This document shows positions 1-64,000 of a DNA stretch of 64,000 nucleotides, one piece after another; position 1 is the stretch's first letter; each line of letters begins with the position of its first letter. The stretch is from Candidatus Bathyarchaeia archaeon. GTDB taxonomy: Archaea; Thermoproteota; Bathyarchaeia; Bathyarchaeales; Bathycorpusculaceae. The stretch covers positions 1 to 64,000 of the forward strand of contig JBEKSS010000004.1 in the NCBI GenBank assembly GCA_049516875.1, in the 5' to 3' direction. Below the pieces are notes generated by a model that saw nothing but the letters and a program-made list of their open reading frames with translations, did no database searches and was not told the origin of the DNA. The translations under genes and the position numbers were made by a program.

Positions 1-105
1 GAATCTACCAATGACCATTCTCTTAGTCTTATCTTCCTTGCACTTGCCGCCGCATTTCAGGCAACGATGTGCCTTAATTAACTTCCATTCTTTTGCTGTC
101 TTCAT
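1..105 (-). CDS. Small CxxC-containing protein, runs off window edge
   Basis: Hand translation MKTAKEWKLIKAHRCLKCGGKCKEDK...; GAGGTG RBS and BRE-TATA (152-173) upstream. Confidence 0.5.
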   Translation of the reverse strand, partial: MKTAKEWKLIKAHRCLKCGGKCKEDKTKRMVIGRF

Positions 106-151
106 TCTTTTTTCACCTCTTTTAGTTCGCAATTCTGGTTAGTTCTCGTGG

Positions 152-173
152 TTCAGCTATAACTTTTCCGCAA
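152..173 (-). promoter_or_regulatory. BRE-TATA promoter element TTGCGGAAAAGTTATAGCTGAA
   Basis: Identical 22-mer at 14381-14402 (+) and 16-mer at 14980-14995 (+), each upstream of a gene start. Confidence 0.65.
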
Positions 174-210
174 CACCAAAAACTAGCTTGAAAAGAATAG
201 TGGAAGACTC

Positions 211-531
211 CTAGTCTATGTGTCTTAGGATTCTAGTGACCAGTACGAAAACTAGAACTATGGAATAGACAGTAAATTCCAGACTTCCAACTAGCCCTGA
301 ATACCACATGATACCGAAACCAAACCACCACCCAAAGAGGTAACCAGTTCCCCAGTAAGGTGTGCTATGAACAAAAACAAGGATGGCAAGGATATTGACC
401 AGTTCATAAACTGCCAACTATGAAGCATTCAAAAGTCCTGCATCAACAAATCCTTTCAATAAATAGTATAGTATGATACCATTAAGTACTCCTACTGTGG
501 CGGTGATGAAACCATTTCTCGCATCAGGCAT
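211..531 (-). pseudogene. Membrane protein pseudogene with in-frame TAG at 418-420
   Basis: MPDARNGFITATVGVLNGIILYYLL...NAS*LAVYELVNILAIL... hydrophobic frame continues across one stop. Confidence 0.5.
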
Positions 532-629
532 AGTCTATGCACTAGACTTTCAGGTACTGGTCAAGCTCTTCACTCATCTTCATCTATCCCAACCTCTTCT
601 TGTTTCGTTCTGCTTTCATTCTATCACGT

Positions 630-920
630 TTAGCCTTCGTAGTCATCCTCTTAACCCTCCTTCATCTCTTTTCTTAATTCGTCCATTATCTCTTGCTTGA
701 GGTCATATTCTATTATGGGTTCTTCCTGGTCTGGAACTTCCAATATGGTGCACAAGACGACAAGGAACAACATAAAGAGACCTGTGATTTGCTCGACCCC
801 TAAGTCACTCCCTAAACCTTTACTTGAAAGTTGTAGATAACTGGTGATTTAAGAATAGAGCACTGGACCCGCTGAGATTATCAGAATGATGCTCAGAATG
901 GCTTTATCTCCACTTTCCAT
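630..920 (-). pseudogene. Decayed membrane protein gene
   Basis: MESGDKAILSIILIISAGPVLYS*ITSY...LFMLFLVVLCTILE...KEG*EDDYEG*; protein-like frame with several stops. Confidence 0.35.
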
Positions 921-1214
921 TTTTTTTCACTTCCTTCAAGAGAACCTAATTCTTCACAGCATTTTGCACGTATTTTGTCTATGCATGGTTATGCTTACTT
1001 GCATTTGATTAGCCAAAGAGAAGGAATTAGATTTTATGAATCATGAATCTATTCCTGCGTTGAAATGTGCATATCAAAACAAAAAGAAGAATGAAGGGAG
1101 CTAGTCATTGTCTAACTAGCTATCAACATTATGTCAAAAGTGCAGAACAGAAAAACTAAGGAGTGTTATCTAGAAACACCGATAGTAGTTCTAGCTGAAT
1201 GTATATCGTGGTTG

Positions 1215-1613
1215 TCATATTTGAGAGGGAGTTTTAATCATGGCGACTTGGATGATGGGAAGAATCCCGATTGCTATGGTGGACAAAAGCGGTATGTCAA
1301 AGAGTATAAATTGAGCAGGACTGAGGAAAACATAAAGAAGCAATAATGAAAGTAGCGAAAGAACCGAAACTATGATACATGTGGCGATGTATTTTAGAAA
1401 ACCATTTCTGAGGTTTTCCCAAAAGGTATGGGTAAGTTCGAGGGTATGATTAAATATTTTCAAATCATCTTCTCTTGACGCTTCAAAATAGTTCTCTATA
1501 TAGTCTTCAACTTGCTCTTTTATTTCCACTTCGCCTTCCTTTCTCTTTCCGTCTATTTCAGCTACGTAGAAGAAACCTATTACAGGAAAGAAAGTTGTGA
1601 AGAGACCGTTCAT
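1215..1613 (-). CDS. Hypothetical membrane protein (possibly truncated)
   Basis: 132 aa ORF with hydrophobic segments in an AT-rich decaying region. Confidence 0.4.
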   Translation of the reverse strand: MNGLFTTFFPVIGFFYVAEIDGKRKEGEVEIKEQVEDYIENYFEASREDDLKIFNHTLELTHTFWENLRNGFLKYIATCIIVSVLSLLSLLLLYVFLSPAQFILFDIPLLSTIAIGILPIIQVAMIKTPSQI

Positions 1614-1823
1614 AGTTATGCTCGGAGCAATTATTGACTTGGCTATATCAGCGCGCGCGCGTGTATACGCAGGACATATTTTATATAGCTAGCTAGGAGC
1701 GTGCGCCCTAACTAGTCGATTTCTTAGACTGCGCTTTTTCAAGAACTATTGTTTTGCATCGGTTGGAATAATGTAGAACCTGTTAAATCCTTGGAAGATA
1801 GCCATTATAAGGAAGGCGAAAAC

Positions 1824-2003
1824 ATGGGCGATCACCGATGCGAGAATTGCGGGAAGATGTTCTACACTCGGTATGTGCAATACAAAGGCAAGTGCTTATG
1901 TCCAGAATGTAGGGGCAAATCGGACGCAGGCAAAAAAGAAAAGGAATACGGGGAAGCAAAAGAATACTGGGAAGCGAGGAAAAAGGAAGTGCGGGACTGT
2001 TGA
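1824..2003 (+). CDS. Small zinc-finger protein
   Basis: MGDHRCENCGK...CLCPEC, two CxxC pairs; RBS-like AGGAAGG; abuts next gene. Confidence 0.6.
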   Translation: MGDHRCENCGKMFYTRYVQYKGKCLCPECRGKSDAGKKEKEYGEAKEYWEARKKEVRDC

Positions 2004-2011
2004 TTGGGCAG

Positions 2012-3364
2012 ATGGTTAAGCTGAGGTTTTATGGTGGAGTTAACGAGATTGGTGGCAACAAGATTCTCCTGGAGGATAAGAAGACAAGAATTCTCTTTGA
2101 TTTTGGTCAGTCTTTCACCTTTGGCGCCGACTACTTTACAAGCTGGCTTAACCCGCGTCCAATAAACGGTCTAAAGGACCATTTTGAATTCGGTTTGCTA
2201 CCTAAGATTAGAGGACTCTACGCCAAGGAACAGCTGGCGTTCACCAACTTTCCGTATACGGAGCCGGAGATTGACGCGATTTTTCTGTCTCACGCTCACT
2301 TTGATCATGTGGCGCACATCTGCTTTGTTGACCCGCAGATTCCAGTGTATCTTGGTGCTGGCACTAAGCTGTTTTTGGAGTCGATGGAAGAGACCAGCGG
2401 TTACTGCGATTATAAGAAGCATGAGTATCGGACTTTTCGCACAGGAAAGAAGATCAAGATAGACGATGTTGTCGTGGAGCCCGTGCATGTGGATCATTCC
2501 ATTCCTGCTGCTTACGGCTTCGTCATACACACCTCTGAGGGCACGGTCGTCTACACTGGGGACTTGAGGATGCATGGTCCAAGGAAGGATTTGACTGAAG
2601 AATTCGTGGAGACAGCGAAGGAATGCGAGCCCGATGCTCTGATCTGCGAGGGTACGAGGATGGCGCTGAAAGAAAAACGCAAGAACTATTCCGAGTCGCA
2701 AGTGGAGCGGCTGAGCAACGAAATCGTTTCTTCGACTGACAAGATCGTTTTCATTACGCATTACAGCCGGGACATGGACCGGCTCAGAACCTTCCACACT
2801 GTGGCAATCAAAAACGGAAGAAAGATGGTGATCTCGCCGAAAACTGCTTACCTGTTGGGCAAGCTCATTCAGGATGAGCATTTGGATCTGCCTGATCCTT
2901 TGGAGGACGAGCATGTTCTCGTGTATTACAAGCGCAAGAAGTCTGGAACCTATGATGATACTGATTACTATGTTTGGGAGAGGCAGTTTATGGATAAGAT
3001 GGTGACGTACGAGTTTGTGCACAAGAACCAAGGCAAGCTTATCATGGACTTGGACTTCTACCAGTTTGCAGAGTTGATAGACATAAGGCCAAGTCGGGGC
3101 AGTCACTTCATTCACAGCATGAGCGAACCGTTCAGCGAAGAAGATATCCAAGACGCGGTTCTTCACAACTGGCTTGACCATTTTGGAATGCAGTTTCACC
3201 AGCTACACGCCTCTGGTCATCTGAATAGAGAACAGATAGGAAGCCTGGTCAGGGAGATAGACGCAAAGAAGGTTTTTCCTGTGCACACAGAGAACGCGCA
3301 GTTGTTCAAGCAGATAAGCAAGAATGCTCAGATGACAAAACGAGAAAAGGAATATAGAATTTAG
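2012..3364 (+). CDS. Metallo-beta-lactamase/beta-CASP nuclease (RNase J-like)
   Basis: GGVNEIGGN start, SHAHFDH, VDHS, YTGD, ICEGT, HASGH, PVHTE motifs; alternative start at 2000. Confidence 0.9.
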   Translation: MVKLRFYGGVNEIGGNKILLEDKKTRILFDFGQSFTFGADYFTSWLNPRPINGLKDHFEFGLLPKIRGLYAKEQLAFTNFPYTEPEIDAIFLSHAHFDHVAHICFVDPQIPVYLGAGTKLFLESMEETSGYCDYKKHEYRTFRTGKKIKIDDVVVEPVHVDHSIPAAYGFVIHTSEGTVVYTGDLRMHGPRKDLTEEFVETAKECEPDALICEGTRMALKEKRKNYSESQVERLSNEIVSSTDKIVFITHYSRDMDRLRTFHTVAIKNGRKMVISPKTAYLLGKLIQDEHLDLPDPLEDEHVLVYYKRKKSGTYDDTDYYVWERQFMDKMVTYEFVHKNQGKLIMDLDFYQFAELIDIRPSRGSHFIHSMSEPFSEEDIQDAVLHNWLDHFGMQFHQLHASGHLNREQIGSLVREIDAKKVFPVHTENAQLFKQISKNAQMTKREKEYRI

Positions 3365-3408
3365 CGCGCGAGAGACTCCAGCCCGAAATGTGGGTGTGAA
3401 ACAGATAG

Positions 3409-3945
3409 ATGGAAAGAAGCTTGAGAGCTGAAGTTAGCCGGTACATGAGTTATGTTCTCAGACATAATTCTGAAAACATCAATATGGACGAGTATGGTTT
3501 TGTTGATGTGAATGAGTTGCTGGAGAAGCTTCACGACCGCTTTCATATCGACCGGAGATTCATGGTGGAAATAGTAGAGAAAAGCCAGAGTAAGCGATTC
3601 GAGATCATAGACAATAAGATCAGAGCCTTGTATGGTCACACAATATCTGTGAAGTCTCAACTTGAGGAAGACACAGTCGTCGAATTGCTTTATCACGGAA
3701 CGACGCCTGATGCTGCCTTTAAGATTCTGAAAGAAGGATTGAAGCCGATGAAAAGAAGGTGGGTGCACTTGTCTCCAACAATGGAAACTGCAATAGAAGT
3801 CGGACTGAGAAGAACCAAGCGTCCTATCGTGCTGGAAATAGATGCGAAATCAGCTAGAGAGAATAGTTTGAGGTTCTACAAGGCGACTGACAAAGTCTGC
3901 GTAAGTGGCTCTATTTCGGCAAGATACATTAGAATCGTCTCCTAG
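3409..3945 (+). CDS. kptA: RNA 2'-phosphotransferase (Tpt1/KptA)
   Basis: SYVLRH, KRFE, IRALYGHT, LYHGT, GLKPMKRRWVHLS motifs. Confidence 0.92.
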   Translation: MERSLRAEVSRYMSYVLRHNSENINMDEYGFVDVNELLEKLHDRFHIDRRFMVEIVEKSQSKRFEIIDNKIRALYGHTISVKSQLEEDTVVELLYHGTTPDAAFKILKEGLKPMKRRWVHLSPTMETAIEVGLRRTKRPIVLEIDAKSARENSLRFYKATDKVCVSGSISARYIRIVS

Positions 3946-4142
3946 CGCGCGTGCGCTGACCCTGAATGAAACGTTTGTCCAGACTGTTTGGGTATGGTAT
4001 GACTCAATCTTCCATTTCGATAGTATGCTTTGAATGTCTTCTTGCATTTGGAGCAAACAAAAAGCTTAACGTGGAAAGCAGCAAATTCCCATTCCGTTGA
4101 GGAATCTGATGTTTTCTTTTCACATCTGGGGCACTTGACCAT
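3942..4142 (-). CDS. Small Zn-ribbon protein (Cren7-like pattern)
   Basis: CPRC...EW...VKLFVCSKCKKTF; paralog at 39943-40128. Confidence 0.7.
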   Translation of the reverse strand: MVKCPRCEKKTSDSSTEWEFAAFHVKLFVCSKCKKTFKAYYRNGRLSHTIPKQSGQTFHSGSAHAR

Positions 4143-4526
4143 TGTCAGACCTTATCTCATTGTCAGCAAACCTAAAGATAAAATTTTCGAAGAAGAGCTC
4201 AAGCCCATTGCTCTTTGTTAGCGGCGAACGTGAGAGGTCCTAGCGACTGTTCTTTGACTGGCTTGCTAACAAAAAGGCTGCAGAAGACATGGTCTCGGAA
4301 CTTGAAACTCAAGACGAGTAAGTGTGTGCGGGTAAAGTCTTGTTCCAAAACCCAAAACGCGCGCATGCGTATAACCTGTGCTTGAAGCGAAAGAAAGCCG
4401 AAAAAGAGTCTTTCGCCGAAGCAGTTCTTCTCCCTTGGAAAGTTACTTGTTGGTGAGTTGAAGACAAACGCGAAGCATGGAGCTTCTGTTGAGGGGCTAG
4501 TCATGATGTACGACTTGTTCGCGCGT

Positions 4527-4670
4527 CTATTTGTCTAAGGCAACCCATGTTCTTACAGATTCTTCGACAGCCTTTGAGAGGTCGCCTTTCTTGCCGCCAA
4601 ATTTCTCAACGGTCTTAAACCTGAGCTTCTTCTCCAGTTCATCTGGGAGCTCCACGCTGATTCGCCCCAT
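4527..4670 (-). CDS. Ribbon-helix-helix DNA-binding protein (47 aa, not in ORF track)
   Basis: Hand translation MGRISVELPDELEKKLRFKTVEKFGGKKGDLSKAVEESVRTWVALDK; stop followed directly by ACGCGCG. Confidence 0.75.
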   Translation of the reverse strand: MGRISVELPDELEKKLRFKTVEKFGGKKGDLSKAVEESVRTWVALDK

Positions 4671-5047
4671 TTCAATTACCTACTTTTTTAGTCCATATTT
4701 TTGTGCACGATTCGCACGTGTTAGATCTTTTTCCAATAAGCAAATTGCCAGATTCCAAGCGCTACTTTTATTCTTGTTACCATTTTCCATCATTCCAAAT
4801 CTGCTTATTCACATAGCATAGTATGCGCTTACCAGCTTATAAAGGTATTGGTTTAAGCGTTTAAGCGCTAAAGATATGGCCTGACGCATAATACGATAAC
4901 TCCTTTTTTTCTCTGATTTTGCGCCATTCATTTGGCTAACGCGCGGTGAACCTATATTGCATGTCGCTTTGGCTATGTAGAAGGCAGAAAATAGCTTATG
5001 CGGGAAAATGAAATAGTAAATAATAGAATCTGAATGGGGGTGAAACA

Positions 5048-5200
5048 ATGGAAAAGAGGAAGTTGGAACTTGCATTCATCGATAAGAGTGGGAAAGTGTA
5101 TCAATTAGATGAGGTTACTCGTGCAGAATTAGCTGAGGGTCTTGAAAAGATCTCTAAAGAGATCGCAAAGAGACTGTTATTGTTGAAAGAACAAAGATAG
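5048..5200 (+). CDS. Small hypothetical protein (50 aa)
   Basis: MEKRKLELAFIDKSGKVYQLDEVTRAELAEGLEKISKEIAKRLLLLKEQR; GGGGTGA RBS; T-run downstream. Confidence 0.55.
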   Translation: MEKRKLELAFIDKSGKVYQLDEVTRAELAEGLEKISKEIAKRLLLLKEQR

Positions 5201-5298
5201 AACCTAGTCTATCCCTTTTTTCAGGAGGACGCGTCCAAGAGCACGCGTCTAGTATAAACTCCAAAAGAATCTTTGGAATAAAGAAAGAAGTAGTGATT

Positions 5299-5616
5299 TC
5301 ATTTGGCTTGTTTTAGTAGTTTCATGCTTTCTTCGAGACTCATTGCTAATTTGATTTCGCTTGTGTTCCAAGCCATCCATTTTACCATTTCTGGTTCCAT
5401 TGAGAATTTTTGCAGAGCGTCTGAACTTGGGGCTTCATACACCCAAATCAATAGGTGTTCCGGAACTACGGTCCATGCTCCAACCCTCTTGACTCCATGT
5501 TTCTTCTCTAGTCCGCTCAATTTGGCTGGTAATGCTAACGTCATAGCCTTCATTTTCTCATTGTTCAGCGGACAGTTCTCAGCGGAATGCCTAGAAATTA
5601 TCAAAAATACGGGCAT
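5299..5616 (-). CDS. DUF3303/GYD-like ferredoxin-fold protein
   Basis: MPVFLIISRHSAENCP...HLLIWVYEAPS pattern. Confidence 0.65.
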   Translation of the reverse strand: MPVFLIISRHSAENCPLNNEKMKAMTLALPAKLSGLEKKHGVKRVGAWTVVPEHLLIWVYEAPSSDALQKFSMEPEMVKWMAWNTSEIKLAMSLEESMKLLKQAK

Positions 5617-5924
5617 AATAGCACTCTCGAAAAAAAGAGTCTAGGAAAGTAGGATATAAATCATTTGCATGCGTGAACTCTAGTGCAAGCCTTTAAGGCA
5701 TAGCCTAAAACCTGTGTGACTCTACATTCACCCGCCCGTTACTGCTGGTGCTATTCAGAAAGAAGTGACAGATTTTCTAGAAGCGCGTAACAATACTATT
5801 AAGAGGATGGAAGAGAAAGAGAAACGATTCCGAAAAGAATGAAGATAAACAGTAAGAACTGGAGCCGCGCACGCTGAAGCTTAAATACGACTTGAATGAT
5901 ACGAGACGATGGTGAAAATGCAAG

Positions 5925-6206
5925 ATGGTTGGGATTACGGCGTCTCTGCCTGTAAAGTGGGAACAGTTTCTGAAACGTTTGGCCGACGATCATGACATCG
6001 ATCTCAACGCCGTCGTCAGTCAACTGTGTGAGTGGGCCTTTTCCGACCCTGAAAGCAAAGAACAATTTAAAGTCTGGTTAGATGGGACTTATGCTGCAGA
6101 AGGAGAAGCTGAAGAAGAAGCAAGAGCTGTAGGAGAAGAAGCTGCAGAGGAAGAAGAAGAGATCGAAGAAGAGTCTGAAGAGGAATCCCACGAACACAGA
6201 GATTGA
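5925..6206 (+). CDS. Hypothetical protein, RHH-like N-terminus and very acidic tail
   Basis: 93 aa ORF, TTAAATA TATA upstream, Glu-rich C-terminus. Confidence 0.6.
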   Translation: MVGITASLPVKWEQFLKRLADDHDIDLNAVVSQLCEWAFSDPESKEQFKVWLDGTYAAEGEAEEEARAVGEEAAEEEEEIEEESEEESHEHRD

Positions 6207-6247
6207 AATCACAGCGCGCGCTATTTCATCATATCGAGCCAAAGTAG

Positions 6248-6826
6248 TCATGATTTAGGAAACTGTTCTTTCAGATATGGACAGTTCTTGTCTTCTATAC
6301 GATCATAATATCCTATTTCCCAACCTTTTGGACTCAATAGGCCGTATTCTGTGCAACCAAGCATCCAAGACATAACGTGCGCTATTTCGACTCTTTCATT
6401 TGAATTGAAGTAGCGCTTCTTGACCATTTGCAAGACTAGTTTGCTCATTTTGGCTAGGAAGTCACAGAATTCGGCGAACTTTTTTGGTCCAAACTCATCA
6501 ATTCTTTTCTTAGGAGACCAGGCAATATATTTTTCAAAGGGATGGTTAACGCTTGGATCGACAACAAACTTGTCTTCAGATAGCAAACTTCCGAGCTTGT
6601 AAGCCATCTTACTCCTAATCACTTCTTTGACTCTGGGCTCTACTGAAACACGGTAACTGAAGACAGCTTCATCATCCACGCGGTCTCTAATCAAGAAGTG
6701 CTGATTCTTTACACCTTCAACATCCTTCATGTAAGCATAGAAATCGACGAGAACGCTCCTGATGTTGTCTTGCTTACATTTGAAAACAGCTACACACCAA
6801 TCATCACTTTCCATAGCAGACATCAC
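6248..6826 (-). CDS. Hypothetical protein
   Basis: 192 aa ORF bounded by CG motifs at 6213 and 6859. Confidence 0.7.
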   Translation of the reverse strand: MMSAMESDDWCVAVFKCKQDNIRSVLVDFYAYMKDVEGVKNQHFLIRDRVDDEAVFSYRVSVEPRVKEVIRSKMAYKLGSLLSEDKFVVDPSVNHPFEKYIAWSPKKRIDEFGPKKFAEFCDFLAKMSKLVLQMVKKRYFNSNERVEIAHVMSWMLGCTEYGLLSPKGWEIGYYDRIEDKNCPYLKEQFPKS

Positions 6827-7054
6827 TCTATCTTCGAATTTCCTACTATAAAACTAGCACGCGCGCTTGAACCTAAGAAGACCAAGGGGGTCTTTGCAAA
6901 AATCTGGCATAGAACGCGCGCGCTTTTCAATTTGTCACATTTGATGGGCTTCTCAACATCTTCGAAAATTGCCTTTCTATCAAAAGGCTGCACATCTGGG
7001 TTTGGAAAGAAATCTATTGGGCGCTTTTCGAATCTTGTAAAGCCAGTTTGCCAA

Positions 7055-8629
7055 CTATGTTTTTCCTTTGATCCAGCCCTTGATCCCAAGTTCAGTTTTC
7101 TTTTCTTTCGATTCGGTTTTTGCAGGTTGGGAATGAAGGGTGATTCCCCAGCAGCTAAAGGCGTGAAAGTATGGCTCTTGGATGAGATGAGTGAATGATA
7201 GTTCGCCGTATGCCAAGAATCCTATTACCTGAGTTGACAGAAGTCCTTCTTTCAATACCTCAGCTTCAGTCCCAGACCTACATCCAGCCATCAGCTCAAC
7301 TAGTCTTCTGTTGATGCAAGAAACGATGATAGTGGCATCGTTTGTGTTGAAGCCCTGATCTGCTCTGAGCATGTCATACACGCGGCGAGCGCCTTTCTGT
7401 ACCTTCTCATGGTCACCCATCATGAAGTAGCCAGGCATCTCGGGAGTGTAACTTCTGACTGGAAGAATAAGCTCAATGTCTTCTCCCGCTACTCGAAAAG
7501 GAGCAACACAAGCATAGTTGCCAAAAGGGAAAGCAAAGGCGTATCTGGCCACAACCGGATTGAATATCAGTAACCTTTTTTGTGCTCGAGAAAGTCGCAT
7601 TGCTTCCAGAATTACTTCCTTATCGACTAGTGGAAGGTTCTTTTCTTTGGATAGTTGAACTTCGTTTTCATAAATGGCTTCAGCATACTTGGTGCAGGGA
7701 TCTTCGTTGCCGATGCGTTTGACGTATTTATAGTGAGGTTCCTTGTCGCTGTTGAAATGAAATGTGTGTTGTCTTCCAATTTTAGTTATGGCATTTACGT
7801 CTAGACCTATGGAGGTTTCGCACAGGTTGGGAATTAGAGCGCATACGGCTTCTCCATCAAGAGCTTTAAACTGTGGGTGCTCTTTGAGCCTTCCATAGAA
7901 TTGATGAAAAAGCTGGGCATTCGCTCCATCACCGCTGCTTCCGCCTATGACGTTCATTATTCTTGCCTCTCGGGTGCTGCCCATGAAATTGGCGATTCCT
8001 TCTGCCAAGAAATGCTCGTAGCCTGGGGTGTCAACCTTCGACCCCTGAGTCAGCACAAGCAGACTTTTTCCCATGTGAAGATGCGTTTTGCTTGTGGTTT
8101 GTTGGCTAAAGTCGACCCATGCGTCGCGGGTCATCTCCCTTCCTTGCTCTCCCGCTTCCTGTGGCGAGCGAAGACCCCAAGTTCGCCCCACGCCTATTGG
8201 AAGGTTTGTAACCAGAGCCAAAAGAGACAAGCCATTGTAACCAATGCCTGAAATCTCCTTTAACGCAAGGTCTTCGTTTTCCAATTCGCCACCGGTTGTA
8301 TGTCCGATTAGTCGGAGTTGGTTTGCAGCAGAACCTTTTTCAAATCTCTCTTTTATGCAGCGCAGAATCGATTCGCATATTACAGCATCCTTCTCTTTGG
8401 GTTCTCCTCTGTAACTCAGATACAGGACCAATAGTTTTACATCATCAAGTCTATAGCCCCTTTTTGAGATGTCTTTTTCGAGCTTGTCTAGAACCATTTC
8501 TGCCATTTGCTGAGCTCCCTCTGGGCTATTCGCTCTCCTCAGCTCCCCCTCTTTCACTTGATCGATTTCGAGTTCATCCTTGGTATGCGCATGAGCAGCA
8601 AAACCCAAAAAGAAATCGTTGTTGTCCAT
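7055..8629 (-). CDS. FIST-domain sensory protein
   Basis: LIGHTTGGE, VIGGSSGD, IVSCINRRL, GFLAYGE FIST/FIST_C motifs. Confidence 0.8.
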   Translation of the reverse strand: MDNNDFFLGFAAHAHTKDELEIDQVKEGELRRANSPEGAQQMAEMVLDKLEKDISKRGYRLDDVKLLVLYLSYRGEPKEKDAVICESILRCIKERFEKGSAANQLRLIGHTTGGELENEDLALKEISGIGYNGLSLLALVTNLPIGVGRTWGLRSPQEAGEQGREMTRDAWVDFSQQTTSKTHLHMGKSLLVLTQGSKVDTPGYEHFLAEGIANFMGSTREARIMNVIGGSSGDGANAQLFHQFYGRLKEHPQFKALDGEAVCALIPNLCETSIGLDVNAITKIGRQHTFHFNSDKEPHYKYVKRIGNEDPCTKYAEAIYENEVQLSKEKNLPLVDKEVILEAMRLSRAQKRLLIFNPVVARYAFAFPFGNYACVAPFRVAGEDIELILPVRSYTPEMPGYFMMGDHEKVQKGARRVYDMLRADQGFNTNDATIIVSCINRRLVELMAGCRSGTEAEVLKEGLLSTQVIGFLAYGELSFTHLIQEPYFHAFSCWGITLHSQPAKTESKEKKTELGIKGWIKGKT

Positions 8630-8907
8630 ACTGTGCTTCCAACCGACGTTTCAATCTGTATAAGAACTAGTTACAAATTCAACATTTAAGTCTTTTAGCG
8701 CGCGCTAGGGATGTTAAATCCACCTCGCCATTGTGCTCAAGATGACTTCTAAAAAGCACAGAAAGTTATCATCTAGAAGGCGACACCAAGACAAGGCATT
8801 AGAACAAAGAGCTGCGCGCTAGTTCATATTTCTGCTTCATAAAAGACTTATGCCGTCCATGGCAAAAATGTAAGGTTGTCCCAGATGAGAAAGCGGAGAT
8901 GTAGTGA

Positions 8908-9381
8908 TTGAATGAAAACATCCTGGTTGTTGACGACGACGCAGAGGTGAGAAAGACCCTTTCTTCAATCCTATCCAAGGAGGGATACTCAGTTGAAACT
9001 GTGGAGAATGGCAAAGAGGCGACCAGGATCTCCGAAAAATCGCGTTTTGACATAGCCCTGATTGACATTAAGCTATCTGACATGGAGGGAACTGAGCTCC
9101 TCCACAGGCTGAAGGAAAACCAGCCCCACATGGTCAAGATAATCATCACGGGTTTTCCGACCTTGGAGAATGCTATGGAGACAGTTAACGAGGGTGCCGA
9201 TGGATATATTTTGAAACCTTTCGACGTAGAGAAATTGTTGGAGATGATCAGAAAGCATCTGAAAAGGGAGACTGCTGAACATATCAGCAATTGGATGGAA
9301 TTTGATCAAGATAGCGCACGGAAATCTGGGTCTGATCGAAACAATGATGTTAAGCGAAAATCCCTTTTTGAACCACACTAG
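8908..9381 (+). CDS. Response regulator receiver protein
   Basis: ILVVDDD, LIDIKL, IITG, YILKPF; paralog at 59992. Confidence 0.9.
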   Translation: MNENILVVDDDAEVRKTLSSILSKEGYSVETVENGKEATRISEKSRFDIALIDIKLSDMEGTELLHRLKENQPHMVKIIITGFPTLENAMETVNEGADGYILKPFDVEKLLEMIRKHLKRETAEHISNWMEFDQDSARKSGSDRNNDVKRKSLFEPH

Positions 9382-9872
9382 ATCGAAAAAACCAAACAAC
9401 CATCTGTCTATTGGCGAAAGAATCCCCGATTGAGAAAGAAGCGCTAAACTCTCCGAACAGCAAGTGCAAAAGATTAAAGGTGGCCTTTCCACGTGTCACA
9501 CGGAGTGATGGATTCAAGGGAATTTTCGGTCCCAACTTGCACAACCAGGCTCTTCTTTTCTAAGCGCGCGAGGAAGTCTTGGAACTGGTTATGCTGTTCG
9601 TTCTTGAGCCATATGGCGAGAAGTCTGTTTCCATTGTGTCGTTTGCTCAGTCTTGTTCCTCCAGCAAACCGTTCTTTAGCGGTAAACTTGTATAGAGCCT
9701 TTTCGCAATATTTGCGTTAACGCGCGTTAACGCAGTTCAGGGAATAGTTCATGTTTTGTCCTTGAAAAGAAGCTCATTCCTTCGAGAACTGGTCACAGTT
9801 TCAAAAAGTCAAAAAGTTCCTCAAAAATGGTGTTGCGTTAATTGGAAATTCGCGAACAGGGAGAAAAACCGA

Positions 9873-9904
9873 TTTGTAACAGGTTTGTAACAGGTTTGTA
9901 ACAG
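9873..9904. repeat. Tandem 11-bp repeat TTTGTAACAGG x3
   Basis: Directly visible; degenerate fourth copy TTTGTGACA follows. Confidence 0.9.
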
Positions 9905-10202
9905 TATTTTGTGACAAAAGCATGGTAAAAGCCGCTCTTTCTCACTTAGCGCGCGCCATGGTTAATATGTTCATCATGCCTGGTGCCAAGTCTGAAGCGT
10001 TTAGCATGCGCCTTTTTTTCAGTCATGCGCCCGCGCGCGCGGATAAGCAAGAACGTTCAGATGATAAAACGAGAAAAAGAATACGGGCTTTAGCGCGCGT
10101 GTCGACCAGATACACGAGAACTGTTCACGCTCCTGTCACGTTTGTTTGAAGAAAGGCTGGAATCTGATTCATGTTTTGGGGCCCCCAGCGCAGAACGAGT
10201 TT

Positions 10203-11468
10203 TCATGATTTTTCGATTGGACGCGGTCCTGGCTCCTTTATTCGAATGAGTATCAACGTCGCCAACACAAAGATCGGTGTCGAGGCGATAAAGGGAGACA
10301 GTGGACCCAGAGTTTGGAATAGGTAACCTCCTACTATTTGCGCTGGAACGGCTGTGATTAGCGAGAACACACTGAACATAGCCATTATTCTTCCACGCAT
10401 CTCTTGCGGCGAAAGATTTGCCTGAAGCGCCGTCAGCGATGGGCCTAGTAAAGCACCGCTCGCGCCGCCTATTGCAGTCCATGTTACAAAGTCGTCTGTT
10501 CCTTTGGCCCTCACGAATATGAGCTGGTTCACAGGAATTGAGAGTGAAGCGTAAACCGCACTTTTCGTTAGACCCACTCTTTCGATTATTCTGGCGGCAG
10601 GCAGCAAGAGCAAGACGCTGATGAGTCCGGCAACATTTGTCAGGAGACCATAGAATTGTGGGGGCAGATTTGCGATGTTGACCAAATAGATCGATGTGTA
10701 GGGCACGGTCATGGCCGTTCCGACACTTGCCAAAACGGCGTAGAAAAGAAGCTTCTTTGCTCCGTCCGTGGCGTTCCGCAGAACAAACAAATTGTCCGTG
10801 AAAAAGTCTGAAACAAGACGCCGAATTCGCTTTTTCTCCTTCCCTCTAAGCCCCACGTAGGTCTCTTTGAGCGTGAGAGCCCTGTATGATACTCCGATGA
10901 CGCCTAAGAGTCCACTGAAGAAAAATGCTATGCGCAGCCCTTCGAGCGTTCCAAGCGTTTGCATCAGTGTTCCTCCAACGTACGGAAAGAAAATCGAGGG
11001 CAGCGAAGTAACAAGTGTGAAGGAAACCAAGCCCCGTGCCCTGAGCCCCGGCTCCATCGAATCAGTCAAAGTCGCATTGAACGCAGGACCATAAATGCCT
11101 GAAATCGCCCCAATCACTATGGGAATCATCAAAAGGGCTGGCTCCGATATAAAAATGAAGACAAAGGCGGAGCCAGCGCTCAGAAAACTGAAGATGACGA
11201 TGACTTTTCTTCTGCCCCAAGCATCTGCAACATATCCGCCTACCAACTGCATCAAAGCTGTGACAGCCGAGTTGACACCTAAGAGAAAGCCGATGAACAC
11301 CGAATTTGCTCCTAAACCTGAGAAATAAATAGACTGGTACGGGTTGATCATCGCGCCTCCGATATTCCAGACAGTGGCGCTTAGAGCAAGTGGCCACGTG
11401 TTGCCTGGAAGATAGAGTCTTCCTCGCCAATTCTTCAGAATCTTTCTTGACCCGCTGGAACCAGCCAA
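10203..11468 (-). CDS. MFS transporter
   Basis: GYVADAWGRRK motif A, about 12 hydrophobic segments. Confidence 0.92.
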   Translation of the reverse strand: MAGSSGSRKILKNWRGRLYLPGNTWPLALSATVWNIGGAMINPYQSIYFSGLGANSVFIGFLLGVNSAVTALMQLVGGYVADAWGRRKVIVIFSFLSAGSAFVFIFISEPALLMIPIVIGAISGIYGPAFNATLTDSMEPGLRARGLVSFTLVTSLPSIFFPYVGGTLMQTLGTLEGLRIAFFFSGLLGVIGVSYRALTLKETYVGLRGKEKKRIRRLVSDFFTDNLFVLRNATDGAKKLLFYAVLASVGTAMTVPYTSIYLVNIANLPPQFYGLLTNVAGLISVLLLLPAARIIERVGLTKSAVYASLSIPVNQLIFVRAKGTDDFVTWTAIGGASGALLGPSLTALQANLSPQEMRGRIMAMFSVFSLITAVPAQIVGGYLFQTLGPLSPFIASTPIFVLATLILIRIKEPGPRPIEKS

Positions 11469-11630
11469 TGAAATGGACCTCTTAGCCTACGGTGCAAGAA
11501 AGCATATAAAAACTTGATGAACAGTCCACCTGCAAGAAAATAGGAGACTTCTGAATTGCTGCTCACCATAATGTAAAAGAAGCCCAAAGTTTGCGTGCGA
11601 TGCAAGATCGCGGTTGCGAAAGAGATTTTT

Positions 11631-11717
11631 AGCGCGTACATTTGGAAAATGCTTTTTCATGACCTCAAGATTATCGCCGTAATACAGAATGTTAGAGTCG
11701 AATGGACCCTTAGGCAT
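11631..11717 (-). pseudogene. N-terminal fragment of an N4/N6 DNA methyltransferase
   Basis: MPKGPFDSNILYYGDNLEVMKKHFP resembles the beta-class MTase N-terminus that precedes DPPF; similarity stops at the CGCGCT motif. Confidence 0.65.
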
Positions 11718-11746
11718 GCTTGAATAAGAGCGCTTAACGCGCGCTT

Positions 11747-12892
11747 CTACTCCTCCTGCTCAAAGATCCAGGCGGCTCTGCTCATAACATCGCTGATCGT
11801 CAACTTTTGTGGGCAAAGTTCCTCGCACGTTCTACATCTTTCGCATCTTTTTGCTTGGCTTTCCTTCGTGATGTGTTCCCAGTACTTTTTCTTTATCTCA
11901 TCATCCATGTCCTTCATGTAATATTCATTGTAGAGTGAGATTATTTCTGTTATGTTTACTCCATGAGGGCAGGGTAAGCAGTACCTGCAGCCTGTGCATC
12001 CCACGAAACCGAATTGTTTGTACTTCGCTGCGATCTGGCTGATAAGTTGAAGTTCCTTTTTCTTGAGAGTCCCAGGGCCCGAACGGTCTGCGCTGCGAAG
12101 GTTTTCCTCTACTTGGTCCATCGTGCTCATTCCGCTCAGCGCGACTGAAACTTCCGGGTGGTTCCATACCCACTGAAGAGCCCATTCCGCTGGTTTTCTC
12201 TTGAAGTCGGCATTGTCCCAAGTGGCTTCGATTTCGGCAGGCGGCTTGACGCTCAGTCTTCCACCAGCGATCGGCTCCATAACCACAACGGCGAGGTCTT
12301 TTGATGCAGCATACTTCAGCCCTCTTGTTCCGGCCTGGTAATCCGAGTCCATGTAGTTGTACTGGATCTGACAAAGGGTCCACCCTTCATAGGTGTCTAT
12401 GATCTTCTTGAACACGTCGTACTCGTCGTGGAAACTGAAGCCAAAATAGCTGATCTTTCCCTCGTCTCTCTTCTTCTCAAGCCATTTCAACACGTTAAGT
12501 TCAGTAAGCTTCTGCCAACGCTCGCCTGTCAGTCCGTGGAGAAGGTAGAAGTCGACTTGCTTCAAGCAGAGCCTGCACAGTTGTTCTTCTAGGTACTTGT
12601 CCATGTCCTTTTCAGACTTGACGAGCCATGTTGGCATTTTGGTGGCCAGCTTGATCTTCTCCCTGTACCCGTCCTGCAACGCTTTTCCAACCAAGGTCTC
12701 CGCATTTCCTCGGTGGTAAGGATAGGCTGTGTCCAGGTAATTCACGCCGTTATCGATGGCGAACCTTATCATGCGTATCGCTTCGGGCTCGTCGATTTTT
12801 GCAGCGTCATTGCCGACGATGGGCAATCTCATCGCTCCGAACCCGAGGGCTGAAACCTTCCAGTCTAGTTTTCCAAAACTCCTATACTTCAT
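11747..12892 (-). CDS. Aldo/keto reductase with C-terminal 4Fe-4S dicluster
   Basis: LGFGAMRLP, DTAYPY, LLH, CTGCRYCLPCP, CERCRTCEELCPQ. Confidence 0.93.
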   Translation of the reverse strand: MKYRSFGKLDWKVSALGFGAMRLPIVGNDAAKIDEPEAIRMIRFAIDNGVNYLDTAYPYHRGNAETLVGKALQDGYREKIKLATKMPTWLVKSEKDMDKYLEEQLCRLCLKQVDFYLLHGLTGERWQKLTELNVLKWLEKKRDEGKISYFGFSFHDEYDVFKKIIDTYEGWTLCQIQYNYMDSDYQAGTRGLKYAASKDLAVVVMEPIAGGRLSVKPPAEIEATWDNADFKRKPAEWALQWVWNHPEVSVALSGMSTMDQVEENLRSADRSGPGTLKKKELQLISQIAAKYKQFGFVGCTGCRYCLPCPHGVNITEIISLYNEYYMKDMDDEIKKKYWEHITKESQAKRCERCRTCEELCPQKLTISDVMSRAAWIFEQEE

Positions 12893-13052
12893 CCAGAATC
12901 CTCAAAGCATGAGGTATTGAGATGAATTGTCTCCTAAAAGCTTAGCGCGCGTGGCAAAGTCTATTTCACAGAATTGGATGGCACGCGCGCTGTGATAATA
13001 ATCCTGTTGATACTCGCTCTGTTGGGCATGTCATCCGCGCGCGTAGCCTGCA

Positions 13053-13313
13053 TTATATTTTCGGGTCGGTAATTCGGTGTCCAGTGCGGTTGACCTCAAG
13101 CAACTTGACCATTGCGCCCTTTATTAGCAGGTAATGGTCACTTTTGTGGCTGAATCTTAGGCCTTCTTTGGGCAAGCCATTTACAATGATTGTGGTACAT
13201 TTCGCGCCCCAGCTCTTGCCATCCGCTGCTTCCGCAACTTTCTCAAGATGCAGAGCAAACTCTAGGCTTTCCAATTTCACTTCAACAAGCTTCTCTGTGA
13301 TTATTGGTTCCAT
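13053..13313 (-). CDS. Small hypothetical protein
   Basis: 86 aa ORF with GAGGCGA RBS, tightly bracketed by CG motifs at 13035 and 13347. Confidence 0.6.
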   Translation of the reverse strand: MEPIITEKLVEVKLESLEFALHLEKVAEAADGKSWGAKCTTIIVNGLPKEGLRFSHKSDHYLLIKGAMVKLLEVNRTGHRITDPKI

Positions 13314-13404
13314 AGTTCTCTATCGCCTCTTACTCTCTTTTATCGCTAGCGCGCGCTATTAACGAAAACTGTTAAGTAGCTAAGTCTCAGAACCTAGTGC
13401 TCAT

Positions 13405-14157
13405 ATGAACTTTGACGCAATTCTCTTGGCTGTCGTTACTTGCTTCTCAACCATGTTTGGTGGGATTTTCGCAGCAAGATACAGGAAGAACATTGGACTT
13501 CTGGGAGCTTTTGCAGCTGGTGTACTGATTACAACTTCCTTGCTTGATATACTGCCACAGACTTTCAAGCTTGCCCAATCTGCCAATGTGGATCTTGAAG
13601 AAGTGATGGCTCTCATGGTTGTTGGATTCCTTTTCCTCTACATCATTTCCAGAATGATAAGTGAGCATGTTTTCAGCAAAGATGGTGAATACGTTGAAGT
13701 TAAACATCCTCTCGGTGGAGTTTTTGCAACATCAGAACTCTCAGTTCACAGTTTCATAGATGGCTTGGCAATTGGGTTCGGTCTTCAAGCTGACATTCAT
13801 GTTGGCATCATAATTGCATTTGCCGTCATATGCCACGACTTCACTGACGGACTTAGTACGGTCACTGTAATGCTGAATTCTGGTAACTCACTGCGAAATT
13901 CTTTGAGGATGCTGCTCTTGGACGCAGTTGCCCCACTTCTGGGGGCAGTTGTCACACTTTTCATTCAATTGCCACCGTATTACATAGTGCTCCTTCTGCC
14001 TTTCTTTGCGGGTGGTTTTCTGTATCTAGGGGCAAGTGACCTCCTGCCAACAGCGCATGAGGCGAATCCTCCAACACTTACAGTAATTACGTGCACAGCT
14101 GGATTCGTACTCGTATTCATCCTGACTTTCATCCTGACCAGAGTGTTGAACATGTAG
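13405..14157 (+). CDS. ZIP family metal transporter
   Basis: HSFIDG, HDFTDG, GGFLYLGASDLLP. Confidence 0.92.
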   Translation: MNFDAILLAVVTCFSTMFGGIFAARYRKNIGLLGAFAAGVLITTSLLDILPQTFKLAQSANVDLEEVMALMVVGFLFLYIISRMISEHVFSKDGEYVEVKHPLGGVFATSELSVHSFIDGLAIGFGLQADIHVGIIIAFAVICHDFTDGLSTVTVMLNSGNSLRNSLRMLLLDAVAPLLGAVVTLFIQLPPYYIVLLLPFFAGGFLYLGASDLLPTAHEANPPTLTVITCTAGFVLVFILTFILTRVLNM

Positions 14158-14200
14158 CGTGCGTTATCAGCATTTGCTTTCGCGCGTGTGTACGCGCGCT

Positions 14201-14370
14201 TTGAGTGTATATGAGTGAGTGTAAGAGTGGTTGGTTAAGTTGGGTTTTGGGATAAAACTTTACCCTTTTTCTTCTTCTTCTCTCCTACTAACTCTCTCTT
14301 ACTCTCTCACTCTCTCTAAAAAAACAAACAAATAAAAAAAACACACACGCACACACACAAAAAACACACA
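14201..14370. repeat. Low-complexity imperfect inverted repeat followed by A/(CA)n tract
   Basis: GAGTGAGTGTAAGAGTGGTTGG arm vs CTACTAACTCTCTCTTACTCTCTCACTCTC arm, then ACACACACGCACACACAC. Confidence 0.55.
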
Positions 14371-14380
14371 GTCTATGATT

Positions 14381-14402
14381 TTGCGGAAAAGTTATAGCTG
14401 AA
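14381..14402 (+). promoter_or_regulatory. BRE-TATA promoter element
   Basis: TTGCGGAAAAGTTATAGCTGAA about 35 bp upstream of the GNAT gene; identical to 152-173. Confidence 0.65.
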
Positions 14403-14434
14403 ACGAAAGTTACGGTATGGTTTGGTGAGTTGGG

Positions 14435-14959
14435 TTGCTTGAAGGTAAACTTGTGAATCTGAAGGTATTGGAAAAAGATAATTTGCCATTGTTAGCTGAC
14501 TGGAGCAACAATCCAGAATTCTTTAGTGACTTTTGGTTTCCACAAATGTCTAAAACAGAGTGGGAAAAAAGGTATGACAGCCTCACCCCTGACACAAAGT
14601 GGTTCTTCATAGAGAAAAAAGACGGCATGAAAATCGGAACCGTCTTCTACTTTTTAAACGGAAACTTCATGGAAATAGGCTATATCCTCGTTCCGAACGA
14701 AAGGAAAAAAGGCTATGGGTCTGAAGCTATAAAAATCATTGTTGACTACCTGTTTCTTTCAAAGGAACTTGTGCGTGTTCAGGCTATTACTGGTGTGGAT
14801 AATTTTGCTTCTCACAGGGTTCTTGAAAAGGCAGGGTTCACAAAAGAAGGGATAATTCGTAAGAGTGCTTTCATCAGAGGAGAATGGAAAGACGGTTGTC
14901 TCTACAGCATCCTCAGGGAAGAATGGAAAGAACCAAAGATACTAACAAAAACCGCCTAA
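14435..14959 (+). CDS. GNAT N-acetyltransferase (RimJ/RimL family)
   Basis: EIGY, ERKKGYGSEA, NFASHRVLEKAGFTKEG. Confidence 0.9.
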   Translation: MLEGKLVNLKVLEKDNLPLLADWSNNPEFFSDFWFPQMSKTEWEKRYDSLTPDTKWFFIEKKDGMKIGTVFYFLNGNFMEIGYILVPNERKKGYGSEAIKIIVDYLFLSKELVRVQAITGVDNFASHRVLEKAGFTKEGIIRKSAFIRGEWKDGCLYSILREEWKEPKILTKTA

Positions 14960-14979
14960 GGAAAGCCAGTTTTTTGGTT

Positions 14980-14995
14980 TTGCGGAAAAGTTATA
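14980..14995 (+). promoter_or_regulatory. BRE-TATA promoter element
   Basis: TTGCGGAAAAGTTATA upstream of the NIPSNAP-like gene. Confidence 0.6.
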
Positions 14996-15058
14996 AACGA
15001 AACGAACGGACATCGTTCACTTAGTATTGAAAAAGGGGGTGAAAGAACGACCGTTTTC

Positions 15059-15373
15059 GTGGTAGAAACATACGTGGTGAAGCCAGATAAACTTGGTGAG
15101 TATGCAGAACTCGCCAAGAAGTATGTCGAATGGACAAAAAAACGTGCAGACTTGTTCAAAGAGGTAAAATCATGGAAGCTGTTCGCTCACCTGTATGGTG
15201 GCATTTCGGGCGGGTATGTAGAGATGTGGGAGTTTGAGAACCTGATGGATTATGAAAAAGCCATGAACAGACTGATGCAAGACAAAGAGTTCATGACTGA
15301 ATTCTACACAAAAGTCATGGCTATGATGGTGCCTGCAACGTATTCAGTTAACGTATGGAACCCTTTTGCATGA
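15059..15373 (+). CDS. NIPSNAP-like dimeric alpha-beta barrel protein
   Basis: ETYVVKPDK...YVEMWEFENL pattern; start may lie slightly upstream. Confidence 0.7.
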   Translation: MVETYVVKPDKLGEYAELAKKYVEWTKKRADLFKEVKSWKLFAHLYGGISGGYVEMWEFENLMDYEKAMNRLMQDKEFMTEFYTKVMAMMVPATYSVNVWNPFA

Positions 15374-15721
15374 AACCATTATGGAGTTCATCGCTCAAAC
15401 CTCAACCCTTCTCCACACTACATCACCTAAGAGGTAAACAAAACCAATTTCCTTTTTTTACTCCCAAACCAAAAAGTGAAGATTCATTTCATGTTTTTCT
15501 GTTCTGCACTTTCGACATATTCTTTGTTAGTTAGCTTGTGCCTTAATATTAATGGTATATCAACGCTTATGACGGTTTGCTCCCGCAAAATCCCATTTTT
15601 TGCTTCACCGAACATGTTGACCTAGTTTCTCAGTTATCAGGTCGCAAATCTTTTTTCACTGCCTGTGTTCTTGAAGATTTTTATTGTCATCGATTATTTA
15701 TGGGAAATCTAGAGGGTTTTC

Positions 15722-16012
15722 TTGTCTGGGTTTGAAGGATTTGTCAAGGACGTGGGTATTGACCCTCTCGTTGCAAGAAAAGCGATTCCGAAACACAAGG
15801 AAATTCTTTCTGAAGAGTTTCTGATTTCGGTTGTTCTGAATTCTACCGAGGATGAGATAACTTGGTTGGATGCTGATCATTACATTATTGAAGTCAGGAG
15901 ACGCAAGGGTAATGGATATGTTGCCGTTCTTGTTTGGGTTCATGATGAAGGATGGAGGTATTACGTTTACAGGGTTCATGTTATGGCGTGTCGTGGGAGA
16001 AGCAAGCTTTAA
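15722..16012 (+). CDS. Hypothetical protein (possible RelE/BrnT-like fold)
   Basis: 96 aa ORF, beta-rich C-terminus VAVLVWVH...YYVYRVH, co-oriented with next gene. Confidence 0.5.
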   Translation: MSGFEGFVKDVGIDPLVARKAIPKHKEILSEEFLISVVLNSTEDEITWLDADHYIIEVRRRKGNGYVAVLVWVHDEGWRYYVYRVHVMACRGRSKL

Positions 16013-16037
16013 GTGCTGGTGAGATAATATTATCTGA

Positions 16038-16658
16038 GTGGTGAGACGTGTGAACCTCCAAGAGACTGTCAAGGAAACGCGGAAGAAGCGGGCAGAGCAC
16101 ACTGATGAGGCTTTGCTAGGCTTCGTGCAGCGAAAACCTGGCGCCCTATCTTTGTATCAGATTGCTCAGGAGATGGACTGGTCTATTGGCCGTGTCCAGA
16201 AGAGCGTCGAGAGGCTGTTAAAGGATGGTTTGATTTCGTATAAACGCGCCTTCTTAGGCGGCAGGTCTTTGAAGCTTATTGTTCCGACGAAGGCTGAAGA
16301 AAAACGTGATGGGCACCCCGCTATTGTGCTTCCCAAGCCGTTTGAATGCACTATCACCATTCCTACTGATTTGGTGAGTAGTGACTGTTGGGGCCATCAT
16401 GCGTTTCTCTATGCCCTAGACAGGTTGACTCTTGGCGTATCAGCTGATCGCGAGAGGAAGTGGAATGAAAGCTCTCTTGTAGAAGCTAGGGTTCAGTTGA
16501 GAAGAGTGAAGAAGACAACCATTGTGGAGTTACCTGAAAACGTCTATCATTTCTACCTACTGAACATGACCGAATATGACATCTCCACATCCCCCAAGAG
16601 GGACAAAATTCTCGTGACAGTCGGAAGGATCCAACCGACTGAGAGATCCAACCGTTAA
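16038..16658 (+). CDS. Winged-helix DNA-binding protein
   Basis: LSLYQIAQEMDWSIGRVQKSVERLLKDGLI wHTH. Confidence 0.7.
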   Translation: MVRRVNLQETVKETRKKRAEHTDEALLGFVQRKPGALSLYQIAQEMDWSIGRVQKSVERLLKDGLISYKRAFLGGRSLKLIVPTKAEEKRDGHPAIVLPKPFECTITIPTDLVSSDCWGHHAFLYALDRLTLGVSADRERKWNESSLVEARVQLRRVKKTTIVELPENVYHFYLLNMTEYDISTSPKRDKILVTVGRIQPTERSNR

Positions 16659-16756
16659 TCATAAGCTATGAGATTGTTCCCTCTTTCCAGTCATCGGGAA
16701 CTTTTGCTTTGCACCGTTGAAATATGCTTTTAACAAGCTGTGGATCTATGTAGGTT

Positions 16757-17878
16757 TTGTGTGACACGCATATGTCTGCGGAGATTTCTAAGAGAATCGC
16801 TGAGTTTTTGGACTCGGGGATTGAGGAGGAGGATGTGGGTCAGCCGTATTTCGGCAATCCAGACTATGAGCTATTGCCATTTCCCCCGGCCAGTTTCGTT
16901 CCTATCAAGGATGTCGAACCGAACATACGAACAGCTTTCGTGGATGGCGGAAACCAGGAAATACTTGGGGCACCGAATTTCTCGGCCCAGATAAACAGGG
17001 TATACTTCAACATCTTTAAAGGGCGGGACAGAATCGTCCCAAAGTCCTTGCCAAGAAGGATAGAGTTCTATTCTGTCACAGTGTCGGATTTTAGAAATGG
17101 TGGAATATTCTATGATGCCAGAGTCTTTCCTCTGAAAGTTGAGTTCGAGGGTTTGGTACCTGATCAGCTCTTGTCGTTCAGCTCACTTGACAGAACAGTC
17201 ACGCTCGGAAACCAGAGGGCAGACATAAAGCATGTTGCTTCTGTCGCGAGGAGATTCGCTGAGTGGGAGTTTGCCAAGCATGTTATTGAAAATGAATTGG
17301 AGAAGGGGGATGTGATAGTTCACGATGGCAGCTTGCAGACAAGTCTTACTAATGAACATACGTACTTGGCGCGAGCACTCGAAGCAACAATGGAGAAAGG
17401 GGTCGTTTTCGCTGGGATTTCGAAAACGAGTACGCTGTTCACGACTACTGGTCTTTCACTCCTGGGTGCTGTGCAGAAGTTGGCTGAAGACTACAAGGTG
17501 AAAGGCCCTTGGTGTCTTCCGATAGGCAGGGTCGCCAACGTGTTGCATAATGCCTTCATATACGTGGTCAAGCTGAATGAAAGTGCCAGGTATGTTTTCA
17601 GGTTTGAGATTTACGGCGAGCAGGCTAGGCGAATGAGTGAAGAAGACTTTGGCATTATTACTTCTGCTTTGGCGAGCAATTCAAAAGACATAAGCTTTCC
17701 AGGATATCCTTATGGCCTGATAGATGCAGACAGCTTTGCTCGGGTGAGCGGGGACGAGGTAGATAAGTATCAAGTACCGCTTGTGTCCGAGATATCTAAG
17801 CTTGGCAAGTGGAAGAAGGTTTCGAGGCACATTTGCTCGGGTGACGCGCACAGCGTGTTAGACGTGTTGAAGGGTTGA
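16757..17878 (+). CDS. nurA: NurA 5'-3' nuclease
   Basis: AFVDGG, RRFAE, DGSL, GISKTS, GYPYGLIDAD; next to herA; start may be the ATG at 16772. Confidence 0.9.
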   Translation: MCDTHMSAEISKRIAEFLDSGIEEEDVGQPYFGNPDYELLPFPPASFVPIKDVEPNIRTAFVDGGNQEILGAPNFSAQINRVYFNIFKGRDRIVPKSLPRRIEFYSVTVSDFRNGGIFYDARVFPLKVEFEGLVPDQLLSFSSLDRTVTLGNQRADIKHVASVARRFAEWEFAKHVIENELEKGDVIVHDGSLQTSLTNEHTYLARALEATMEKGVVFAGISKTSTLFTTTGLSLLGAVQKLAEDYKVKGPWCLPIGRVANVLHNAFIYVVKLNESARYVFRFEIYGEQARRMSEEDFGIITSALASNSKDISFPGYPYGLIDADSFARVSGDEVDKYQVPLVSEISKLGKWKKVSRHICSGDAHSVLDVLKG

Positions 17879-17884
17879 TGGATA

Positions 17885-19426
17885 ATGGCTTTGGAAGTTT
17901 CGGGTCAGATAATTGCGGGAAAGACCGGTCAGATTCTAGCGAGGGAGAAGGCTGGTGGAGAAATAGAGATAGGGGATTTGCTTGTGGCTGAGGAGGATGG
18001 GGGATATGTGATTCTTCAGGCGTACGAGCTTGTTTATGGGAGCCAGGTGCCGCAGCTGGTGCGAGAGCTTCTGGCTGGCATGAAGCTTGAGGGCATGGGT
18101 GCTGACTTGGATTTTCTTGAGCCGCAGCTGCGGAACTATGTTATAGCACAGATCAAGGCGCTTTTGCGAGTCGGTAAGAACAACGAGTTGAAGATACCCA
18201 AGACTCTTCCCAAGTTCTTCTCCACAATCAGGCACGTTGCTGAGAAAGACCTTCTGTTTCTCACCAAGCCGGAGAGCCCTGTGTATCTTGGAAAAGTCAG
18301 GAGCGGGTCGAAGGTGCTTGACGTGGACGTTTATGTTAATGGAAAGGACATGTTCACGCATCACGTGTTGATTCCGGCTACGACTGGAAGGGGGAAGAGC
18401 AACCTTGTCAAAATCATGTTGTGGAGCGTTCTGGCCCAAGATTGTCTGGGCATACTGGTTCTGGACCCTCATGATGAATATTACGGCAGGCATGGTAAAG
18501 GGTTGAAAGACCATCCTGCGGCAAAGCAGAGCTTGCTGTATTATTCCACGAACCCTGTTCCTGGAACAAATACTCTTGTCATTAATCTGAGGTCGATTTT
18601 GCCTCCGCATTTCCAAGGAATTGTTGATTTCACGGACGCTCAGCATGATGCCATATCCTTGTATTACAACCGGTTCAGGGACCAGTGGATTGAGAACATT
18701 GTGCGGGGAACCGACATTGGTGATGCTGTTGTTCCTAGAACGCTTGAGGTGTTGAAGAGGAAGTTCGATAATGTGCTGGGCGTGTACATAGATGACGGCG
18801 GCGATTTTCAGTGCAGAAGCGGCGTTTTCAGCGATACTGCGGGCTTGGCGACTACTAGGGAGATTACGAAGGCTCTGGAGGATGGGAAGAAGGTTGTTAT
18901 CGACACGTCGAGGCTGCTTGATGAGGCTGAACTGCTTATAGGAAGTATAATCTCAGGCGGAATCTTCCATCGGTATCAATCCTACAAGGCTGAAGGAACG
19001 TTGGAAGAGAAGCCCGTGGTAAGCGTCGTGATTGAGGAAGCGCCGAGAGTTCTAGGCGCAGACGTGCTTGCTGCGCGTGGAGACAACATTTACAGCACGA
19101 TTGCCAGAGAAGGCAGAAAATTCAAGGTGGGATTAATCGCGATAACGCAGCTGGTCAGCTTGATTCCTCGAACGATACTGGCTAACATGAACACTAAAAT
19201 AATCCTCGGAAACGAATTGGCGGCTGAGAGACAGGCTGTTATGGAGAGCGCAGCGCAGGATTTGTCATCGGACGACAGGACCATCGCAAGCTTGGATAAG
19301 GGTGAGGCCATCGTGAGCAGCAACTTCACCAGGTTCGCTGTGCCCATTCAGATACCGTTGTTTGAAAAGTACGTTGAAGAGAACGCGCAGGCGAAGGAGA
19401 AGAACAGGACGGTTTTTGTGGGGTGA
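17885..19426 (+). CDS. herA: HerA helicase/translocase
   Basis: [28 protein letters not shown]. Confidence 0.93.
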
Positions 19427-19512
19427 GGGCTTGTTTCGCTTTTCGGTGAAAATCATATAGGCGTTTTTCGCGTGCGGGCGTGAGCCAGATTCGGATCGGA
19501 AATGAATGTTTT

Positions 19513-19947
19513 CTATATGTAGTCTTCTAGGAAGATTATTTTCAGGTCGAACGGTTTCTTTTGCATCTCTGTGGTTAGTTCTTTTTCCTTTCTTGCGAAG
19601 GTTGCAGCTGAAGAGGACTTGTGGGCTAGTGCCAGAGTGAAGCAGTCGCATAAGGAAATGGCTCTTGAGCATTTGTGCATTGACGCTTCAAGCGTGAGAG
19701 GTGAAATGTCTTCGACAGTTATGTAACCGGACGCCAATAGTTTGTCTACGATGTCGTTTGCTTTTTGACTGCCTAGTTTTCGACAGAGCACGTATCTCAG
19801 TTCAGTAATATTCAGTGTCGTTGTGGATGTTTCAACTGTTTCAGCTTTTAGTGCTTCCCTGAGTTTGAGGCCTGACGTGGTTGATAGGACTAATTCAATC
19901 AGGGCGCTTGTGTCGAGGGCTAGTCTTCCGCTCAAGTCTTTCTTCAT
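19513..19947 (-). CDS. vapC: PIN-domain toxin
   Basis: ALDTSALI, TEL, SLCDCFTLALA. Confidence 0.85.
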   Translation of the reverse strand: MKKDLSGRLALDTSALIELVLSTTSGLKLREALKAETVETSTTTLNITELRYVLCRKLGSQKANDIVDKLLASGYITVEDISPLTLEASMHKCSRAISLCDCFTLALAHKSSSAATFARKEKELTTEMQKKPFDLKIIFLEDYI

Positions 19948-20164
19948 CGAGTTTTCTCTCCGTGTATAACTCCTTTAGAGTCTCTTCAGCGTCAGTCAGG
20001 GGTTTGCAAGCCTCGTCGAGCAAGTGGGGTTTTCTTTCTTTTTCATTTATTATGAAACGAAGCGCCTCGTTAAGATCGACACGGCGTCCAAGTTTTATCT
20101 GAAGCTTAGAAGCTATTCTGAGCAGTTTCTGCTTTACATCGTCTGTAACGGATATAGTCGTCAT
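19895..20164 (-). CDS. vapB: VapB-type antitoxin
   Basis: MTTISVTDDVKQKLLRIASKLQIKLGRRVDLNEALRF; overlaps the PIN gene; true start is inside the 143 aa track ORF. Confidence 0.75.
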   Translation of the reverse strand: MTTISVTDDVKQKLLRIASKLQIKLGRRVDLNEALRFIINEKERKPHLLDEACKPLTDAEETLKELYTERKLDEERLERKTSPRHKRPD

Positions 20165-20387
20165 AACAACCATGTACGCTATTGTCATCAATGAATATAT
20201 GCATTTCGCTGACATGCATGGGTGATGGTAAAAAGAAGTCTTCTCATACCAGCAATGGAGGACTCTCATAATGCGCTGAATATGCAAACATAGGAGGAAA
20301 CGAAACAGGAGGATACGGAGTAACAAGACTTATCCAATCGTTTCACAAAGATAACGCAAAGATCAATTCTTATTATGGGGTAAAATC

Positions 20388-21641
20388 ATGTTCAAGTTTG
20401 CTCACTTTGCCGACTGTCATATAGGTGCGAACAGGGGACCTGTTCTGGAGAGGCTGGAGTTGGCAGCGTTCAGCAAAGGCATGGACGTTTGCATGCAGGA
20501 GAAAGTTGATTTTGTTTTGATTGCTGGAGACCTTTTTCACGCTAACCTTCCTGACATGCACGTTGTTAATGAAGCTGTAAAAAAGATGAAGGAAGTCAGG
20601 GACGCGGGCGTTCCAATCTATGTGATTTACGGAAGCCATGATTATAGCCCGAATGGCACGTCGATTATTGACATTCTTGACAGTTCTGGGCTGATTAAGA
20701 AGATTGTGAGGGGAGAGGATGTTGATGGCAAGCTTAGGCTGGGAGTGTTCACGGATCCGAAGACAGGGGCGAAGCTTGTTGGAATATCGGGTAGAAAGGC
20801 GGGGTTGGAACGGAACTATTTTGAAATGCTTGACAGGGAGTGTTTGGAGAAGGAGGAAGGGTTCAAGGTTTTCGCGTTTCACAGTGCAATTTCGGAGCTT
20901 AAGCCGGAGTTTCTGGCGCAGATGGAGTCGATTCCAGTGTCTCTGCTTCCGAAAGGCTTTGACTATTACGCGAGCGGGCACGTGCACCGGAGGGCTGAGT
21001 CAGGGTTTGCGGGGTATGAGAGAGTGGTTTTTCCAGGGGCGCTGTTCGGCGGGTATTCAAGAGACTTGGAAGACAGTGCCAAAGGGGAGAAGAGGGGTTT
21101 CTATCTGGTGAGTTTTGACGAAAAGGTGGAAGAAGTCAAGTTCATGGAAGTTTCGGTTTGCGATTTTGAATACTTTGAGTATGATGTTTCCGACAAGAAT
21201 TCAATACAGGCCAAAAAGGATCTGTTGGACAAGCTGAGCAAGATTAAGGCTGAGAACAAGGTTGCCGTTGTCAAGATAAAAGGAGCGCTCTCTGGAGGCA
21301 AGACTTCGGATATTAGCTCAAGCGAAATCAGGGATCTGCTGAAAGAGAATGGTGCGATGGACGTTATCATTAATCGTTATGGACTCACATCAAAAGATTA
21401 CGTGTCCGTCAGAGCCATGGGTGAGGATGTTCCTGCTATTGAAAACAGGCTCCTGAGAGAAAACATCGGAGCAGTCAAGGTTTCAATAGAGGAGTTGAAA
21501 GCGGACAAGGGTGCCAAGCTCGCGCAAGACCTGCTGAAGGTTCTGAGGCAGGAGCAGAAGCTGAACGAGACCAAGAAGGACTACGTGGAACGCATCCAAA
21601 AACATGCGTTGAACACGTTGGGCTTGGGAGATGAGGGCTGA
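20388..21641 (+). CDS. mre11: Mre11 nuclease
   Basis: ADCHIG, AGDLF, GSHD, GHVH phosphoesterase motifs; precedes rad50. Confidence 0.93.
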   Translation: MFKFAHFADCHIGANRGPVLERLELAAFSKGMDVCMQEKVDFVLIAGDLFHANLPDMHVVNEAVKKMKEVRDAGVPIYVIYGSHDYSPNGTSIIDILDSSGLIKKIVRGEDVDGKLRLGVFTDPKTGAKLVGISGRKAGLERNYFEMLDRECLEKEEGFKVFAFHSAISELKPEFLAQMESIPVSLLPKGFDYYASGHVHRRAESGFAGYERVVFPGALFGGYSRDLEDSAKGEKRGFYLVSFDEKVEEVKFMEVSVCDFEYFEYDVSDKNSIQAKKDLLDKLSKIKAENKVAVVKIKGALSGGKTSDISSSEIRDLLKENGAMDVIINRYGLTSKDYVSVRAMGEDVPAIENRLLRENIGAVKVSIEELKADKGAKLAQDLLKVLRQEQKLNETKKDYVERIQKHALNTLGLGDEG

Positions 21642-23665
21642 TGATTCTGAGGTCGTTGAAGCTTGAGAACATCAGAAGCTACACTGAGCAGACGGTCTCG
21701 TTTCCCTTGGGAACGACTCTTTTTGAGGGTGACATAGGTTCAGGAAAGTCAACTATTCTTATGGCGATAGAATTTGCGCTTTTTGGTCTGGGCTCGGAGA
21801 AGGGAGGAGCCTTGCTCAAGGCAGGGAAAAAGAAAGGCCTGGTAAGCCTGTGTTTCGAGGTTGAAGGGAAGGAGTATGAGGTGTGCCGAAGCTTGGAGAG
21901 GAAGGCCAAAGGCGTCCAACAGGCTGATTGCAGCCTCAAAACTGAGGGCGCAGTACTTCAGCTTTCGGCCTCGGAAATGAAAGAAAAAATCCTTGATATA
22001 CTGGCTTTCAACGAGCCAGCAGACCCCAAAGCGCAGAGCGTAATCTACAGGTACGCTATTTTCACGCCGCAAGAAGAGATGAAAGCAATCATCTGGATGA
22101 AAGCAGACTCTAGACTTCAGACGCTTCGAAAAGCATTCAGAATCGAGGACTATCGAATCGCGCTTGACAATTCCTCAACTCTGGCGAAGACGATTAGAGA
22201 AAAATCGATTAAACTAGCTGCACATGCTTCTGACCTTGAAAGCCGAAAAGAAAAATGCGACGGAACGAAGGCGGAGATCGAAAAATGCGAGGAAGAATTG
22301 GCAGGCCTCAGCGAGAACAAGGCGGGTCTTGACGAAAAAGCAGCCAAGCTGCGAGAGAAGTTGGATTCGTTGCGGAGAAGCAAGGACGCGCTCGGAAAAG
22401 CAGCAGGTGAAGTTCCCCTCTTGGAGAAGCAGATGAAAGAGAAGAATGGTGAGGTTGTCAAGCTTGAAGTTGAGATGGAAGAGTTTTCTGCGGATATGGG
22501 GAAGCTGCAGCCTGAAGCGGAGAAGCTGAGCAAGGTTCAGCAGCCTACGGCGAAAACTGAAGCTGAACTGAAAGAGGAATTGAAGAATGCTAGAGGGAAA
22601 GAGCGAGAACTTAGATTAGCGGAGAATGTTATAGGCGCGAAGATAAGTGACTATGAATCTGTGGAACAAAATCAAGTCTGTCCAACTTGCGACCGGCCTG
22701 CAGACCCGATGGAGTTTGAAGAGAAAATCAGGCTGAAAAGGGAGGAAAAGCGCAAAGCTTCAGAGGAGGTTACTGTTTGCGAAACCACAATCAAGGAAAT
22801 AGAAGCACTACAAGAATCACAACGCCAATACGAAGCTGCCCAGGTGAGGCTGCAGAATCTGAATGAGCGGATAGGGAGAAATAACGAGGGAATAGAGAAG
22901 GATCATAAAAAGGTTCAGGAACTGAAAGGACAGGTTGAAGAGGCCAACGAAAAGCTTGAGAAGGCGCAGCAACAGGCTGGGGAATTCAACAGGATCTCAG
23001 GCGAGACTGAGGGCGTCTCCAATGATTTGAACGAAGTCGAGTCGCAGCTCAAGGAGGTCGAGAGAAGGATTTCAAGAACTCAGACGACTCGTGAAATACT
23101 CACCAATCAAGTAGAGGATTTGGAAGAAGAAATTCGGAACAAGGAGAAGGAAAGGAAGGCTGCTGAGAGGCTGAAGGAATACCAGATGTGGCTTGAAGAG
23201 TTTTTGGCGCCTACCTTGGAAGCGATTGAAAAGTATGTTATGATGAACATAAACCAGGAGTTTAATCAGCATTTTCAAAAATGGTGGGGAATGCTCGTAG
23301 AGGATCCCAGCAAAGAATCCCGGATTGACGAGGATTTCACGCCATTAGTTGAGCAGGACGGCTATGAGCAGGACTACAACTATCTCAGCGGCGGAGAGAA
23401 AACTAGTCTGGCCCTTGCCTACAGACTCTCGCTCAACACCATCGTACAGAAAGTCTCGGCAGGAATAAAGTCTAACCTTTTGATCCTTGATGAACCCACG
23501 GATGGGTTTAGCAAAGAACAACTGTTCAAGATCAGGGAGATACTTGACGAACTCAAATGCCCACAAGTAGTCATGGTTTCGCATGAGAGAGAGCTGGAAA
23601 GCTTCGCAGACCAAGTCATGAGAGTCGAAAAGAAAGACGGCATCTCACAAATAAAACCAATCTAA
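21641..23665 (+). CDS. rad50: Rad50 ATPase (short coiled coil)
   Basis: GDIGSGKST, CPTC zinc hook, LSGGE, LILDEPT, SH. Confidence 0.93.
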   Translation: MILRSLKLENIRSYTEQTVSFPLGTTLFEGDIGSGKSTILMAIEFALFGLGSEKGGALLKAGKKKGLVSLCFEVEGKEYEVCRSLERKAKGVQQADCSLKTEGAVLQLSASEMKEKILDILAFNEPADPKAQSVIYRYAIFTPQEEMKAIIWMKADSRLQTLRKAFRIEDYRIALDNSSTLAKTIREKSIKLAAHASDLESRKEKCDGTKAEIEKCEEELAGLSENKAGLDEKAAKLREKLDSLRRSKDALGKAAGEVPLLEKQMKEKNGEVVKLEVEMEEFSADMGKLQPEAEKLSKVQQPTAKTEAELKEELKNARGKERELRLAENVIGAKISDYESVEQNQVCPTCDRPADPMEFEEKIRLKREEKRKASEEVTVCETTIKEIEALQESQRQYEAAQVRLQNLNERIGRNNEGIEKDHKKVQELKGQVEEANEKLEKAQQQAGEFNRISGETEGVSNDLNEVESQLKEVERRISRTQTTREILTNQVEDLEEEIRNKEKERKAAERLKEYQMWLEEFLAPTLEAIEKYVMMNINQEFNQHFQKWWGMLVEDPSKESRIDEDFTPLVEQDGYEQDYNYLSGGEKTSLALAYRLSLNTIVQKVSAGIKSNLLILDEPTDGFSKEQLFKIREILDELKCPQVVMVSHERELESFADQVMRVEKKDGISQIKPI

Positions 23666-23684
23666 AGAACACGCTGGTTTATTC

Positions 23685-23913
23685 CATTTTTCATCTGTTC
23701 TTTCGTTATTATGGTGTAGCCGTATTCTTCGTATCCCTGTCTTGTTCATTTTTAATGCATTACTGCCTTTATCTCATCTACGACTTTTTGAATTTCGGTA
23801 CTATCAATCGCTCCCTTGTGTTCTCTTGTGATCAAGACACATTTGTGACCTTTGGCATTTTTCATCTGTTCTTTCGTTATTATGGTGTAGCCGTATTTTT
23901 CGTATCCCTGTCT
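23685..23913. repeat. 58-bp direct repeat (23685-23742 and 23856-23913, one mismatch)
   Basis: CATTTTTCATCTGTTCTTTCGTTATTATGGTGTAGCCGTATT(C/T)TTCGTATCCCTGTCT; one copy is inside the helicase gene, one just past its stop. Confidence 0.9.
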
Positions 23914-26900
23914 CTTCCTTTCCCATTTTTCATCATAAGCCTTGTCCCCCCACATACCTAGATGCTCCCAGAACAAGACTGATTTGCCTTCATCACCGAG
24001 GAAGGTGAAGTCAGGTTTTACTGGAAATTCGGGGCAATCCAATATTTTTTCATATTCGTATGGGATTTTTGCTGCCAAGAGTAAGTTGGCAATTATGGCT
24101 TCGGATTTAGAAGTGACTAGTTCGATCTTGTCAAGACGGTTCGTTCGATGGATGTGGTTATCGATTAGTTGTTTGCAGATAGCTTCCGAGGAGGTTCTTA
24201 CATCATAATGGAAGAAGATTGAGGAATTTCTGTTCAGGATGGACGAGTTTGTTTTTGCGTGAAGAAGGTTGTATTTTGCGGAATTCTGGATTAAGAGTAC
24301 CAGTTTGTCAGTTTGACGGGTCAATGCGGTGTAGATAAGCTCTTTGCTAATCAGAGCGATTTTTTCAGGAATGATCAAGATTACGACGTTAAATTGGCTG
24401 CCTTGAACCTTATGAACAGTAAGCACATATGCAAGTTCTAAATTGCTCTTGGCAAAATTTGCATCTGCCTTTAGCAGCTTGTCTTCTTCGCCCTTGAACT
24501 CTAGTTGCAGGTATCGTTTACCATCCAAACCTGATTTGTACACTCTCGTTGTTCCGAGCTGTCCATTAGCAAGAAAGTCAAGAATGATTCCTCTTTGGTT
24601 ATTTTTGAAGTCCCATTCAAACCATTGTCTATAGCGATTCTTAGTCTGAATTATCTTGTCAAATTGGGTGAAGTCGTCGACTCTTCCAAACGGCGCCGCT
24701 TTCACTCTGGGAATAAAACTCCAAAGTGCTGAATGATACTTGTGTTGAAGGCGGTAGTTAAGACCTGTTGTACCAAAAAAGTCCTGTTTGTAGGGGGTTA
24801 TTATTTGAAAGAAATCTACTGAGTATCTATTCTCTGAGCCTTTGCCATATTTCTTGACTAGTTCAGCGCCGAACTTCTTCCTTAACTCTTCTCTTTGTGC
24901 TCCGACCAAGCGATTAAAGCAATCATAATTCCTCAGCGTTGGGTAGTCTTTGAATTCCTGTTGGGCGATGTGATCTATTTTTTCACATATGAGTTCTGGC
25001 AATGCCAGTTCGTCTTCCCAGTACGCGACTTCAAGATCGCCACTGTTGTAGCCGTTGAGAATTTCGAGAATCATCTCTTCCCAGAATGGGTCCTCCTCTT
25101 CAGTTGACCTAAATATATTTGCCAATTTGGCTGCTTGGCTGTCCGTCAGGATTTGTCTGCAGTTTATGTTGAGGTAACTTACAAAGCCTCTATCCTTGTA
25201 TTGTGAGTCGTTTTTCAGATATTGGATGATGTCAAAGAAGGGTTTTCCCAGACCTATAGGCGGTAGTTGGTTTACGTCTCCAGCAAGGATTAGCCGTTCG
25301 ATCTTTTCCCAATTGATTGCCTTGAAAAGTACCGATAGTTTTTCAAGATCAATCATCGAACTTTCGTCGATGATGATGTTCTTGAAGTTCAGCGGTTTCC
25401 CGTTCTCAAGATAGCTGCCTTCCAAGTGTGGGTTAACCCACTCATTCTTGTTTAGTATGTAATCGATTGTGAAGGCTCTTTTTCCAGCTTCTGATAGGCG
25501 TATCGCGGCTTTTCCAGTTGGGGCCAAGAAGAGGAAATCTTTCTCCATATCAGCTTTTTCAGTTTGACAGATTAGCTGGGTCAATTTTTCGAGTAAGGTC
25601 GTTTTGCCGGATCCAGCGATGCCCGTGATTACAGAAAATTTGTTTTGATAAGCGTTCTTCAGAGCCGCGATTTTCTCTTTTCTTACTCGTGTTAGTACCT
25701 CTTGTGGGAATTTTGAGTCGCTGGGTTTTTTCAGGAGCTTAACGAGATCAACTTTCCGAAGGCGTCGCTTTTGTTCGTGGATGAGTGTTCGGATCTTTGT
25801 CTCAATCATCTCTTCCATTTCATGAGTTTCTGTGCGGTATAGGTAGATCTGGTCTTCTACAGGTTTCCAAAAGAGTTTTCGTTCGTAGAATTCTTTCTCC
25901 GCCCTGAGGTCTCTGAGAGTGATACTGATCTTTTGTGTGAGATCATTGCTATTATCAAGTATTTGGAGTATTTCCTTAACGTTTAGAAAGCAGTCGCCGT
26001 TGCTCTCTCTGCTTTTGAGTATTTGAATGATTTTAGCTCGTACTCTTTTAGGGTCATTTGGGTCCATCTTCAGGCTTGGATCTATTCTCCAGTAGTCTTC
26101 AGCGGGAAAGAAGGCAGCGTCAATTCGATCGAAAGTTATAAAGTCATCTGGGTCTTCTCCTTGGTACTCTTCGCAGATTAGGTATGGATTCTTGACAAGT
26201 TCTTCAAAGGGCGATTCAATTCCTGCTATTCGTGCTCTGTCTTCGTGTAGTATTTTCTCGACCTGATTTTTCACGATTTCCTGTGTGCCATCTTCGCTTT
26301 CGAAGGTCATTCTCGGTCTCAAGTCTATTAGCGACAGGATATTCAGCATGAGATTTTTCTCTTCTTGTGAATAGCTGTTCTTCCAGTATTTGTTCGCTTT
26401 TTCGGCTGCTTGCGAGAATTCTTTTGGAGCCCTGCCTGTTTCCAGCATTTTGCGAACGTACTCTCTTATGTCGATGCCTTCCTTTTCTTTAGGCATCAGG
26501 ATCTCGTTGAAGAAAATTGATGCGTTGTCGAAATGTAAGCAATCAAGAATCGCCACTAGTCCAGGATACTTGCTTCTTTCCGTGTACGTAGAGGCAAGAA
26601 GTGAACCCAACCACTTTTCCTTGTAGGCCCAATCAATTTCTGGGCATATTCCATATTTCTTCTGGTAGGTTCTTAGCGCTCGTGTGATAGGTATCAGCTG
26701 TTGTATTATTGAAGCTGCTTCGATATCTGTGAGGTCTCTTGAAACGTATTTGAATTTTCTGACTATTTCTTTGCTGTTGTCGATTTCAAAGAGAACTGGG
26801 GCAAGAAGGTCCCCTACTTTTGGGTGGTTCTTTTGGTATTCAATTATTTCTTGGTAAGGTATTCTCAGCCCCTCGCCTTTAGGCGAATAGCTTTGTGTGA

Positions 26901-27561
26901 TTCTTCTGCTCCAGACAAGGTCCCCCCAAGATTGGTGGCTTTCTTTTTTCTGGAAAGCCCATCTTTGAGGATGGCCTATCTCCTTGAGTTTGCATACTCC
27001 AACTAGAACGTAGGTCTGCCTTTCGTTGTTCAGAGGGTTGTCCGTGTTCAAGTAGGTAAATACGAGGGACTTACCATTATCGAATTGCTTGTAATATTCG
27101 CGTGATAATTCTTCTCTTTGCTTGACATAGAATGGGGTATAAATATCGACATTTTCAAATCCTCTAAAACGGGTGGGATACATATCATCAAATTTCCATG
27201 TACCCATTGAGTATGGTGGCATTTTCTCGGGAAAATCTTGGACACCCTGATCACCAGCTTTCATGAATAACTGGGCGATATGGACAAAGTCAACTTCCGT
27301 GGGTGAAAACGCGTTAATCGACCATGTGCAACGTGGAGGTGACCATGCGAGGTTTGGAGGCGTGTCCAAATCTGCGCAGCGTTCGCCTGCATTGTCGGTT
27401 TCCCACTTTATGTATTTTGGGTCTTGTTTGTTATCTTTCAGAACAGTTATTGGAACAGATTTATCTGCATAGCAGTAGGTGTTTTTTGCTGGCTTGTTGC
27501 AAATGCATCCGTTCCAACCGTTGTCATGCCATAGAAGTCTTACAGAAAGGTGTTTTGTCAT
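23752..27561 (-). CDS. RecD-like SF1 helicase with N-terminal Cys/Trp domain and C-terminal PD-(D/E)xK-like nuclease
   Basis: GIAGSGKT, LAPTGKAA, IIDESSM, GDVNQLPPI, YVLTVHKVQGSQF, YTALTR; SKSE...PDF...WEHLG. Confidence 0.85.
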   Translation of the reverse strand: MTKHLSVRLLWHDNGWNGCICNKPAKNTYCYADKSVPITVLKDNKQDPKYIKWETDNAGERCADLDTPPNLAWSPPRCTWSINAFSPTEVDFVHIAQLFMKAGDQGVQDFPEKMPPYSMGTWKFDDMYPTRFRGFENVDIYTPFYVKQREELSREYYKQFDNGKSLVFTYLNTDNPLNNERQTYVLVGVCKLKEIGHPQRWAFQKKESHQSWGDLVWSRRITQSYSPKGEGLRIPYQEIIEYQKNHPKVGDLLAPVLFEIDNSKEIVRKFKYVSRDLTDIEAASIIQQLIPITRALRTYQKKYGICPEIDWAYKEKWLGSLLASTYTERSKYPGLVAILDCLHFDNASIFFNEILMPKEKEGIDIREYVRKMLETGRAPKEFSQAAEKANKYWKNSYSQEEKNLMLNILSLIDLRPRMTFESEDGTQEIVKNQVEKILHEDRARIAGIESPFEELVKNPYLICEEYQGEDPDDFITFDRIDAAFFPAEDYWRIDPSLKMDPNDPKRVRAKIIQILKSRESNGDCFLNVKEILQILDNSNDLTQKISITLRDLRAEKEFYERKLFWKPVEDQIYLYRTETHEMEEMIETKIRTLIHEQKRRLRKVDLVKLLKKPSDSKFPQEVLTRVRKEKIAALKNAYQNKFSVITGIAGSGKTTLLEKLTQLICQTEKADMEKDFLFLAPTGKAAIRLSEAGKRAFTIDYILNKNEWVNPHLEGSYLENGKPLNFKNIIIDESSMIDLEKLSVLFKAINWEKIERLILAGDVNQLPPIGLGKPFFDIIQYLKNDSQYKDRGFVSYLNINCRQILTDSQAAKLANIFRSTEEEDPFWEEMILEILNGYNSGDLEVAYWEDELALPELICEKIDHIAQQEFKDYPTLRNYDCFNRLVGAQREELRKKFGAELVKKYGKGSENRYSVDFFQIITPYKQDFFGTTGLNYRLQHKYHSALWSFIPRVKAAPFGRVDDFTQFDKIIQTKNRYRQWFEWDFKNNQRGIILDFLANGQLGTTRVYKSGLDGKRYLQLEFKGEEDKLLKADANFAKSNLELAYVLTVHKVQGSQFNVVILIIPEKIALISKELIYTALTRQTDKLVLLIQNSAKYNLLHAKTNSSILNRNSSIFFHYDVRTSSEAICKQLIDNHIHRTNRLDKIELVTSKSEAIIANLLLAAKIPYEYEKILDCPEFPVKPDFTFLGDEGKSVLFWEHLGMWGDKAYDEKWERKRQGYEKYGYTIITKEQMKNAKGHKCVLITREHKGAIDSTEIQKVVDEIKAVMH

Positions 27562-27580
27562 AGACTACATTCTCCAGCTC

Positions 27581-30500
27581 TTACCTCAATGCTTCACGGA
27601 GCTTTGCGATTCCTCCGTCCACATCTGAGTGATGAATGCTGTAGACTCTGTATCCGAGTGCTCTCAGCTTCTTTCTCTTTTCTTCATCGTCTCTTTTGAC
27701 GTAATCCTCGTCGTGGGTTGGGCCGTCGACGAACAGTGTGATTTTCTCTTTCTTGTAGTAGAAGTCTGGTTTTGCTATTCGCACGTCGCCATCATAGATG
27801 ATCTGCTGTCCTTTATCTGGTAGCGGAAGTCCTTCGTTTGCGATCCTTCTTAGAACGGTCCGTTCCAGTTCTGAATCGCACGTTTTCAACAATTCCTCCA
27901 ACTTGTCCTGTTGATTATTCGGTGTTTGACTGGTCACTTCTACCGTTTCCAGTTTCCTCAATATGGGTAGGGCAAGGTTTCTGTCTAGTCTTTCGTGTTC
28001 TCTCTGGTTGTAGTAGTTGAGCAAGCATTCGTAGCATGCTTTGCCACATCCTGCTTGCGGGTCTTTATCGTGCAGAAGTTCTGTGGCTTTGGTGACGACG
28101 GATCCGAGACCGCGTGCATCTGTCAGGGATTTGATTGCTCCTGTGCCTCCTTCAGCTGTTTCGTAGAGAACGATGTCGTATTTTGAGGGGTCCGTTTGTT
28201 CTTTGACGATGAAGCCGTCGACTTCGCTTTCCTCAAGGTTCAATGCTAGTTGTAGACCTTGCAGGATGCTTTCCTTGAGTGTAATGTAGTAATCTTCAAC
28301 TTTTGAGGGGTTGATGTCTTTAGGAGGGGATATTTTGATGGTGGCGACGTCGTGTGTTCCTACTGTGAATAGGATAATCCCGCGAATTATGTCGTCCTCT
28401 TTTGCGTTTTTGGGGCAGTGGGAAATAGATTCCTCGGTTGTGTGTTGTTCTATTCTGTCTTCGCCGAATAACCATCGGCTGCAGGCTGTGCAGAGTACGA
28501 ATCCAGCTTCTTGACCGTCTTCTTGGTTTTTCAAGGTTCCCTTGTTTATGTGTACAATCCGTCCATTGTGTTCATACTGAATTGTCAGCAAGAGATCGTC
28601 AGCGCCTTTGACCGTTGTTTCCTCAATTTTGTCTCCGACTTCATAGTGGGTTGACGTTTTGTAGCCAAGCCTCATCCGTTCTTCCTCATCACTTGTAATC
28701 CTAAATCTTCTTACCGCATACATGTCAGGCATTTGCATTGCGTTTGGGTTAGGGTGCTCGCTGGTGAGTGGTACTTTGCATTTTGGACATGCTGCCGTCG
28801 TTCGTGCTGCTTCTCCTCTGAGTACTGTTGAGCAGTTCGGGCAAATCAAGAGATGCTCTCTAACGGGCTTTTGCCCTTTTGTTTTTGGTCTGGCATAGGT
28901 GACCACGTACTTGTCGCCTTTGAAGTAGACAGTGTTGCCCGGCGCGAACTCTGAAAGGGCGATTACATTGTCTCTTAGTATTTCGTAGTCTGACTCGCTT
29001 AGTGAGAGAACGATGTTGCTGCTTGGAAATCCATAGTTTGGAAGGAAGCCTCTTGCAGCAAGGTATCTGTAAATGTAGAAGTCCTTCTCGCCTTTTCTCA
29101 TGTTTTCGAGTTTTTGAGATATGGCAGCCATTCTGTTCTGGTCTTGTATTGAAAACGTTTCTTTTCTCTGTTTGGCGCTCAGATCCTGATGTTCCTTGTA
29201 AAGGTTCGCGTATTCTTTTCTCCAATATTCCAAGGCAATTTCAAAGTCGTCTATGAAGGAGTCAATCACACGTTCAACGAAATCTTCAGTGAACCACGCA
29301 AGACTCTTAATTTCTTGAGCAAATGAGCGCTTTATGGACTCGAGAATTTCGGGTTTTGCTTCTGTGACTTTTTTTGATAGATCATTCTTGAAGTCTGGAA
29401 GCATAGGATAACTTGGCTCGTCGAGATTGAGAAACTTGCCTACGCCGCTTTCCAGCTTCATTTTCATAGTTTCAAGGATAAGTGAGTGTAGGTGCGTTGT
29501 CATTAGCTGCTTGTTGTCAAGCATGAACCGCGGGGAAGTGATTTTTCCTGAAACTATCTTGTCCGGGAATCTGTAGAAATATTGGTCATGCGGACCTCTT
29601 GACATGCCGCTGCCGCAGAACGTTGTTATGAGTGAAGGCTGATATTTTCTGCCTGCTCGCCCAGCTCTCTGAGCATAGTGGCTTGGGCTGGGCGGAACAT
29701 TTCTCATGTAGATGGCGGATAGTTCTCCTATGTCTATGCCCAGCTCCATAGTTGGGGTACATACAAGCACATTTAACGGATCGTTTGGAGTTCTGAATTT
29801 GGCTTCAATGTTTTTTCTTGTGTCGCCGTCGAGTTGTCCGCTATGTTCTTGCGCTTGTATGTTTACAGTGTCCTTGAAAGATTTCGAATATACCAGTCGG
29901 AAGTAGTTCTTTTCAAAATCTCGTTCTACAAGCGAACCACAATCTGATCCAGTACATAGGTCCAGAATACTTTGATGATGGACAATTCCACATTTCGGAC
30001 AGACCTTGTGCTTTGTCTTTGCAAGACTCTGCAATTGAATGTACTGTGAATCTACCATGTAGATCTGTCCAATTACCATGCCTTTGTAGCCTTTCACTTC
30101 ATGTTCCGTCAGAAGTGGGACAAGTTCTCTATCTGAAAGAATGTCGACTACACGATTAACAATTTCTTTGGCTGGGTCGTGGTCAATGCTTAAGGCTTTC
30201 TGTGTCCATACCATCAGTCTGCTTCTCGGGCTGGTTAGTCGTAGGACTCTGGCGTTTCTTCCTCCTTTCCTAGCTGTGTCTGAGTATCCGGTGACTGTTC
30301 CTGCGGCGGCAGCTCCAATGTCGAACTGGCATTCTTCGGTGAGCTTAGTTATTGCGTCTGTTTCGAATTCTCTATGTTTGATTATGTCCTTGTGATAGAT
30401 TGCAAGTTGTCGTCTGAAAATGTCAAGGAACCCTACGAGATAATCATGCCGTTCATCTACAGTCAACTTGGCTAGAGGTTTTGTGGCTTTCCAGATTTTT

Positions 30501-32839
30501 TCATCTTTGGCTAGTTCGCCAAGGCCGTTGTATACTATCTTGACAAGTCCAACTTCCTCGAGGTTGCGTTGGTTCTTTCTCGTTGATGCTGCAAGGTCGA
30601 GAATCACGTTATACTCGATGTAACGTTGGTATGCTTCGTCCGCTTGAGTTGTCTTAACGTATTTTCCTCTTGCTCTCGAATAGTCCGGTAGGACACCGTT
30701 CTTCTCCATTGTTGTGAAAATCTTGAAGCCGCAGTTAGCAACATCAAAGGCCCTGTCTGTGCCTTCTTGATATTTTCCATCTATCAGGGTGTAATATAGT
30801 GCTTGTCTGAAGTGTATTCTTTTTTGTAGGTTGTTCATGTGGGCTGCTTGGAGGGCTGTGTCTTGTCTGCTGTCTGAGAAGGCTATTATCTTGCGTTCGT
30901 TTGGACCGAGTTTTGAGACCACGGCTGATACTAGGATGTCTGTTCCTGTGCTTCTTCCAACTGAGCCAAAAGTGAAGAGTTTGTTGAATTCTCGTGGTCT
31001 TTTGTCGTAGTAGACTCCGCAGGTGGGGCAGAACAGAAACGGAGCTGAAATGATAGTGACCTCGAGCTTGTCCTTGCACGCGCAGGGTGAATCAATCTTG
31101 TTGCAGGCAGGACAGTAGTGGGCTTTTCTTGGCGTGGATTCCTTGCGGCTTTGCTTGAGTTCCTTTTCGCTTTCGAACCAGTCTATGGGAAATGGAACTG
31201 CGTTCTCATCATAAGTTCCCGCAAGGATGTAGGCGTTTTCACCTTCGGTATCGGTCATGTCTATGTCTCTGGGATAAAGGGCGTTATCTTCTCCTATCGA
31301 GACACCATAGAACTCTTGGCCACAAGATCGGCAAAAGTTCAATGGAAACGTGATATTGGTTCTCGAAGCCTTTGCACACACGGGACAGGTGCTTTCGCCC
31401 CTCTCATTGAGATGTGGGCCTTCCTTTGTGAGACAACTTGTGATAGTTTTTCCTTGGGAGAAGAAAGTGTGGATTTTAGGTACAAACCTAGGCTGTTGGG
31501 CGCCAAGCAGTTCAACAGTCCCTACAGAGCCTGCCAGAAGAACCGCCTTGAGCTCTCTTAAACAATCTCTAATGTCTGATTCAGCCCTGTATTTTTGCTT
31601 ATACTCGTTTAAGATTGTTTGCAGTGAGAGTGCATCTTCTGCCAGCTTGTCCTCAAGGAATTGAACAGATTGTTGAGAGGATAAGACCCAGCCAAGTCCT
31701 TCTCGTGTTCTGTCTTTATCTCCTATTCTTTTGCCCGCAAGTGCTTCAGCGAGTATCAATGCTTTCTCAAGGCTACCATCAAACGCTTCCAGCATTTTCT
31801 CTGTGACCTGAATCGTTGTCGGTAAGGGTGCTGGAGTTGGTCTTGGGATTTTCATGTAGTATTCTCCGATTACATGGGATGGATGGAAAGGTTCGCTGAA
31901 GAGGTTAGCAGCGAATTGAGCGATGAGTTCTTCGCCTTTTTCTCCTTTTTCGCTTTGGACTGTTGCACTTGTTCCGATACATCGAAGTTTTCCTATTGTC
32001 CCTGTGCGTTCTTTCAATCGTCTTGTCAAGCAGGCGACATCTGCGCCTTTCTTTCCTGAGTAAGTGTGAATCTCGTCGAGGACGAGGAATTTCAGTCGGC
32101 CTTTGTGTTCTTTTGGGAAGAGTTTTCTGTCTTCGAAACGTGTTAGTAAGAGTTCGAGCATGACATAGTTGGTCATGAGTATGTCTGGTGGGTTTGCCTG
32201 GATTTCGTCTCGGGACAGAAGCTCACTGTCATAGGGTTCGTCTCTGCCTGTTGAACCCTTGAGTGCAGCATGGGCTTCTTCAGGGCTATTCTTTGTATCG
32301 CCAGTGTATAGACCTATTTTTAATCCTGTACCGTGGAGTCTTTGGGCAAAGTCTTCGTATTGGCTGTTAGCAAGCGCATTCATAGGGTAGATTATGATGG
32401 CTTTGATGCCACGTAGTCCTTGGTCCTGCATTTTAAGGCATTCACTGACGATGGGAATACCAAAACAGAAGCTCTTCCCAGAGCTTGTGCCTGTGGTTAC
32501 CAGAGTATTGGCATTATCCTTCAGAATCGAAAGAATTGCCTTGCTCTGATGCCTATAGGGAGTAACGGGCACATCTGTGAGCTTCGCGGCTTCATCTTTC
32601 TTCGTAAAGACTCTGAGAATGCCTTTGTGAAGAATTCCATCTTTGACAAGATCTTGCAGGCTTTCACCTTGTTCAAAGCGATGGTTAAGCTGAATGTACG
32701 GATCTTTCCACAAAAGAGTACCTTCAGCAATCTTGTCCTGTAACCATTTCTGAATCGTCGGGTTCCTAATGTTCTGGAACGTAAAGACATAAGCTCTGTA
32801 GGTTTCTTGCACATGTTTCAGTGTTTCAAACAAATTCAT
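27581..32839 (-). CDS. DEAD/DEAH helicase with DUF1998 and C-terminal Vsr/DUF559-like nuclease (DrmA/DrmB-like fusion)
   Basis: TGTSSGKS, YPMNALAN, DEIH, SAT, TMELGIDIG, QRAGRAGR, YETAEGG, CGKACYECL, SELE...PDF...VDG..H. Confidence 0.87.
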   Translation of the reverse strand: MNLFETLKHVQETYRAYVFTFQNIRNPTIQKWLQDKIAEGTLLWKDPYIQLNHRFEQGESLQDLVKDGILHKGILRVFTKKDEAAKLTDVPVTPYRHQSKAILSILKDNANTLVTTGTSSGKSFCFGIPIVSECLKMQDQGLRGIKAIIIYPMNALANSQYEDFAQRLHGTGLKIGLYTGDTKNSPEEAHAALKGSTGRDEPYDSELLSRDEIQANPPDILMTNYVMLELLLTRFEDRKLFPKEHKGRLKFLVLDEIHTYSGKKGADVACLTRRLKERTGTIGKLRCIGTSATVQSEKGEKGEELIAQFAANLFSEPFHPSHVIGEYYMKIPRPTPAPLPTTIQVTEKMLEAFDGSLEKALILAEALAGKRIGDKDRTREGLGWVLSSQQSVQFLEDKLAEDALSLQTILNEYKQKYRAESDIRDCLRELKAVLLAGSVGTVELLGAQQPRFVPKIHTFFSQGKTITSCLTKEGPHLNERGESTCPVCAKASRTNITFPLNFCRSCGQEFYGVSIGEDNALYPRDIDMTDTEGENAYILAGTYDENAVPFPIDWFESEKELKQSRKESTPRKAHYCPACNKIDSPCACKDKLEVTIISAPFLFCPTCGVYYDKRPREFNKLFTFGSVGRSTGTDILVSAVVSKLGPNERKIIAFSDSRQDTALQAAHMNNLQKRIHFRQALYYTLIDGKYQEGTDRAFDVANCGFKIFTTMEKNGVLPDYSRARGKYVKTTQADEAYQRYIEYNVILDLAASTRKNQRNLEEVGLVKIVYNGLGELAKDEKIWKATKPLAKLTVDERHDYLVGFLDIFRRQLAIYHKDIIKHREFETDAITKLTEECQFDIGAAAAGTVTGYSDTARKGGRNARVLRLTSPRSRLMVWTQKALSIDHDPAKEIVNRVVDILSDRELVPLLTEHEVKGYKGMVIGQIYMVDSQYIQLQSLAKTKHKVCPKCGIVHHQSILDLCTGSDCGSLVERDFEKNYFRLVYSKSFKDTVNIQAQEHSGQLDGDTRKNIEAKFRTPNDPLNVLVCTPTMELGIDIGELSAIYMRNVPPSPSHYAQRAGRAGRKYQPSLITTFCGSGMSRGPHDQYFYRFPDKIVSGKITSPRFMLDNKQLMTTHLHSLILETMKMKLESGVGKFLNLDEPSYPMLPDFKNDLSKKVTEAKPEILESIKRSFAQEIKSLAWFTEDFVERVIDSFIDDFEIALEYWRKEYANLYKEHQDLSAKQRKETFSIQDQNRMAAISQKLENMRKGEKDFYIYRYLAARGFLPNYGFPSSNIVLSLSESDYEILRDNVIALSEFAPGNTVYFKGDKYVVTYARPKTKGQKPVREHLLICPNCSTVLRGEAARTTAACPKCKVPLTSEHPNPNAMQMPDMYAVRRFRITSDEEERMRLGYKTSTHYEVGDKIEETTVKGADDLLLTIQYEHNGRIVHINKGTLKNQEDGQEAGFVLCTACSRWLFGEDRIEQHTTEESISHCPKNAKEDDIIRGIILFTVGTHDVATIKISPPKDINPSKVEDYYITLKESILQGLQLALNLEESEVDGFIVKEQTDPSKYDIVLYETAEGGTGAIKSLTDARGLGSVVTKATELLHDKDPQAGCGKACYECLLNYYNQREHERLDRNLALPILRKLETVEVTSQTPNNQQDKLEELLKTCDSELERTVLRRIANEGLPLPDKGQQIIYDGDVRIAKPDFYYKKEKITLFVDGPTHDEDYVKRDDEEKRKKLRALGYRVYSIHHSDVDGGIAKLREALR

Positions 32840-35800
32840 GTTTCTGCTTCCTGTTTCATATTGTTCGAGACTTGAAGCTTGTTAGAGTATTCGTCAAAGT
32901 ATTTCAGGATAATAGTCTTGGTTCGATAGTCACCGAATCTGGTCTCGTCCCTTCTTCTCAAGATAGGGAACGTGTCAAGAACTTGTCCAGCTTCATCCCT
33001 GGACAGCCCGTAAACATGAAAGAAGATTGCGTCCAATTCCATGCATAAGCGATCTCTGTTTTCAGGATCCCATTTGAACGGGGGTCCTTGATATCCGCAT
33101 TCCATGGCAAACGGAGCCAGACTATCTGTAACATAAACCAACTCGAGGGCTATCGACTTGATTCTGTCCGCTAGGCATTCATCGTGCTTTGAATCTTTGA
33201 TCCTCCGTTGAAATGCAGATGGTGACGGTGCTGCAATTTCATAGATGATCCCTTTCTGTAGATTCGCACCAAACAGTTTCTGACGTACAATGAAGTCAAA
33301 AGCAATTGACGACCACATAGTGGTGAAAAGCAAGGCTTTCTCTGCGGCATCAGACGGATCACCTCCGAACAATAGTATCGGGGCAGAGTGTGTGGCTGGT
33401 AGTGCAGGGCAAATACAACCTTGAGTGGTTCGAGCATCAACCAAACCTCGGCAGACGTTCCTCAGCGCAAACATCCACGATCTCGCCAGCCCTTTTTGTC
33501 TCCGTGTGTTATCAAAGTCGCGGGAATTTACCCAATATCTGGGTAGAATCTCGTATGTTGGGTCAGTCAATTGCTTTACTGTCGGATCCTTTGGTTCCGC
33601 TTTTACACCGAATCGTTTTTCGCGTGGTATACCTTCGAATGTGCCGAAACGATGATTGTAGAGATGGATGAACTTACCTTCATACAGAGGCAGAAGCTGC
33701 TCCGACCCCTTAGTGAATCTGCTAGAAGAACCAAGTTCATAACCTTGAGCGATAAGTTCCTCAAATCGATTTCCGGCAAACAGAGCAGAATCACCGGAAC
33801 TATGTAGCATTGTTACATATCGGATTCGCCAAGGATTGTAGTCTCTATCCTCATTCACGAGAACACCCACATGGGAATACATCTTTCTAGTGATGTCCGC
33901 TGCGATAGCACTTACGAATGTTGGTAGAGTCTTAGATTGGGGGCTCATCAGAGATATGTCTGCCGTGTTTAATGAGTAGGCATGTTCTGGACTTGTTAGG
34001 TCTTCCAACGTAATACAATAGGATGCTAGTTCAATAGTTTCATATCGACGAGCCTTTCCAGATATTGTTGTCAAGCAAAATCGTTCATTTGGAACAACTG
34101 ACGGAAACCACCCAAGTTTGTTGGTCATATCAAAGACTGATACAAATCTGTGACCGTCGATCATTGCTGCAAGGAATTTCTGGCATGTTTCAGCATTTAC
34201 GATACCTGTCTTCAGGATCATCCCTGCTAATCCTTTGGGCGCGACTATATTTGTGGCAAGCTCAGCAAAGATTCTATAGGTGTTGATTTCTCCAGACGAT
34301 GTCAAAGGAAACCTTGAGGAGCAGACTATGAATTTGTTTTCAAGAGCTGCAGATCTTCGTGCGAATATCCACTTTGAGTAAAGACGCGGGTTATTGTTTT
34401 CCAAGTTCTCTATTAATCGATCTCTTTCAGTCTTGGTTTTTGAAGCTGCGATTTCAGGATCATATAATGCGAAGAACTCTTTTTCAACTGGGGTCAGTCT
34501 TTCCCAAGGAGGATTTCCAATTATCACGTCAAATCCTAGCTCCTCTTTCGACACGAAGATGTCAGGAAACTCTATGTACCAATGGAAGAAGTGGTATTCA
34601 TGTGCCAAACGCTTGATTTCATCTAATGTTCTCTTGTTGACGGTAGATTTGTTCCCAGCGATCATTCGAATAGTTGCCTGAGTGGGAGGAGAAGGTGAGT
34701 CCTTGGTCAGAGACCAAAAAAAGGAAGCGGTCCATGCATCGGCCAGCAGTCTCTGACGGACGTGTTCTGGACATTCCACAAGAGCAGCATATTTCTTCTG
34801 TTTCTCGCTGAACTGACTAATGTTGGTTTCAGGTAGCTCGTTCAGGTCTTGGTATATTGCTGCTTGGGCTTTCCACTCCCCAGTAGCATACTCCATTATT
34901 GATCTTGATTGCTTCTCTACTTTGTTTCTACTCTTGATCTCTTTTGCGATTATGCGTTCATCCTTTTCTACAGGAGTGAAAGCATCGTCAGGAATCCCAT
35001 TGTCAATTGCTTCTGAGGTAGCTCCTATCAACGAGTTGCCACATTTTATATGGTGATCCAAAAAATTCAGTGGCAGATCATCAACACAGGAATTGATCCA
35101 CAAGGAGACCTGAGCAAGCTCTACAGCCATAGGGTTCAGATCTACGCCATAGATACAATGTTGGAGAACGTCTCTCTTTGCTTTTCGAATGTCCCTGTCA
35201 GGCGGTTCTACTTGACCAGTACGCACCTTTGCTAATTCCTTGGCCATGAAATTGGTTGCAGCTATAAGAAATGCTCCGCTTCCGCACGCAGGATCACAAA
35301 CCTTGATCGACAGTAAAGCCCTTTCTTTATCACGTGCTTCGTCCAGTTTCTCCTCCACAACTGGTCTGAGAGCACTACTGACCAACTTGTCGACGAGGTG
35401 AGGGTGTGTATAGTAGCTGCCTGTGGTTTTCCGAGATACTCCGCGTGGATCGAGGGAGAAACTATTCGCAGGTATCGTCTCTCCCTCAATCTCTTGTTCT
35501 CCAGCAAACACTCTCGGTATGAAGTCCAAGAGGCTTTCATAAATTGATCCAATTTCCTCCACACTCAGATCCAAATAGCTGATTCGCTTGAGAACGTGTT
35601 CTTCTTCAAAAAGCGTAAGGTGCCGAATCGCAGTCAGGATATCTTCATTCTTGCATGGCAGTGTCGACAGGATGTCGATCTCTTTGTCATCGAAAAGACG
35701 GCCGTTGTAGCCAAAAACTTTCAAGACGGGGCAGCCATTCTTAAGCATTCCAAAAGTGACCTTGAGACCTTCCCATAGGTCGTGATGCTCGTCTTTGCCT

Positions 35801-36816
35801 CCTCTGCTTTCAGCCATCTGGCGCAATCTTGTAATGCTGTATTCTTCGGCGTAAAGCGAGTCTCTAGTAGGCAGCATGGCCCTCTGCTCTGCAAATAGCA
35901 TGAAGAGAAGTCGATACACAACTCTGAGCAGCTCAGAATAGTAGGCTCTGCAAAACTCTTCATTTTCAATCATCTTTTTTGCATAGTCTGGGCTTAGGAA
36001 GCCATTGCCTAAGCGCTCAATCGCCTTTTTCACGTTGCGTCTAAGATTCTCGCCAATTGATTCTCCGGCGTTTACACTTTCCTTGTAGAATTGTTCAAGA
36101 TGACATAGGCCTTCTTTATCTATAAGAAACCTGCTTGCATGCGCCATCCTGTATAGAGTTCTGAAGTCAGTGAAGCTCATCTCACGAAAGATATTCTCAA
36201 CGTCGAATTCGACATAACCCTTAGTCGTAGTATGAAAGTATTCACGAAGAATTCGAAGCAGTATCCCATTAGCGACGATGCCCCACTTACAACGTTTATT
36301 GACATTCAGGAAAGTCTGCAGTTCATCATGGGGACTTCTATTGCGACCTCTTCGAGAAGTCTCCTCTCCTTGCTCATGATACTCCTCCTCCAAATCTTGT
36401 GAAGGTGCAACCATATGAACTATCGGTGCAGCAAGACTATTCCAACCTTTGTGAGAGAGCTTGAACCTGAGCTTTTCTTCGTCAACAATAACGTCCTCTC
36501 TGTTGAATACAGGATCAAAGCCCAACTCTCTGAAGAGGGGAATCATCCATTTGCTTCTGGCGTCTGAAACACTCATCTTGAGATAGCGATTGGAGATAGC
36601 ATCCCATCGCTCACGAAGGCGGTCCCACGAATCCACGATTTGCTGTTCAAGCTCTCTCTTGTCCTTCGGAGCCGCAGCACTAGACGTGGCAAATGAATCG
36701 GGCTGAATTCTCGGGTTGACGACTCTCTCGCTTCGGATGTTCTCCAAGAACTCTGAAGTGATTATGCCACCGTGAGCGGACATGTTAGAGAGCGGATTCT
36801 TTCTCAATCTACTCAC
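32836..36816 (-). CDS. Large N6-adenine DNA methyltransferase (Eco57I/DrmMI-like)
   Basis: GSIYESLL, GSYYT, DPACGSGAFL, YGVDLNP, GNSL, NPPW. Confidence 0.9.
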   Translation of the reverse strand: MSRLRKNPLSNMSAHGGIITSEFLENIRSERVVNPRIQPDSFATSSAAAPKDKRELEQQIVDSWDRLRERWDAISNRYLKMSVSDARSKWMIPLFRELGFDPVFNREDVIVDEEKLRFKLSHKGWNSLAAPIVHMVAPSQDLEEEYHEQGEETSRRGRNRSPHDELQTFLNVNKRCKWGIVANGILLRILREYFHTTTKGYVEFDVENIFREMSFTDFRTLYRMAHASRFLIDKEGLCHLEQFYKESVNAGESIGENLRRNVKKAIERLGNGFLSPDYAKKMIENEEFCRAYYSELLRVVYRLLFMLFAEQRAMLPTRDSLYAEEYSITRLRQMAESRGGKDEHHDLWEGLKVTFGMLKNGCPVLKVFGYNGRLFDDKEIDILSTLPCKNEDILTAIRHLTLFEEEHVLKRISYLDLSVEEIGSIYESLLDFIPRVFAGEQEIEGETIPANSFSLDPRGVSRKTTGSYYTHPHLVDKLVSSALRPVVEEKLDEARDKERALLSIKVCDPACGSGAFLIAATNFMAKELAKVRTGQVEPPDRDIRKAKRDVLQHCIYGVDLNPMAVELAQVSLWINSCVDDLPLNFLDHHIKCGNSLIGATSEAIDNGIPDDAFTPVEKDERIIAKEIKSRNKVEKQSRSIMEYATGEWKAQAAIYQDLNELPETNISQFSEKQKKYAALVECPEHVRQRLLADAWTASFFWSLTKDSPSPPTQATIRMIAGNKSTVNKRTLDEIKRLAHEYHFFHWYIEFPDIFVSKEELGFDVIIGNPPWERLTPVEKEFFALYDPEIAASKTKTERDRLIENLENNNPRLYSKWIFARRSAALENKFIVCSSRFPLTSSGEINTYRIFAELATNIVAPKGLAGMILKTGIVNAETCQKFLAAMIDGHRFVSVFDMTNKLGWFPSVVPNERFCLTTISGKARRYETIELASYCITLEDLTSPEHAYSLNTADISLMSPQSKTLPTFVSAIAADITRKMYSHVGVLVNEDRDYNPWRIRYVTMLHSSGDSALFAGNRFEELIAQGYELGSSSRFTKGSEQLLPLYEGKFIHLYNHRFGTFEGIPREKRFGVKAEPKDPTVKQLTDPTYEILPRYWVNSRDFDNTRRQKGLARSWMFALRNVCRGLVDARTTQGCICPALPATHSAPILLFGGDPSDAAEKALLFTTMWSSIAFDFIVRQKLFGANLQKGIIYEIAAPSPSAFQRRIKDSKHDECLADRIKSIALELVYVTDSLAPFAMECGYQGPPFKWDPENRDRLCMELDAIFFHVYGLSRDEAGQVLDTFPILRRRDETRFGDYRTKTIILKYFDEYSNKLQVSNNMKQEAET

Positions 36817-39742
36817 CTTCAGACATCGGATAGTAAACGGTGACGCACAGAAGATCTACAGAGGCAACAGACAATTTGTCAATGCCCTCAAGCCACTCTT
36901 TTTCTCCTCGATCCTCAAGACTTTTCTTGACTTTCTGCCTTTCAACCGCAAGCTCTGTGCAACGTTCCTCGGCTTTCTTCCTCATTTCTTCTTCAAGATG
37001 TGGCTTCGATAGGGCAATTGTGAGGTCCTCACACATCTCTTGTCCAGTTCTGCTTTGTGCAGTAGGTGTGGAGTGTGAAAGCGCATCTACTTCAGGCTGC
37101 GCCAACTTTCTGTCTTCATGTATTTCAAGCCCAATCTTCAGAAGCTCTTCAACAATCGAAACTGGTTTGGTATAGACTGCGTATCTCGCAAGAAACGTGT
37201 AAACCGCGGTGACTTTGGTCGCAGACTTCGTTGCAATGCATGCGGTTCTTCCATATGTCTCTTTCGAAGAGAACGTGAGCTCCTTCACCAATTCAATTAG
37301 ATTTCTTACTAGTCTGTGTCCCAGATCAATTACGTCAAGTTCTGAGTCGTCTTTTCCCCTTAATGGGTCAAATGTTGCCCTTGGAATGGTATCCTCATCC
37401 AATCCTTGGGCGAGTCTGCTATCCAAGATTTCTATTCTGAACGTGCTGTCTGCGTTGTCAGTCATGCGGCACCCAAACTTGTTCAATCCACTCTTGACAA
37501 AATTCTGAACCTCGTTTTGGCTGCCGATCAGATCCCAAGTCTCAGTCAACCTCTTCTGAACTAACGACAAGTCAATGCTCGACTGTCCATAGAAATTGTC
37601 GTTCTTCATTCTTTGAATGGACTCATCAGAAAATGGATCAAGCACTTCCTCTTCAGAAGATATGTCCTCAAGGAACTCGTCAAGATTGCGCTGACCGATT
37701 CTGACCTTAAGTCCTTGTTCCCTTATGAGATCGAGCACCGATAGGTCGTCCCCGAAAAAGGGAGGAGAGAAACCGAATTCCTGTCGAATTCGAAGAGCCT
37801 TCTCAACTAGAACCACCAATATTGCCGCTTCGAGTGAATCATTCACTACCATCGTTTTGATGAAAACTTCCTTCTTTGGTTGTCCATAACGGTCAATCCG
37901 TCCATTCCTTTGCTCAAGCCGATTTGGATTCCAAGGTAGCTCGTAATGTATTATTTGAGAGGCAACGTATTGAAGGTTAATTCCTTCAGAGATACAGTCG
38001 GTTGCAATCATAATCGCATTTGTCGCAATTTTAAATTCATGGAACTTCTGCGCCCTCTGAGATTCGTTTAGGGAGCCATCAAGGGTCACAATTTCAACGT
38101 TCTTGAAATTTCGATGCGTAGGTATGTTTCTTGCGAGATAGTCGAGAGTGTCTTTGTATCTAGTGAAAATGATAACTTTCGGGTTCGCTCTGAACATTTC
38201 TCGGAGGGGGTTATCTAACATTTCATTTAGTTTGCTGTCTTTTGCTGCAGTCACTTTCTGCGCTTTAAGGAGAGCTCGCAACAGAAGCTCTTTCTCCGTT
38301 TGAAGATTATCTCTATCGCCGAGGAGAAATCGTTCCATTCTTGCCCCTGTTTCTTCATCGTCAACACGTTCACCAGTGTCGTTGTCCAAAACTTCAGAAC
38401 GTGCTTCGTGTTCGTCCACTGAAACGTCTTCATCATAAGGTGGTGTTTCTTGTCTCTCAAGTTTTCGACTGATGGTGTTCAAACGGTTTTTCAATGAGCA
38501 TACCAGAGCGTAAGGAGAACTCAAGGCGCGTTTATGGAAATGAGTAACAGTCCACTTTGCAATCCGCATCTTGAAGCTGTGTTCCATGCCCGCAGAGGCG
38601 AGGATATGCTTTCCCAGTTGTTCAACTTCCTCCATTATGCTGACTTCGAGATCTGAGAGTTTTACAAAAACCTCTTTTGCTGTTCTCTTAGGAAACGGAT
38701 TAGGCTCACCGCTTTTCTTTAGTTCCTCTTCTACATCTTTTCTCCGTCTCTGGCAAACATATGATTTAGCTACTTCTCGGCTGATCACAGGATCATGGTC
38801 AGGGCCAGAGACAGCACCAACATCTAGCATCCTGAGGAGGCTCGCGTAAGTGTCCGTGTAACCATTGTGTGGTGTTGCAGTCAACATTAACAGATGTCTT
38901 GACTTCTTAGACAATTCACGCATTAGCTCCCATCGCTCCATCTCCACCCGTTGTCTTGGATCTGCTTGATGGGGTTTGGCGACATTATGGGCTTCGTCGA
39001 CCAAGACGATGTCCCATGTTTGCTCTAGAATCTGAGGCTTCACTTCAGCTGTCTTCGCATAATCCATTGACGTGATAAGGTACGGATAATATTCCCAAGG
39101 ATTCGTTCCTGGAGGGAGTTCTCGCTCCATTTCTCTTCTATGTCTTGATGAGATTATTCTCGCGTTCAAATGGAAAAAGTAGTCCAAGGCAGTCTTCCAT
39201 TGTTCCCTCAACATCGCAGGGCAGACAACCAGCAACCTGGACGCTCTCTGTCTCGCGAACAATTCCACAACGATCAAGCCCGCTTCTATTGTTTTGCCCA
39301 GTCCAACGTCATCCGCAATAAGCATGCGAACCCTAGGCATCTCAAGCGACATAACAACTGGAACCATCTGAAATAAAACGGGAACCGCCCGGCTTCGCTG
39401 CAGGCTCAAGAGAGGAGCCGTGCCGTGTATCATGCTAAGTCGATAAGCTCGAAGAAGCAGATCTTGGGTAGCATAGTTGCCCACAATCTTTCCGGACGGA
39501 GGTTCAATCCTGCCAGGCCGAATTTTCTCAAGCGGTATGTAGAATCTCCTATGTTCAACCAGCGTACCTTCAATGCTCGTGGCAACAAGCACATCGCCTT
39601 GAACGTCGTCGACTCGCCATAGTCTCGACCTGAGCTCAACGATCGACCCGAGCGATAGATTGAACTCTCTATTTCGGCTTACTTCTCCAATTGACTCTTT
39701 ATCAAGACTCGTTGAAGTTTCCTCCGTCAATATGCCGCACAC
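36809..39742 (-). CDS. SNF2-family helicase (DrmD-like)
   Basis: LIADDVGLGKT, DEAH, LTATPH, EGINLQ, LPWNPNRLEQRNGRIDRYGQ. Confidence 0.9.
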   Translation of the reverse strand: MCGILTEETSTSLDKESIGEVSRNREFNLSLGSIVELRSRLWRVDDVQGDVLVATSIEGTLVEHRRFYIPLEKIRPGRIEPPSGKIVGNYATQDLLLRAYRLSMIHGTAPLLSLQRSRAVPVLFQMVPVVMSLEMPRVRMLIADDVGLGKTIEAGLIVVELFARQRASRLLVVCPAMLREQWKTALDYFFHLNARIISSRHRREMERELPPGTNPWEYYPYLITSMDYAKTAEVKPQILEQTWDIVLVDEAHNVAKPHQADPRQRVEMERWELMRELSKKSRHLLMLTATPHNGYTDTYASLLRMLDVGAVSGPDHDPVISREVAKSYVCQRRRKDVEEELKKSGEPNPFPKRTAKEVFVKLSDLEVSIMEEVEQLGKHILASAGMEHSFKMRIAKWTVTHFHKRALSSPYALVCSLKNRLNTISRKLERQETPPYDEDVSVDEHEARSEVLDNDTGERVDDEETGARMERFLLGDRDNLQTEKELLLRALLKAQKVTAAKDSKLNEMLDNPLREMFRANPKVIIFTRYKDTLDYLARNIPTHRNFKNVEIVTLDGSLNESQRAQKFHEFKIATNAIMIATDCISEGINLQYVASQIIHYELPWNPNRLEQRNGRIDRYGQPKKEVFIKTMVVNDSLEAAILVVLVEKALRIRQEFGFSPPFFGDDLSVLDLIREQGLKVRIGQRNLDEFLEDISSEEEVLDPFSDESIQRMKNDNFYGQSSIDLSLVQKRLTETWDLIGSQNEVQNFVKSGLNKFGCRMTDNADSTFRIEILDSRLAQGLDEDTIPRATFDPLRGKDDSELDVIDLGHRLVRNLIELVKELTFSSKETYGRTACIATKSATKVTAVYTFLARYAVYTKPVSIVEELLKIGLEIHEDRKLAQPEVDALSHSTPTAQSRTGQEMCEDLTIALSKPHLEEEMRKKAEERCTELAVERQKVKKSLEDRGEKEWLEGIDKLSVASVDLLCVTVYYPMSEGE

Positions 39743-39942
39743 GTCTCAGTGCCAATTATCTGGTCAGCCTGCGCAGACAACTATCAGACGCGGACTCTAA
39801 AGGAAAGATATGTGCGCTTCAGCATAAAAATGCTCACTTACTTATCAAAATAAGCTCTTTACACAATGGCCTGAATCAGTATTCTGTACAGTAATGAAAG
39901 CCTTTTAAACTCTCCCCGAAAAAGGAAGTTTGTGGTCGGAAT

Positions 39943-40128
39943 ATGGCTTCATGTCCAAAGTGCAAGAAGGAAAACTCTAGACCCACTAAAACATGGAAAT
40001 ATGGTCAGTTCACAGTTCAAGCCTACTCATGCAGCAACTGCGGCACACAATATAGAGAATACTCCAAAGACAAGAAACACAGCTTCACACTCAAATTGCA
40101 GAAAGGAAAAGGCTACGTGAAGGCATAA
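39943..40128 (+). CDS. Small Zn-ribbon protein (Cren7-like pattern)
   Basis: CPKC...PTKTWKY...VQAYSCSNCG; TTTTAAA TATA upstream. Confidence 0.75.
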   Translation: MASCPKCKKENSRPTKTWKYGQFTVQAYSCSNCGTQYREYSKDKKHSFTLKLQKGKGYVKA

Positions 40129-40517
40129 GAGTTCTAGACTGAGCTGGGAGTCAAAGAATGTTCATTCAGCATGGCTCTGATTACCTCAGCGCTGTACTGG
40201 GGGTACTGGAGAAGATCTTTAGAAGCATCTCTGTCATCTTTGAAAAAGGTATCAAGTATCATGTGAAAATTCGCCATGAGACTGTCCACGGATAACTCCC
40301 GCTCCTTTAGCAAGAAGAACAGAAATAGCGAGGTATAGTGGTCTTGAGCTAACTTAGCGCGCGCGCATTTTTGCCCTAGTGACTTTTTTTGAAGAATGCT
40401 CTGGACCTTTGGGTATATCCAGATTGTAGGGGCTTTCATTCTACGTTCACCACTGGGTTCTGTTCATATGAAGAGTACGCGTGCCACCACGGGGACTTAT
40501 CCTTGGCGATGTTGGAA

Positions 40518-40570
40518 GCGCGGGGGTGGGATTTGAACCCAAGCACTTCCACAGGATAGGCTCCTGAAAC
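40518..40570 (-). pseudogene. Degenerate 3' half of a tRNA, probably tRNA-Leu(CAG)
   Basis: Minus strand TTCAGGA anticodon-loop-like, long variable-arm-like stretch, GGGTTCAAATCCC T-arm, ACCCCCGCGC acceptor half; no recognisable 5' half. Confidence 0.6.
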
Positions 40571-40615
40571 TTCCGCGTCTTCTTTGGGTCGAGCATTGTG
40601 CAAGAAGAGATTTTC

Positions 40616-41338
40616 TCAACCAAAGCCCTTATTTTCGAACCGATTGTGGTAGGTGAACATTTCCACATCACGGCGCATTCTCAGACATTTAGCTGGCTTG
40701 GAGACGGGGTGTCCCATGCGGAAGGCAAAGGCAACCTTCATGTATTCGGGGATGCTGAGAATCTGCTTCACCTCTTTTTCCACGGCGTCCCCTGCGAATG
40801 CACTTAATACGTGAACGCTGAATCCCAGGGACTGGGCCATTAGCCACATGTTCTCCATGACACAACCCAGGCTGATAAAACCCAAAACATCCCCCTCCGA
40901 AGCAGGAGCCCTCTTCCTAGCATCATAAACCACGATCAGCAGCACAGGACTACCATTAATCCTCTGTTTCAGGGCCGTGGGTCTGCTCTCACGAACGGCC
41001 TTGTCCAGCCTTGCAGGATCCCTCCAATCCGGCGGAAACACAGTGCCAAGGATTCCAACCTTCTTTTGAAGCAACTCCTCTTCCGAGAACGAGAGCTGCT
41101 GATAGTTCTCACGGATGAACGCTTCCGAAACTTGAGACTTGATGTTTCCAATCTTTTCCAGAACTTCCTTGTCATCAACGACGAGAATCTCGAAGTTCTG
41201 CATGTTATGAGCTGTTGGCGCCCAACGCGCCGCCTCGATGATCTGCCTCAGGTCCTCCTTGGCCAGAGGTCGGTTTGGATCGTAAGCAACTCTTGTTGAC
41301 TGTCTCTGCTGGATAAGTTTCAGAATATCAGTCATCAC
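40616..41338 (-). CDS. Nitroreductase family protein
   Basis: RQSTR, ARWAPTAHNMQ, ENMWLMAQSLG. Confidence 0.9.
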   Translation of the reverse strand: MMTDILKLIQQRQSTRVAYDPNRPLAKEDLRQIIEAARWAPTAHNMQNFEILVVDDKEVLEKIGNIKSQVSEAFIRENYQQLSFSEEELLQKKVGILGTVFPPDWRDPARLDKAVRESRPTALKQRINGSPVLLIVVYDARKRAPASEGDVLGFISLGCVMENMWLMAQSLGFSVHVLSAFAGDAVEKEVKQILSIPEYMKVAFAFRMGHPVSKPAKCLRMRRDVEMFTYHNRFENKGFG

Positions 41339-41438
41339 TATTATCTTCCATCTTCAAGACTACACGTACCTCTTTCCGTCAAATGAATTTTCGCATATAA
41401 GCCTGCTGACGTGGTTCTGAAACTAGACTCAGAAGCAA

Positions 41439-41623
41439 GCGCGCTAGCGTGTTCCTAAATTGGCCAAAAATGGTTTTTATTCGCTTGTTGCGTTTTGAGA
41501 ATGACTTTTGGGCTTCGCGTTTGTTCTTGATTTCTTTGAGGCTACAGGGCTTCTCAAACATGTGGAAGCGTGCAAAAAGGAATTAAAACCATTTTAGACC
41601 ATTTTCGGAACACGCATGCGCGC
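41439..41623. mobile_element. MITE-like element with 44-bp imperfect terminal inverted repeats
   Basis: Left end GCGCGCTAGCGTGTTCCTAAATTGGCCAAAAATGGTTTTTATTC matches the reverse complement of the right end at 37/44; non-coding interior. Confidence 0.7.
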
Positions 41624-42291
41624 TATGCGCGTCCGAAGTTCCATGCGTTGTATTCTTTTTCCAACAAAGGCACGTGACTGTTCCAAACTTCCTTGCTGAT
41701 AATCTCTAGTGGCAGTATGGAAGTGGGTTTCCTTTTTGGGTTGTCATGTTCGACATATCCCCAACGGAAACCTGTTATGCAAGAGATTCTTCCTTCCGTA
41801 GACCTCATGGGAACTGTAGTCAGAAACGTATCTGCGACCCACCTCAGCTTGGCATGCTTTCCTATGTTGTGGGCTGGCGCATCAAAAAGTTGTGGCAAGT
41901 ACCCAAAAGAAGCAAATGGAATACCGAAGACTTGCATCGAGGGAAGAACATCTACAAAAACGGACTTATCAATTCTTCCTCCTTCTGAAGGGTAGAACTC
42001 TTCCGTTACAATCTGAATCCAACCGCAGAGCATTCTGTACCCTGAACCGGAATAGTTTTCAACTCTGGCATGCATCATTGGATACCCGCGAACCAAATCG
42101 ATTTCGAAATTCAAGTCAGGAACAATATCAAAACCGGCTTTGATTGGATCGTCATTCTTCCCATAATAGACTACAACTTTCCCATCATGTTCGTTTAGAC
42201 TGAATGGGATGACTATCGCGGGCTGATTGTCCAAAGATAACGCAACCATCAAATTATTAACCACCTCCTGCATGAGTATAAGGCTTTGCAC
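41623..42291 (-). CDS. Hypothetical protein
   Basis: 222 aa ORF (GWIQIV, FDAP, GFRWGY); start probably downstream of the track start; stop TAG abuts CGCGC. Confidence 0.7.
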   Translation of the reverse strand: MQSLILMQEVVNNLMVALSLDNQPAIVIPFSLNEHDGKVVVYYGKNDDPIKAGFDIVPDLNFEIDLVRGYPMMHARVENYSGSGYRMLCGWIQIVTEEFYPSEGGRIDKSVFVDVLPSMQVFGIPFASFGYLPQLFDAPAHNIGKHAKLRWVADTFLTTVPMRSTEGRISCITGFRWGYVEHDNPKRKPTSILPLEIISKEVWNSHVPLLEKEYNAWNFGRA

Positions 42292-42315
42292 TCTTTAGAG
42301 CGCACGGCAATCTTG

Positions 42316-42437
42316 GCGCGCTAGCGTGTTCCTAAATTCCTTTCTTAATGTGTGGCAGGGTTGAGTTGTGTGCCTCTCTAATGGAACGTACTATGAAGAG
42401 AGAAGTACGAGATATGTCGCAAACGAATTTAGGAACA
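42316..42437. mobile_element. Second, partial copy of the MITE-like ends
   Basis: 23-bp identity GCGCGCTAGCGTGTTCCTAAATT with 41439; 13-bp inverted match GAATTTAGGAACA at 42425-42437. Confidence 0.55.
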
Positions 42438-42661
42438 AAGATTTTTCAATGGTGCCGAGGTGGGGTCGCACAATTAGTCCATACCTCCTCGGCTGACTCG
42501 TTCAACGTAGCCATTGATGAGTGGATGGCGGAGGCGCGTTGTGTGGTTTCGGAAGTGTCGCTCTTGAGTATTGATTCAGTGTTCGTAATTGTTTTATTAG
42601 TGCAGCACTTCCACGTTAACCGTCGACATTTCACAGAGTCACACGTAGGAGGATGAAATGA

Positions 42662-45319
42662 ATGAATCAGCGCACTGTTGAGTCTGGCCCAGAGGTAGTT
42701 GTTGATCTGAGTGAGAAGAAGCCGATTCGTGTTTTGCACGTTGACGATGAAGTTGGCCTGTTGAAGATATCTAAACAATGCCTGGAGATGCAGGAATCAT
42801 TTCAAGTACATACGGCGTCTTCGGTAGATGAAGCCATGGAGAAGATGAAGAAGCAATCGTTCGACGTCTTGGTTTCTGACTATCAAATGCCCGGGAAAAA
42901 TGGCCTGCAGTTTCTACAAGAGCTCAGACAAAAAGGTGACAGCACACCCTTCATTATTTTCACTGGAAGAGGCAGAGAGGAAATAGCTGTCAAAGCATTG
43001 AACCTCGGTGCTTCTCAATACTTGAGCAAGAATGGGAATCCAGAAACCGTTTACTGTGAACTCGCCCACGACATTCAACAGGCTGCAAAACGTTCAAGAG
43101 ACGCCATTGAACTCAAAAAGGCAGAACGGAGGCTCTTTGATGAACATGCGAGGCTACTGAACATATTCTCGGCCTCTCCTTCTGCTATTATCGTCATTGA
43201 CTTGAACGGCAAGATTACAGAGTGCAATGAGCAAGCGCAGAAGCTATTCGGGTATCTATCAAAAGACGAGATTATTGGCAAGAATGTCTTCAGCTTCATC
43301 GCAGAGAAAGACAGAGAAAGGGCGACGGAGAACGTAGACAGAACCCTAAAGCAAGGCATATTGAGAAACATCAGATACTTCATTCTCAATAGAGATGGTC
43401 ATGAATGGTTAGCATTGGTTTCTGCAAGCGTCATACAAGAACCCTCCGGCAATCCTTCCGGTTTTGTAATCGTAGCTGAAGACATCACAGAACGTAAGCA
43501 GGTGGAACAGGAGCTTCACCGTTTTTCCGTTGCAATCAAGACCTCACTTGACGGCGTCATATCAGGTGACTTAAATGGGAACATTGCCGATGTAAATGAA
43601 GCTGCACTCAGAATGTATGGAGGCACCGACAAAAGCGACCTGATAGGAAAAAACGTGATTGACCTTCTAGTTGAAAGGGACCGAACGCGGGCGCTACACG
43701 ACTCGATGGAATCCATGAGGACAGGACGGGGCAAGACAGTAGAGTACTGCGCCCTCACAAAGAGCGGCATTGAAATTCCAATAGAGATAACAACGGCATT
43801 CATGAAAGAAGAACAAGGCGAGCCGACAGGGTTCGTGGACATCATTCGAAATACAGCTGAACGAAAAAAAGCAGAGTTAGCACTTAAGGAATCAGAGGCA
43901 AGATACCGTTCATTGGTCGAACAATCACTGGCGGGAATAATCATCGCTCAGGGACCTGCTGTACACGCAGTTTTCGTGAACAGGGCAATGACCGATATTT
44001 GGGGGTATACTGTTGAGGAATTCTGTTCCTTGCCGCAGCAGCAGATAGAAAAAATGATACACCCTGAAGATCGAAGCCTATTTTTCAAGTCTTTTGAGCA
44101 ACGCTTGGAAGGGAAAAACGTGCCTTCGCATTACGAATTTCGGGCACTTCGCAAGGATGGCAACGTCATCTGGCTGGAAATATCCGCTGGACTGATTGAG
44201 TACAATGGGCGACCTGCCGTGCAAGGTATATTTACAGACATCACAGAACGCAAGAAAATGGAAGAGTCTTTGAGAGAGAACAAAGAGAAATTCGAAGGTT
44301 TGTTCACGGGCAACCCCGAAGCCACGGTATACCTGAATCCGGATTTCCACATTCTAGACCTTAATCCCCGCTTCGCAGAACTATTCGGATATTCTCTGGA
44401 GGAAGTCAAAGACAGACACATTGACAATGTCTTAGTTCCCAAGAACATGATGGAAGAAGCTGAGATGTTGGACAAGAAGGCAATTGACGGGTATGTCTAT
44501 CACGACACTGTCAGAGCCAGAAAAGACGGGTCTTTAGTTGCCGTTTCGATTTCTGCTGCACCGATTCTAATACAAGGCCTGCTTGCAGGTTACATTGGCG
44601 TGTATAAGGATATTTCCGAGTTGAAGAAGACAGAACAACAGTTGGCCATGATGAATGAAAAGTTGCGAGTTGTAGGCGGCTTAACTAGGCACGATGTGAG
44701 GAACAAGCTGTCCACGATCACGGGAAATGCTTACATGTTAAAGAAGCAATTGGCAGACAACAAAGAGGTTCTTGACGAAATCAGAGATATGGAGAAAGCC
44801 GTTTCGCAAGTGACGAGGATCTTTGATTTCGCCAAGGACTATGAGATGTTGGGCGTCGAGGAACTGACATACATTGACGTGCAGAAAAGCGTGAACGAGG
44901 CCGCCCAGCTCTTCTCGGATTTAGACGGAGTGAGGATTTTGAACGAATGTCACGGTTTGACTGTCCTGTCGGATTCACTGCTGCAGCAGCTTTTCTATAA
45001 TCTGATCGATAATTCACTGAAGCACGGCGAAAAGCTGAGCCAGATTAGGATTCACTACGAAAAAGCTGAGGGAAACCAGCTCAGACTAGTCTATGAGGAC
45101 GACGGCGTAGGCATATCTCAAGAAGCTAAACCCAAGCTTTTCAGCGAAGGCTACACTGCTGGGAAAGGTTCAGGCTATGGGCTATACTTGGTGAAAAGGA
45201 TGATGGAGGTATATGGCTGGACGATTCAAGAAACTAGCATCCCAGGCATAGGAGTTCGCTTCACTATAGTTATGCCTGAGAAAAACCAAAACGGCAAAGA
45301 AACCTATCAACTTCACTAA
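42662..45319 (+). CDS. Hybrid sensor kinase REC-PAS(x4)-HisKA-HATPase
   Basis: LHVDDE/SDYQMP receiver, repeated DITERK PAC ends, RHDVRN H-box, NLIDNSLKH, DDGVG, GYGL. Confidence 0.93.
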   Translation: MNQRTVESGPEVVVDLSEKKPIRVLHVDDEVGLLKISKQCLEMQESFQVHTASSVDEAMEKMKKQSFDVLVSDYQMPGKNGLQFLQELRQKGDSTPFIIFTGRGREEIAVKALNLGASQYLSKNGNPETVYCELAHDIQQAAKRSRDAIELKKAERRLFDEHARLLNIFSASPSAIIVIDLNGKITECNEQAQKLFGYLSKDEIIGKNVFSFIAEKDRERATENVDRTLKQGILRNIRYFILNRDGHEWLALVSASVIQEPSGNPSGFVIVAEDITERKQVEQELHRFSVAIKTSLDGVISGDLNGNIADVNEAALRMYGGTDKSDLIGKNVIDLLVERDRTRALHDSMESMRTGRGKTVEYCALTKSGIEIPIEITTAFMKEEQGEPTGFVDIIRNTAERKKAELALKESEARYRSLVEQSLAGIIIAQGPAVHAVFVNRAMTDIWGYTVEEFCSLPQQQIEKMIHPEDRSLFFKSFEQRLEGKNVPSHYEFRALRKDGNVIWLEISAGLIEYNGRPAVQGIFTDITERKKMEESLRENKEKFEGLFTGNPEATVYLNPDFHILDLNPRFAELFGYSLEEVKDRHIDNVLVPKNMMEEAEMLDKKAIDGYVYHDTVRARKDGSLVAVSISAAPILIQGLLAGYIGVYKDISELKKTEQQLAMMNEKLRVVGGLTRHDVRNKLSTITGNAYMLKKQLADNKEVLDEIRDMEKAVSQVTRIFDFAKDYEMLGVEELTYIDVQKSVNEAAQLFSDLDGVRILNECHGLTVLSDSLLQQLFYNLIDNSLKHGEKLSQIRIHYEKAEGNQLRLVYEDDGVGISQEAKPKLFSEGYTAGKGSGYGLYLVKRMMEVYGWTIQETSIPGIGVRFTIVMPEKNQNGKETYQLH

Positions 45320-45423
45320 TGGGCAAGTTCAGCCACAACAGTAAGCCCTAACCTTCTTTTCAAAACAGCCAGACTTCTGTCTAGCTGTGCGCGCTAAGAA
45401 ACCACGTGAACACGTCCAAGAGG

Positions 45424-46218
45424 CTATGCGGAAGGGATTAGCTTGATCTCGAAAATGCGGGGCCACATCTTTCCGGTGACCAAGAGCCTGCCCCCGTTAG
45501 CGTCGTATGCAATTCCGTTCAGCACGTTATTTGGATCCTGATTTTTCAAGCCCTGAATACCCGTCAAGTCAACCCACGCCGTAACTTGGCCATTCTGCGG
45601 ATTGATCACAGCGATCTTCTCTTCTCCCCAAACGTTTGCGTAGACCGTCCCGTTTATGTACTCAAGCTCGTTCAACTCATTGACAGGTCCAGTATCGTGC
45701 ACCGCCACCTGTCCGACTCTTTGGAAAGTCACGGGATCCAGAAAGTAAAGGTTCGCCGTCCCATCGCTCATTATCAGCCGACTGCCATCGTACGTTAACC
45801 CCCACCCCTCAGTGGGATATTCAAACTCCTGCAACAAACCAAAACCAGCCCTGTCATACACGAAACCCACGTGCGACCGCCACGTCAACTGAACAATTTT
45901 GTCCCCCACGACAGCGATACCTTCACCAAAATACTGAGACTGCAAACTCAGAAGCTGCAAAACTCCACCAGTCTCCAAATCCACGCGGCGCAGACTAGAG
46001 TTGCCATAAAGCCCCGTACTCTCATACAGAAAACCACCGTCAAACACCAGACCCTCCGTGAAAGCATCCGTGTCATGAGGGTACACATTGACAACGCTAT
46101 AGGTGTAGTGCAGCACCGTAGAATTCGCAGGCTTGTTGTTCACCCAAACGAGAAGGACGGCGGGAAGCACGATAATTAACGCGACAATCACCACGCCTAC
46201 CTTGCGCCACGACACCAT
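45424..46218 (-). CDS. Glutaminyl-peptide cyclotransferase (membrane-anchored)
   Basis: YPHDTDAFTEGL, YESTG, FGEG, EGWG, LNELE, VLNGIA, VTGKMWP. Confidence 0.92.
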   Translation of the reverse strand: MVSWRKVGVVIVALIIVLPAVLLVWVNNKPANSTVLHYTYSVVNVYPHDTDAFTEGLVFDGGFLYESTGLYGNSSLRRVDLETGGVLQLLSLQSQYFGEGIAVVGDKIVQLTWRSHVGFVYDRAGFGLLQEFEYPTEGWGLTYDGSRLIMSDGTANLYFLDPVTFQRVGQVAVHDTGPVNELNELEYINGTVYANVWGEEKIAVINPQNGQVTAWVDLTGIQGLKNQDPNNVLNGIAYDANGGRLLVTGKMWPRIFEIKLIPSA

Positions 46219-46292
46219 CAGAAAGCCTCACTCCATTCCTACGCCACCAAGACTTTGAAATACCTGCCTTCCAACTTTCAACTGTTTTGCCC

Positions 46293-46958
46293 TCATCTGA
46301 GCCTTGAGCCAGCTGACTTGGGGTCTCGGGCCACTCGAGCGCGCGTGTACAGGTGTCTGAACGCTGGCATGAACAGAGTGAGAATCCACAGTATGAACCT
46401 TATGCGGATGAAGGAATTGCCCACCGATATCCCCAAAGACCAGAAGACTGGTATTATGGATACGAGGAATATTGTGGTAGCTAGTAGCTCGAAATTCCTG
46501 AAGCGCCTGTATGTCAGCAGAAGGCTTTGGGGAACGAGCTTCTTGTCTTCGTCAGCGAGAGAATGGGTGAAGAACGCCAGAATCAAGAACAGCCCTGCAA
46601 GATCAATTGCGTAAAGGACAGACACGTTCTCAGCGAATGCTGAAGTGGAGGACCCAAGAATCTGGTTGAAGAGGAAGGGCTCTATTGAAACGAGGAAGAG
46701 CAGCACAATGTTGAGGTCAACGAGTCCTGCGGTCTCGACAGGAAGCAGATCCATCGTGTGCGTATACAATCGCCACACGTTTATCAGGATTAGGAAGCTG
46801 AACCCATAATAAAATAGGGAAATGAGAAGATTCTGGAAGTCCGAGGCTTGTTGACCTATCAGAGTCAGGGCGCCGATTGAGAGGGCCAACCCGAAGATAA
46901 GGTCAGAAAGAGACTGTATGCGCGGCCTCGGCCTGAAGCTTGAGTGTTCCTCGTTCAC
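46293..46958 (-). CDS. TMEM175-family potassium channel
   Basis: RIQSLSDLIFGLAL (RxxxFSD-like), six hydrophobic helices. Confidence 0.8.
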   Translation of the reverse strand: MNEEHSSFRPRPRIQSLSDLIFGLALSIGALTLIGQQASDFQNLLISLFYYGFSFLILINVWRLYTHTMDLLPVETAGLVDLNIVLLFLVSIEPFLFNQILGSSTSAFAENVSVLYAIDLAGLFLILAFFTHSLADEDKKLVPQSLLLTYRRFRNFELLATTIFLVSIIPVFWSLGISVGNSFIRIRFILWILTLFMPAFRHLYTRARVARDPKSAGSRLR

Positions 46959-47159
46959 ACAAGTAACTTCCTTTTTGAGTTTGGCATTGGCAAGAATTCA
47001 GCAAACACCATGAATATATTGTTTGTTGCAAACTGAAGCGCGCTCAGTTGTCGGTTCAGCCTAAACCTGCATGCTGAAAAGCCCCTCTGGTCTCCCCCTC
47101 AGAAGCGCCTACTAAAGTTTATGAACTCAGTTCGGACACTACGTCACAGGTGGAGAACG

Positions 47160-48665
47160 ATGACGTTGCAAGAATGGACGATTTCTGAAATGCAATCAAT
47201 GATGACCACAGGCAAGTTGACATCGCGTCGCCTCGCCGAGCTTTATCTGGAGCGGATTAACGCGATAGACAGTAACGGTCCAAAAGTGAACGCCGTCATA
47301 GAAACGAACCCCGACGCCTTGGCTATCGCGTCATCCCTCGACAATGAGCGACGCCGCGGCAAAACGCGTGGATCACTCCATGGCATTCCTGTCCTCATCA
47401 AAGACAACATCGACACACATGACCGAATGCAGACCACATCGGGTTCGCTTGCGCTCGCAGGGCACATCGCACCCCGTGACGCGTTCATCGTCAAGAAATT
47501 GCGTTCAGCAGGCGCAGTGATTTTAGGCAAGACCAACTTGAGCGAATGGTCGAATTTTCGCGGCAAACGCTCTGTCAGTGGTTGGTCGTCTCGTGGCGGA
47601 CTCACACGCAACCCCTACGCGCTTGATCGTTCCGCTTGCGGTTCGTCATCGGGTTCAGGCGCGGCGGTGGCGGCAAACCTGTGCGCAGCTGCGATTGGCG
47701 CTGAAACCGATGGCTCGCTTATTTGCCCGAGTCAAACGAATGGCATTGTTGGAATCAAACCTACGCTTGGCTTGTGGAGTCGAAGCGGTATGATTCCTGT
47801 TGCCCACAGTCAAGATACGGCTGGTCCCATGGCGCGCACTGTCGCGGATGCGGCGATTCTGCTCGGGGCACTGACTGGAGTTGATGAAGGGGATTCAGCT
47901 ACAAGGCTTAGCAAGAAGCGAGCGTTCGAAGACTACACTCAGTTCCTTGATAAGAACGGCCTCAAGGGCGCGCGGATTGGCGTTGCAAGAAGAATGGTTG
48001 GAACCGATAAACGCATCATCAAGATTTTTGAGTCGTGCCTTGATGTGATGAAGCAAATGGGAGCGGTAATTGTTGACCCAGCCGATGTACCCAACTTCAA
48101 AAAACTCCACAAGACCGAGATGGAGGTCTTGTATTACGAGTTCAAGACAGATTTGAACAAATATCTCGCGAGCACGAAGGCCCGCGTGAAAACGCTGGCC
48201 GAAGTCATCAAGTTCAATGAGGAAAACAAAGGCCGTGTGATGCCGTATTTTGGGCAGGAAGATATGGAGCTCGCACAAAAAAAGGGCTCACTGCATGACA
48301 AAAAGTACCGCGACGCACTTGCAAAGAATCACCGTCTGACACGCAAAGAAGGCATCGACGTGACCATGCGAACACACAAACTCGATGCAATCGTCGTGCC
48401 ATCAGGCGGTCCATCATGGACCATTGACTTGGTCAACGGCGATGCCATTAATTGGGACATGGATTGTACGTCACCAGCTGCAGTGGCAGGGTATCCACAC
48501 ATAACCGTGCCTGCGGGATACATCTTTGGTCTGCCAGTCGGCATTTCGTTCTTTGCAAAAGCATGGCAGGAACCCACACTCATCAGGTTGGCTTACGCGT
48601 TTGAGCAAGCAACGAAGGTTCGCAAGCCGCCAGAGTTCAGGCCAACAGCAAGCCTAAACCCTTGA
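47160..48665 (+). CDS. Amidase signature family protein
   Basis: GIPVLIKDN, GKTNLSE, GSSSGS, ETDGS, GIKPT. Confidence 0.93.
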   Translation: MTLQEWTISEMQSMMTTGKLTSRRLAELYLERINAIDSNGPKVNAVIETNPDALAIASSLDNERRRGKTRGSLHGIPVLIKDNIDTHDRMQTTSGSLALAGHIAPRDAFIVKKLRSAGAVILGKTNLSEWSNFRGKRSVSGWSSRGGLTRNPYALDRSACGSSSGSGAAVAANLCAAAIGAETDGSLICPSQTNGIVGIKPTLGLWSRSGMIPVAHSQDTAGPMARTVADAAILLGALTGVDEGDSATRLSKKRAFEDYTQFLDKNGLKGARIGVARRMVGTDKRIIKIFESCLDVMKQMGAVIVDPADVPNFKKLHKTEMEVLYYEFKTDLNKYLASTKARVKTLAEVIKFNEENKGRVMPYFGQEDMELAQKKGSLHDKKYRDALAKNHRLTRKEGIDVTMRTHKLDAIVVPSGGPSWTIDLVNGDAINWDMDCTSPAAVAGYPHITVPAGYIFGLPVGISFFAKAWQEPTLIRLAYAFEQATKVRKPPEFRPTASLNP

Positions 48666-48735
48666 TTCGCTTGCACGACAGGCGCGCGCTAAAAAACGAA
48701 ATCTTCTTTAGGTATATCTTAACTTGCTTGTGAAT

Positions 48736-49164
48736 TTATTTCGAGGGCATACTAGGCATCACACCGAGCTGTCGCATTATGGTTAGCGCGTTATAATAAT
48801 CAGTCTCTCGCCTGATCTTACCATTGTGAATTTCAATTATCGATGCGCCTCCAACCGAAAAGCGTTTTCCGGTCGCCGGTATCGCTGGATTGCTGCTATG
48901 GGCCTGAGTGCCTGTCATGGTCCATTCCCAAGCTACCCAATTGCCAGTGTCAAACAGCGACTTCGATTCGAATCGCACATCAGGAACATCAATAAAAGTT
49001 GATTTGCAGAAGGCGACTAATTCCTTCTTGCCGTGGCAGACTACGCCCAGACCATTGTCCTCTAAAACACAATCATCTGTATAGAAGGAGATTGTCTTAT
49101 CCAAGTCGTGTGAATTCCATGCGGCAGCCCAATCTTTTATTATCTTTTCAATATCATTTGTCAT
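48736..49164 (-). CDS. SnoaL-like/ester cyclase NTF2-fold protein
   Basis: AWNSHD, EWTMTGT, PATGK, GKI; GGAAAAGTTATA promoter upstream. Confidence 0.85.
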   Translation of the reverse strand: MTNDIEKIIKDWAAAWNSHDLDKTISFYTDDCVLEDNGLGVVCHGKKELVAFCKSTFIDVPDVRFESKSLFDTGNWVAWEWTMTGTQAHSSNPAIPATGKRFSVGGASIIEIHNGKIRRETDYYNALTIMRQLGVMPSMPSK

Positions 49165-49423
49165 CTTTAGACCTCTGATCTATACTTCTCTGAAGCGATT
49201 GTATTATATATATAACTTTTCCTTCCAAATTTGTTCGCACGAAGCGTTGGCGCGCGCTTAGAGAGGAACACAAGAAAGAATAGAAAGTGAAGGTAAGTGA
49301 ACGTAACGTTTTAATCGTAACGGCAACAATGCACTGCTAACACTCGCTTCACTCTCTGTTCGTTCGTTTCGTTCGCTATAGTAACAATACGCGCGCCAAT
49401 ATCAAGAATCAATACTTATTTTG

Positions 49424-49599
49424 CTCAAACACAAGTACTCCCACACCAACACAAGAAACTCAACACCCAAAACTTTTGACACTCAAAAACTAGGCGGAAT
49501 TGAGTAAAAAAAGCACGGAACCAGCATGCTTCAACAACGTTTTGACACTCAAAGAAATCACGGATTGAGTACTCAAACACAAGGGCTCGAATTTCAACA
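49424..49599. repeat. Dispersed non-coding repeat with 148-bp period, copy A
   Basis: Aligns with 61609-61784; internal ACTCAA-N12/13-TTGAGT inverted boxes. Confidence 0.85.
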
Positions 49600-49750
49600 T
49601 TCAAGCGAAAGGCTTCGACCATGTTGACCCTGCAGGCCTTAGCTCGTCATTGAATCCACGATTTTCCTACAGCCCGCGCTAAAGAAACTTCAAAAGCCAA
49701 TGTAACAAAGTTAGGCGCGCACGAGCTCGACAAGCGTGCCGAGGGAAAGC

Positions 49751-50086
49751 CTAACCCTTCGCTTCTTCACCCTCGTCTTCAGCTTCACCCTCGTCTCCAG
49801 TTTCACCCTCGTGTGCAGCTTCACCTTCGGGCGTAGGTTCTGTGGACGGTCTAGGATAAAGTATGCCGAAAGCCAGCAGCAGAAATCCAAACCCAACAAG
49901 AGCTCCTGTGGGAACCGTCACCAACCCCATGAAATCACTGAAGGACATACCCTGCGGGATAATGGAGCCGATTGGAGGCCAAGGTTCCCTTAAATAGTTC
50001 CCAACAGTCTGCAAGACCCACAGCGTCATAATCATGCCAACACCATCCATCACCAGTCCAACAGCCAGCACAAGTTTTCTAAGCAT
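49751..50086 (-). CDS. Small two-TM membrane protein with acidic repeat tail
   Basis: Two hydrophobic segments; tail EGEAAHEGETGDEGEAEDEGEE from tandem repeats; AGGAGGTGA RBS. Confidence 0.65.
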   Translation of the reverse strand: MLRKLVLAVGLVMDGVGMIMTLWVLQTVGNYLREPWPPIGSIIPQGMSFSDFMGLVTVPTGALVGFGFLLLAFGILYPRPSTEPTPEGEAAHEGETGDEGEAEDEGEEAKG

Positions 50087-50451
50087 ATTATCGCCTCGTC
50101 ACCTCCTTTCTTCATTGTATTTCATTATATTTAGATTGTGGGAAATAGAACATAGTTCTAGAAAAAAAATTGAACAGAAATCCTGTCGCGCGCGCTCAGC
50201 GTTAACGGAAACAAGCCTTGAAAGTTGAGGAAAAGGAGGAAATTGACTTGGTTTGTTTTGGTTGGTTGGATTAAAATTCTATCCCCAACACAACCAACAA
50301 GGACCTCCTGACTCCACCATTCAGTTCTCACCTCAGAAAACAACATCAACGAGCAGCAAATTTTTTTAACGGCGGAACGCGTATTAATAAACAAAGGCGT
50401 TTTCAAGCCAAAATTCACTACATTCTTGTAGCGAAGACTTCAGGCAAGGTA

Positions 50452-51630
50452 ATGTCAGAATTGTCCACAAAACCTCGAGTTCCAGAATCGAACGAAGAAT
50501 ACGTTGCCTTTCTAGGCACATACACTCCTAGAGAATGCGGAATAGCCACCTTCACGAAAGACCTAATCGACTCCATAGACCGCCTCGGTGAATTCGCCCC
50601 AGCCCGAGTCATAAGCGTAAACGAAATAGAGACAATCTACGACTACGACAGCCGAGTCAAACAACAGATAAGGCAGGATTTCGAAGAGGATTACATTCAA
50701 GCCGCCAAGTACATCAACTCATCCCGAATCAACGCAGTAAACCTACAACACGAATTCGGAATATACGGAGGAGAATGGGGAAAGTATATCCTCTCCTTCC
50801 TACAAAACGTACACAAACCAGTCATAACCACACTCCACACACTCCAACCAGACTTTGAACCAAAAGCACGAAACGTGCTGAAAGAAATCACCGCTCACAG
50901 CAAAGCAATCGTGGTCATGGCAAGAGCCGCCAAGAACATTCTCAAGGAATACGACGTCCCAAACAAGAAAATCAACGTCGTCCAACACGGTTGCCCAGAC
51001 ATCCCCTTCTTAACCAGTGACAGCGTAAAACCTTCGCTGGGTTTGAAAGGAAGAACCATCCTGTCCACTTTCGGCCTAATAAACGGAGGCAAAGGCATCG
51101 AGTACGCCATCCAAGCACTCCCACCCCTAGTTGAAAAACATCCAAACATACTCTACCTAATAATCGGCGAAACACACCCCGAAGTAAGAAAAATCGAAGG
51201 CGAAACCTACCGCATGAACCTCATCAAACTAGTCGACCAACTGGGGCTAAAGAACCACGTCAGATTTCACAATCGCTTCCTAACAAAAAGGGAACTAATA
51301 AGGTACCTCCACGCCACAGACATCTACATCACACCCTACATCGGCCCAAACCAAATCAGCAGCGGCACACTAGTCTACGCTCTAGGAGCCGGCAGAGCAG
51401 TAGTATCAACTCCCTACCTCCACGCTAAAGAGGTGCTGTCTCACGGACGAGGCATGTTCTGCGAGTTCAAAAACCCAGACTCAATCGCCGAAGAGGTGAA
51501 GAAACTTCTAGAAAACGACAAACTGAGAAGAGACATAGAGAAAAAAGCTTACAGGTACAGTCGAAGCTTCATATGGCCAAAGGTCGCCCAAAAATACACA
51601 GACATACTCAAACAAGCGATACACGCTTAA
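50452..51630 (+). CDS. GT4 glycosyltransferase
   Basis: TYTPRECGIATF, QHEFG, TTLH, KGIE, SSGTL. Confidence 0.92.
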   Translation: MSELSTKPRVPESNEEYVAFLGTYTPRECGIATFTKDLIDSIDRLGEFAPARVISVNEIETIYDYDSRVKQQIRQDFEEDYIQAAKYINSSRINAVNLQHEFGIYGGEWGKYILSFLQNVHKPVITTLHTLQPDFEPKARNVLKEITAHSKAIVVMARAAKNILKEYDVPNKKINVVQHGCPDIPFLTSDSVKPSLGLKGRTILSTFGLINGGKGIEYAIQALPPLVEKHPNILYLIIGETHPEVRKIEGETYRMNLIKLVDQLGLKNHVRFHNRFLTKRELIRYLHATDIYITPYIGPNQISSGTLVYALGAGRAVVSTPYLHAKEVLSHGRGMFCEFKNPDSIAEEVKKLLENDKLRRDIEKKAYRYSRSFIWPKVAQKYTDILKQAIHA

Positions 51631-51642
51631 GAGGACGCTCAC

Positions 51643-52671
51643 GTGAATCTCCCACCTATCAAACTAAACTTCCTTAAAGCAATCACAGACGATACTGGTA
51701 TCTTTCAACATTCGAAATTCGGAACACCAAATCGGCTAGAAGGATACACGACCGACGACAACGCCCGAGCCCTCATAGCCATCACCAAGCACAGCCAAAT
51801 CAAAGGTATCTCCAAATCGGACAGGTTGATAGACACATACCTAAGCTTCCTTCTGCACATGCAAAGAGCAGACGGCAAAATGCATAACTTCCTAGGCTAC
51901 GATCGAAGCTTCATCGACGACGAAGGTTCCGAAGACTGTGCAGGTCGCACCCTATGGGCCTGCGGATACGTAATAAACAGCAAGCTATCAGCGGAGAGGA
52001 GACTTCTAGCAAAAGAAATCTTCGACAAAGCCTTTCGATGGGCATGCTTCTTCAAATCCCCCAGAGCGAAAGCCTTCGCAATACTTGGCCTAAGTCATTA
52101 CCACAAGGCCTACACAAAAGACCAAAACCTAACCCAGAACATAAAGGCACTATCAGACAAACTGCTCGAATACTACGCAAACACGCGCTCCAGCGACTGG
52201 CGCTGGTTTGAACCTTACCTCACCTACGTAAACGGTAGACTCCCGCAAGCCCTTTTCGAAGCCTACCGAGAAACAAAACAAGCCAAATACATTCGAGTCG
52301 CAGAGGAATCGCTAAAGTTCCTCCTTGAAGTTCAGATACTAAACAACAAATTCGTACCCATAGGCAACCACGGCTGGTACAAAAAAGGAAAACCGCGGCC
52401 CATATACGATCAGCAATCCGTGGAAGCAGCTTCAATGACGGAAGCAGCACTGTCAGCTTACCGCGAAACAGACAACCGCCACTACAAAACAATGGCACGA
52501 ACAATCTTCAACTGGTTTCTTGGGAAGAACACCCAAAACTCCTCTGTTTACAATTCCACCACAGGCAGCTGCTACGACGGAATAACCGAAAAAGGACTAA
52601 ACTACAACCAGGGAGCCGAAGCCACCGTTTGCTACCTTTCCGCCCGCATCGAACTTCAAACTACCAAATAG
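51643..52671 (+). CDS. Six-hairpin glycosidase-like partner of the GT4 enzyme
   Basis: DDTGIFQH, GYTTDDNARAL, WFE, YDQQ, NQGAE; this domain is commonly fused to or next to this GT4 subfamily. Confidence 0.8.
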   Translation: MNLPPIKLNFLKAITDDTGIFQHSKFGTPNRLEGYTTDDNARALIAITKHSQIKGISKSDRLIDTYLSFLLHMQRADGKMHNFLGYDRSFIDDEGSEDCAGRTLWACGYVINSKLSAERRLLAKEIFDKAFRWACFFKSPRAKAFAILGLSHYHKAYTKDQNLTQNIKALSDKLLEYYANTRSSDWRWFEPYLTYVNGRLPQALFEAYRETKQAKYIRVAEESLKFLLEVQILNNKFVPIGNHGWYKKGKPRPIYDQQSVEAASMTEAALSAYRETDNRHYKTMARTIFNWFLGKNTQNSSVYNSTTGSCYDGITEKGLNYNQGAEATVCYLSARIELQTTK

Positions 52672-52795
52672 AACGGCAAACAATATTGCCTTTATTCGCG
52701 CGGAAAGTCTCCCACACACGCGTTTTTGTGAGTCCTAAAACAGTTCGCCTTATTAGTCAAGAAAACCAAACCTAAGACAGAGGCGAAACCAGAAC

Positions 52796-53191
52796 GTGCT
52801 AATGGTAAAGCACATAATGATCGAAGACGTGGTAACCGCCAAGGTTAACATCACAATCAAAGACGTCGTCAGAACACTATACGAAAAACACGTGGGCTCA
52901 ATCGTAATAACGGACGACAACCAAAAATGCGTGGGTATCTTCACCGAGCGGGACGCCATAAGAATCATAGCCAACGAAGTCCCACTGGATACCGCCATCG
53001 ATCAAGTGATGACCAAGAATGTCGCCACAATAGGAGAAGAGGCTTCGCTAGAGGAAGCAAGACGACTCGTAATCTCACACGGAATCAGACACCTGCCAGT
53101 CGTAGACCCCAAAGGAGAACTAACCGGCCTACTCTCCGTCAGAAAACTCTTAGATGAACTCTTTGGATTTACCACGTCAAAAAACTACTAG
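52796..53191 (+). CDS. CBS-domain protein
   Basis: GIFTERD, IRHLPVVD. Confidence 0.9.
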   Translation: MLMVKHIMIEDVVTAKVNITIKDVVRTLYEKHVGSIVITDDNQKCVGIFTERDAIRIIANEVPLDTAIDQVMTKNVATIGEEASLEEARRLVISHGIRHLPVVDPKGELTGLLSVRKLLDELFGFTTSKNY

Positions 53192-53203
53192 GATACATAC
53201 AAA

Positions 53204-54097
53204 ATGAGACGGTCCCAAGACAACCCGATCCTTCAGCCAATAGCATCTAACCCCTGGGAATCGAAAGAAGTATTCAACGCTGCCGCCATAAGAGTCGGCA
53301 AACGAGTCCACATACTATACCGGGCAATAGGTAACGACGGCATATCCCGCATCGGATACGCCGCCTCCTCTGACGGATACAAAATCGACGAGCGGTCACC
53401 AGTCCCCGTTTTTGAACCCCACAACGAAGCTGAACGCTGGGGATGCGAGGACCCCAGACTAACGCTCTTCGGCGACCAAATAATAATGTCTTACACAGCC
53501 CTTTCCGAAATTGACCACGAACAGCTCTACCAGATCTCACTAGTATCCATCGCAATTGGCGATTTCTTGAGCAAACAATGGAAATGGAACGAACGACTAT
53601 TGCCATTCAGAGGCATACACAACAAAGACGCCGTCATTTTCCCAAAAAAAATCGGAGGCAAGTACGTCATGTTTCATCGCCTAGAGCCAGACATGTGCGT
53701 GGCGTACTCCGACGACCTCAGAAGATGGTACGACATCAGGTCCTTGATGAGACCAAGAAGGAAAAGCTGGGACTGCTGGAAAGTAGGCGCAGCCGGACCC
53801 CCCATCGAACTCAACGAGGGCTGGCTCCTTATCTACCACGGCGTGAGTTTCGAGAAGGTCTATTCGCTTGGCGTAATCCTGCTGGACAGAGACAATCCCG
53901 AAACCATTCTGTACCGCTCCGAAACACCCATACTAACACCCGTCACCGACTACGAGCGCTTCGGCAAAGTGCCTAACGTGGTGTTCAGCTGTGGAAACGT
54001 ACTCATCAACGACGAAGTCCTAGTGTACTACGGAGGCGCCGACAGCGTAATGTGCGTGGCAACATACGAACTAAACGAACTAATGCCCAAAAAATAA
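53204..54097 (+). CDS. GH130 glycoside phosphorylase/hydrolase
   Basis: NPIL, VFNAA, LYRA, GCEDPR, NKD, YHG, VPNVVF, YYGGAD. Confidence 0.9.
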   Translation: MRRSQDNPILQPIASNPWESKEVFNAAAIRVGKRVHILYRAIGNDGISRIGYAASSDGYKIDERSPVPVFEPHNEAERWGCEDPRLTLFGDQIIMSYTALSEIDHEQLYQISLVSIAIGDFLSKQWKWNERLLPFRGIHNKDAVIFPKKIGGKYVMFHRLEPDMCVAYSDDLRRWYDIRSLMRPRRKSWDCWKVGAAGPPIELNEGWLLIYHGVSFEKVYSLGVILLDRDNPETILYRSETPILTPVTDYERFGKVPNVVFSCGNVLINDEVLVYYGGADSVMCVATYELNELMPKK

Positions 54098-54168
54098 AAC
54101 CCCAACTAAGCAAACGCTCAACCGAACTTGACGACCACCGGAACCAAAGCTAAGAAGCCCGGCAACCG

Positions 54169-54522
54169 TCACATCAACAACATGCTATTCTCCATGGAGT
54201 CTTTTGTCTGAACCGCCATTACAGGCGATTCTATGGAAAAATACGCGTCCCCGCTTGCATACCCGCAGACCGAAAAGTAAGCCCGCGCCAATGAAGAGAC
54301 AAAAACCCGAAACTTAACATTCTCATCTGCGCTGGGCATCAAAGCGTAGACAAAGCACCCAGCGCAATCAACTGAAAACCCCGGATCTGGGGAGTGCAGC
54401 CGCAAAACCAAATTCTTCAAGATGCTGCTTCCAACGTTTTTCAGGTTCAACGTCAAGAAGTGGTCACCTGCAATCTTCGTTGTCGATAACAACTTAAACT
54501 CCAACCGAACCTTAACGACCAC
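54169..54522 (-). CDS. Small Ig/CARDB-like hypothetical protein
   Basis: GTG start after AGGAGG; LTLNLKNVG...L beta pattern. Confidence 0.55.
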   Translation of the reverse strand: MVVKVRLEFKLLSTTKIAGDHFLTLNLKNVGSSILKNLVLRLHSPDPGFSVDCAGCFVYALMPSADENVKFRVFVSSLARAYFSVCGYASGDAYFSIESPVMAVQTKDSMENSMLLM

Positions 54523-54719
54523 CTTGAACCTCCTAATACTCAGAAACTCGAACAGACATATTATATTCCTCGGCAAAGCTCTTAAAACTTTGCGCGCGCG
54601 CATTTGGGGTCAAATCCCACCGGACCCGCTCATATATAGTGTGTGCTTCTTCTCTGAAACACTACAAAATCGAGTTACTCGGTCTCCAGTGTGCGTACAA
54701 TCAGAGTCGCATGGAGACT

Positions 54720-54932
54720 GCGCGCGCTATAAATTCTCGTCAATAAAATGTAGGATAACCTTAGTATTTTACCGGTAAACATGTGTTCAATTGTTAGCCC
54801 CCGCACACTAAGGTCCTAAATTGAGTTTATTTCGGCTAATTAAGCTCAGAATAAGCCTAAAATTAGAATGCGGGGGGTGGGACCCCCACCCGAGTTTACC
54901 GGTAAAATGTGTCTGGAACGTTCGCGCGCGCG
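54720..54932. repeat. Imperfect ~210-bp palindrome bounded by (CG)n runs
   Basis: TTTTACCGGTAAAC-N17-CCCCCGCA at 54767-54805 and inverted at 54869-54907; related copy at 57502-57538. Confidence 0.7.
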
Positions 54933-55065
54933 ACCTTTATTAGGAGCCTGAGAGCCTTACTTGACAACTCAAACGATGGAGACGCATAAGGTTGAAAATG
55001 CTTTGCTGTGAGCCAATCAATGGCTGCTGCGGGCGTTCTCCATTTAACCACATGATAAAAGAGGA

Positions 55066-56022
55066 TTGGTTACTTTGACAACTCCTATTATCGAGGCCGT
55101 GAATCTCTCCAAACGCTACGGCTCGTTTACTGCCGTGTCAGACCTAAACTTGAAAATTGAAGGGTCAAAGTGTGTTGGATTCCTAGGCCCGAACGGTGCA
55201 GGAAAGACAACTACTCTCAAAATGTTTACTGATCTGATCAGGCCGTCCGCTGGAGATGCTCTCATAAACGGTGTAAACGTGCACACTCAGAAGAAAAAAG
55301 CACTTGCTTCTGTGAGTGCTCTGATTGAAACTCCCGAAATCTACCCTTCGCTAACGCCCAGAGAAGCGCTCATGATGATAGCCGAGATAAGAGGCGTGCC
55401 AAGCACAGAGCGGAGCAAGAGAATAGAGGAAGCCGTTTCAGAAGTTCACATGGAGGAATGGATTGATAAGAGGGTTGGCAAGTTCTCCAAGGGAATGAAA
55501 CAGAGGATATGCATCGCCTCTGCGCTTCTGAGCGATCCAACCATACTTCTCCTGGACGAGCCTACCAACGGTCTTGACCCAAGAGGAATGAGCGAAGTCA
55601 GAGGCATCGTAAAATCCCTTAAGACCAAGAAGAGACTGATTTTCATGAGCTCCCACATTCTCAGTGAAGTTTCAGAAGTCTGCGACGAAGTCGCAATGAT
55701 CGACCATGGAAAACTAATCGTTTACGACACGATTCCCAACGTGACAGCCAAGTTCACAGGAGGAGAAAACATCGTGGAGGTTGAGTTGCACCGTCCAATC
55801 GATTCCGAGCTGACAATCAAGAAGATAGCAGCCATTCCAAGCATAATCACGGCAGAGAAAAAAGACGACAAGAACTTGACAATCAGGTTCAGCGGAGGTT
55901 CGGACGCACAAGAAAAGATCCTCTCTGACCTGGTGAAAATGAACATTGGAGTAATCAGTTACAGACCCGCGTCATCAGAACTCGAAGACGCATACCTCAA
56001 ACTTATCACAAGCACGGTGTGA
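55066..56022 (+). CDS. ABC-2 type transporter ATP-binding subunit
   Basis: GPNGAGKTT, FSKGMKQR, LLLDEP, SSH. Confidence 0.93.
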   Translation: MVTLTTPIIEAVNLSKRYGSFTAVSDLNLKIEGSKCVGFLGPNGAGKTTTLKMFTDLIRPSAGDALINGVNVHTQKKKALASVSALIETPEIYPSLTPREALMMIAEIRGVPSTERSKRIEEAVSEVHMEEWIDKRVGKFSKGMKQRICIASALLSDPTILLLDEPTNGLDPRGMSEVRGIVKSLKTKKRLIFMSSHILSEVSEVCDEVAMIDHGKLIVYDTIPNVTAKFTGGENIVEVELHRPIDSELTIKKIAAIPSIITAEKKDDKNLTIRFSGGSDAQEKILSDLVKMNIGVISYRPASSELEDAYLKLITSTV

Positions 56023-56028
56023 TCAAAC

Positions 56029-56907
56029 ATGAACGAAACAGAAACAATATCTGAGAACAAAGTGCCGAGCAGCCTTACACAAGTCGGCATCACTATGAAA
56101 TACACGTTCCTCGACTACTTCAGATCGCGCAGATTCTTCATACTCCTAATTATCACTCTCATCATAAGTGCCATCCTCACCGTCTTGGTGGGATACTACC
56201 GCCCCCAAATTTTTCTAGGTGATCCAACTCTTGACGCGAGCACGCGCGAGCTGATATTCTATTCAAGCTGGTGGGGCCGCAGCGTCACCTTCGTGATCAT
56301 ACTCGGAGGGATATTCTTCGGCGGAGACGCCATCAGCGGCGAATTCCAAAACAAAACGGGCTACTTCGGAGTTCCAAACCCCATCCGAAGATCGAGCATA
56401 TACATTGGCAAGTGGCTATCGGCCTTTATTGCAGCCACCATAATCTTCGCCATCTTTGCAGCCATCACCGTTGGCAACGGGTTATACTACTTCGGCGCTA
56501 ACGTCCCCATCCAATTTGGTCAATCACTTCTCTACGCCTGGTTTTACCTAGCCGCAGTAATGGGCTTCACTTTCTTCTTCAGTTCACTGTTCAAGAGCAA
56601 CAGCATGTCTATCCTCGTGACCGCGATCCTTTTTCTCTTCGTGTTCTCACTGATAGAACTGCTTGTTTCAAGCCTCGTCAATTTTGAACCCTGGTTCATC
56701 CTAACCTACGGGGCCGGAATAATCGGAAACATACTAAACCCCGGAGGGTTCCCGGAACACATCACACATACCCCTGTAGGCCGGGGAGGATTGACCATAA
56801 CCTCCTACAGTGCCTATGTCCCCGAAGGCCTAGTCATAATAGGACTGTACTTCATCATAACCGCGATATTGGGATTGGTCCTCTTCGAGAGGAAAGAGTT
56901 TACCTAG
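56029..56907 (+). CDS. ABC-2 type transporter permease
   Basis: DAISGEFQNKTG, PIRRSSIYIGK, six TM segments. Confidence 0.9.
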   Translation: MNETETISENKVPSSLTQVGITMKYTFLDYFRSRRFFILLIITLIISAILTVLVGYYRPQIFLGDPTLDASTRELIFYSSWWGRSVTFVIILGGIFFGGDAISGEFQNKTGYFGVPNPIRRSSIYIGKWLSAFIAATIIFAIFAAITVGNGLYYFGANVPIQFGQSLLYAWFYLAAVMGFTFFFSSLFKSNSMSILVTAILFLFVFSLIELLVSSLVNFEPWFILTYGAGIIGNILNPGGFPEHITHTPVGRGGLTITSYSAYVPEGLVIIGLYFIITAILGLVLFERKEFT

Positions 56908-56963
56908 ACGAAAATTGACGGTGAATGACAGAGAGTAAGGAAAGAAAAATGTAGAGGAAGGAG

Positions 56964-57311
56964 GTGAAACAGCTGACTTTTGTAAAAGTTGCTGAAACCT
57001 CGGAGATACTCTCGGGACAAATGAAAGCTATTAGGTTTGGAGAAAAAGAGATTCTGGTTGCCAACGTAAGCGGCCCATATTATGCCATGGGTAATAGATG
57101 TACTCACGCTGGCGGAGACCTTTCCAAGGGAACGTTGGATAGCACAACGGTAACCTGTCCCAAACACGGCGCCAAATTTGACATCACAACGGGCAAGGTT
57201 GTTTCTGGTCCAAAAGTTCTTTTCATGCGCCCAAAAATCAATGACGAGACCTCATCTGAACTGAAAGTTGAAGGAAAAGACATCATGCTCAAAAGCGAAC
57301 AGTCTTATTAA
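56964..57311 (+). CDS. Rieske [2Fe-2S] ferredoxin
   Basis: CTH and CPKH motifs, FDITTG. Confidence 0.9.
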   Translation: MKQLTFVKVAETSEILSGQMKAIRFGEKEILVANVSGPYYAMGNRCTHAGGDLSKGTLDSTTVTCPKHGAKFDITTGKVVSGPKVLFMRPKINDETSSELKVEGKDIMLKSEQSY

Positions 57312-57637
57312 AGGCGTGATTTGACGGAACACCTGTTCACGCGCTGTTGTCTGCGCATAAGCCACGTTAAGCACTCATAAATGTTGTTTGTCGGAGCTCT
57401 TCGACGCTAAACAAGAATCATATAACGGTGTGACGAGAGTAATCATGCACAGTGGGCAAGGTAGAGTAAACAATGGAGAAAGAAGCGGTTTCTAAGCGCG
57501 CGCGGGTGGTGGGGCCCCACCGGACTTTACCGGTAGAAACACCATGGTACGGCAGGTCTGCCCGTCCCACCTGATCGAACAAATTGGCTAGTTCTTGCTT
57601 AGCGCTGAACAAAAGGCTGTGTTTCAGACAAAGTATT

Positions 57638-58018
57638 CTATGGAAAGAGTTTGAGTCCAAGGGCTTTGAGGGGGCTGAAGTGTTTCAAGTCGAAGGTGAA
57701 GAGGGCTGCCCCGTTGTTTATGGTCATCGCGGCTATCATAGCATCAGTTCTGCGTATGGAAGTTCCATTTTCTTCTGCTTCAAGCTCTATTTTGCTGGAG
57801 AGGACTGCATCCTTTTTCATATAGTTCAAAACAGGTAACAACAGAATCTCTTTGACTGGTTTTCCATACTTGTGGAGGCCGTAGAGTATCTCGTGTATGT
57901 TGATGACAGTTGTGCATATTTCTTCTTCACTCTGAAGAATCTGCTTGAGAGCTTCGTCACCTTTTACTGATTTCTTGTCCAGTATCTCAATCAACACGTC
58001 CGTGTCTATCGCGATCAT
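57638..58018 (-). CDS. vapC: PIN-domain toxin
   Basis: IDTDVLI, HE, DAMIAA, TFD..HF. Confidence 0.9.
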   Translation of the reverse strand: MIAIDTDVLIEILDKKSVKGDEALKQILQSEEEICTTVINIHEILYGLHKYGKPVKEILLLPVLNYMKKDAVLSSKIELEAEENGTSIRRTDAMIAAMTINNGAALFTFDLKHFSPLKALGLKLFP

Positions 58019-58227
58019 CTTCTTCGTTCAGCCCTGGAAGAACTTATCTCTGAAAGCATCTCTTTCTTCTTTCTGAACTCTACACTCGCCCTGAGTTTTG
58101 ATAGCGTTTCTAGTGGATCCTTATTTTCTGCAAGCCTATCAAATAGCTCACTGAAGCTTTCATCCTTCTTCTTGATGGTCAGCAGTTTTCTATACACTTC
58201 TTCTCGGATGGTTATAGTCTTGACCAG
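58015..58227 (-). CDS. vapB: VapB-family antitoxin, apparent CTG start
   Basis: (L)VKTITIREEVYRKLLTIKKKDESFSELFDRL; ATGA overlap with vapC. Confidence 0.8.
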   Translation of the reverse strand: MVKTITIREEVYRKLLTIKKKDESFSELFDRLAENKDPLETLSKLRASVEFRKKKEMLSEISSSRAERRR

Positions 58228-58282
58228 GATGGATCACGTGAATCTGTATGTTTAAACGTACACTTAAACATTACTGGAACCG

Positions 58283-58549
58283 CGCGCGCTGTGCGTGGAC
58301 AAAACAGGCGTAGGAGACGCAGTAGTAGACGAGCTGGAAACAATTCGAGTCGGAAGCGTTAACGGTGTTTTCTTCACGGAAGCTGAAAAAGAAAACATGC
58401 TCAATCGCCTCAAACTCCTCATGAAGAAAAAACTTCTCAAAATCCCAGGCGACGACAGACAACTAATAACCCAGATAAACGAACAGCAATACGAGTACCT
58501 CCAACCCAAAACAGCACAAGAACGAATCCACCTCAAGTTCAAGCATCCA
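58283..58549 (+). pseudogene. Internal fragment of a viral large terminase nuclease domain
   Basis: CVDKTGVGDAVVDEL...GVFFT...K..M...LK..M....LKIP...LI.Q...QY....KFKHP resembles the terminase C-terminal RNase H-like domain; no ATPase domain and no HDD motif. Confidence 0.65.
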
Positions 58550-58687
58550 TCGATTGTCATTATTGTGCCACTTTTTAAAAATCTCTACTTTTCCAGCATC
58601 AACATGCGTGCAATGTGATGTTCAAAGGTGAATTTCGAATTCACAAAGAATATCTTGCTTTCACAACAACAAAATTCACGACTCATC

Positions 58688-59104
58688 ATGCCAGAAAAAT
58701 CCAAACAAAACAAGAAGAGAATACGCCAAAGCGTGAGAGTTGAAGGCAAAGCCGTCAGAACACTCAGAACATTAAGCAACGAAGAAGCTTTCTATTTCTA
58801 CGAAACCATCGGCAAGCCAACCGGACAGAGCGCCAGAAGCCTCAATGAATTCCTGGACAAAATCAAATCCGTAAAGCTTGAAAGCTTGGTTTTCCATCTC
58901 CAAAGAAATGACTTCAAAAATTGGATTGCAAACACACTCGAAGATCCCAAGCTGGCCCAAAAAATCCAGATGCTCCCCACAGAACACAAAGGCCAGCTCA
59001 GAACAAATATCTGCACAACCGTCGAAGCCCATCTTAAAGAACTAGAAGGAACTTCAGTGCAAGTCGATGACCTCTACGTGTCTCAGCCCAGCATCGCACA
59101 TTAG
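58688..59104 (+). CDS. DUF5752-family protein
   Basis: EAFYFY...TGQSARSLNEF...SLVFH...DFKNWI. Confidence 0.75.
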   Translation: MPEKSKQNKKRIRQSVRVEGKAVRTLRTLSNEEAFYFYETIGKPTGQSARSLNEFLDKIKSVKLESLVFHLQRNDFKNWIANTLEDPKLAQKIQMLPTEHKGQLRTNICTTVEAHLKELEGTSVQVDDLYVSQPSIAH

Positions 59105-59258
59105 AATATCCAAGAACTGATTCAAAGACACCGTCGTTGACTCAACAGACTAGGCATTACAGGCCGCTCCATTCCATCCAGACCCCTGCAGCTCCCACAC
59201 CAATAACAGTTCCTATAGAAACGCGCGCTAGAGATATATCGCAGATGTTCGCTGTCTG

Positions 59259-59828
59259 GTGCCGGGAGACATCAGCTTGGATGAAGCTGACAAAGTTCTG
59301 AAAGAGATCGAAGCGAAAGCCAAGAAAAATTTTCTGCCCATTGTCGGACGCCACAGAGGCCGAATCCTGGTGGAAGCCATCCGCAGAACCAACCCGAAAC
59401 GCGTCTTGGAAGTTGGCACCTTCATCGGTTACTCGGCAATTCTGATGGCCAAAGAACTTGAAAGCAGCGCTCAAGTGATAGCCATCGAAATCGATGCGGA
59501 CGAAGCAGAATTAGCGCGAGAAAACATAAGAAGGGCAAAGGTAACCCCAACAATAGAAGTAATAACAGGCGACGCAGTAGAAGTCATTCCCAGGCTGTCA
59601 GGCGAGTTTGACATGGTTTTCATGGATGCCAAAAAAACCGAGTATATGCGGTATCTTCAACTGGTCGAACCTAAACTTCACAAAGGAAGCATAATCGTTG
59701 CGGACAACGCGCGCACCCACGCAGACGAGATGAAAGACTACTTAAACCATGTCAGATGTTCAGGCAAATACGGTAGCAAATACGTGTCGGTGGATGAAGA
59801 CGGACTTGAAATAAGCATCAAACTGTGA
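59259..59828 (+). CDS. Class I SAM-dependent O-methyltransferase
   Basis: LEVGTFIGYS, GDA, FDMVFMDA, ADN. Confidence 0.9.
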   Translation: MPGDISLDEADKVLKEIEAKAKKNFLPIVGRHRGRILVEAIRRTNPKRVLEVGTFIGYSAILMAKELESSAQVIAIEIDADEAELARENIRRAKVTPTIEVITGDAVEVIPRLSGEFDMVFMDAKKTEYMRYLQLVEPKLHKGSIIVADNARTHADEMKDYLNHVRCSGKYGSKYVSVDEDGLEISIKL

Positions 59829-59991
59829 AAATGAACCAAAACTTTTCACGTACAAAGCAATCCTCTGGGTTGCACTTTCTTCTCCTGAATCTGTAATATG
59901 CGGCCTTAGTTCATATTTCTACTTCACAAGAGACATATCTCACTCGTGTCAGAACGTGAGATTGCAGCGAAGCGGATGAAGAAAAGGCGGC

Positions 59992-60453
59992 GTGACGATT
60001 TTGTTAAACAGCATCCTCATCGTTGACGATGACATTGGAGTGAGAAATATGCTCTCTTCAGTCCTGTACGATGGGGGATATCTGATTGAAGGTGTGGAAA
60101 ACGGCAAAGAAGCCATCAAAGCCTGTGAGGAATCGTCTTTTGACGTTGCCCTTATTGACATCGAGCTGCCGGACATGAAAGGCACTGAACTGCTTAACAG
60201 ACTGAAAAAGTTGCAGCCAAAAATGATCAGGATAATCATCACGGGTCACCCCTCAATCGAAAGCGCTATGAAGGCCGTCAACGAAAGAGCCGACGGATAC
60301 GTACTAAAGCCTTTCGAGGTGACAGAGTTGCTGGAAATGATAGCAAGACTCTTGACCGAGAAAACGAATGAATATCTTCGTATCTCTACAGAGATCACAA
60401 GTGCAAAAGAGAGCACTCCTGCCGTTAAGTATCAACGCCCAGACCGATGGTAG
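59992..60453 (+). CDS. Response regulator receiver protein
   Basis: ILIVDDD, LIDIELPD, YVLKPF; paralog of 8908-9381. Confidence 0.9.
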   Translation: MTILLNSILIVDDDIGVRNMLSSVLYDGGYLIEGVENGKEAIKACEESSFDVALIDIELPDMKGTELLNRLKKLQPKMIRIIITGHPSIESAMKAVNERADGYVLKPFEVTELLEMIARLLTEKTNEYLRISTEITSAKESTPAVKYQRPDRW

Positions 60454-60696
60454 GGCGCGAAGCTCTGAGTCCGCGCTCTGACCTTCTTTCCTTTTCCCCT
60501 GGCTCACAGGCTTCAGATATTCCAATAAAGTCTAGTCTGGTGTATGTCAAGTCTTCTTAAGCTGCTCAGCTATCCTGAACAACCAAAACCTTCACCAAAG
60601 CCATCGCATCATCAAGCTCTATATTTCATAATGGCCAGCATATCTATTACTTTTCGGAAAGACAACAGGATTTGATAGATTGCCCAGCACAACTGG

Positions 60697-60852
60697 CTAA
60701 TGTATACCGATAAGGCTTAGCGGAATGAAAACCCCAGTGCAACCGCCTGGAATGAACGTGCCTCTGCACTCGGGACATTTGCACAGACCATTTCCGGCCT
60801 CCACCATCTGTGTCCCGCAGTCTGGACATTTCGGACAAGTTTTCTTAGGCAT
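60697..60852 (-). CDS. Small Zn-ribbon protein (51 aa, not in ORF track)
   Basis: Hand translation MPKKTCPKCPDCGTQMVEAGNGLCKCPECRGTF...; GGAGGTGAGG RBS. Confidence 0.65.
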   Translation of the reverse strand: MPKKTCPKCPDCGTQMVEAGNGLCKCPECRGTFIPGGCTGVFIPLSLIGIH

Positions 60853-61236
60853 AACCTCACCTCCGATACAACACTTACCTTCGTCACTTCCCCATTCTGG
60901 TTCTTCCCTAAGTTCTATTTAAAGACAGCAGTCGCACCAGCACTGTCGTCCTCCACTGCAGGCGACCGATTCAATGAGCGGCGCGATTGAGTGCACGTAG
61001 TCAAGAGTATGATGGTTATTATGGGAAATCCTAACAAAACGTAGCGCGTGCTTCTTGTAAGAGCGAACTTGACAGCTTAGAAACACAGTCTCTAACCTGG
61101 AATAGAACTTAGCACCTCGGAACATGAAGGACAAACTGACTATCACCAGTCAAACCTAACTCAAACATGCAAAAGGACAATAAGCCATGCTAGAAACACG
61201 CAATAGAACAGCGTTACATAAAGAATAAATCAGACC

Positions 61237-61470
61237 ATGACCCTAAACAGTTCGGGAGAAAGGTTGAACCTAGAAGAAATCGAAGACTTCCACAAATCGC
61301 TACGAGCCTGTCCAGAATGCAAATCTGCCGAAGGTTTCTGGCTCATCGCAAAACGCGACGCGACCTTTTTCCAGTGCAAGCACTGCGCAGCCACTCTCGA
61401 AGCCTGCAAAATCTTTGCCACCCGAAAAGAACCAAAAGATTACAAGCTGGTCATAAAACTCCGCAGATAA
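61237..61470 (+). CDS. Small Zn-ribbon protein
   Basis: CPEC...FQCKHC. Confidence 0.65.
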   Translation: MTLNSSGERLNLEEIEDFHKSLRACPECKSAEGFWLIAKRDATFFQCKHCAATLEACKIFATRKEPKDYKLVIKLRR

Positions 61471-61575
61471 CCAGCACGCTCGAAACCTAATTCACAGCGT
61501 TGACAAAACCTCAACCACACACCCTCACAACAAACTTGCTCCCCCTTCACTCTCACTCTTCACATCCATCGCAGA

Positions 61576-61798
61576 GTTTTGAGGCTCAAAAAAATCACGG
61601 ATTGAGTACTCAAACACAAGGACTCCGATTCTAACACGAGAAACCCAACACCCAAAACTTCTGACACTCAAAAACCTCGCAGAATTGAGTAAAAAAAGCG
61701 CTGAACCAACATGCTTCAACAATGTTTTGACACTCAAAGAAATCACGGATTGAGTACTCAAACACAAGGACTCCGATTTCAACACGAGAACCCCAACA
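61576..61798. repeat. Dispersed non-coding repeat with 148-bp period, copy B (about 1.5 units)
   Basis: CTCAAA(A/G)AAATCACGGATTGAGTACTCAAACACAAGGACTCCGATT at 61585 and 61733. Confidence 0.88.
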
Positions 61799-61872
61799 TA
61801 AGCCCCATCCGAACCAATCGTTTAAATCCTCACAGAAAGATATCATTCAGAAAAGCGGAAGCTGGAACCCAA

Positions 61873-62652
61873 ATGTCGTACGTTTTCAACATTCCGTTCC
61901 GAGACAATCAAAAACTAAAGCACGTCATGGACGAAGTGAAAAAAGACACGAAACTGCAGACTTTATGGAGATGCGCGAACGTGATGGCTATCGATCGCAT
62001 GGGCTACACAGACCACGGACCCACCCACGTCAAAATCGTCTCCAACGTCGCACTCAAAATCCTGAGAATCCTAGTTGACAAAAAAGTCGTGCCCAGCATC
62101 GTCAAAAACTACAACATGAAAAACGATGATGCCGAAGTAGTCGTCGTGTTAGGCTCAATCTTTCACGATTTAGGCATGACCGTCATAAGAGAAGGACACG
62201 CGTTCTACGGCGCATTGCTTGCCTCACAGCTCATCGAGAAATACTTACAATCGATTTACTCTGAGGAGGAACGCACCATCATCCTGTCCGAAGTGATGCA
62301 CTGCATAGTGTCCCATGAAGACCCAATTAAACCCCTGACCGTAGAGGCAGGCATCGTACGCATTTCCGACGCCCTAGACATGGAAGAAGGAAGAGCCCGC
62401 ATCCCATTCCAAGCAGGAAAAGTTGACATCCACTCTGTTTCCGCGCTGTCAATCGAGAAGGTAAGCATTCAAGAAGGCGAACCAAAACCCGTCACAATAA
62501 GAATAACAATGTCTAACTCTGCAGGAGTCTTCCAAATAGACGATCTGCTCAAGCCCAGAATCGAAAACTCCGGCCTTCAAAACTACATCCACGTTATCGC
62601 GGAGATTACCGGGGAAAGAGAAAGGAAGATAATAGACAAATTCGAAATATGA
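61873..62652 (+). CDS. HD-domain phosphohydrolase
   Basis: TDHGPTH, FHDLG, SH, SDALD; the 5' extension in the track ORF is the repeat. Confidence 0.88.
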   Translation: MSYVFNIPFRDNQKLKHVMDEVKKDTKLQTLWRCANVMAIDRMGYTDHGPTHVKIVSNVALKILRILVDKKVVPSIVKNYNMKNDDAEVVVVLGSIFHDLGMTVIREGHAFYGALLASQLIEKYLQSIYSEEERTIILSEVMHCIVSHEDPIKPLTVEAGIVRISDALDMEEGRARIPFQAGKVDIHSVSALSIEKVSIQEGEPKPVTIRITMSNSAGVFQIDDLLKPRIENSGLQNYIHVIAEITGERERKIIDKFEI

Positions 62653-62744
62653 ACCCCCGCCCGCGGTGTCAAACCGCTCTTGCTGGTCGAACAGCAAATA
62701 AGAAATAACCAACCAGCCCATAAAGAAACAGCAGAGGACAAAAG

Positions 62745-64000
62745 TTGACAGACATCGTTCTTGTTTTTGAGGTTCACCAGCCTCACAGAATAAACAAGAG
62801 CTTCTTCTGGGAAAGCAAAATGTTCAAACGTGTTAACAAAAAAGAATACTTTGACTACTATTTTGATAGCGCAGAGAACAGAGAGGTTTTTGAAAGAGCA
62901 TGCACCAAATGCTATTTTCCATCAAACAGCATACTGCTCGAACTCATCGACAGATACAAGGGAGAAAAGAAGAAACCCAAGTTTTCGTTCAGTCTATCCG
63001 GCGTTTTTCTAGAACAATGCGAGATGTTCAACAAGGACCTTCTTGAAACATTCAAACAGCTTGCAGAGACGGGGCAAGTGGAGTTCCTAAGCCAAACCTA
63101 CTATCACTCGTTAGCAAGCCTTTACCCTGAAAGAGAAGAATTCATTGAACAGGTGAAAATGCATCAGCACGTAATGAAAAGCCTGCTAGGCTACAAGTCC
63201 ACGGTTTTCGAGAACACGGAACTGCTCTACAACAACGCTGTTGCAAGAGCCGTCGAAAGCCTCGGGTATGAAGGAATCTTCACCGAGGGTGTGGAGAGAA
63301 TTCTGCACGGGAAATCGCCGAACTATCTCTACTCGCCGAAAGACCTGAAGAGAATCAAGATTCTTCTACGAAACTACAAGTTGACAGACGACATAGGGTT
63401 CAGGTTCTCAGCAAGATGGTGGAACGAGTGGCCATTGACAGCAGACAAATATGCAAGTTGGCTAGCCGCAACGCCGGGCGACTGCATCAACATCTTCCCA
63501 GACTATGAAACCTTCGGAGAACACCATTGGCCCGAAACAGGCATACACGACTTTCTCAGACACCTGACGCCTGAGATCCTGAAGTGGTGGAACCTGCACA
63601 TGGCCACGCCTTCCGAAGTGGCAGACAAACACGCGTCTAAGGGAGAGATTGACGTCCCGGAGCTGGGAGGAACCGTATCTTGGGCTGATTTGGAGAGGGA
63701 CGCAAGCTGCTGGCTTGGAAACACTATGCAATGGGCCTACTACACGACTCTGAGACGCTTGGAACCACTCGTCAAAGAAACAGAGGACAGAGAATTCCTG
63801 AAAACATGGAGGTACTTCCAGACAAGCGACCACCTCTACTACATGTTCACTGCAGGCGGAGCCCCGGGCGAAGTTCACTCCTACTTCAGCCCGTTCAACA
63901 CCCCAATGGACGCTTTCGTAACCGCACAAGCGGCAATACTGGACTTTGAGAACAGAGTAAGACTCGCCGCGATAGTTGCAGATGAACCATTCCTCTTCTA
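62745..64000 (+). CDS. GH57 alpha-amylase-type glycoside hydrolase, runs off window edge
   Basis: Hand translation MTDIVLVFEVHQP...FSLSG...QTYYHSL...NTEL...DYETFGEH...QTSDH. Confidence 0.9.
   Translation, partial: MTDIVLVFEVHQPHRINKSFFWESKMFKRVNKKEYFDYYFDSAENREVFERACTKCYFPSNSILLELIDRYKGEKKKPKFSFSLSGVFLEQCEMFNKDLLETFKQLAETGQVEFLSQTYYHSLASLYPEREEFIEQVKMHQHVMKSLLGYKSTVFENTELLYNNAVARAVESLGYEGIFTEGVERILHGKSPNYLYSPKDLKRIKILLRNYKLTDDIGFRFSARWWNEWPLTADKYASWLAATPGDCINIFPDYETFGEHHWPETGIHDFLRHLTPEILKWWNLHMATPSEVADKHASKGEIDVPELGGTVSWADLERDASCWLGNTMQWAYYTTLRRLEPLVKETEDREFLKTWRYFQTSDHLYYMFTAGGAPGEVHSYFSPFNTPMDAFVTAQAAILDFENRVRLAAIVADEPFLF

Follow-up and report, generated by a model that had tools for sequence, protein, structure and literature searches.

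Short iterated palindromes are known from Bacteria, for example the REP elements and the cyanobacterial HIP1, and REP elements are documented as targets of insertion sequences (IS) in one report (PMC1525189). Furthermore, IS that are specific for a certain target are known. The DNA analysed here, in the following called the window (64,000 nt in full length), comes from a peat archaeon. It contains 46 maximal runs of at least six alternating C/G nucleotides, 23 of them in 1651-14199, 23 in 40357-59714 and none in 14200-40356. A first-pass annotation had interpreted these arrays as gene cassettes delimited by the runs and had proposed a new recombination or gene-capture system. Its number of about 23 runs for 1.6-14.2 kb is exact and the 26 kb repair and defence block is indeed free of runs; the right array (40.3-59.3 kb) exists as well, but about 19 runs were too few (22 up to position 59231). 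The features of the left array and of the run-free block are as follows (strand only where assigned).

1651..1661, alternating C/G run, 11 nt
3364..3370, run, 7 nt; begins with the final G of the TAG stop codon that closes ORF 2000-3364
3945..3951, run, 7 nt, overlapping the TAG stop codon of ORF 3409-3945 (Tpt1/KptA)
4358..4364, run, 7 nt
4520..4525, run, 6 nt
4940..4945, run, 6 nt; 92 % match to sister species begins at 4940
6214..6221, run, 8 nt
6860..6866, run, 7 nt
6915..6923, run, 9 nt; match to a paralogue of the FIST unit begins at 6918
8698..8705, run, 8 nt, inside the full palindrome TAGCGCGCGCTA
8814..8819, run, 6 nt
9564..9570, run, 7 nt
9721..9726, run, 6 nt
9949..9956, run, 8 nt
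10032..10041, run, 10 nt
10093..10099, run, 7 nt
11738..11744, run, 7 nt
12945..12951, run, 7 nt
12984..12990, run, 7 nt
13036..13043, run, 8 nt
13349..13356, run, 8 nt, inside TAGCGCGCGCTA; 91 % matches of the ZIP unit begin at 13362
14181..14186, run, 6 nt
14193..14199, run, 7 nt
14200..40356, run-free block with the NurA-HerA-Mre11-Rad50 genes and four large defence-type genes

According to the genome-wide densities, 7.7, 6.8 and 9.4 runs would be expected in 1.6-14.2, 14.2-40.4 and 40.4-59.8 kb, where 23, 0 and 23 are present; for the empty block the Poisson P(0) is 0.001. The whole genome contains 1123 runs, about one per 2 kb, and GCGCGCGC is its most over-represented 8-mer with 447 copies versus 23 expected from base composition. 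The comparison with a Markov background suggested by the annotation revealed 332 intergenic runs of at least 8 nt versus 77.7 ± 7.0 in order-3 simulations; the training set was this very intergenic DNA, which makes the comparison conservative. The intergenic run density is 9-fold that within genes. In the window, 40 of 46 runs are intergenic or at an ORF edge by the rough calls of our own crude ORF caller, close to the annotated "almost all", and six lie inside called ORFs (the runs starting at 40357, 46339, 47832, 47968, 56243 and 59708).

The form of the motif is specific, A(GC)3-5T, with flanks that favour A...T. The flanks AG/CT or TAG/CTA described before were recovered: an A precedes the G-end or a T follows the C-end in 30 of the 46 runs and TAG/CTA is found on at least one side in 17, while the full palindrome is present at both sites named, 8696-8707 and 13347-13358. 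Run lengths drop off sharply beyond 10 nt, and a single 12-mer exists in the genome. The distances to gene starts and stops are spread broadly without a fixed position (medians 122 and 171 nt); the 30 nt preceding start codons are avoided. No conserved sequence flanks the runs genome-wide. More than 90 % of them are solo, lacking a conserved flank or adjoining transposon sequence, and just 82 of 2242 run flanks fall in boundary-anchored repeat families.

The right array contains, in addition to runs, transposon-like elements and units whose ends could be compared with relatives.

40357..40366, run, 10 nt, inside a called ORF
41417..45407, segment of about 4 kb; two sister species lack it between their nitroreductase and cyclase genes
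41438..41625, copy of MITE family A, 188 bp; termini GCGCGC plus TIR (TGTTCCkAAAwT core)
41439..41444, run, 6 nt; outer left boundary of both MITE-A and a 1-kb composite insert
41618..41623, run, 6 nt; right end of MITE-A
41623..42291, minus strand, ORF of 222 aa between MITE-A and the MITE-B-like element, without Pfam match
42316..42321, run, 6 nt; left boundary of the MITE-B-like element
42316..42437, MITE family B-like element
45389..45394, run, 6 nt; left edge of the cyclase unit
45389..46345, minus strand, glutaminyl cyclase single-gene unit
46339..46345, run, 7 nt, at a lineage-specific junction; relatives read CTCGACCAGCC, no run
46339..47043, minus strand, run-bounded segment with most of the TMEM175-like ORF 46293-46958
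47038..47043, run, 6 nt
47832..47837, run, 6 nt, within the amidase ORF
47968..47974, run, 7 nt, likewise within the amidase ORF
48682..48689, run, 8 nt; a 95 % block common to a related contig ends at 48689
49250..49257, run, 8 nt
49390..49396, run, 7 nt
49715..49720, run, 6 nt
50187..50195, run, 9 nt; opening bases of the 4.7-kb block
50187..54882, plus strand, 4.7-kb block, 97 % identical in sister species; run at its start, 13-nt tRNA 3'-end fragment at its end
52697..52702, run, 6 nt
54592..54601, run, 10 nt
54720..54727, run, 8 nt; sister species reads GC, a clean 6-nt GCGCGC gain or loss in the 97 % block
54923..54932, run, 10 nt
56243..56248, run, 6 nt, inside an ORF
57496..57504, run, 9 nt; left edge of the vapBC unit
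57496..58289, vapBC-type unit with PIN-domain ORF 57638-58018
58281..58289, run, 9 nt; right boundary of the vapBC unit
59222..59228, run, 7 nt
59708..59714, run, 7 nt, inside an ORF

The prediction that breakpoints fall on the runs is borne out by the alignment with relatives. Where homology with a sister species reaches a run, a breakpoint is found in 87 of 96 cases compared to 122 of 285 control intergenic positions, and nine of the 96 runs are collinear. The ends of blocks that are at least 92 % identical to a sister species lie at most 3 nt from a run in 18 of 59 cases; random intergenic positions show this proximity in 2.2 % and gene ends in 1.0 %. One breakpoint of four genomes is located at a single run. 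After the Rad50 gene synteny stops at a run site in all three species compared, with a decayed run 3' of the stop codon (AGAACACGCTG; AGAGCGCGCTG and CGCGCGCGC in two sister species). Runs are rarer where gene adjacency is conserved (0.86 versus 1.72 per kb where it is broken), but they still occur in 14 of 203 conserved syntenic spacers (comparison with G002).

These conserved spacers lend weight to an interpretation as an iterated palindrome that is maintained by the host as a binding or structural site, comparable to the bacterial REP elements and the cyanobacterial HIP1, where IS and MITEs merely land and breakpoints cluster as insertions are harmless. Orthologous spacers tend to agree in whether they contain a run (6 shared, 8 and 3 unshared, 186 without), remnants at one site persist in four genomes of two genera, and the density, the avoidance of start codons, the solo state of most runs and the known targeting of REP elements by IS would fit as well. 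The lack of a fixed position relative to genes and the few collinear runs speak against it. Among the sequences that differ from the 10-mer motif by one mismatch most are transitions, and their combined number is close to that of the perfect motif; as a rough argument, such a spectrum resembles birth with subsequent neutral decay and does not look like purifying selection. Furthermore, neither a Y1/RAYT transposase nor a candidate binding protein was found, and no C5 methyltransferase was found in this genome (G000) or in G001, G003, G004 and G033. A host-maintained palindrome is thus rather unlikely in our opinion, though it deserves consideration.

Several unit boundaries proposed by the annotation are supported by homology, the cassette layout as a whole only partly. 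The vapBC unit is 95 % identical to a sister species over exactly 57502-58280, between its two runs, and 94-95 % identical to copies located elsewhere in relatives, which lack both runs. The cyclase unit matches several related contigs from 45389/45396 to 46337/46338; homology stops at the flanking runs and the neighbours differ. The segment of about 4 kb to its left is flanked by GCGCGC at 41439 and 45389, and the run at 45389 adjoins a 6-nt gain (CGCGCT) compared to the ancestral-type spacer. In the TMEM175-like segment the left run falls within the 3' part of the ORF; in one contig from a related population 46279 is joined to 47098, the intervening letters being not known. The same applies to one contig of another sample which joins the run end 58289 to 58588. 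The start of the 4.7-kb block abuts a tRNA 3' end in the sister species. In another case a cyclase gene is cut off at residue 230, with GCGCGCGCG at the junction.

Such units, bounded by runs on both sides and with different neighbours in different genomes (45389-46345, 57496-58289), are what a dedicated site-specific gene-capture system would produce, in which a trans-acting recombinase crosses over in a palindromic (GC)n core and moves cassettes in either orientation. At some junctions blocks open exactly with the run in both genomes, about eight tyrosine recombinase genes are present, and the presence of a 1-kb segment varies, a single run being left at the empty site. However, this segment is bounded by transposon TIRs, and recombinase-binding arms around the core are not conserved. 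At most inspected junctions just one genome of the pair has the run, which is missing from the ancestral sequence without interruption; a reciprocal run-by-run crossover cannot produce such junctions, and simple crossover does not explain them. Members of the tyrosine recombinase family are present in 36 of 41 relatives from across the entire order, and their copy numbers do not parallel the motif counts (G003, 2 matches and 69 motifs; G006, 11 matches and 1 motif). A new gene-capture machine as proposed at first is therefore improbable.

Runs are also gained or lost as discrete indels of 5-11 nt in otherwise collinear, non-repetitive sequence (4 clean cases among 19 listed), and some derived junctions carry a run though the ancestral sequence has no GCGC. 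Fragility or slippage driven by structure only, with Z-DNA or small cruciforms that stall replication and break, and with tracts that grow without a specific enzyme, could explain why indels between strains reach run edges (a deletion of 46 nt with a run in it, a 724-nt indel abutting a run with 3-nt microhomology, the joint at 58289), and the sharp ceiling at 10 nt could reflect instability of longer tracts. But structure alone predicts neither the A...T flanks nor the 11-fold excess of (GC)4 over (CG)4 (183 versus 16 genome-wide), due to which Z-DNA alone, an alternative named by the annotation, is unlikely. Insertions into non-repetitive sequence, new junctions acquiring runs and the limitation of the motif to one lineage speak against it too, and this explanation is very doubtful.

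A transposon with CG target duplication, another mechanism considered in the annotation, fits best. Two related IS of 1.1 kb belong to the IS5 family (DDE_Tnp_1 and DUF772 transposases, 307-333 aa in this clade, 43-46 % identical to each other). Both elements as well as at least three related MITE families, which are derived from them, carry GCGCGC on either end. The sole DDE_Tnp_1 match in this genome is an IS on contig C7 whose termini both read GCGCGC followed by TG(G/C)CTTGTC(C/T)C; it is the one full-length transposase in the assembly, and such assemblies often leave repeats unassembled. Copies with 86-89 % identical transposases and the same ends exist in G001, G003, G004 and G033, and the sister IS in G002 ends with GCGCGCATGCGTGTTCCTAAATT, the terminus of MITEs in this genome. 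MITE family A has 14 full copies. Among 79 matches to the TIR core a run lies within 16 nt in 51, and for 45 of these the run has exactly 6 nt and a spacing of 5 nt.

A filled and an empty site could be compared in one case, with one contig of one other peat sample. This contig, a population variant, joins 41444 to 42440 via 37 nt homologous to the far flank; the empty site is (GC)4, and this strain has (GC)3-[MITE-A, ORF, MITE-B, about 1 kb]-(GC)3, a net gain of GCGC. The right end of the MITE-B-like element (46 nt with the TIR tip, GCGCGC and 35 nt) is missing here and still present in a contig that is identical over the other 5.8 kb. Five IS copies examined have no direct repeats outside their GCGCGC ends, which places a target duplication, if there is one, within the run itself. 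For none of the 11 full-length IS copies in relatives' DNA was an empty site found in G000, and no copy compared represents a clean insertion of a single IS or MITE into otherwise collinear sequence; both MITE sites examined are breakpoints, and the DNA beyond them is unrelated.

The distribution of the IS follows that of the motif. AGCGCGCGCT occurs 98 times in this genome (reversed control, 4), 29-115 times in the four other genomes of the genus, 63 times in one other genus and 0-11 times in the remaining 35 relatives searched. All six motif-rich genomes carry at least one full-length member of the IS clade, and among the relatives searched no full-length copy exists outside of them. Motif-poor relatives have partial transposase matches of at most 42 % identity and, in addition, two matches over most of the query (36 % in G023, 26 % in G005), and G036 with 7 motifs has IS fragments at 83-92 %. 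Judged from one protein (79 % identity to G033, 71 % to G036, 44-46 % to two other genera), the genera rich in the motif appear to form a single clade, and the co-distribution therefore counts as about one independent event.

On balance we lean towards the A(GC)3-5T runs being the places at which DNA is broken and joined by a transposon system of the IS5 family in this lineage of Bathyarchaeia. The most likely mechanism would be that the transposase, presumably target-specific, uses the GCGC core within an alternating run as its insertion site and that these 4 bp become duplicated, so that an occupied site reads (GC)3-element-(GC)3 and an empty or vacated one (GC)4. Solo runs would arise and grow longer through duplications that are kept or through imprecise excision, and they may afterwards decay through ordinary transitions. 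Most of the about 1000 solo runs would then stem from IS5-family activity, a link that is indirect as over 90 % of the runs have no conserved flank. Since elements, gene-carrying MITE pairs and transposase-induced breaks would concentrate at runs, single genes or small operons bounded by them, possibly mobilised by the same transposase, could be reshuffled, deleted and exchanged there, which would give 1.6-14.2 kb and 40.3-59.8 kb their cassette-like look. Several points count against this IS model, among them the solo state of most runs, the lack of a clean single insertion, the one contig behind the filled and empty site and the single full-length transposase in this assembly. If solo (GC)4 runs were doubled GCGC duplications and themselves targets, (GC)6 should be common, but a single 12-mer exists, and target-specific insertion alone does not explain derived runs whose ancestor had no GCGC.

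In comparison with the known systems, the runs look like landing sites or scars of transposons rather than a new integron-like system. They resemble on the one hand the sites of target-specific IS and on the other hand the iterated palindromes REP and HIP1.

Maximal alternating C/G stretches of at least 6 bases, here called runs and typically of the form A(GC)3-5T, occur 1123 times in the whole genome under study (G000; 2.43 Mb in 20 contigs, 47% G+C), which corresponds to 0.46 per kb. The top over-represented 8-mer of this genome is GCGCGCGC, with 447 copies observed vs 23.3 expected from composition. Coding and intergenic calls were made throughout with a crude in-house ORF caller, and by these calls run density is 1.62 per kb between genes vs 0.18 per kb within them (9-fold). 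There are 332 intergenic runs of 8 bases or more vs 78 +/- 7 in simulations with an order-3 Markov model trained on the same intergenic DNA. Both measures agree with the first-pass annotation, which had proposed from the sequence alone that palindromic C/G runs, mostly intergenic, cut the window into gene-cassette-like arrays. By length there are 503 runs of 6 bases, 204 of 7, 240 of 8, 112 of 9, 56 of 10 and 5 of 11; (GC)6 is nearly absent from the genome. An A directly precedes the run at 52% of run ends, and a profile over 2246 run ends shows no conservation past positions -1 and -2. Run density is 2.29 per kb in convergent, 1.59 in tandem and 1.41 in divergent spacers, distances from gene ends are broadly spread, and runs are clumped (variance/mean 3 over 10-kb bins).

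Intergenic runs are also biased in phase, (GC)4 being found 183 times vs 16 for (CG)4 and (GC)3 221 times vs 68 for (CG)3. This does not fit the phase-independent CG tract implied by the Z-DNA alternative that had been raised at first reading. Moreover, the motif is restricted to a lineage: AGCGCGCGCT has 98 copies in G000 vs 4 of its reversed control TCGCGCGCGA, 29-115 copies in four other genomes of the same genus (the sister species G001-G004), 63 in G033, a genome of another genus, and 0-11 in the other 35 relatives. Because of the phase asymmetry and the lineage restriction, an origin of the runs by Z-DNA or slippage alone is highly improbable. Among one-mismatch neighbours of the motif transitions are 3-5 times as frequent as transversions, and their summed count is about that of the perfect motif; by a rough argument, this spectrum would fit birth followed by neutral decay better than selection.

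The window, which is the start of contig C4 of G000 (64 kb), holds 46 runs, 23 at 1651-14199 and 23 at 40357-59714, where 7.7 and 9.4 are expected from genome-wide densities. The repair and defence block in between (14200-40356) contains 0 vs 6.8 expected (P 0.001), and 40/46 runs are intergenic or at an ORF edge by the crude calls. The run-free block and the mostly intergenic placement had both been described in the first-pass annotation and stand, as do the two copies of the full palindrome TAGCGCGCGCTA. No Rfam family and, by ARAGORN, no tRNA was detected in the window. Its positions 1-122 are the same, base for base, as the end of contig C3 (C3:238637-238758), so that C3 and C4 probably adjoin. 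The NurA-HerA-Mre11-Rad50 genes of the block are archaeal, the nearest HerA loci (85-96% aa identity) belonging to Bathyarchaeota/Bathyarchaeia MAGs. Directly behind Rad50 follows a defence cluster, which we take to be DISARM-like and which is absent at the DNA level from the four sister species searched:

Genes of the defence cluster
23752-39742, minus strand: defence cluster of four large genes
within 23752-39742, minus strand: UvrD/RecD-type helicase, 1269 aa
within 23752-39742, minus strand: DEAD helicase fused to MrfA Zn-binding (DUF1998-type) domain, 1752 aa
within 23752-39742, minus strand: Eco57I/MmeI-type N6 methylase, 1326 aa
within 23752-39742, minus strand: SNF2 helicase, 977 aa

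The genes of the first 14 kb match the sister species singly at scattered places, and NurA-Rad50 alone is syntenic. Runs were related to such breaks mainly by comparing four contigs of G002 (720 kb, 30% of that genome) with the whole of G000, the relatives compared being kin and hence not independent samples. A run is present in 14/203 spacers of conserved adjacency (0.86 per kb) vs 26/58 of broken adjacency (1.72 per kb), so that runs are not equally common in conserved synteny. Spacers beside genes that lack an orthologue have 2.3-2.4 runs per kb vs 1.4 if each of the two neighbours has an orthologue. A run is found within 3 nt of the end of a BLAST block in 18/59 cases at an identity of at least 92%, in 18/119 at 86-92% and in 16/447 at 80-86%, compared to 2.2% of random intergenic positions and 1.0% of gene ends. 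Homology to G000 reaches 96 of the 314 intergenic runs in the G002 sample; it breaks or jumps at 87 and is collinear at 9. Among 779 control intergenic positions there were 122 breakpoints and 163 collinear cases. Breakpoints between related genomes thus coincide with runs (87/96 vs 122/285 controls), which bears out an expectation of the first-pass annotation.

Junctions read by eye agree with these statistics. For the vapBC unit (57502-58280), G004 has elsewhere a 95% identical copy with neither run, and a 4.7-kb block that is 97% identical in G002 starts with the run at 50187. After the Rad50 stop a run or decayed run is found in all three genomes compared, and synteny stops there. In metagenome contigs a cyclase gene retains its unit (45389-46338) amid changing neighbours; at about half of the distinct junctions in this region the break coincides exactly with a run, which uninterrupted relatives often lack at that place. 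In one of these contigs the cyclase gene is truncated at residue 230, where the junction has GCGCGCGCG and is followed by unrelated DNA. The DNA joined to the truncated gene holds, read by eye, an apparent N4/N6-type DNA methyltransferase gene on the reverse strand (L163:3489-4900), which would be a typical mobile cargo beside a run junction. At one further site the left flank is common to four genomes of two genera as far as the run or its remnant, beyond which they are wholly different. Smaller changes are seen as well: discrete 5-11 nt indels add or remove runs within sequence that is collinear apart from them (4 of the 19 cases listed are clean), a 46-nt indel containing a run is the sole difference between the window and a contig matching it over the other 5.8 kb, and a 724-nt indel between two contigs 99.5% alike adjoins a run. 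Some new junctions carry runs where no GCGC existed before.

The runs could also be an iterated palindrome kept by the host and merely targeted by insertion sequences (IS), as they occur in conserved spacers and their remnants are common to two genera. Since no candidate protein, methylase or RAYT was found to go with it, we regard this explanation as unlikely. Gain of GCGC driven by cytosine methylation and very-short-patch-type repair was rejected, there being no C5 methyltransferase in the motif-rich genus: PF00145 has no match in G000, G001, G003, G004 and G033. In G000, which is 97% complete, no Y1 transposase (PF01797, Y1_Tnp) and no rve transposase were matched, and one TnpB-like ORF is present.

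A dedicated site-specific cassette system would likewise place runs at the borders of exchanged genes. Runs are one-sided at junctions, binding arms around the core are lacking and recombinases do not track the motif, and for these reasons such a system is improbable. Tyrosine recombinases, rejected as the responsible enzyme, are a widespread family whose copy number does not follow the motif, and the trans-acting recombinase suggested at first reading finds no support in their distribution.

A different enzyme is suggested by small elements whose ends are runs. MITE-A (188 bp, 41438-41625) has 14 full copies in G000, each reading (T)A-GCGCGC-ATGCnTGTTCCkAAAwT...mirror...GCGCGC-T(A). Further MITE families share its TGTTCC/TGTCCC core, and MITE copies are present too in G002, G033 and metagenome contigs. 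Among 79 matches to the core of the terminal inverted repeat (TIR), a run lies within 16 nt in 51 and is exactly 6 nt long at 5-nt spacing in 45. A single MITE-like family behind all runs was rejected, as boundary-anchored families account for only 82/2242 flanks and the profile of the flanks is flat. On contig C7 of G000 a 307-aa ORF matches DDE_Tnp_1 (6.1e-14) and DUF772 (8.6e-9), the sole such match in the genome; both ends of its 1.1-kb element are GCGCGC followed by TG(G/C)CTTGTC. IS copies with 86-89% identical transposases and the same ends occur in G001, G003, G004 and G033, and the copies from 5 genomes end in GCGCGCTG(G/C)CTTGTCCC on both sides. These elements of about 1.1 kb have TIRs of 17-23 bp, which were read by eye, a repeat search with a 9-nt exact seed having given no pair. 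A sister IS (transposase 43-46% identical) is found in G002, G004 and G033. The ends of its G002 copy are GCGCGCATGCGTGTTCC, and the terminus GCGCGCATGCGTGTTCCTAAATT of this copy is that of the MITEs. Taken together, C7-type copies and the sister IS place a full-length member of the clade in all six motif-rich genomes. Motif-poor genomes have partial matches of at most 42% identity besides one 36% and one 26% match over most of the query, and the motif-poor relative G036 (7 motifs) contains transposase fragments at 83-92%. In a single MBL/beta-CASP protein, which has paralogues and is a rough guide to distance, identity is 79% to G033 and 71% to G036 vs 44-46% to two other genera; HerA, at E <= 1e-50, was matched in none of 5 genomes. 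By this one protein the motif-rich genera look like mutual closest relatives, and their shared distribution of motif and IS may be one inherited event.

No direct repeats were seen outside the GCGCGC ends of 5 IS copies, so any target duplication would lie within the run. One strain-level comparison, based like the other joints on assembled contigs, bears on this. A contig from another peat sample joins window position 41444 to 42440 via 37 nt, which match the far flank kept in the near-identical contig with the 46-nt indel. The empty site reads (GC)4, and the window strain reads (GC)3-[MITE-A, 222-aa ORF, MITE-B]-(GC)3, where the last element is the MITE-B-like one at 42316-42437. The filled site shows a net gain of GCGC and carries a gene between two MITEs. 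This is consistent with a 4-bp GCGC duplication inside the run, as judged from one comparison with a composite insert. Contig depth, stretches without cover and two sets of joints, 42437->49474/49555 (with short sides, in a region of high-copy repeats) and 41625->42953, were excluded from the evidence. A clean empty site of a single element was not found across the sites searched or inspected: the flanks of the 14 MITE-A copies against the G002 sample and 11 full-length copies in relatives' DNA against G000 yielded nothing usable, and G002 C1:5333 was discarded as a candidate because its right flanks are unlike. A TA-duplicating IS630/mariner-type element with excision footprints was also rejected, as the genome has no DDE_3 match; TA flanks 11/14 MITE-A copies and is found on both sides of no IS copy.

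On balance, we favour somewhat the reading that runs are where an IS5-family system cuts and joins DNA and that the cassette-like blocks are its by-product. Such blocks would arise via composite mobilisation, via adjacent rearrangements and through insertions that recur at the same hot spots. A solo run may be a target, a scar or both. A simple cycle of scar and retargeting is disfavoured by the near absence of (GC)6, by the lack of adjoining transposon sequence at more than 90% of runs, by some new junctions that gained runs without prior GCGC and by the negative searches for empty sites of single elements. A bolder and rather doubtful version is that A(GC)nT runs alone are minimal sufficient ends for the IS5-family transposase, every run-bounded gene being a mobile cassette. 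Each scar or duplicated target would then make a new pair of transposon ends, and a gene between two runs could be excised and pasted elsewhere in either orientation. If true, palindromes of 8-10 bp would make up a self-propagating system of gene cassettes, and this would explain both the run-bounded single-gene units with genome-specific neighbours and the runs at junctions formerly without any.

Besides the runs, other repeated or mobile units are found. A repeat at 54870-54907 and 57505-57540, present also in G002 and G004 (loci L092 and L091), opens with a 13-nt tRNA 3'-end fragment and continues with a GGGTGGG-ACC-CCCACCC hairpin and GAGTTTACCGGTAAAA; in G002 the same 4.7-kb block adjoins real tRNA gene ends. 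In one contig of a related population 54907 is joined to 57551, which links the two repeat copies and skips the ABC-transporter genes. The repeat looks like the remnant of an integrase att site, and thus like a junction element of a second kind in addition to the runs. At 14369-15006 a repeated unit of about 630 bp, whose ends match each other inverted (150-189 vs 14963-14995), holds a GNAT acetyltransferase gene (174 aa); there are five paralogues in the genome (loci including C15, C4:168-171 kb and C1:48 kb of G000) and copies in sister species, and the unit may represent a different type of small mobile unit. Short ORFs (84-113 aa) of window 1703-6226 recur together in G002 (C1:2.6-3.6 kb, C2:2.0-3.5 kb) and G003 (C1:940-945 kb), where their order and orientation vary. 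These stretches are run-dense and made of reshuffled small units, and the small repeated ORFs in 1.7-6.2 kb gave no informative Pfam match. In G000 a mostly non-coding stretch of 2.2 kb (C12:66700-69000) contains 11 runs spaced by segments of 2-570 nt, which are unique in sequence and hence not repeats; in G002 one GCGCGCGC replaces the whole stretch between the same two flanking blocks. Summed contig depth at 49339-50005 rises up to 5092 vs about 300 alongside in all four samples, with many backward-going contig joints at 49454-49593; the repeat in this region, which is high-copy or tandem, has AC-rich variants. Finally, G000 encodes seven paralogues of a 118-aa protein that is Alba-like by eye (e.g. 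on C3, C7 and C13), a number unusually high for a chromatin or RNA-binding protein.

Bathyarchaeia are abundant, uncultured archaea of sediment and peat whose gene exchange is largely unknown, and in this genus the top over-represented oligomer marks joins of gene blocks and is tied to a small transposon family. Were this link causal, the mobile fraction and the recombination hot spots of these genomes could be mapped by simply scanning the sequence, the transposase would be a candidate GCGC-run-selective enzyme, and the system would be an archaeal counterpart to the bacterial REP/IS and HIP1 puzzles. For annotation, short ORFs and gene ends beside runs may be truncated or fused by rearrangement.

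Compared with integrons, the part of the first reading that stands is the layout of one gene per unit with neighbours that differ between genomes. The runs lack attC-like structure (judged from the flank profile over 2246 run ends), their core is 6-10 bp without flanking arms, and no array lies beside an integrase: the window ORFs scanned have no match to recombinase families and all 10 Phage_integrase matches of G000 are on other contigs. Nor are the cassettes co-oriented, as both strands of the window carry ORFs.

Cyanobacteria have HIP1, a highly iterated octameric palindrome (GCGATCGC) that is common within genes and has a methylated CGATCG core. The runs resemble it as a lineage-specific, GC-rich palindrome of 8 bp that is the top over-represented oligomer and is linked to rearrangements; they differ in their 9-fold enrichment between genes and in that no C5 methyltransferase was found in the genomes searched. 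REPs (repetitive extragenic palindromic sequences) are hairpin-forming units, longer than the present runs and spread by RAYT (Y1) transposases, and REP-associated Y1 transposases exist. The runs differ from them as a unit of 8-12 bp without conserved flanks, in an archaeal host where no Y1 transposase was found. The likeness lies in abundant intergenic palindromes that are entered by specific IS and linked to rearrangement, bacterial REP sequences having been described as targets for IS and as places where genomes are especially plastic (Tobes and Pareja 2006, PMC1525189).

A close likeness is also seen to the IS5 family, with its DDE_Tnp_1 and DUF772 architecture, a length of about 1.1 kb, TIRs of 17-23 bp and MITEs sharing the termini. 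IS5 itself uses a short palindromic target with a 4-bp duplication, which a short palindromic target and 4-bp duplication here would resemble. In contrast, both ends here adjoin GCGCGC exactly, the alternating GC run that forms the putative target is the genome's top over-represented oligomer, and solo runs outnumber elements about 20 to 1. Titles and abstract openings of the papers listed on GCGCGCGC, Bathyarchaeia transposases and iterated palindromes made no mention of this motif in archaea. New here in relation to these systems is an archaeal genus whose top oligomer is an 8-10 bp palindrome tied to a transposon family and to the boundaries of exchanged genes.
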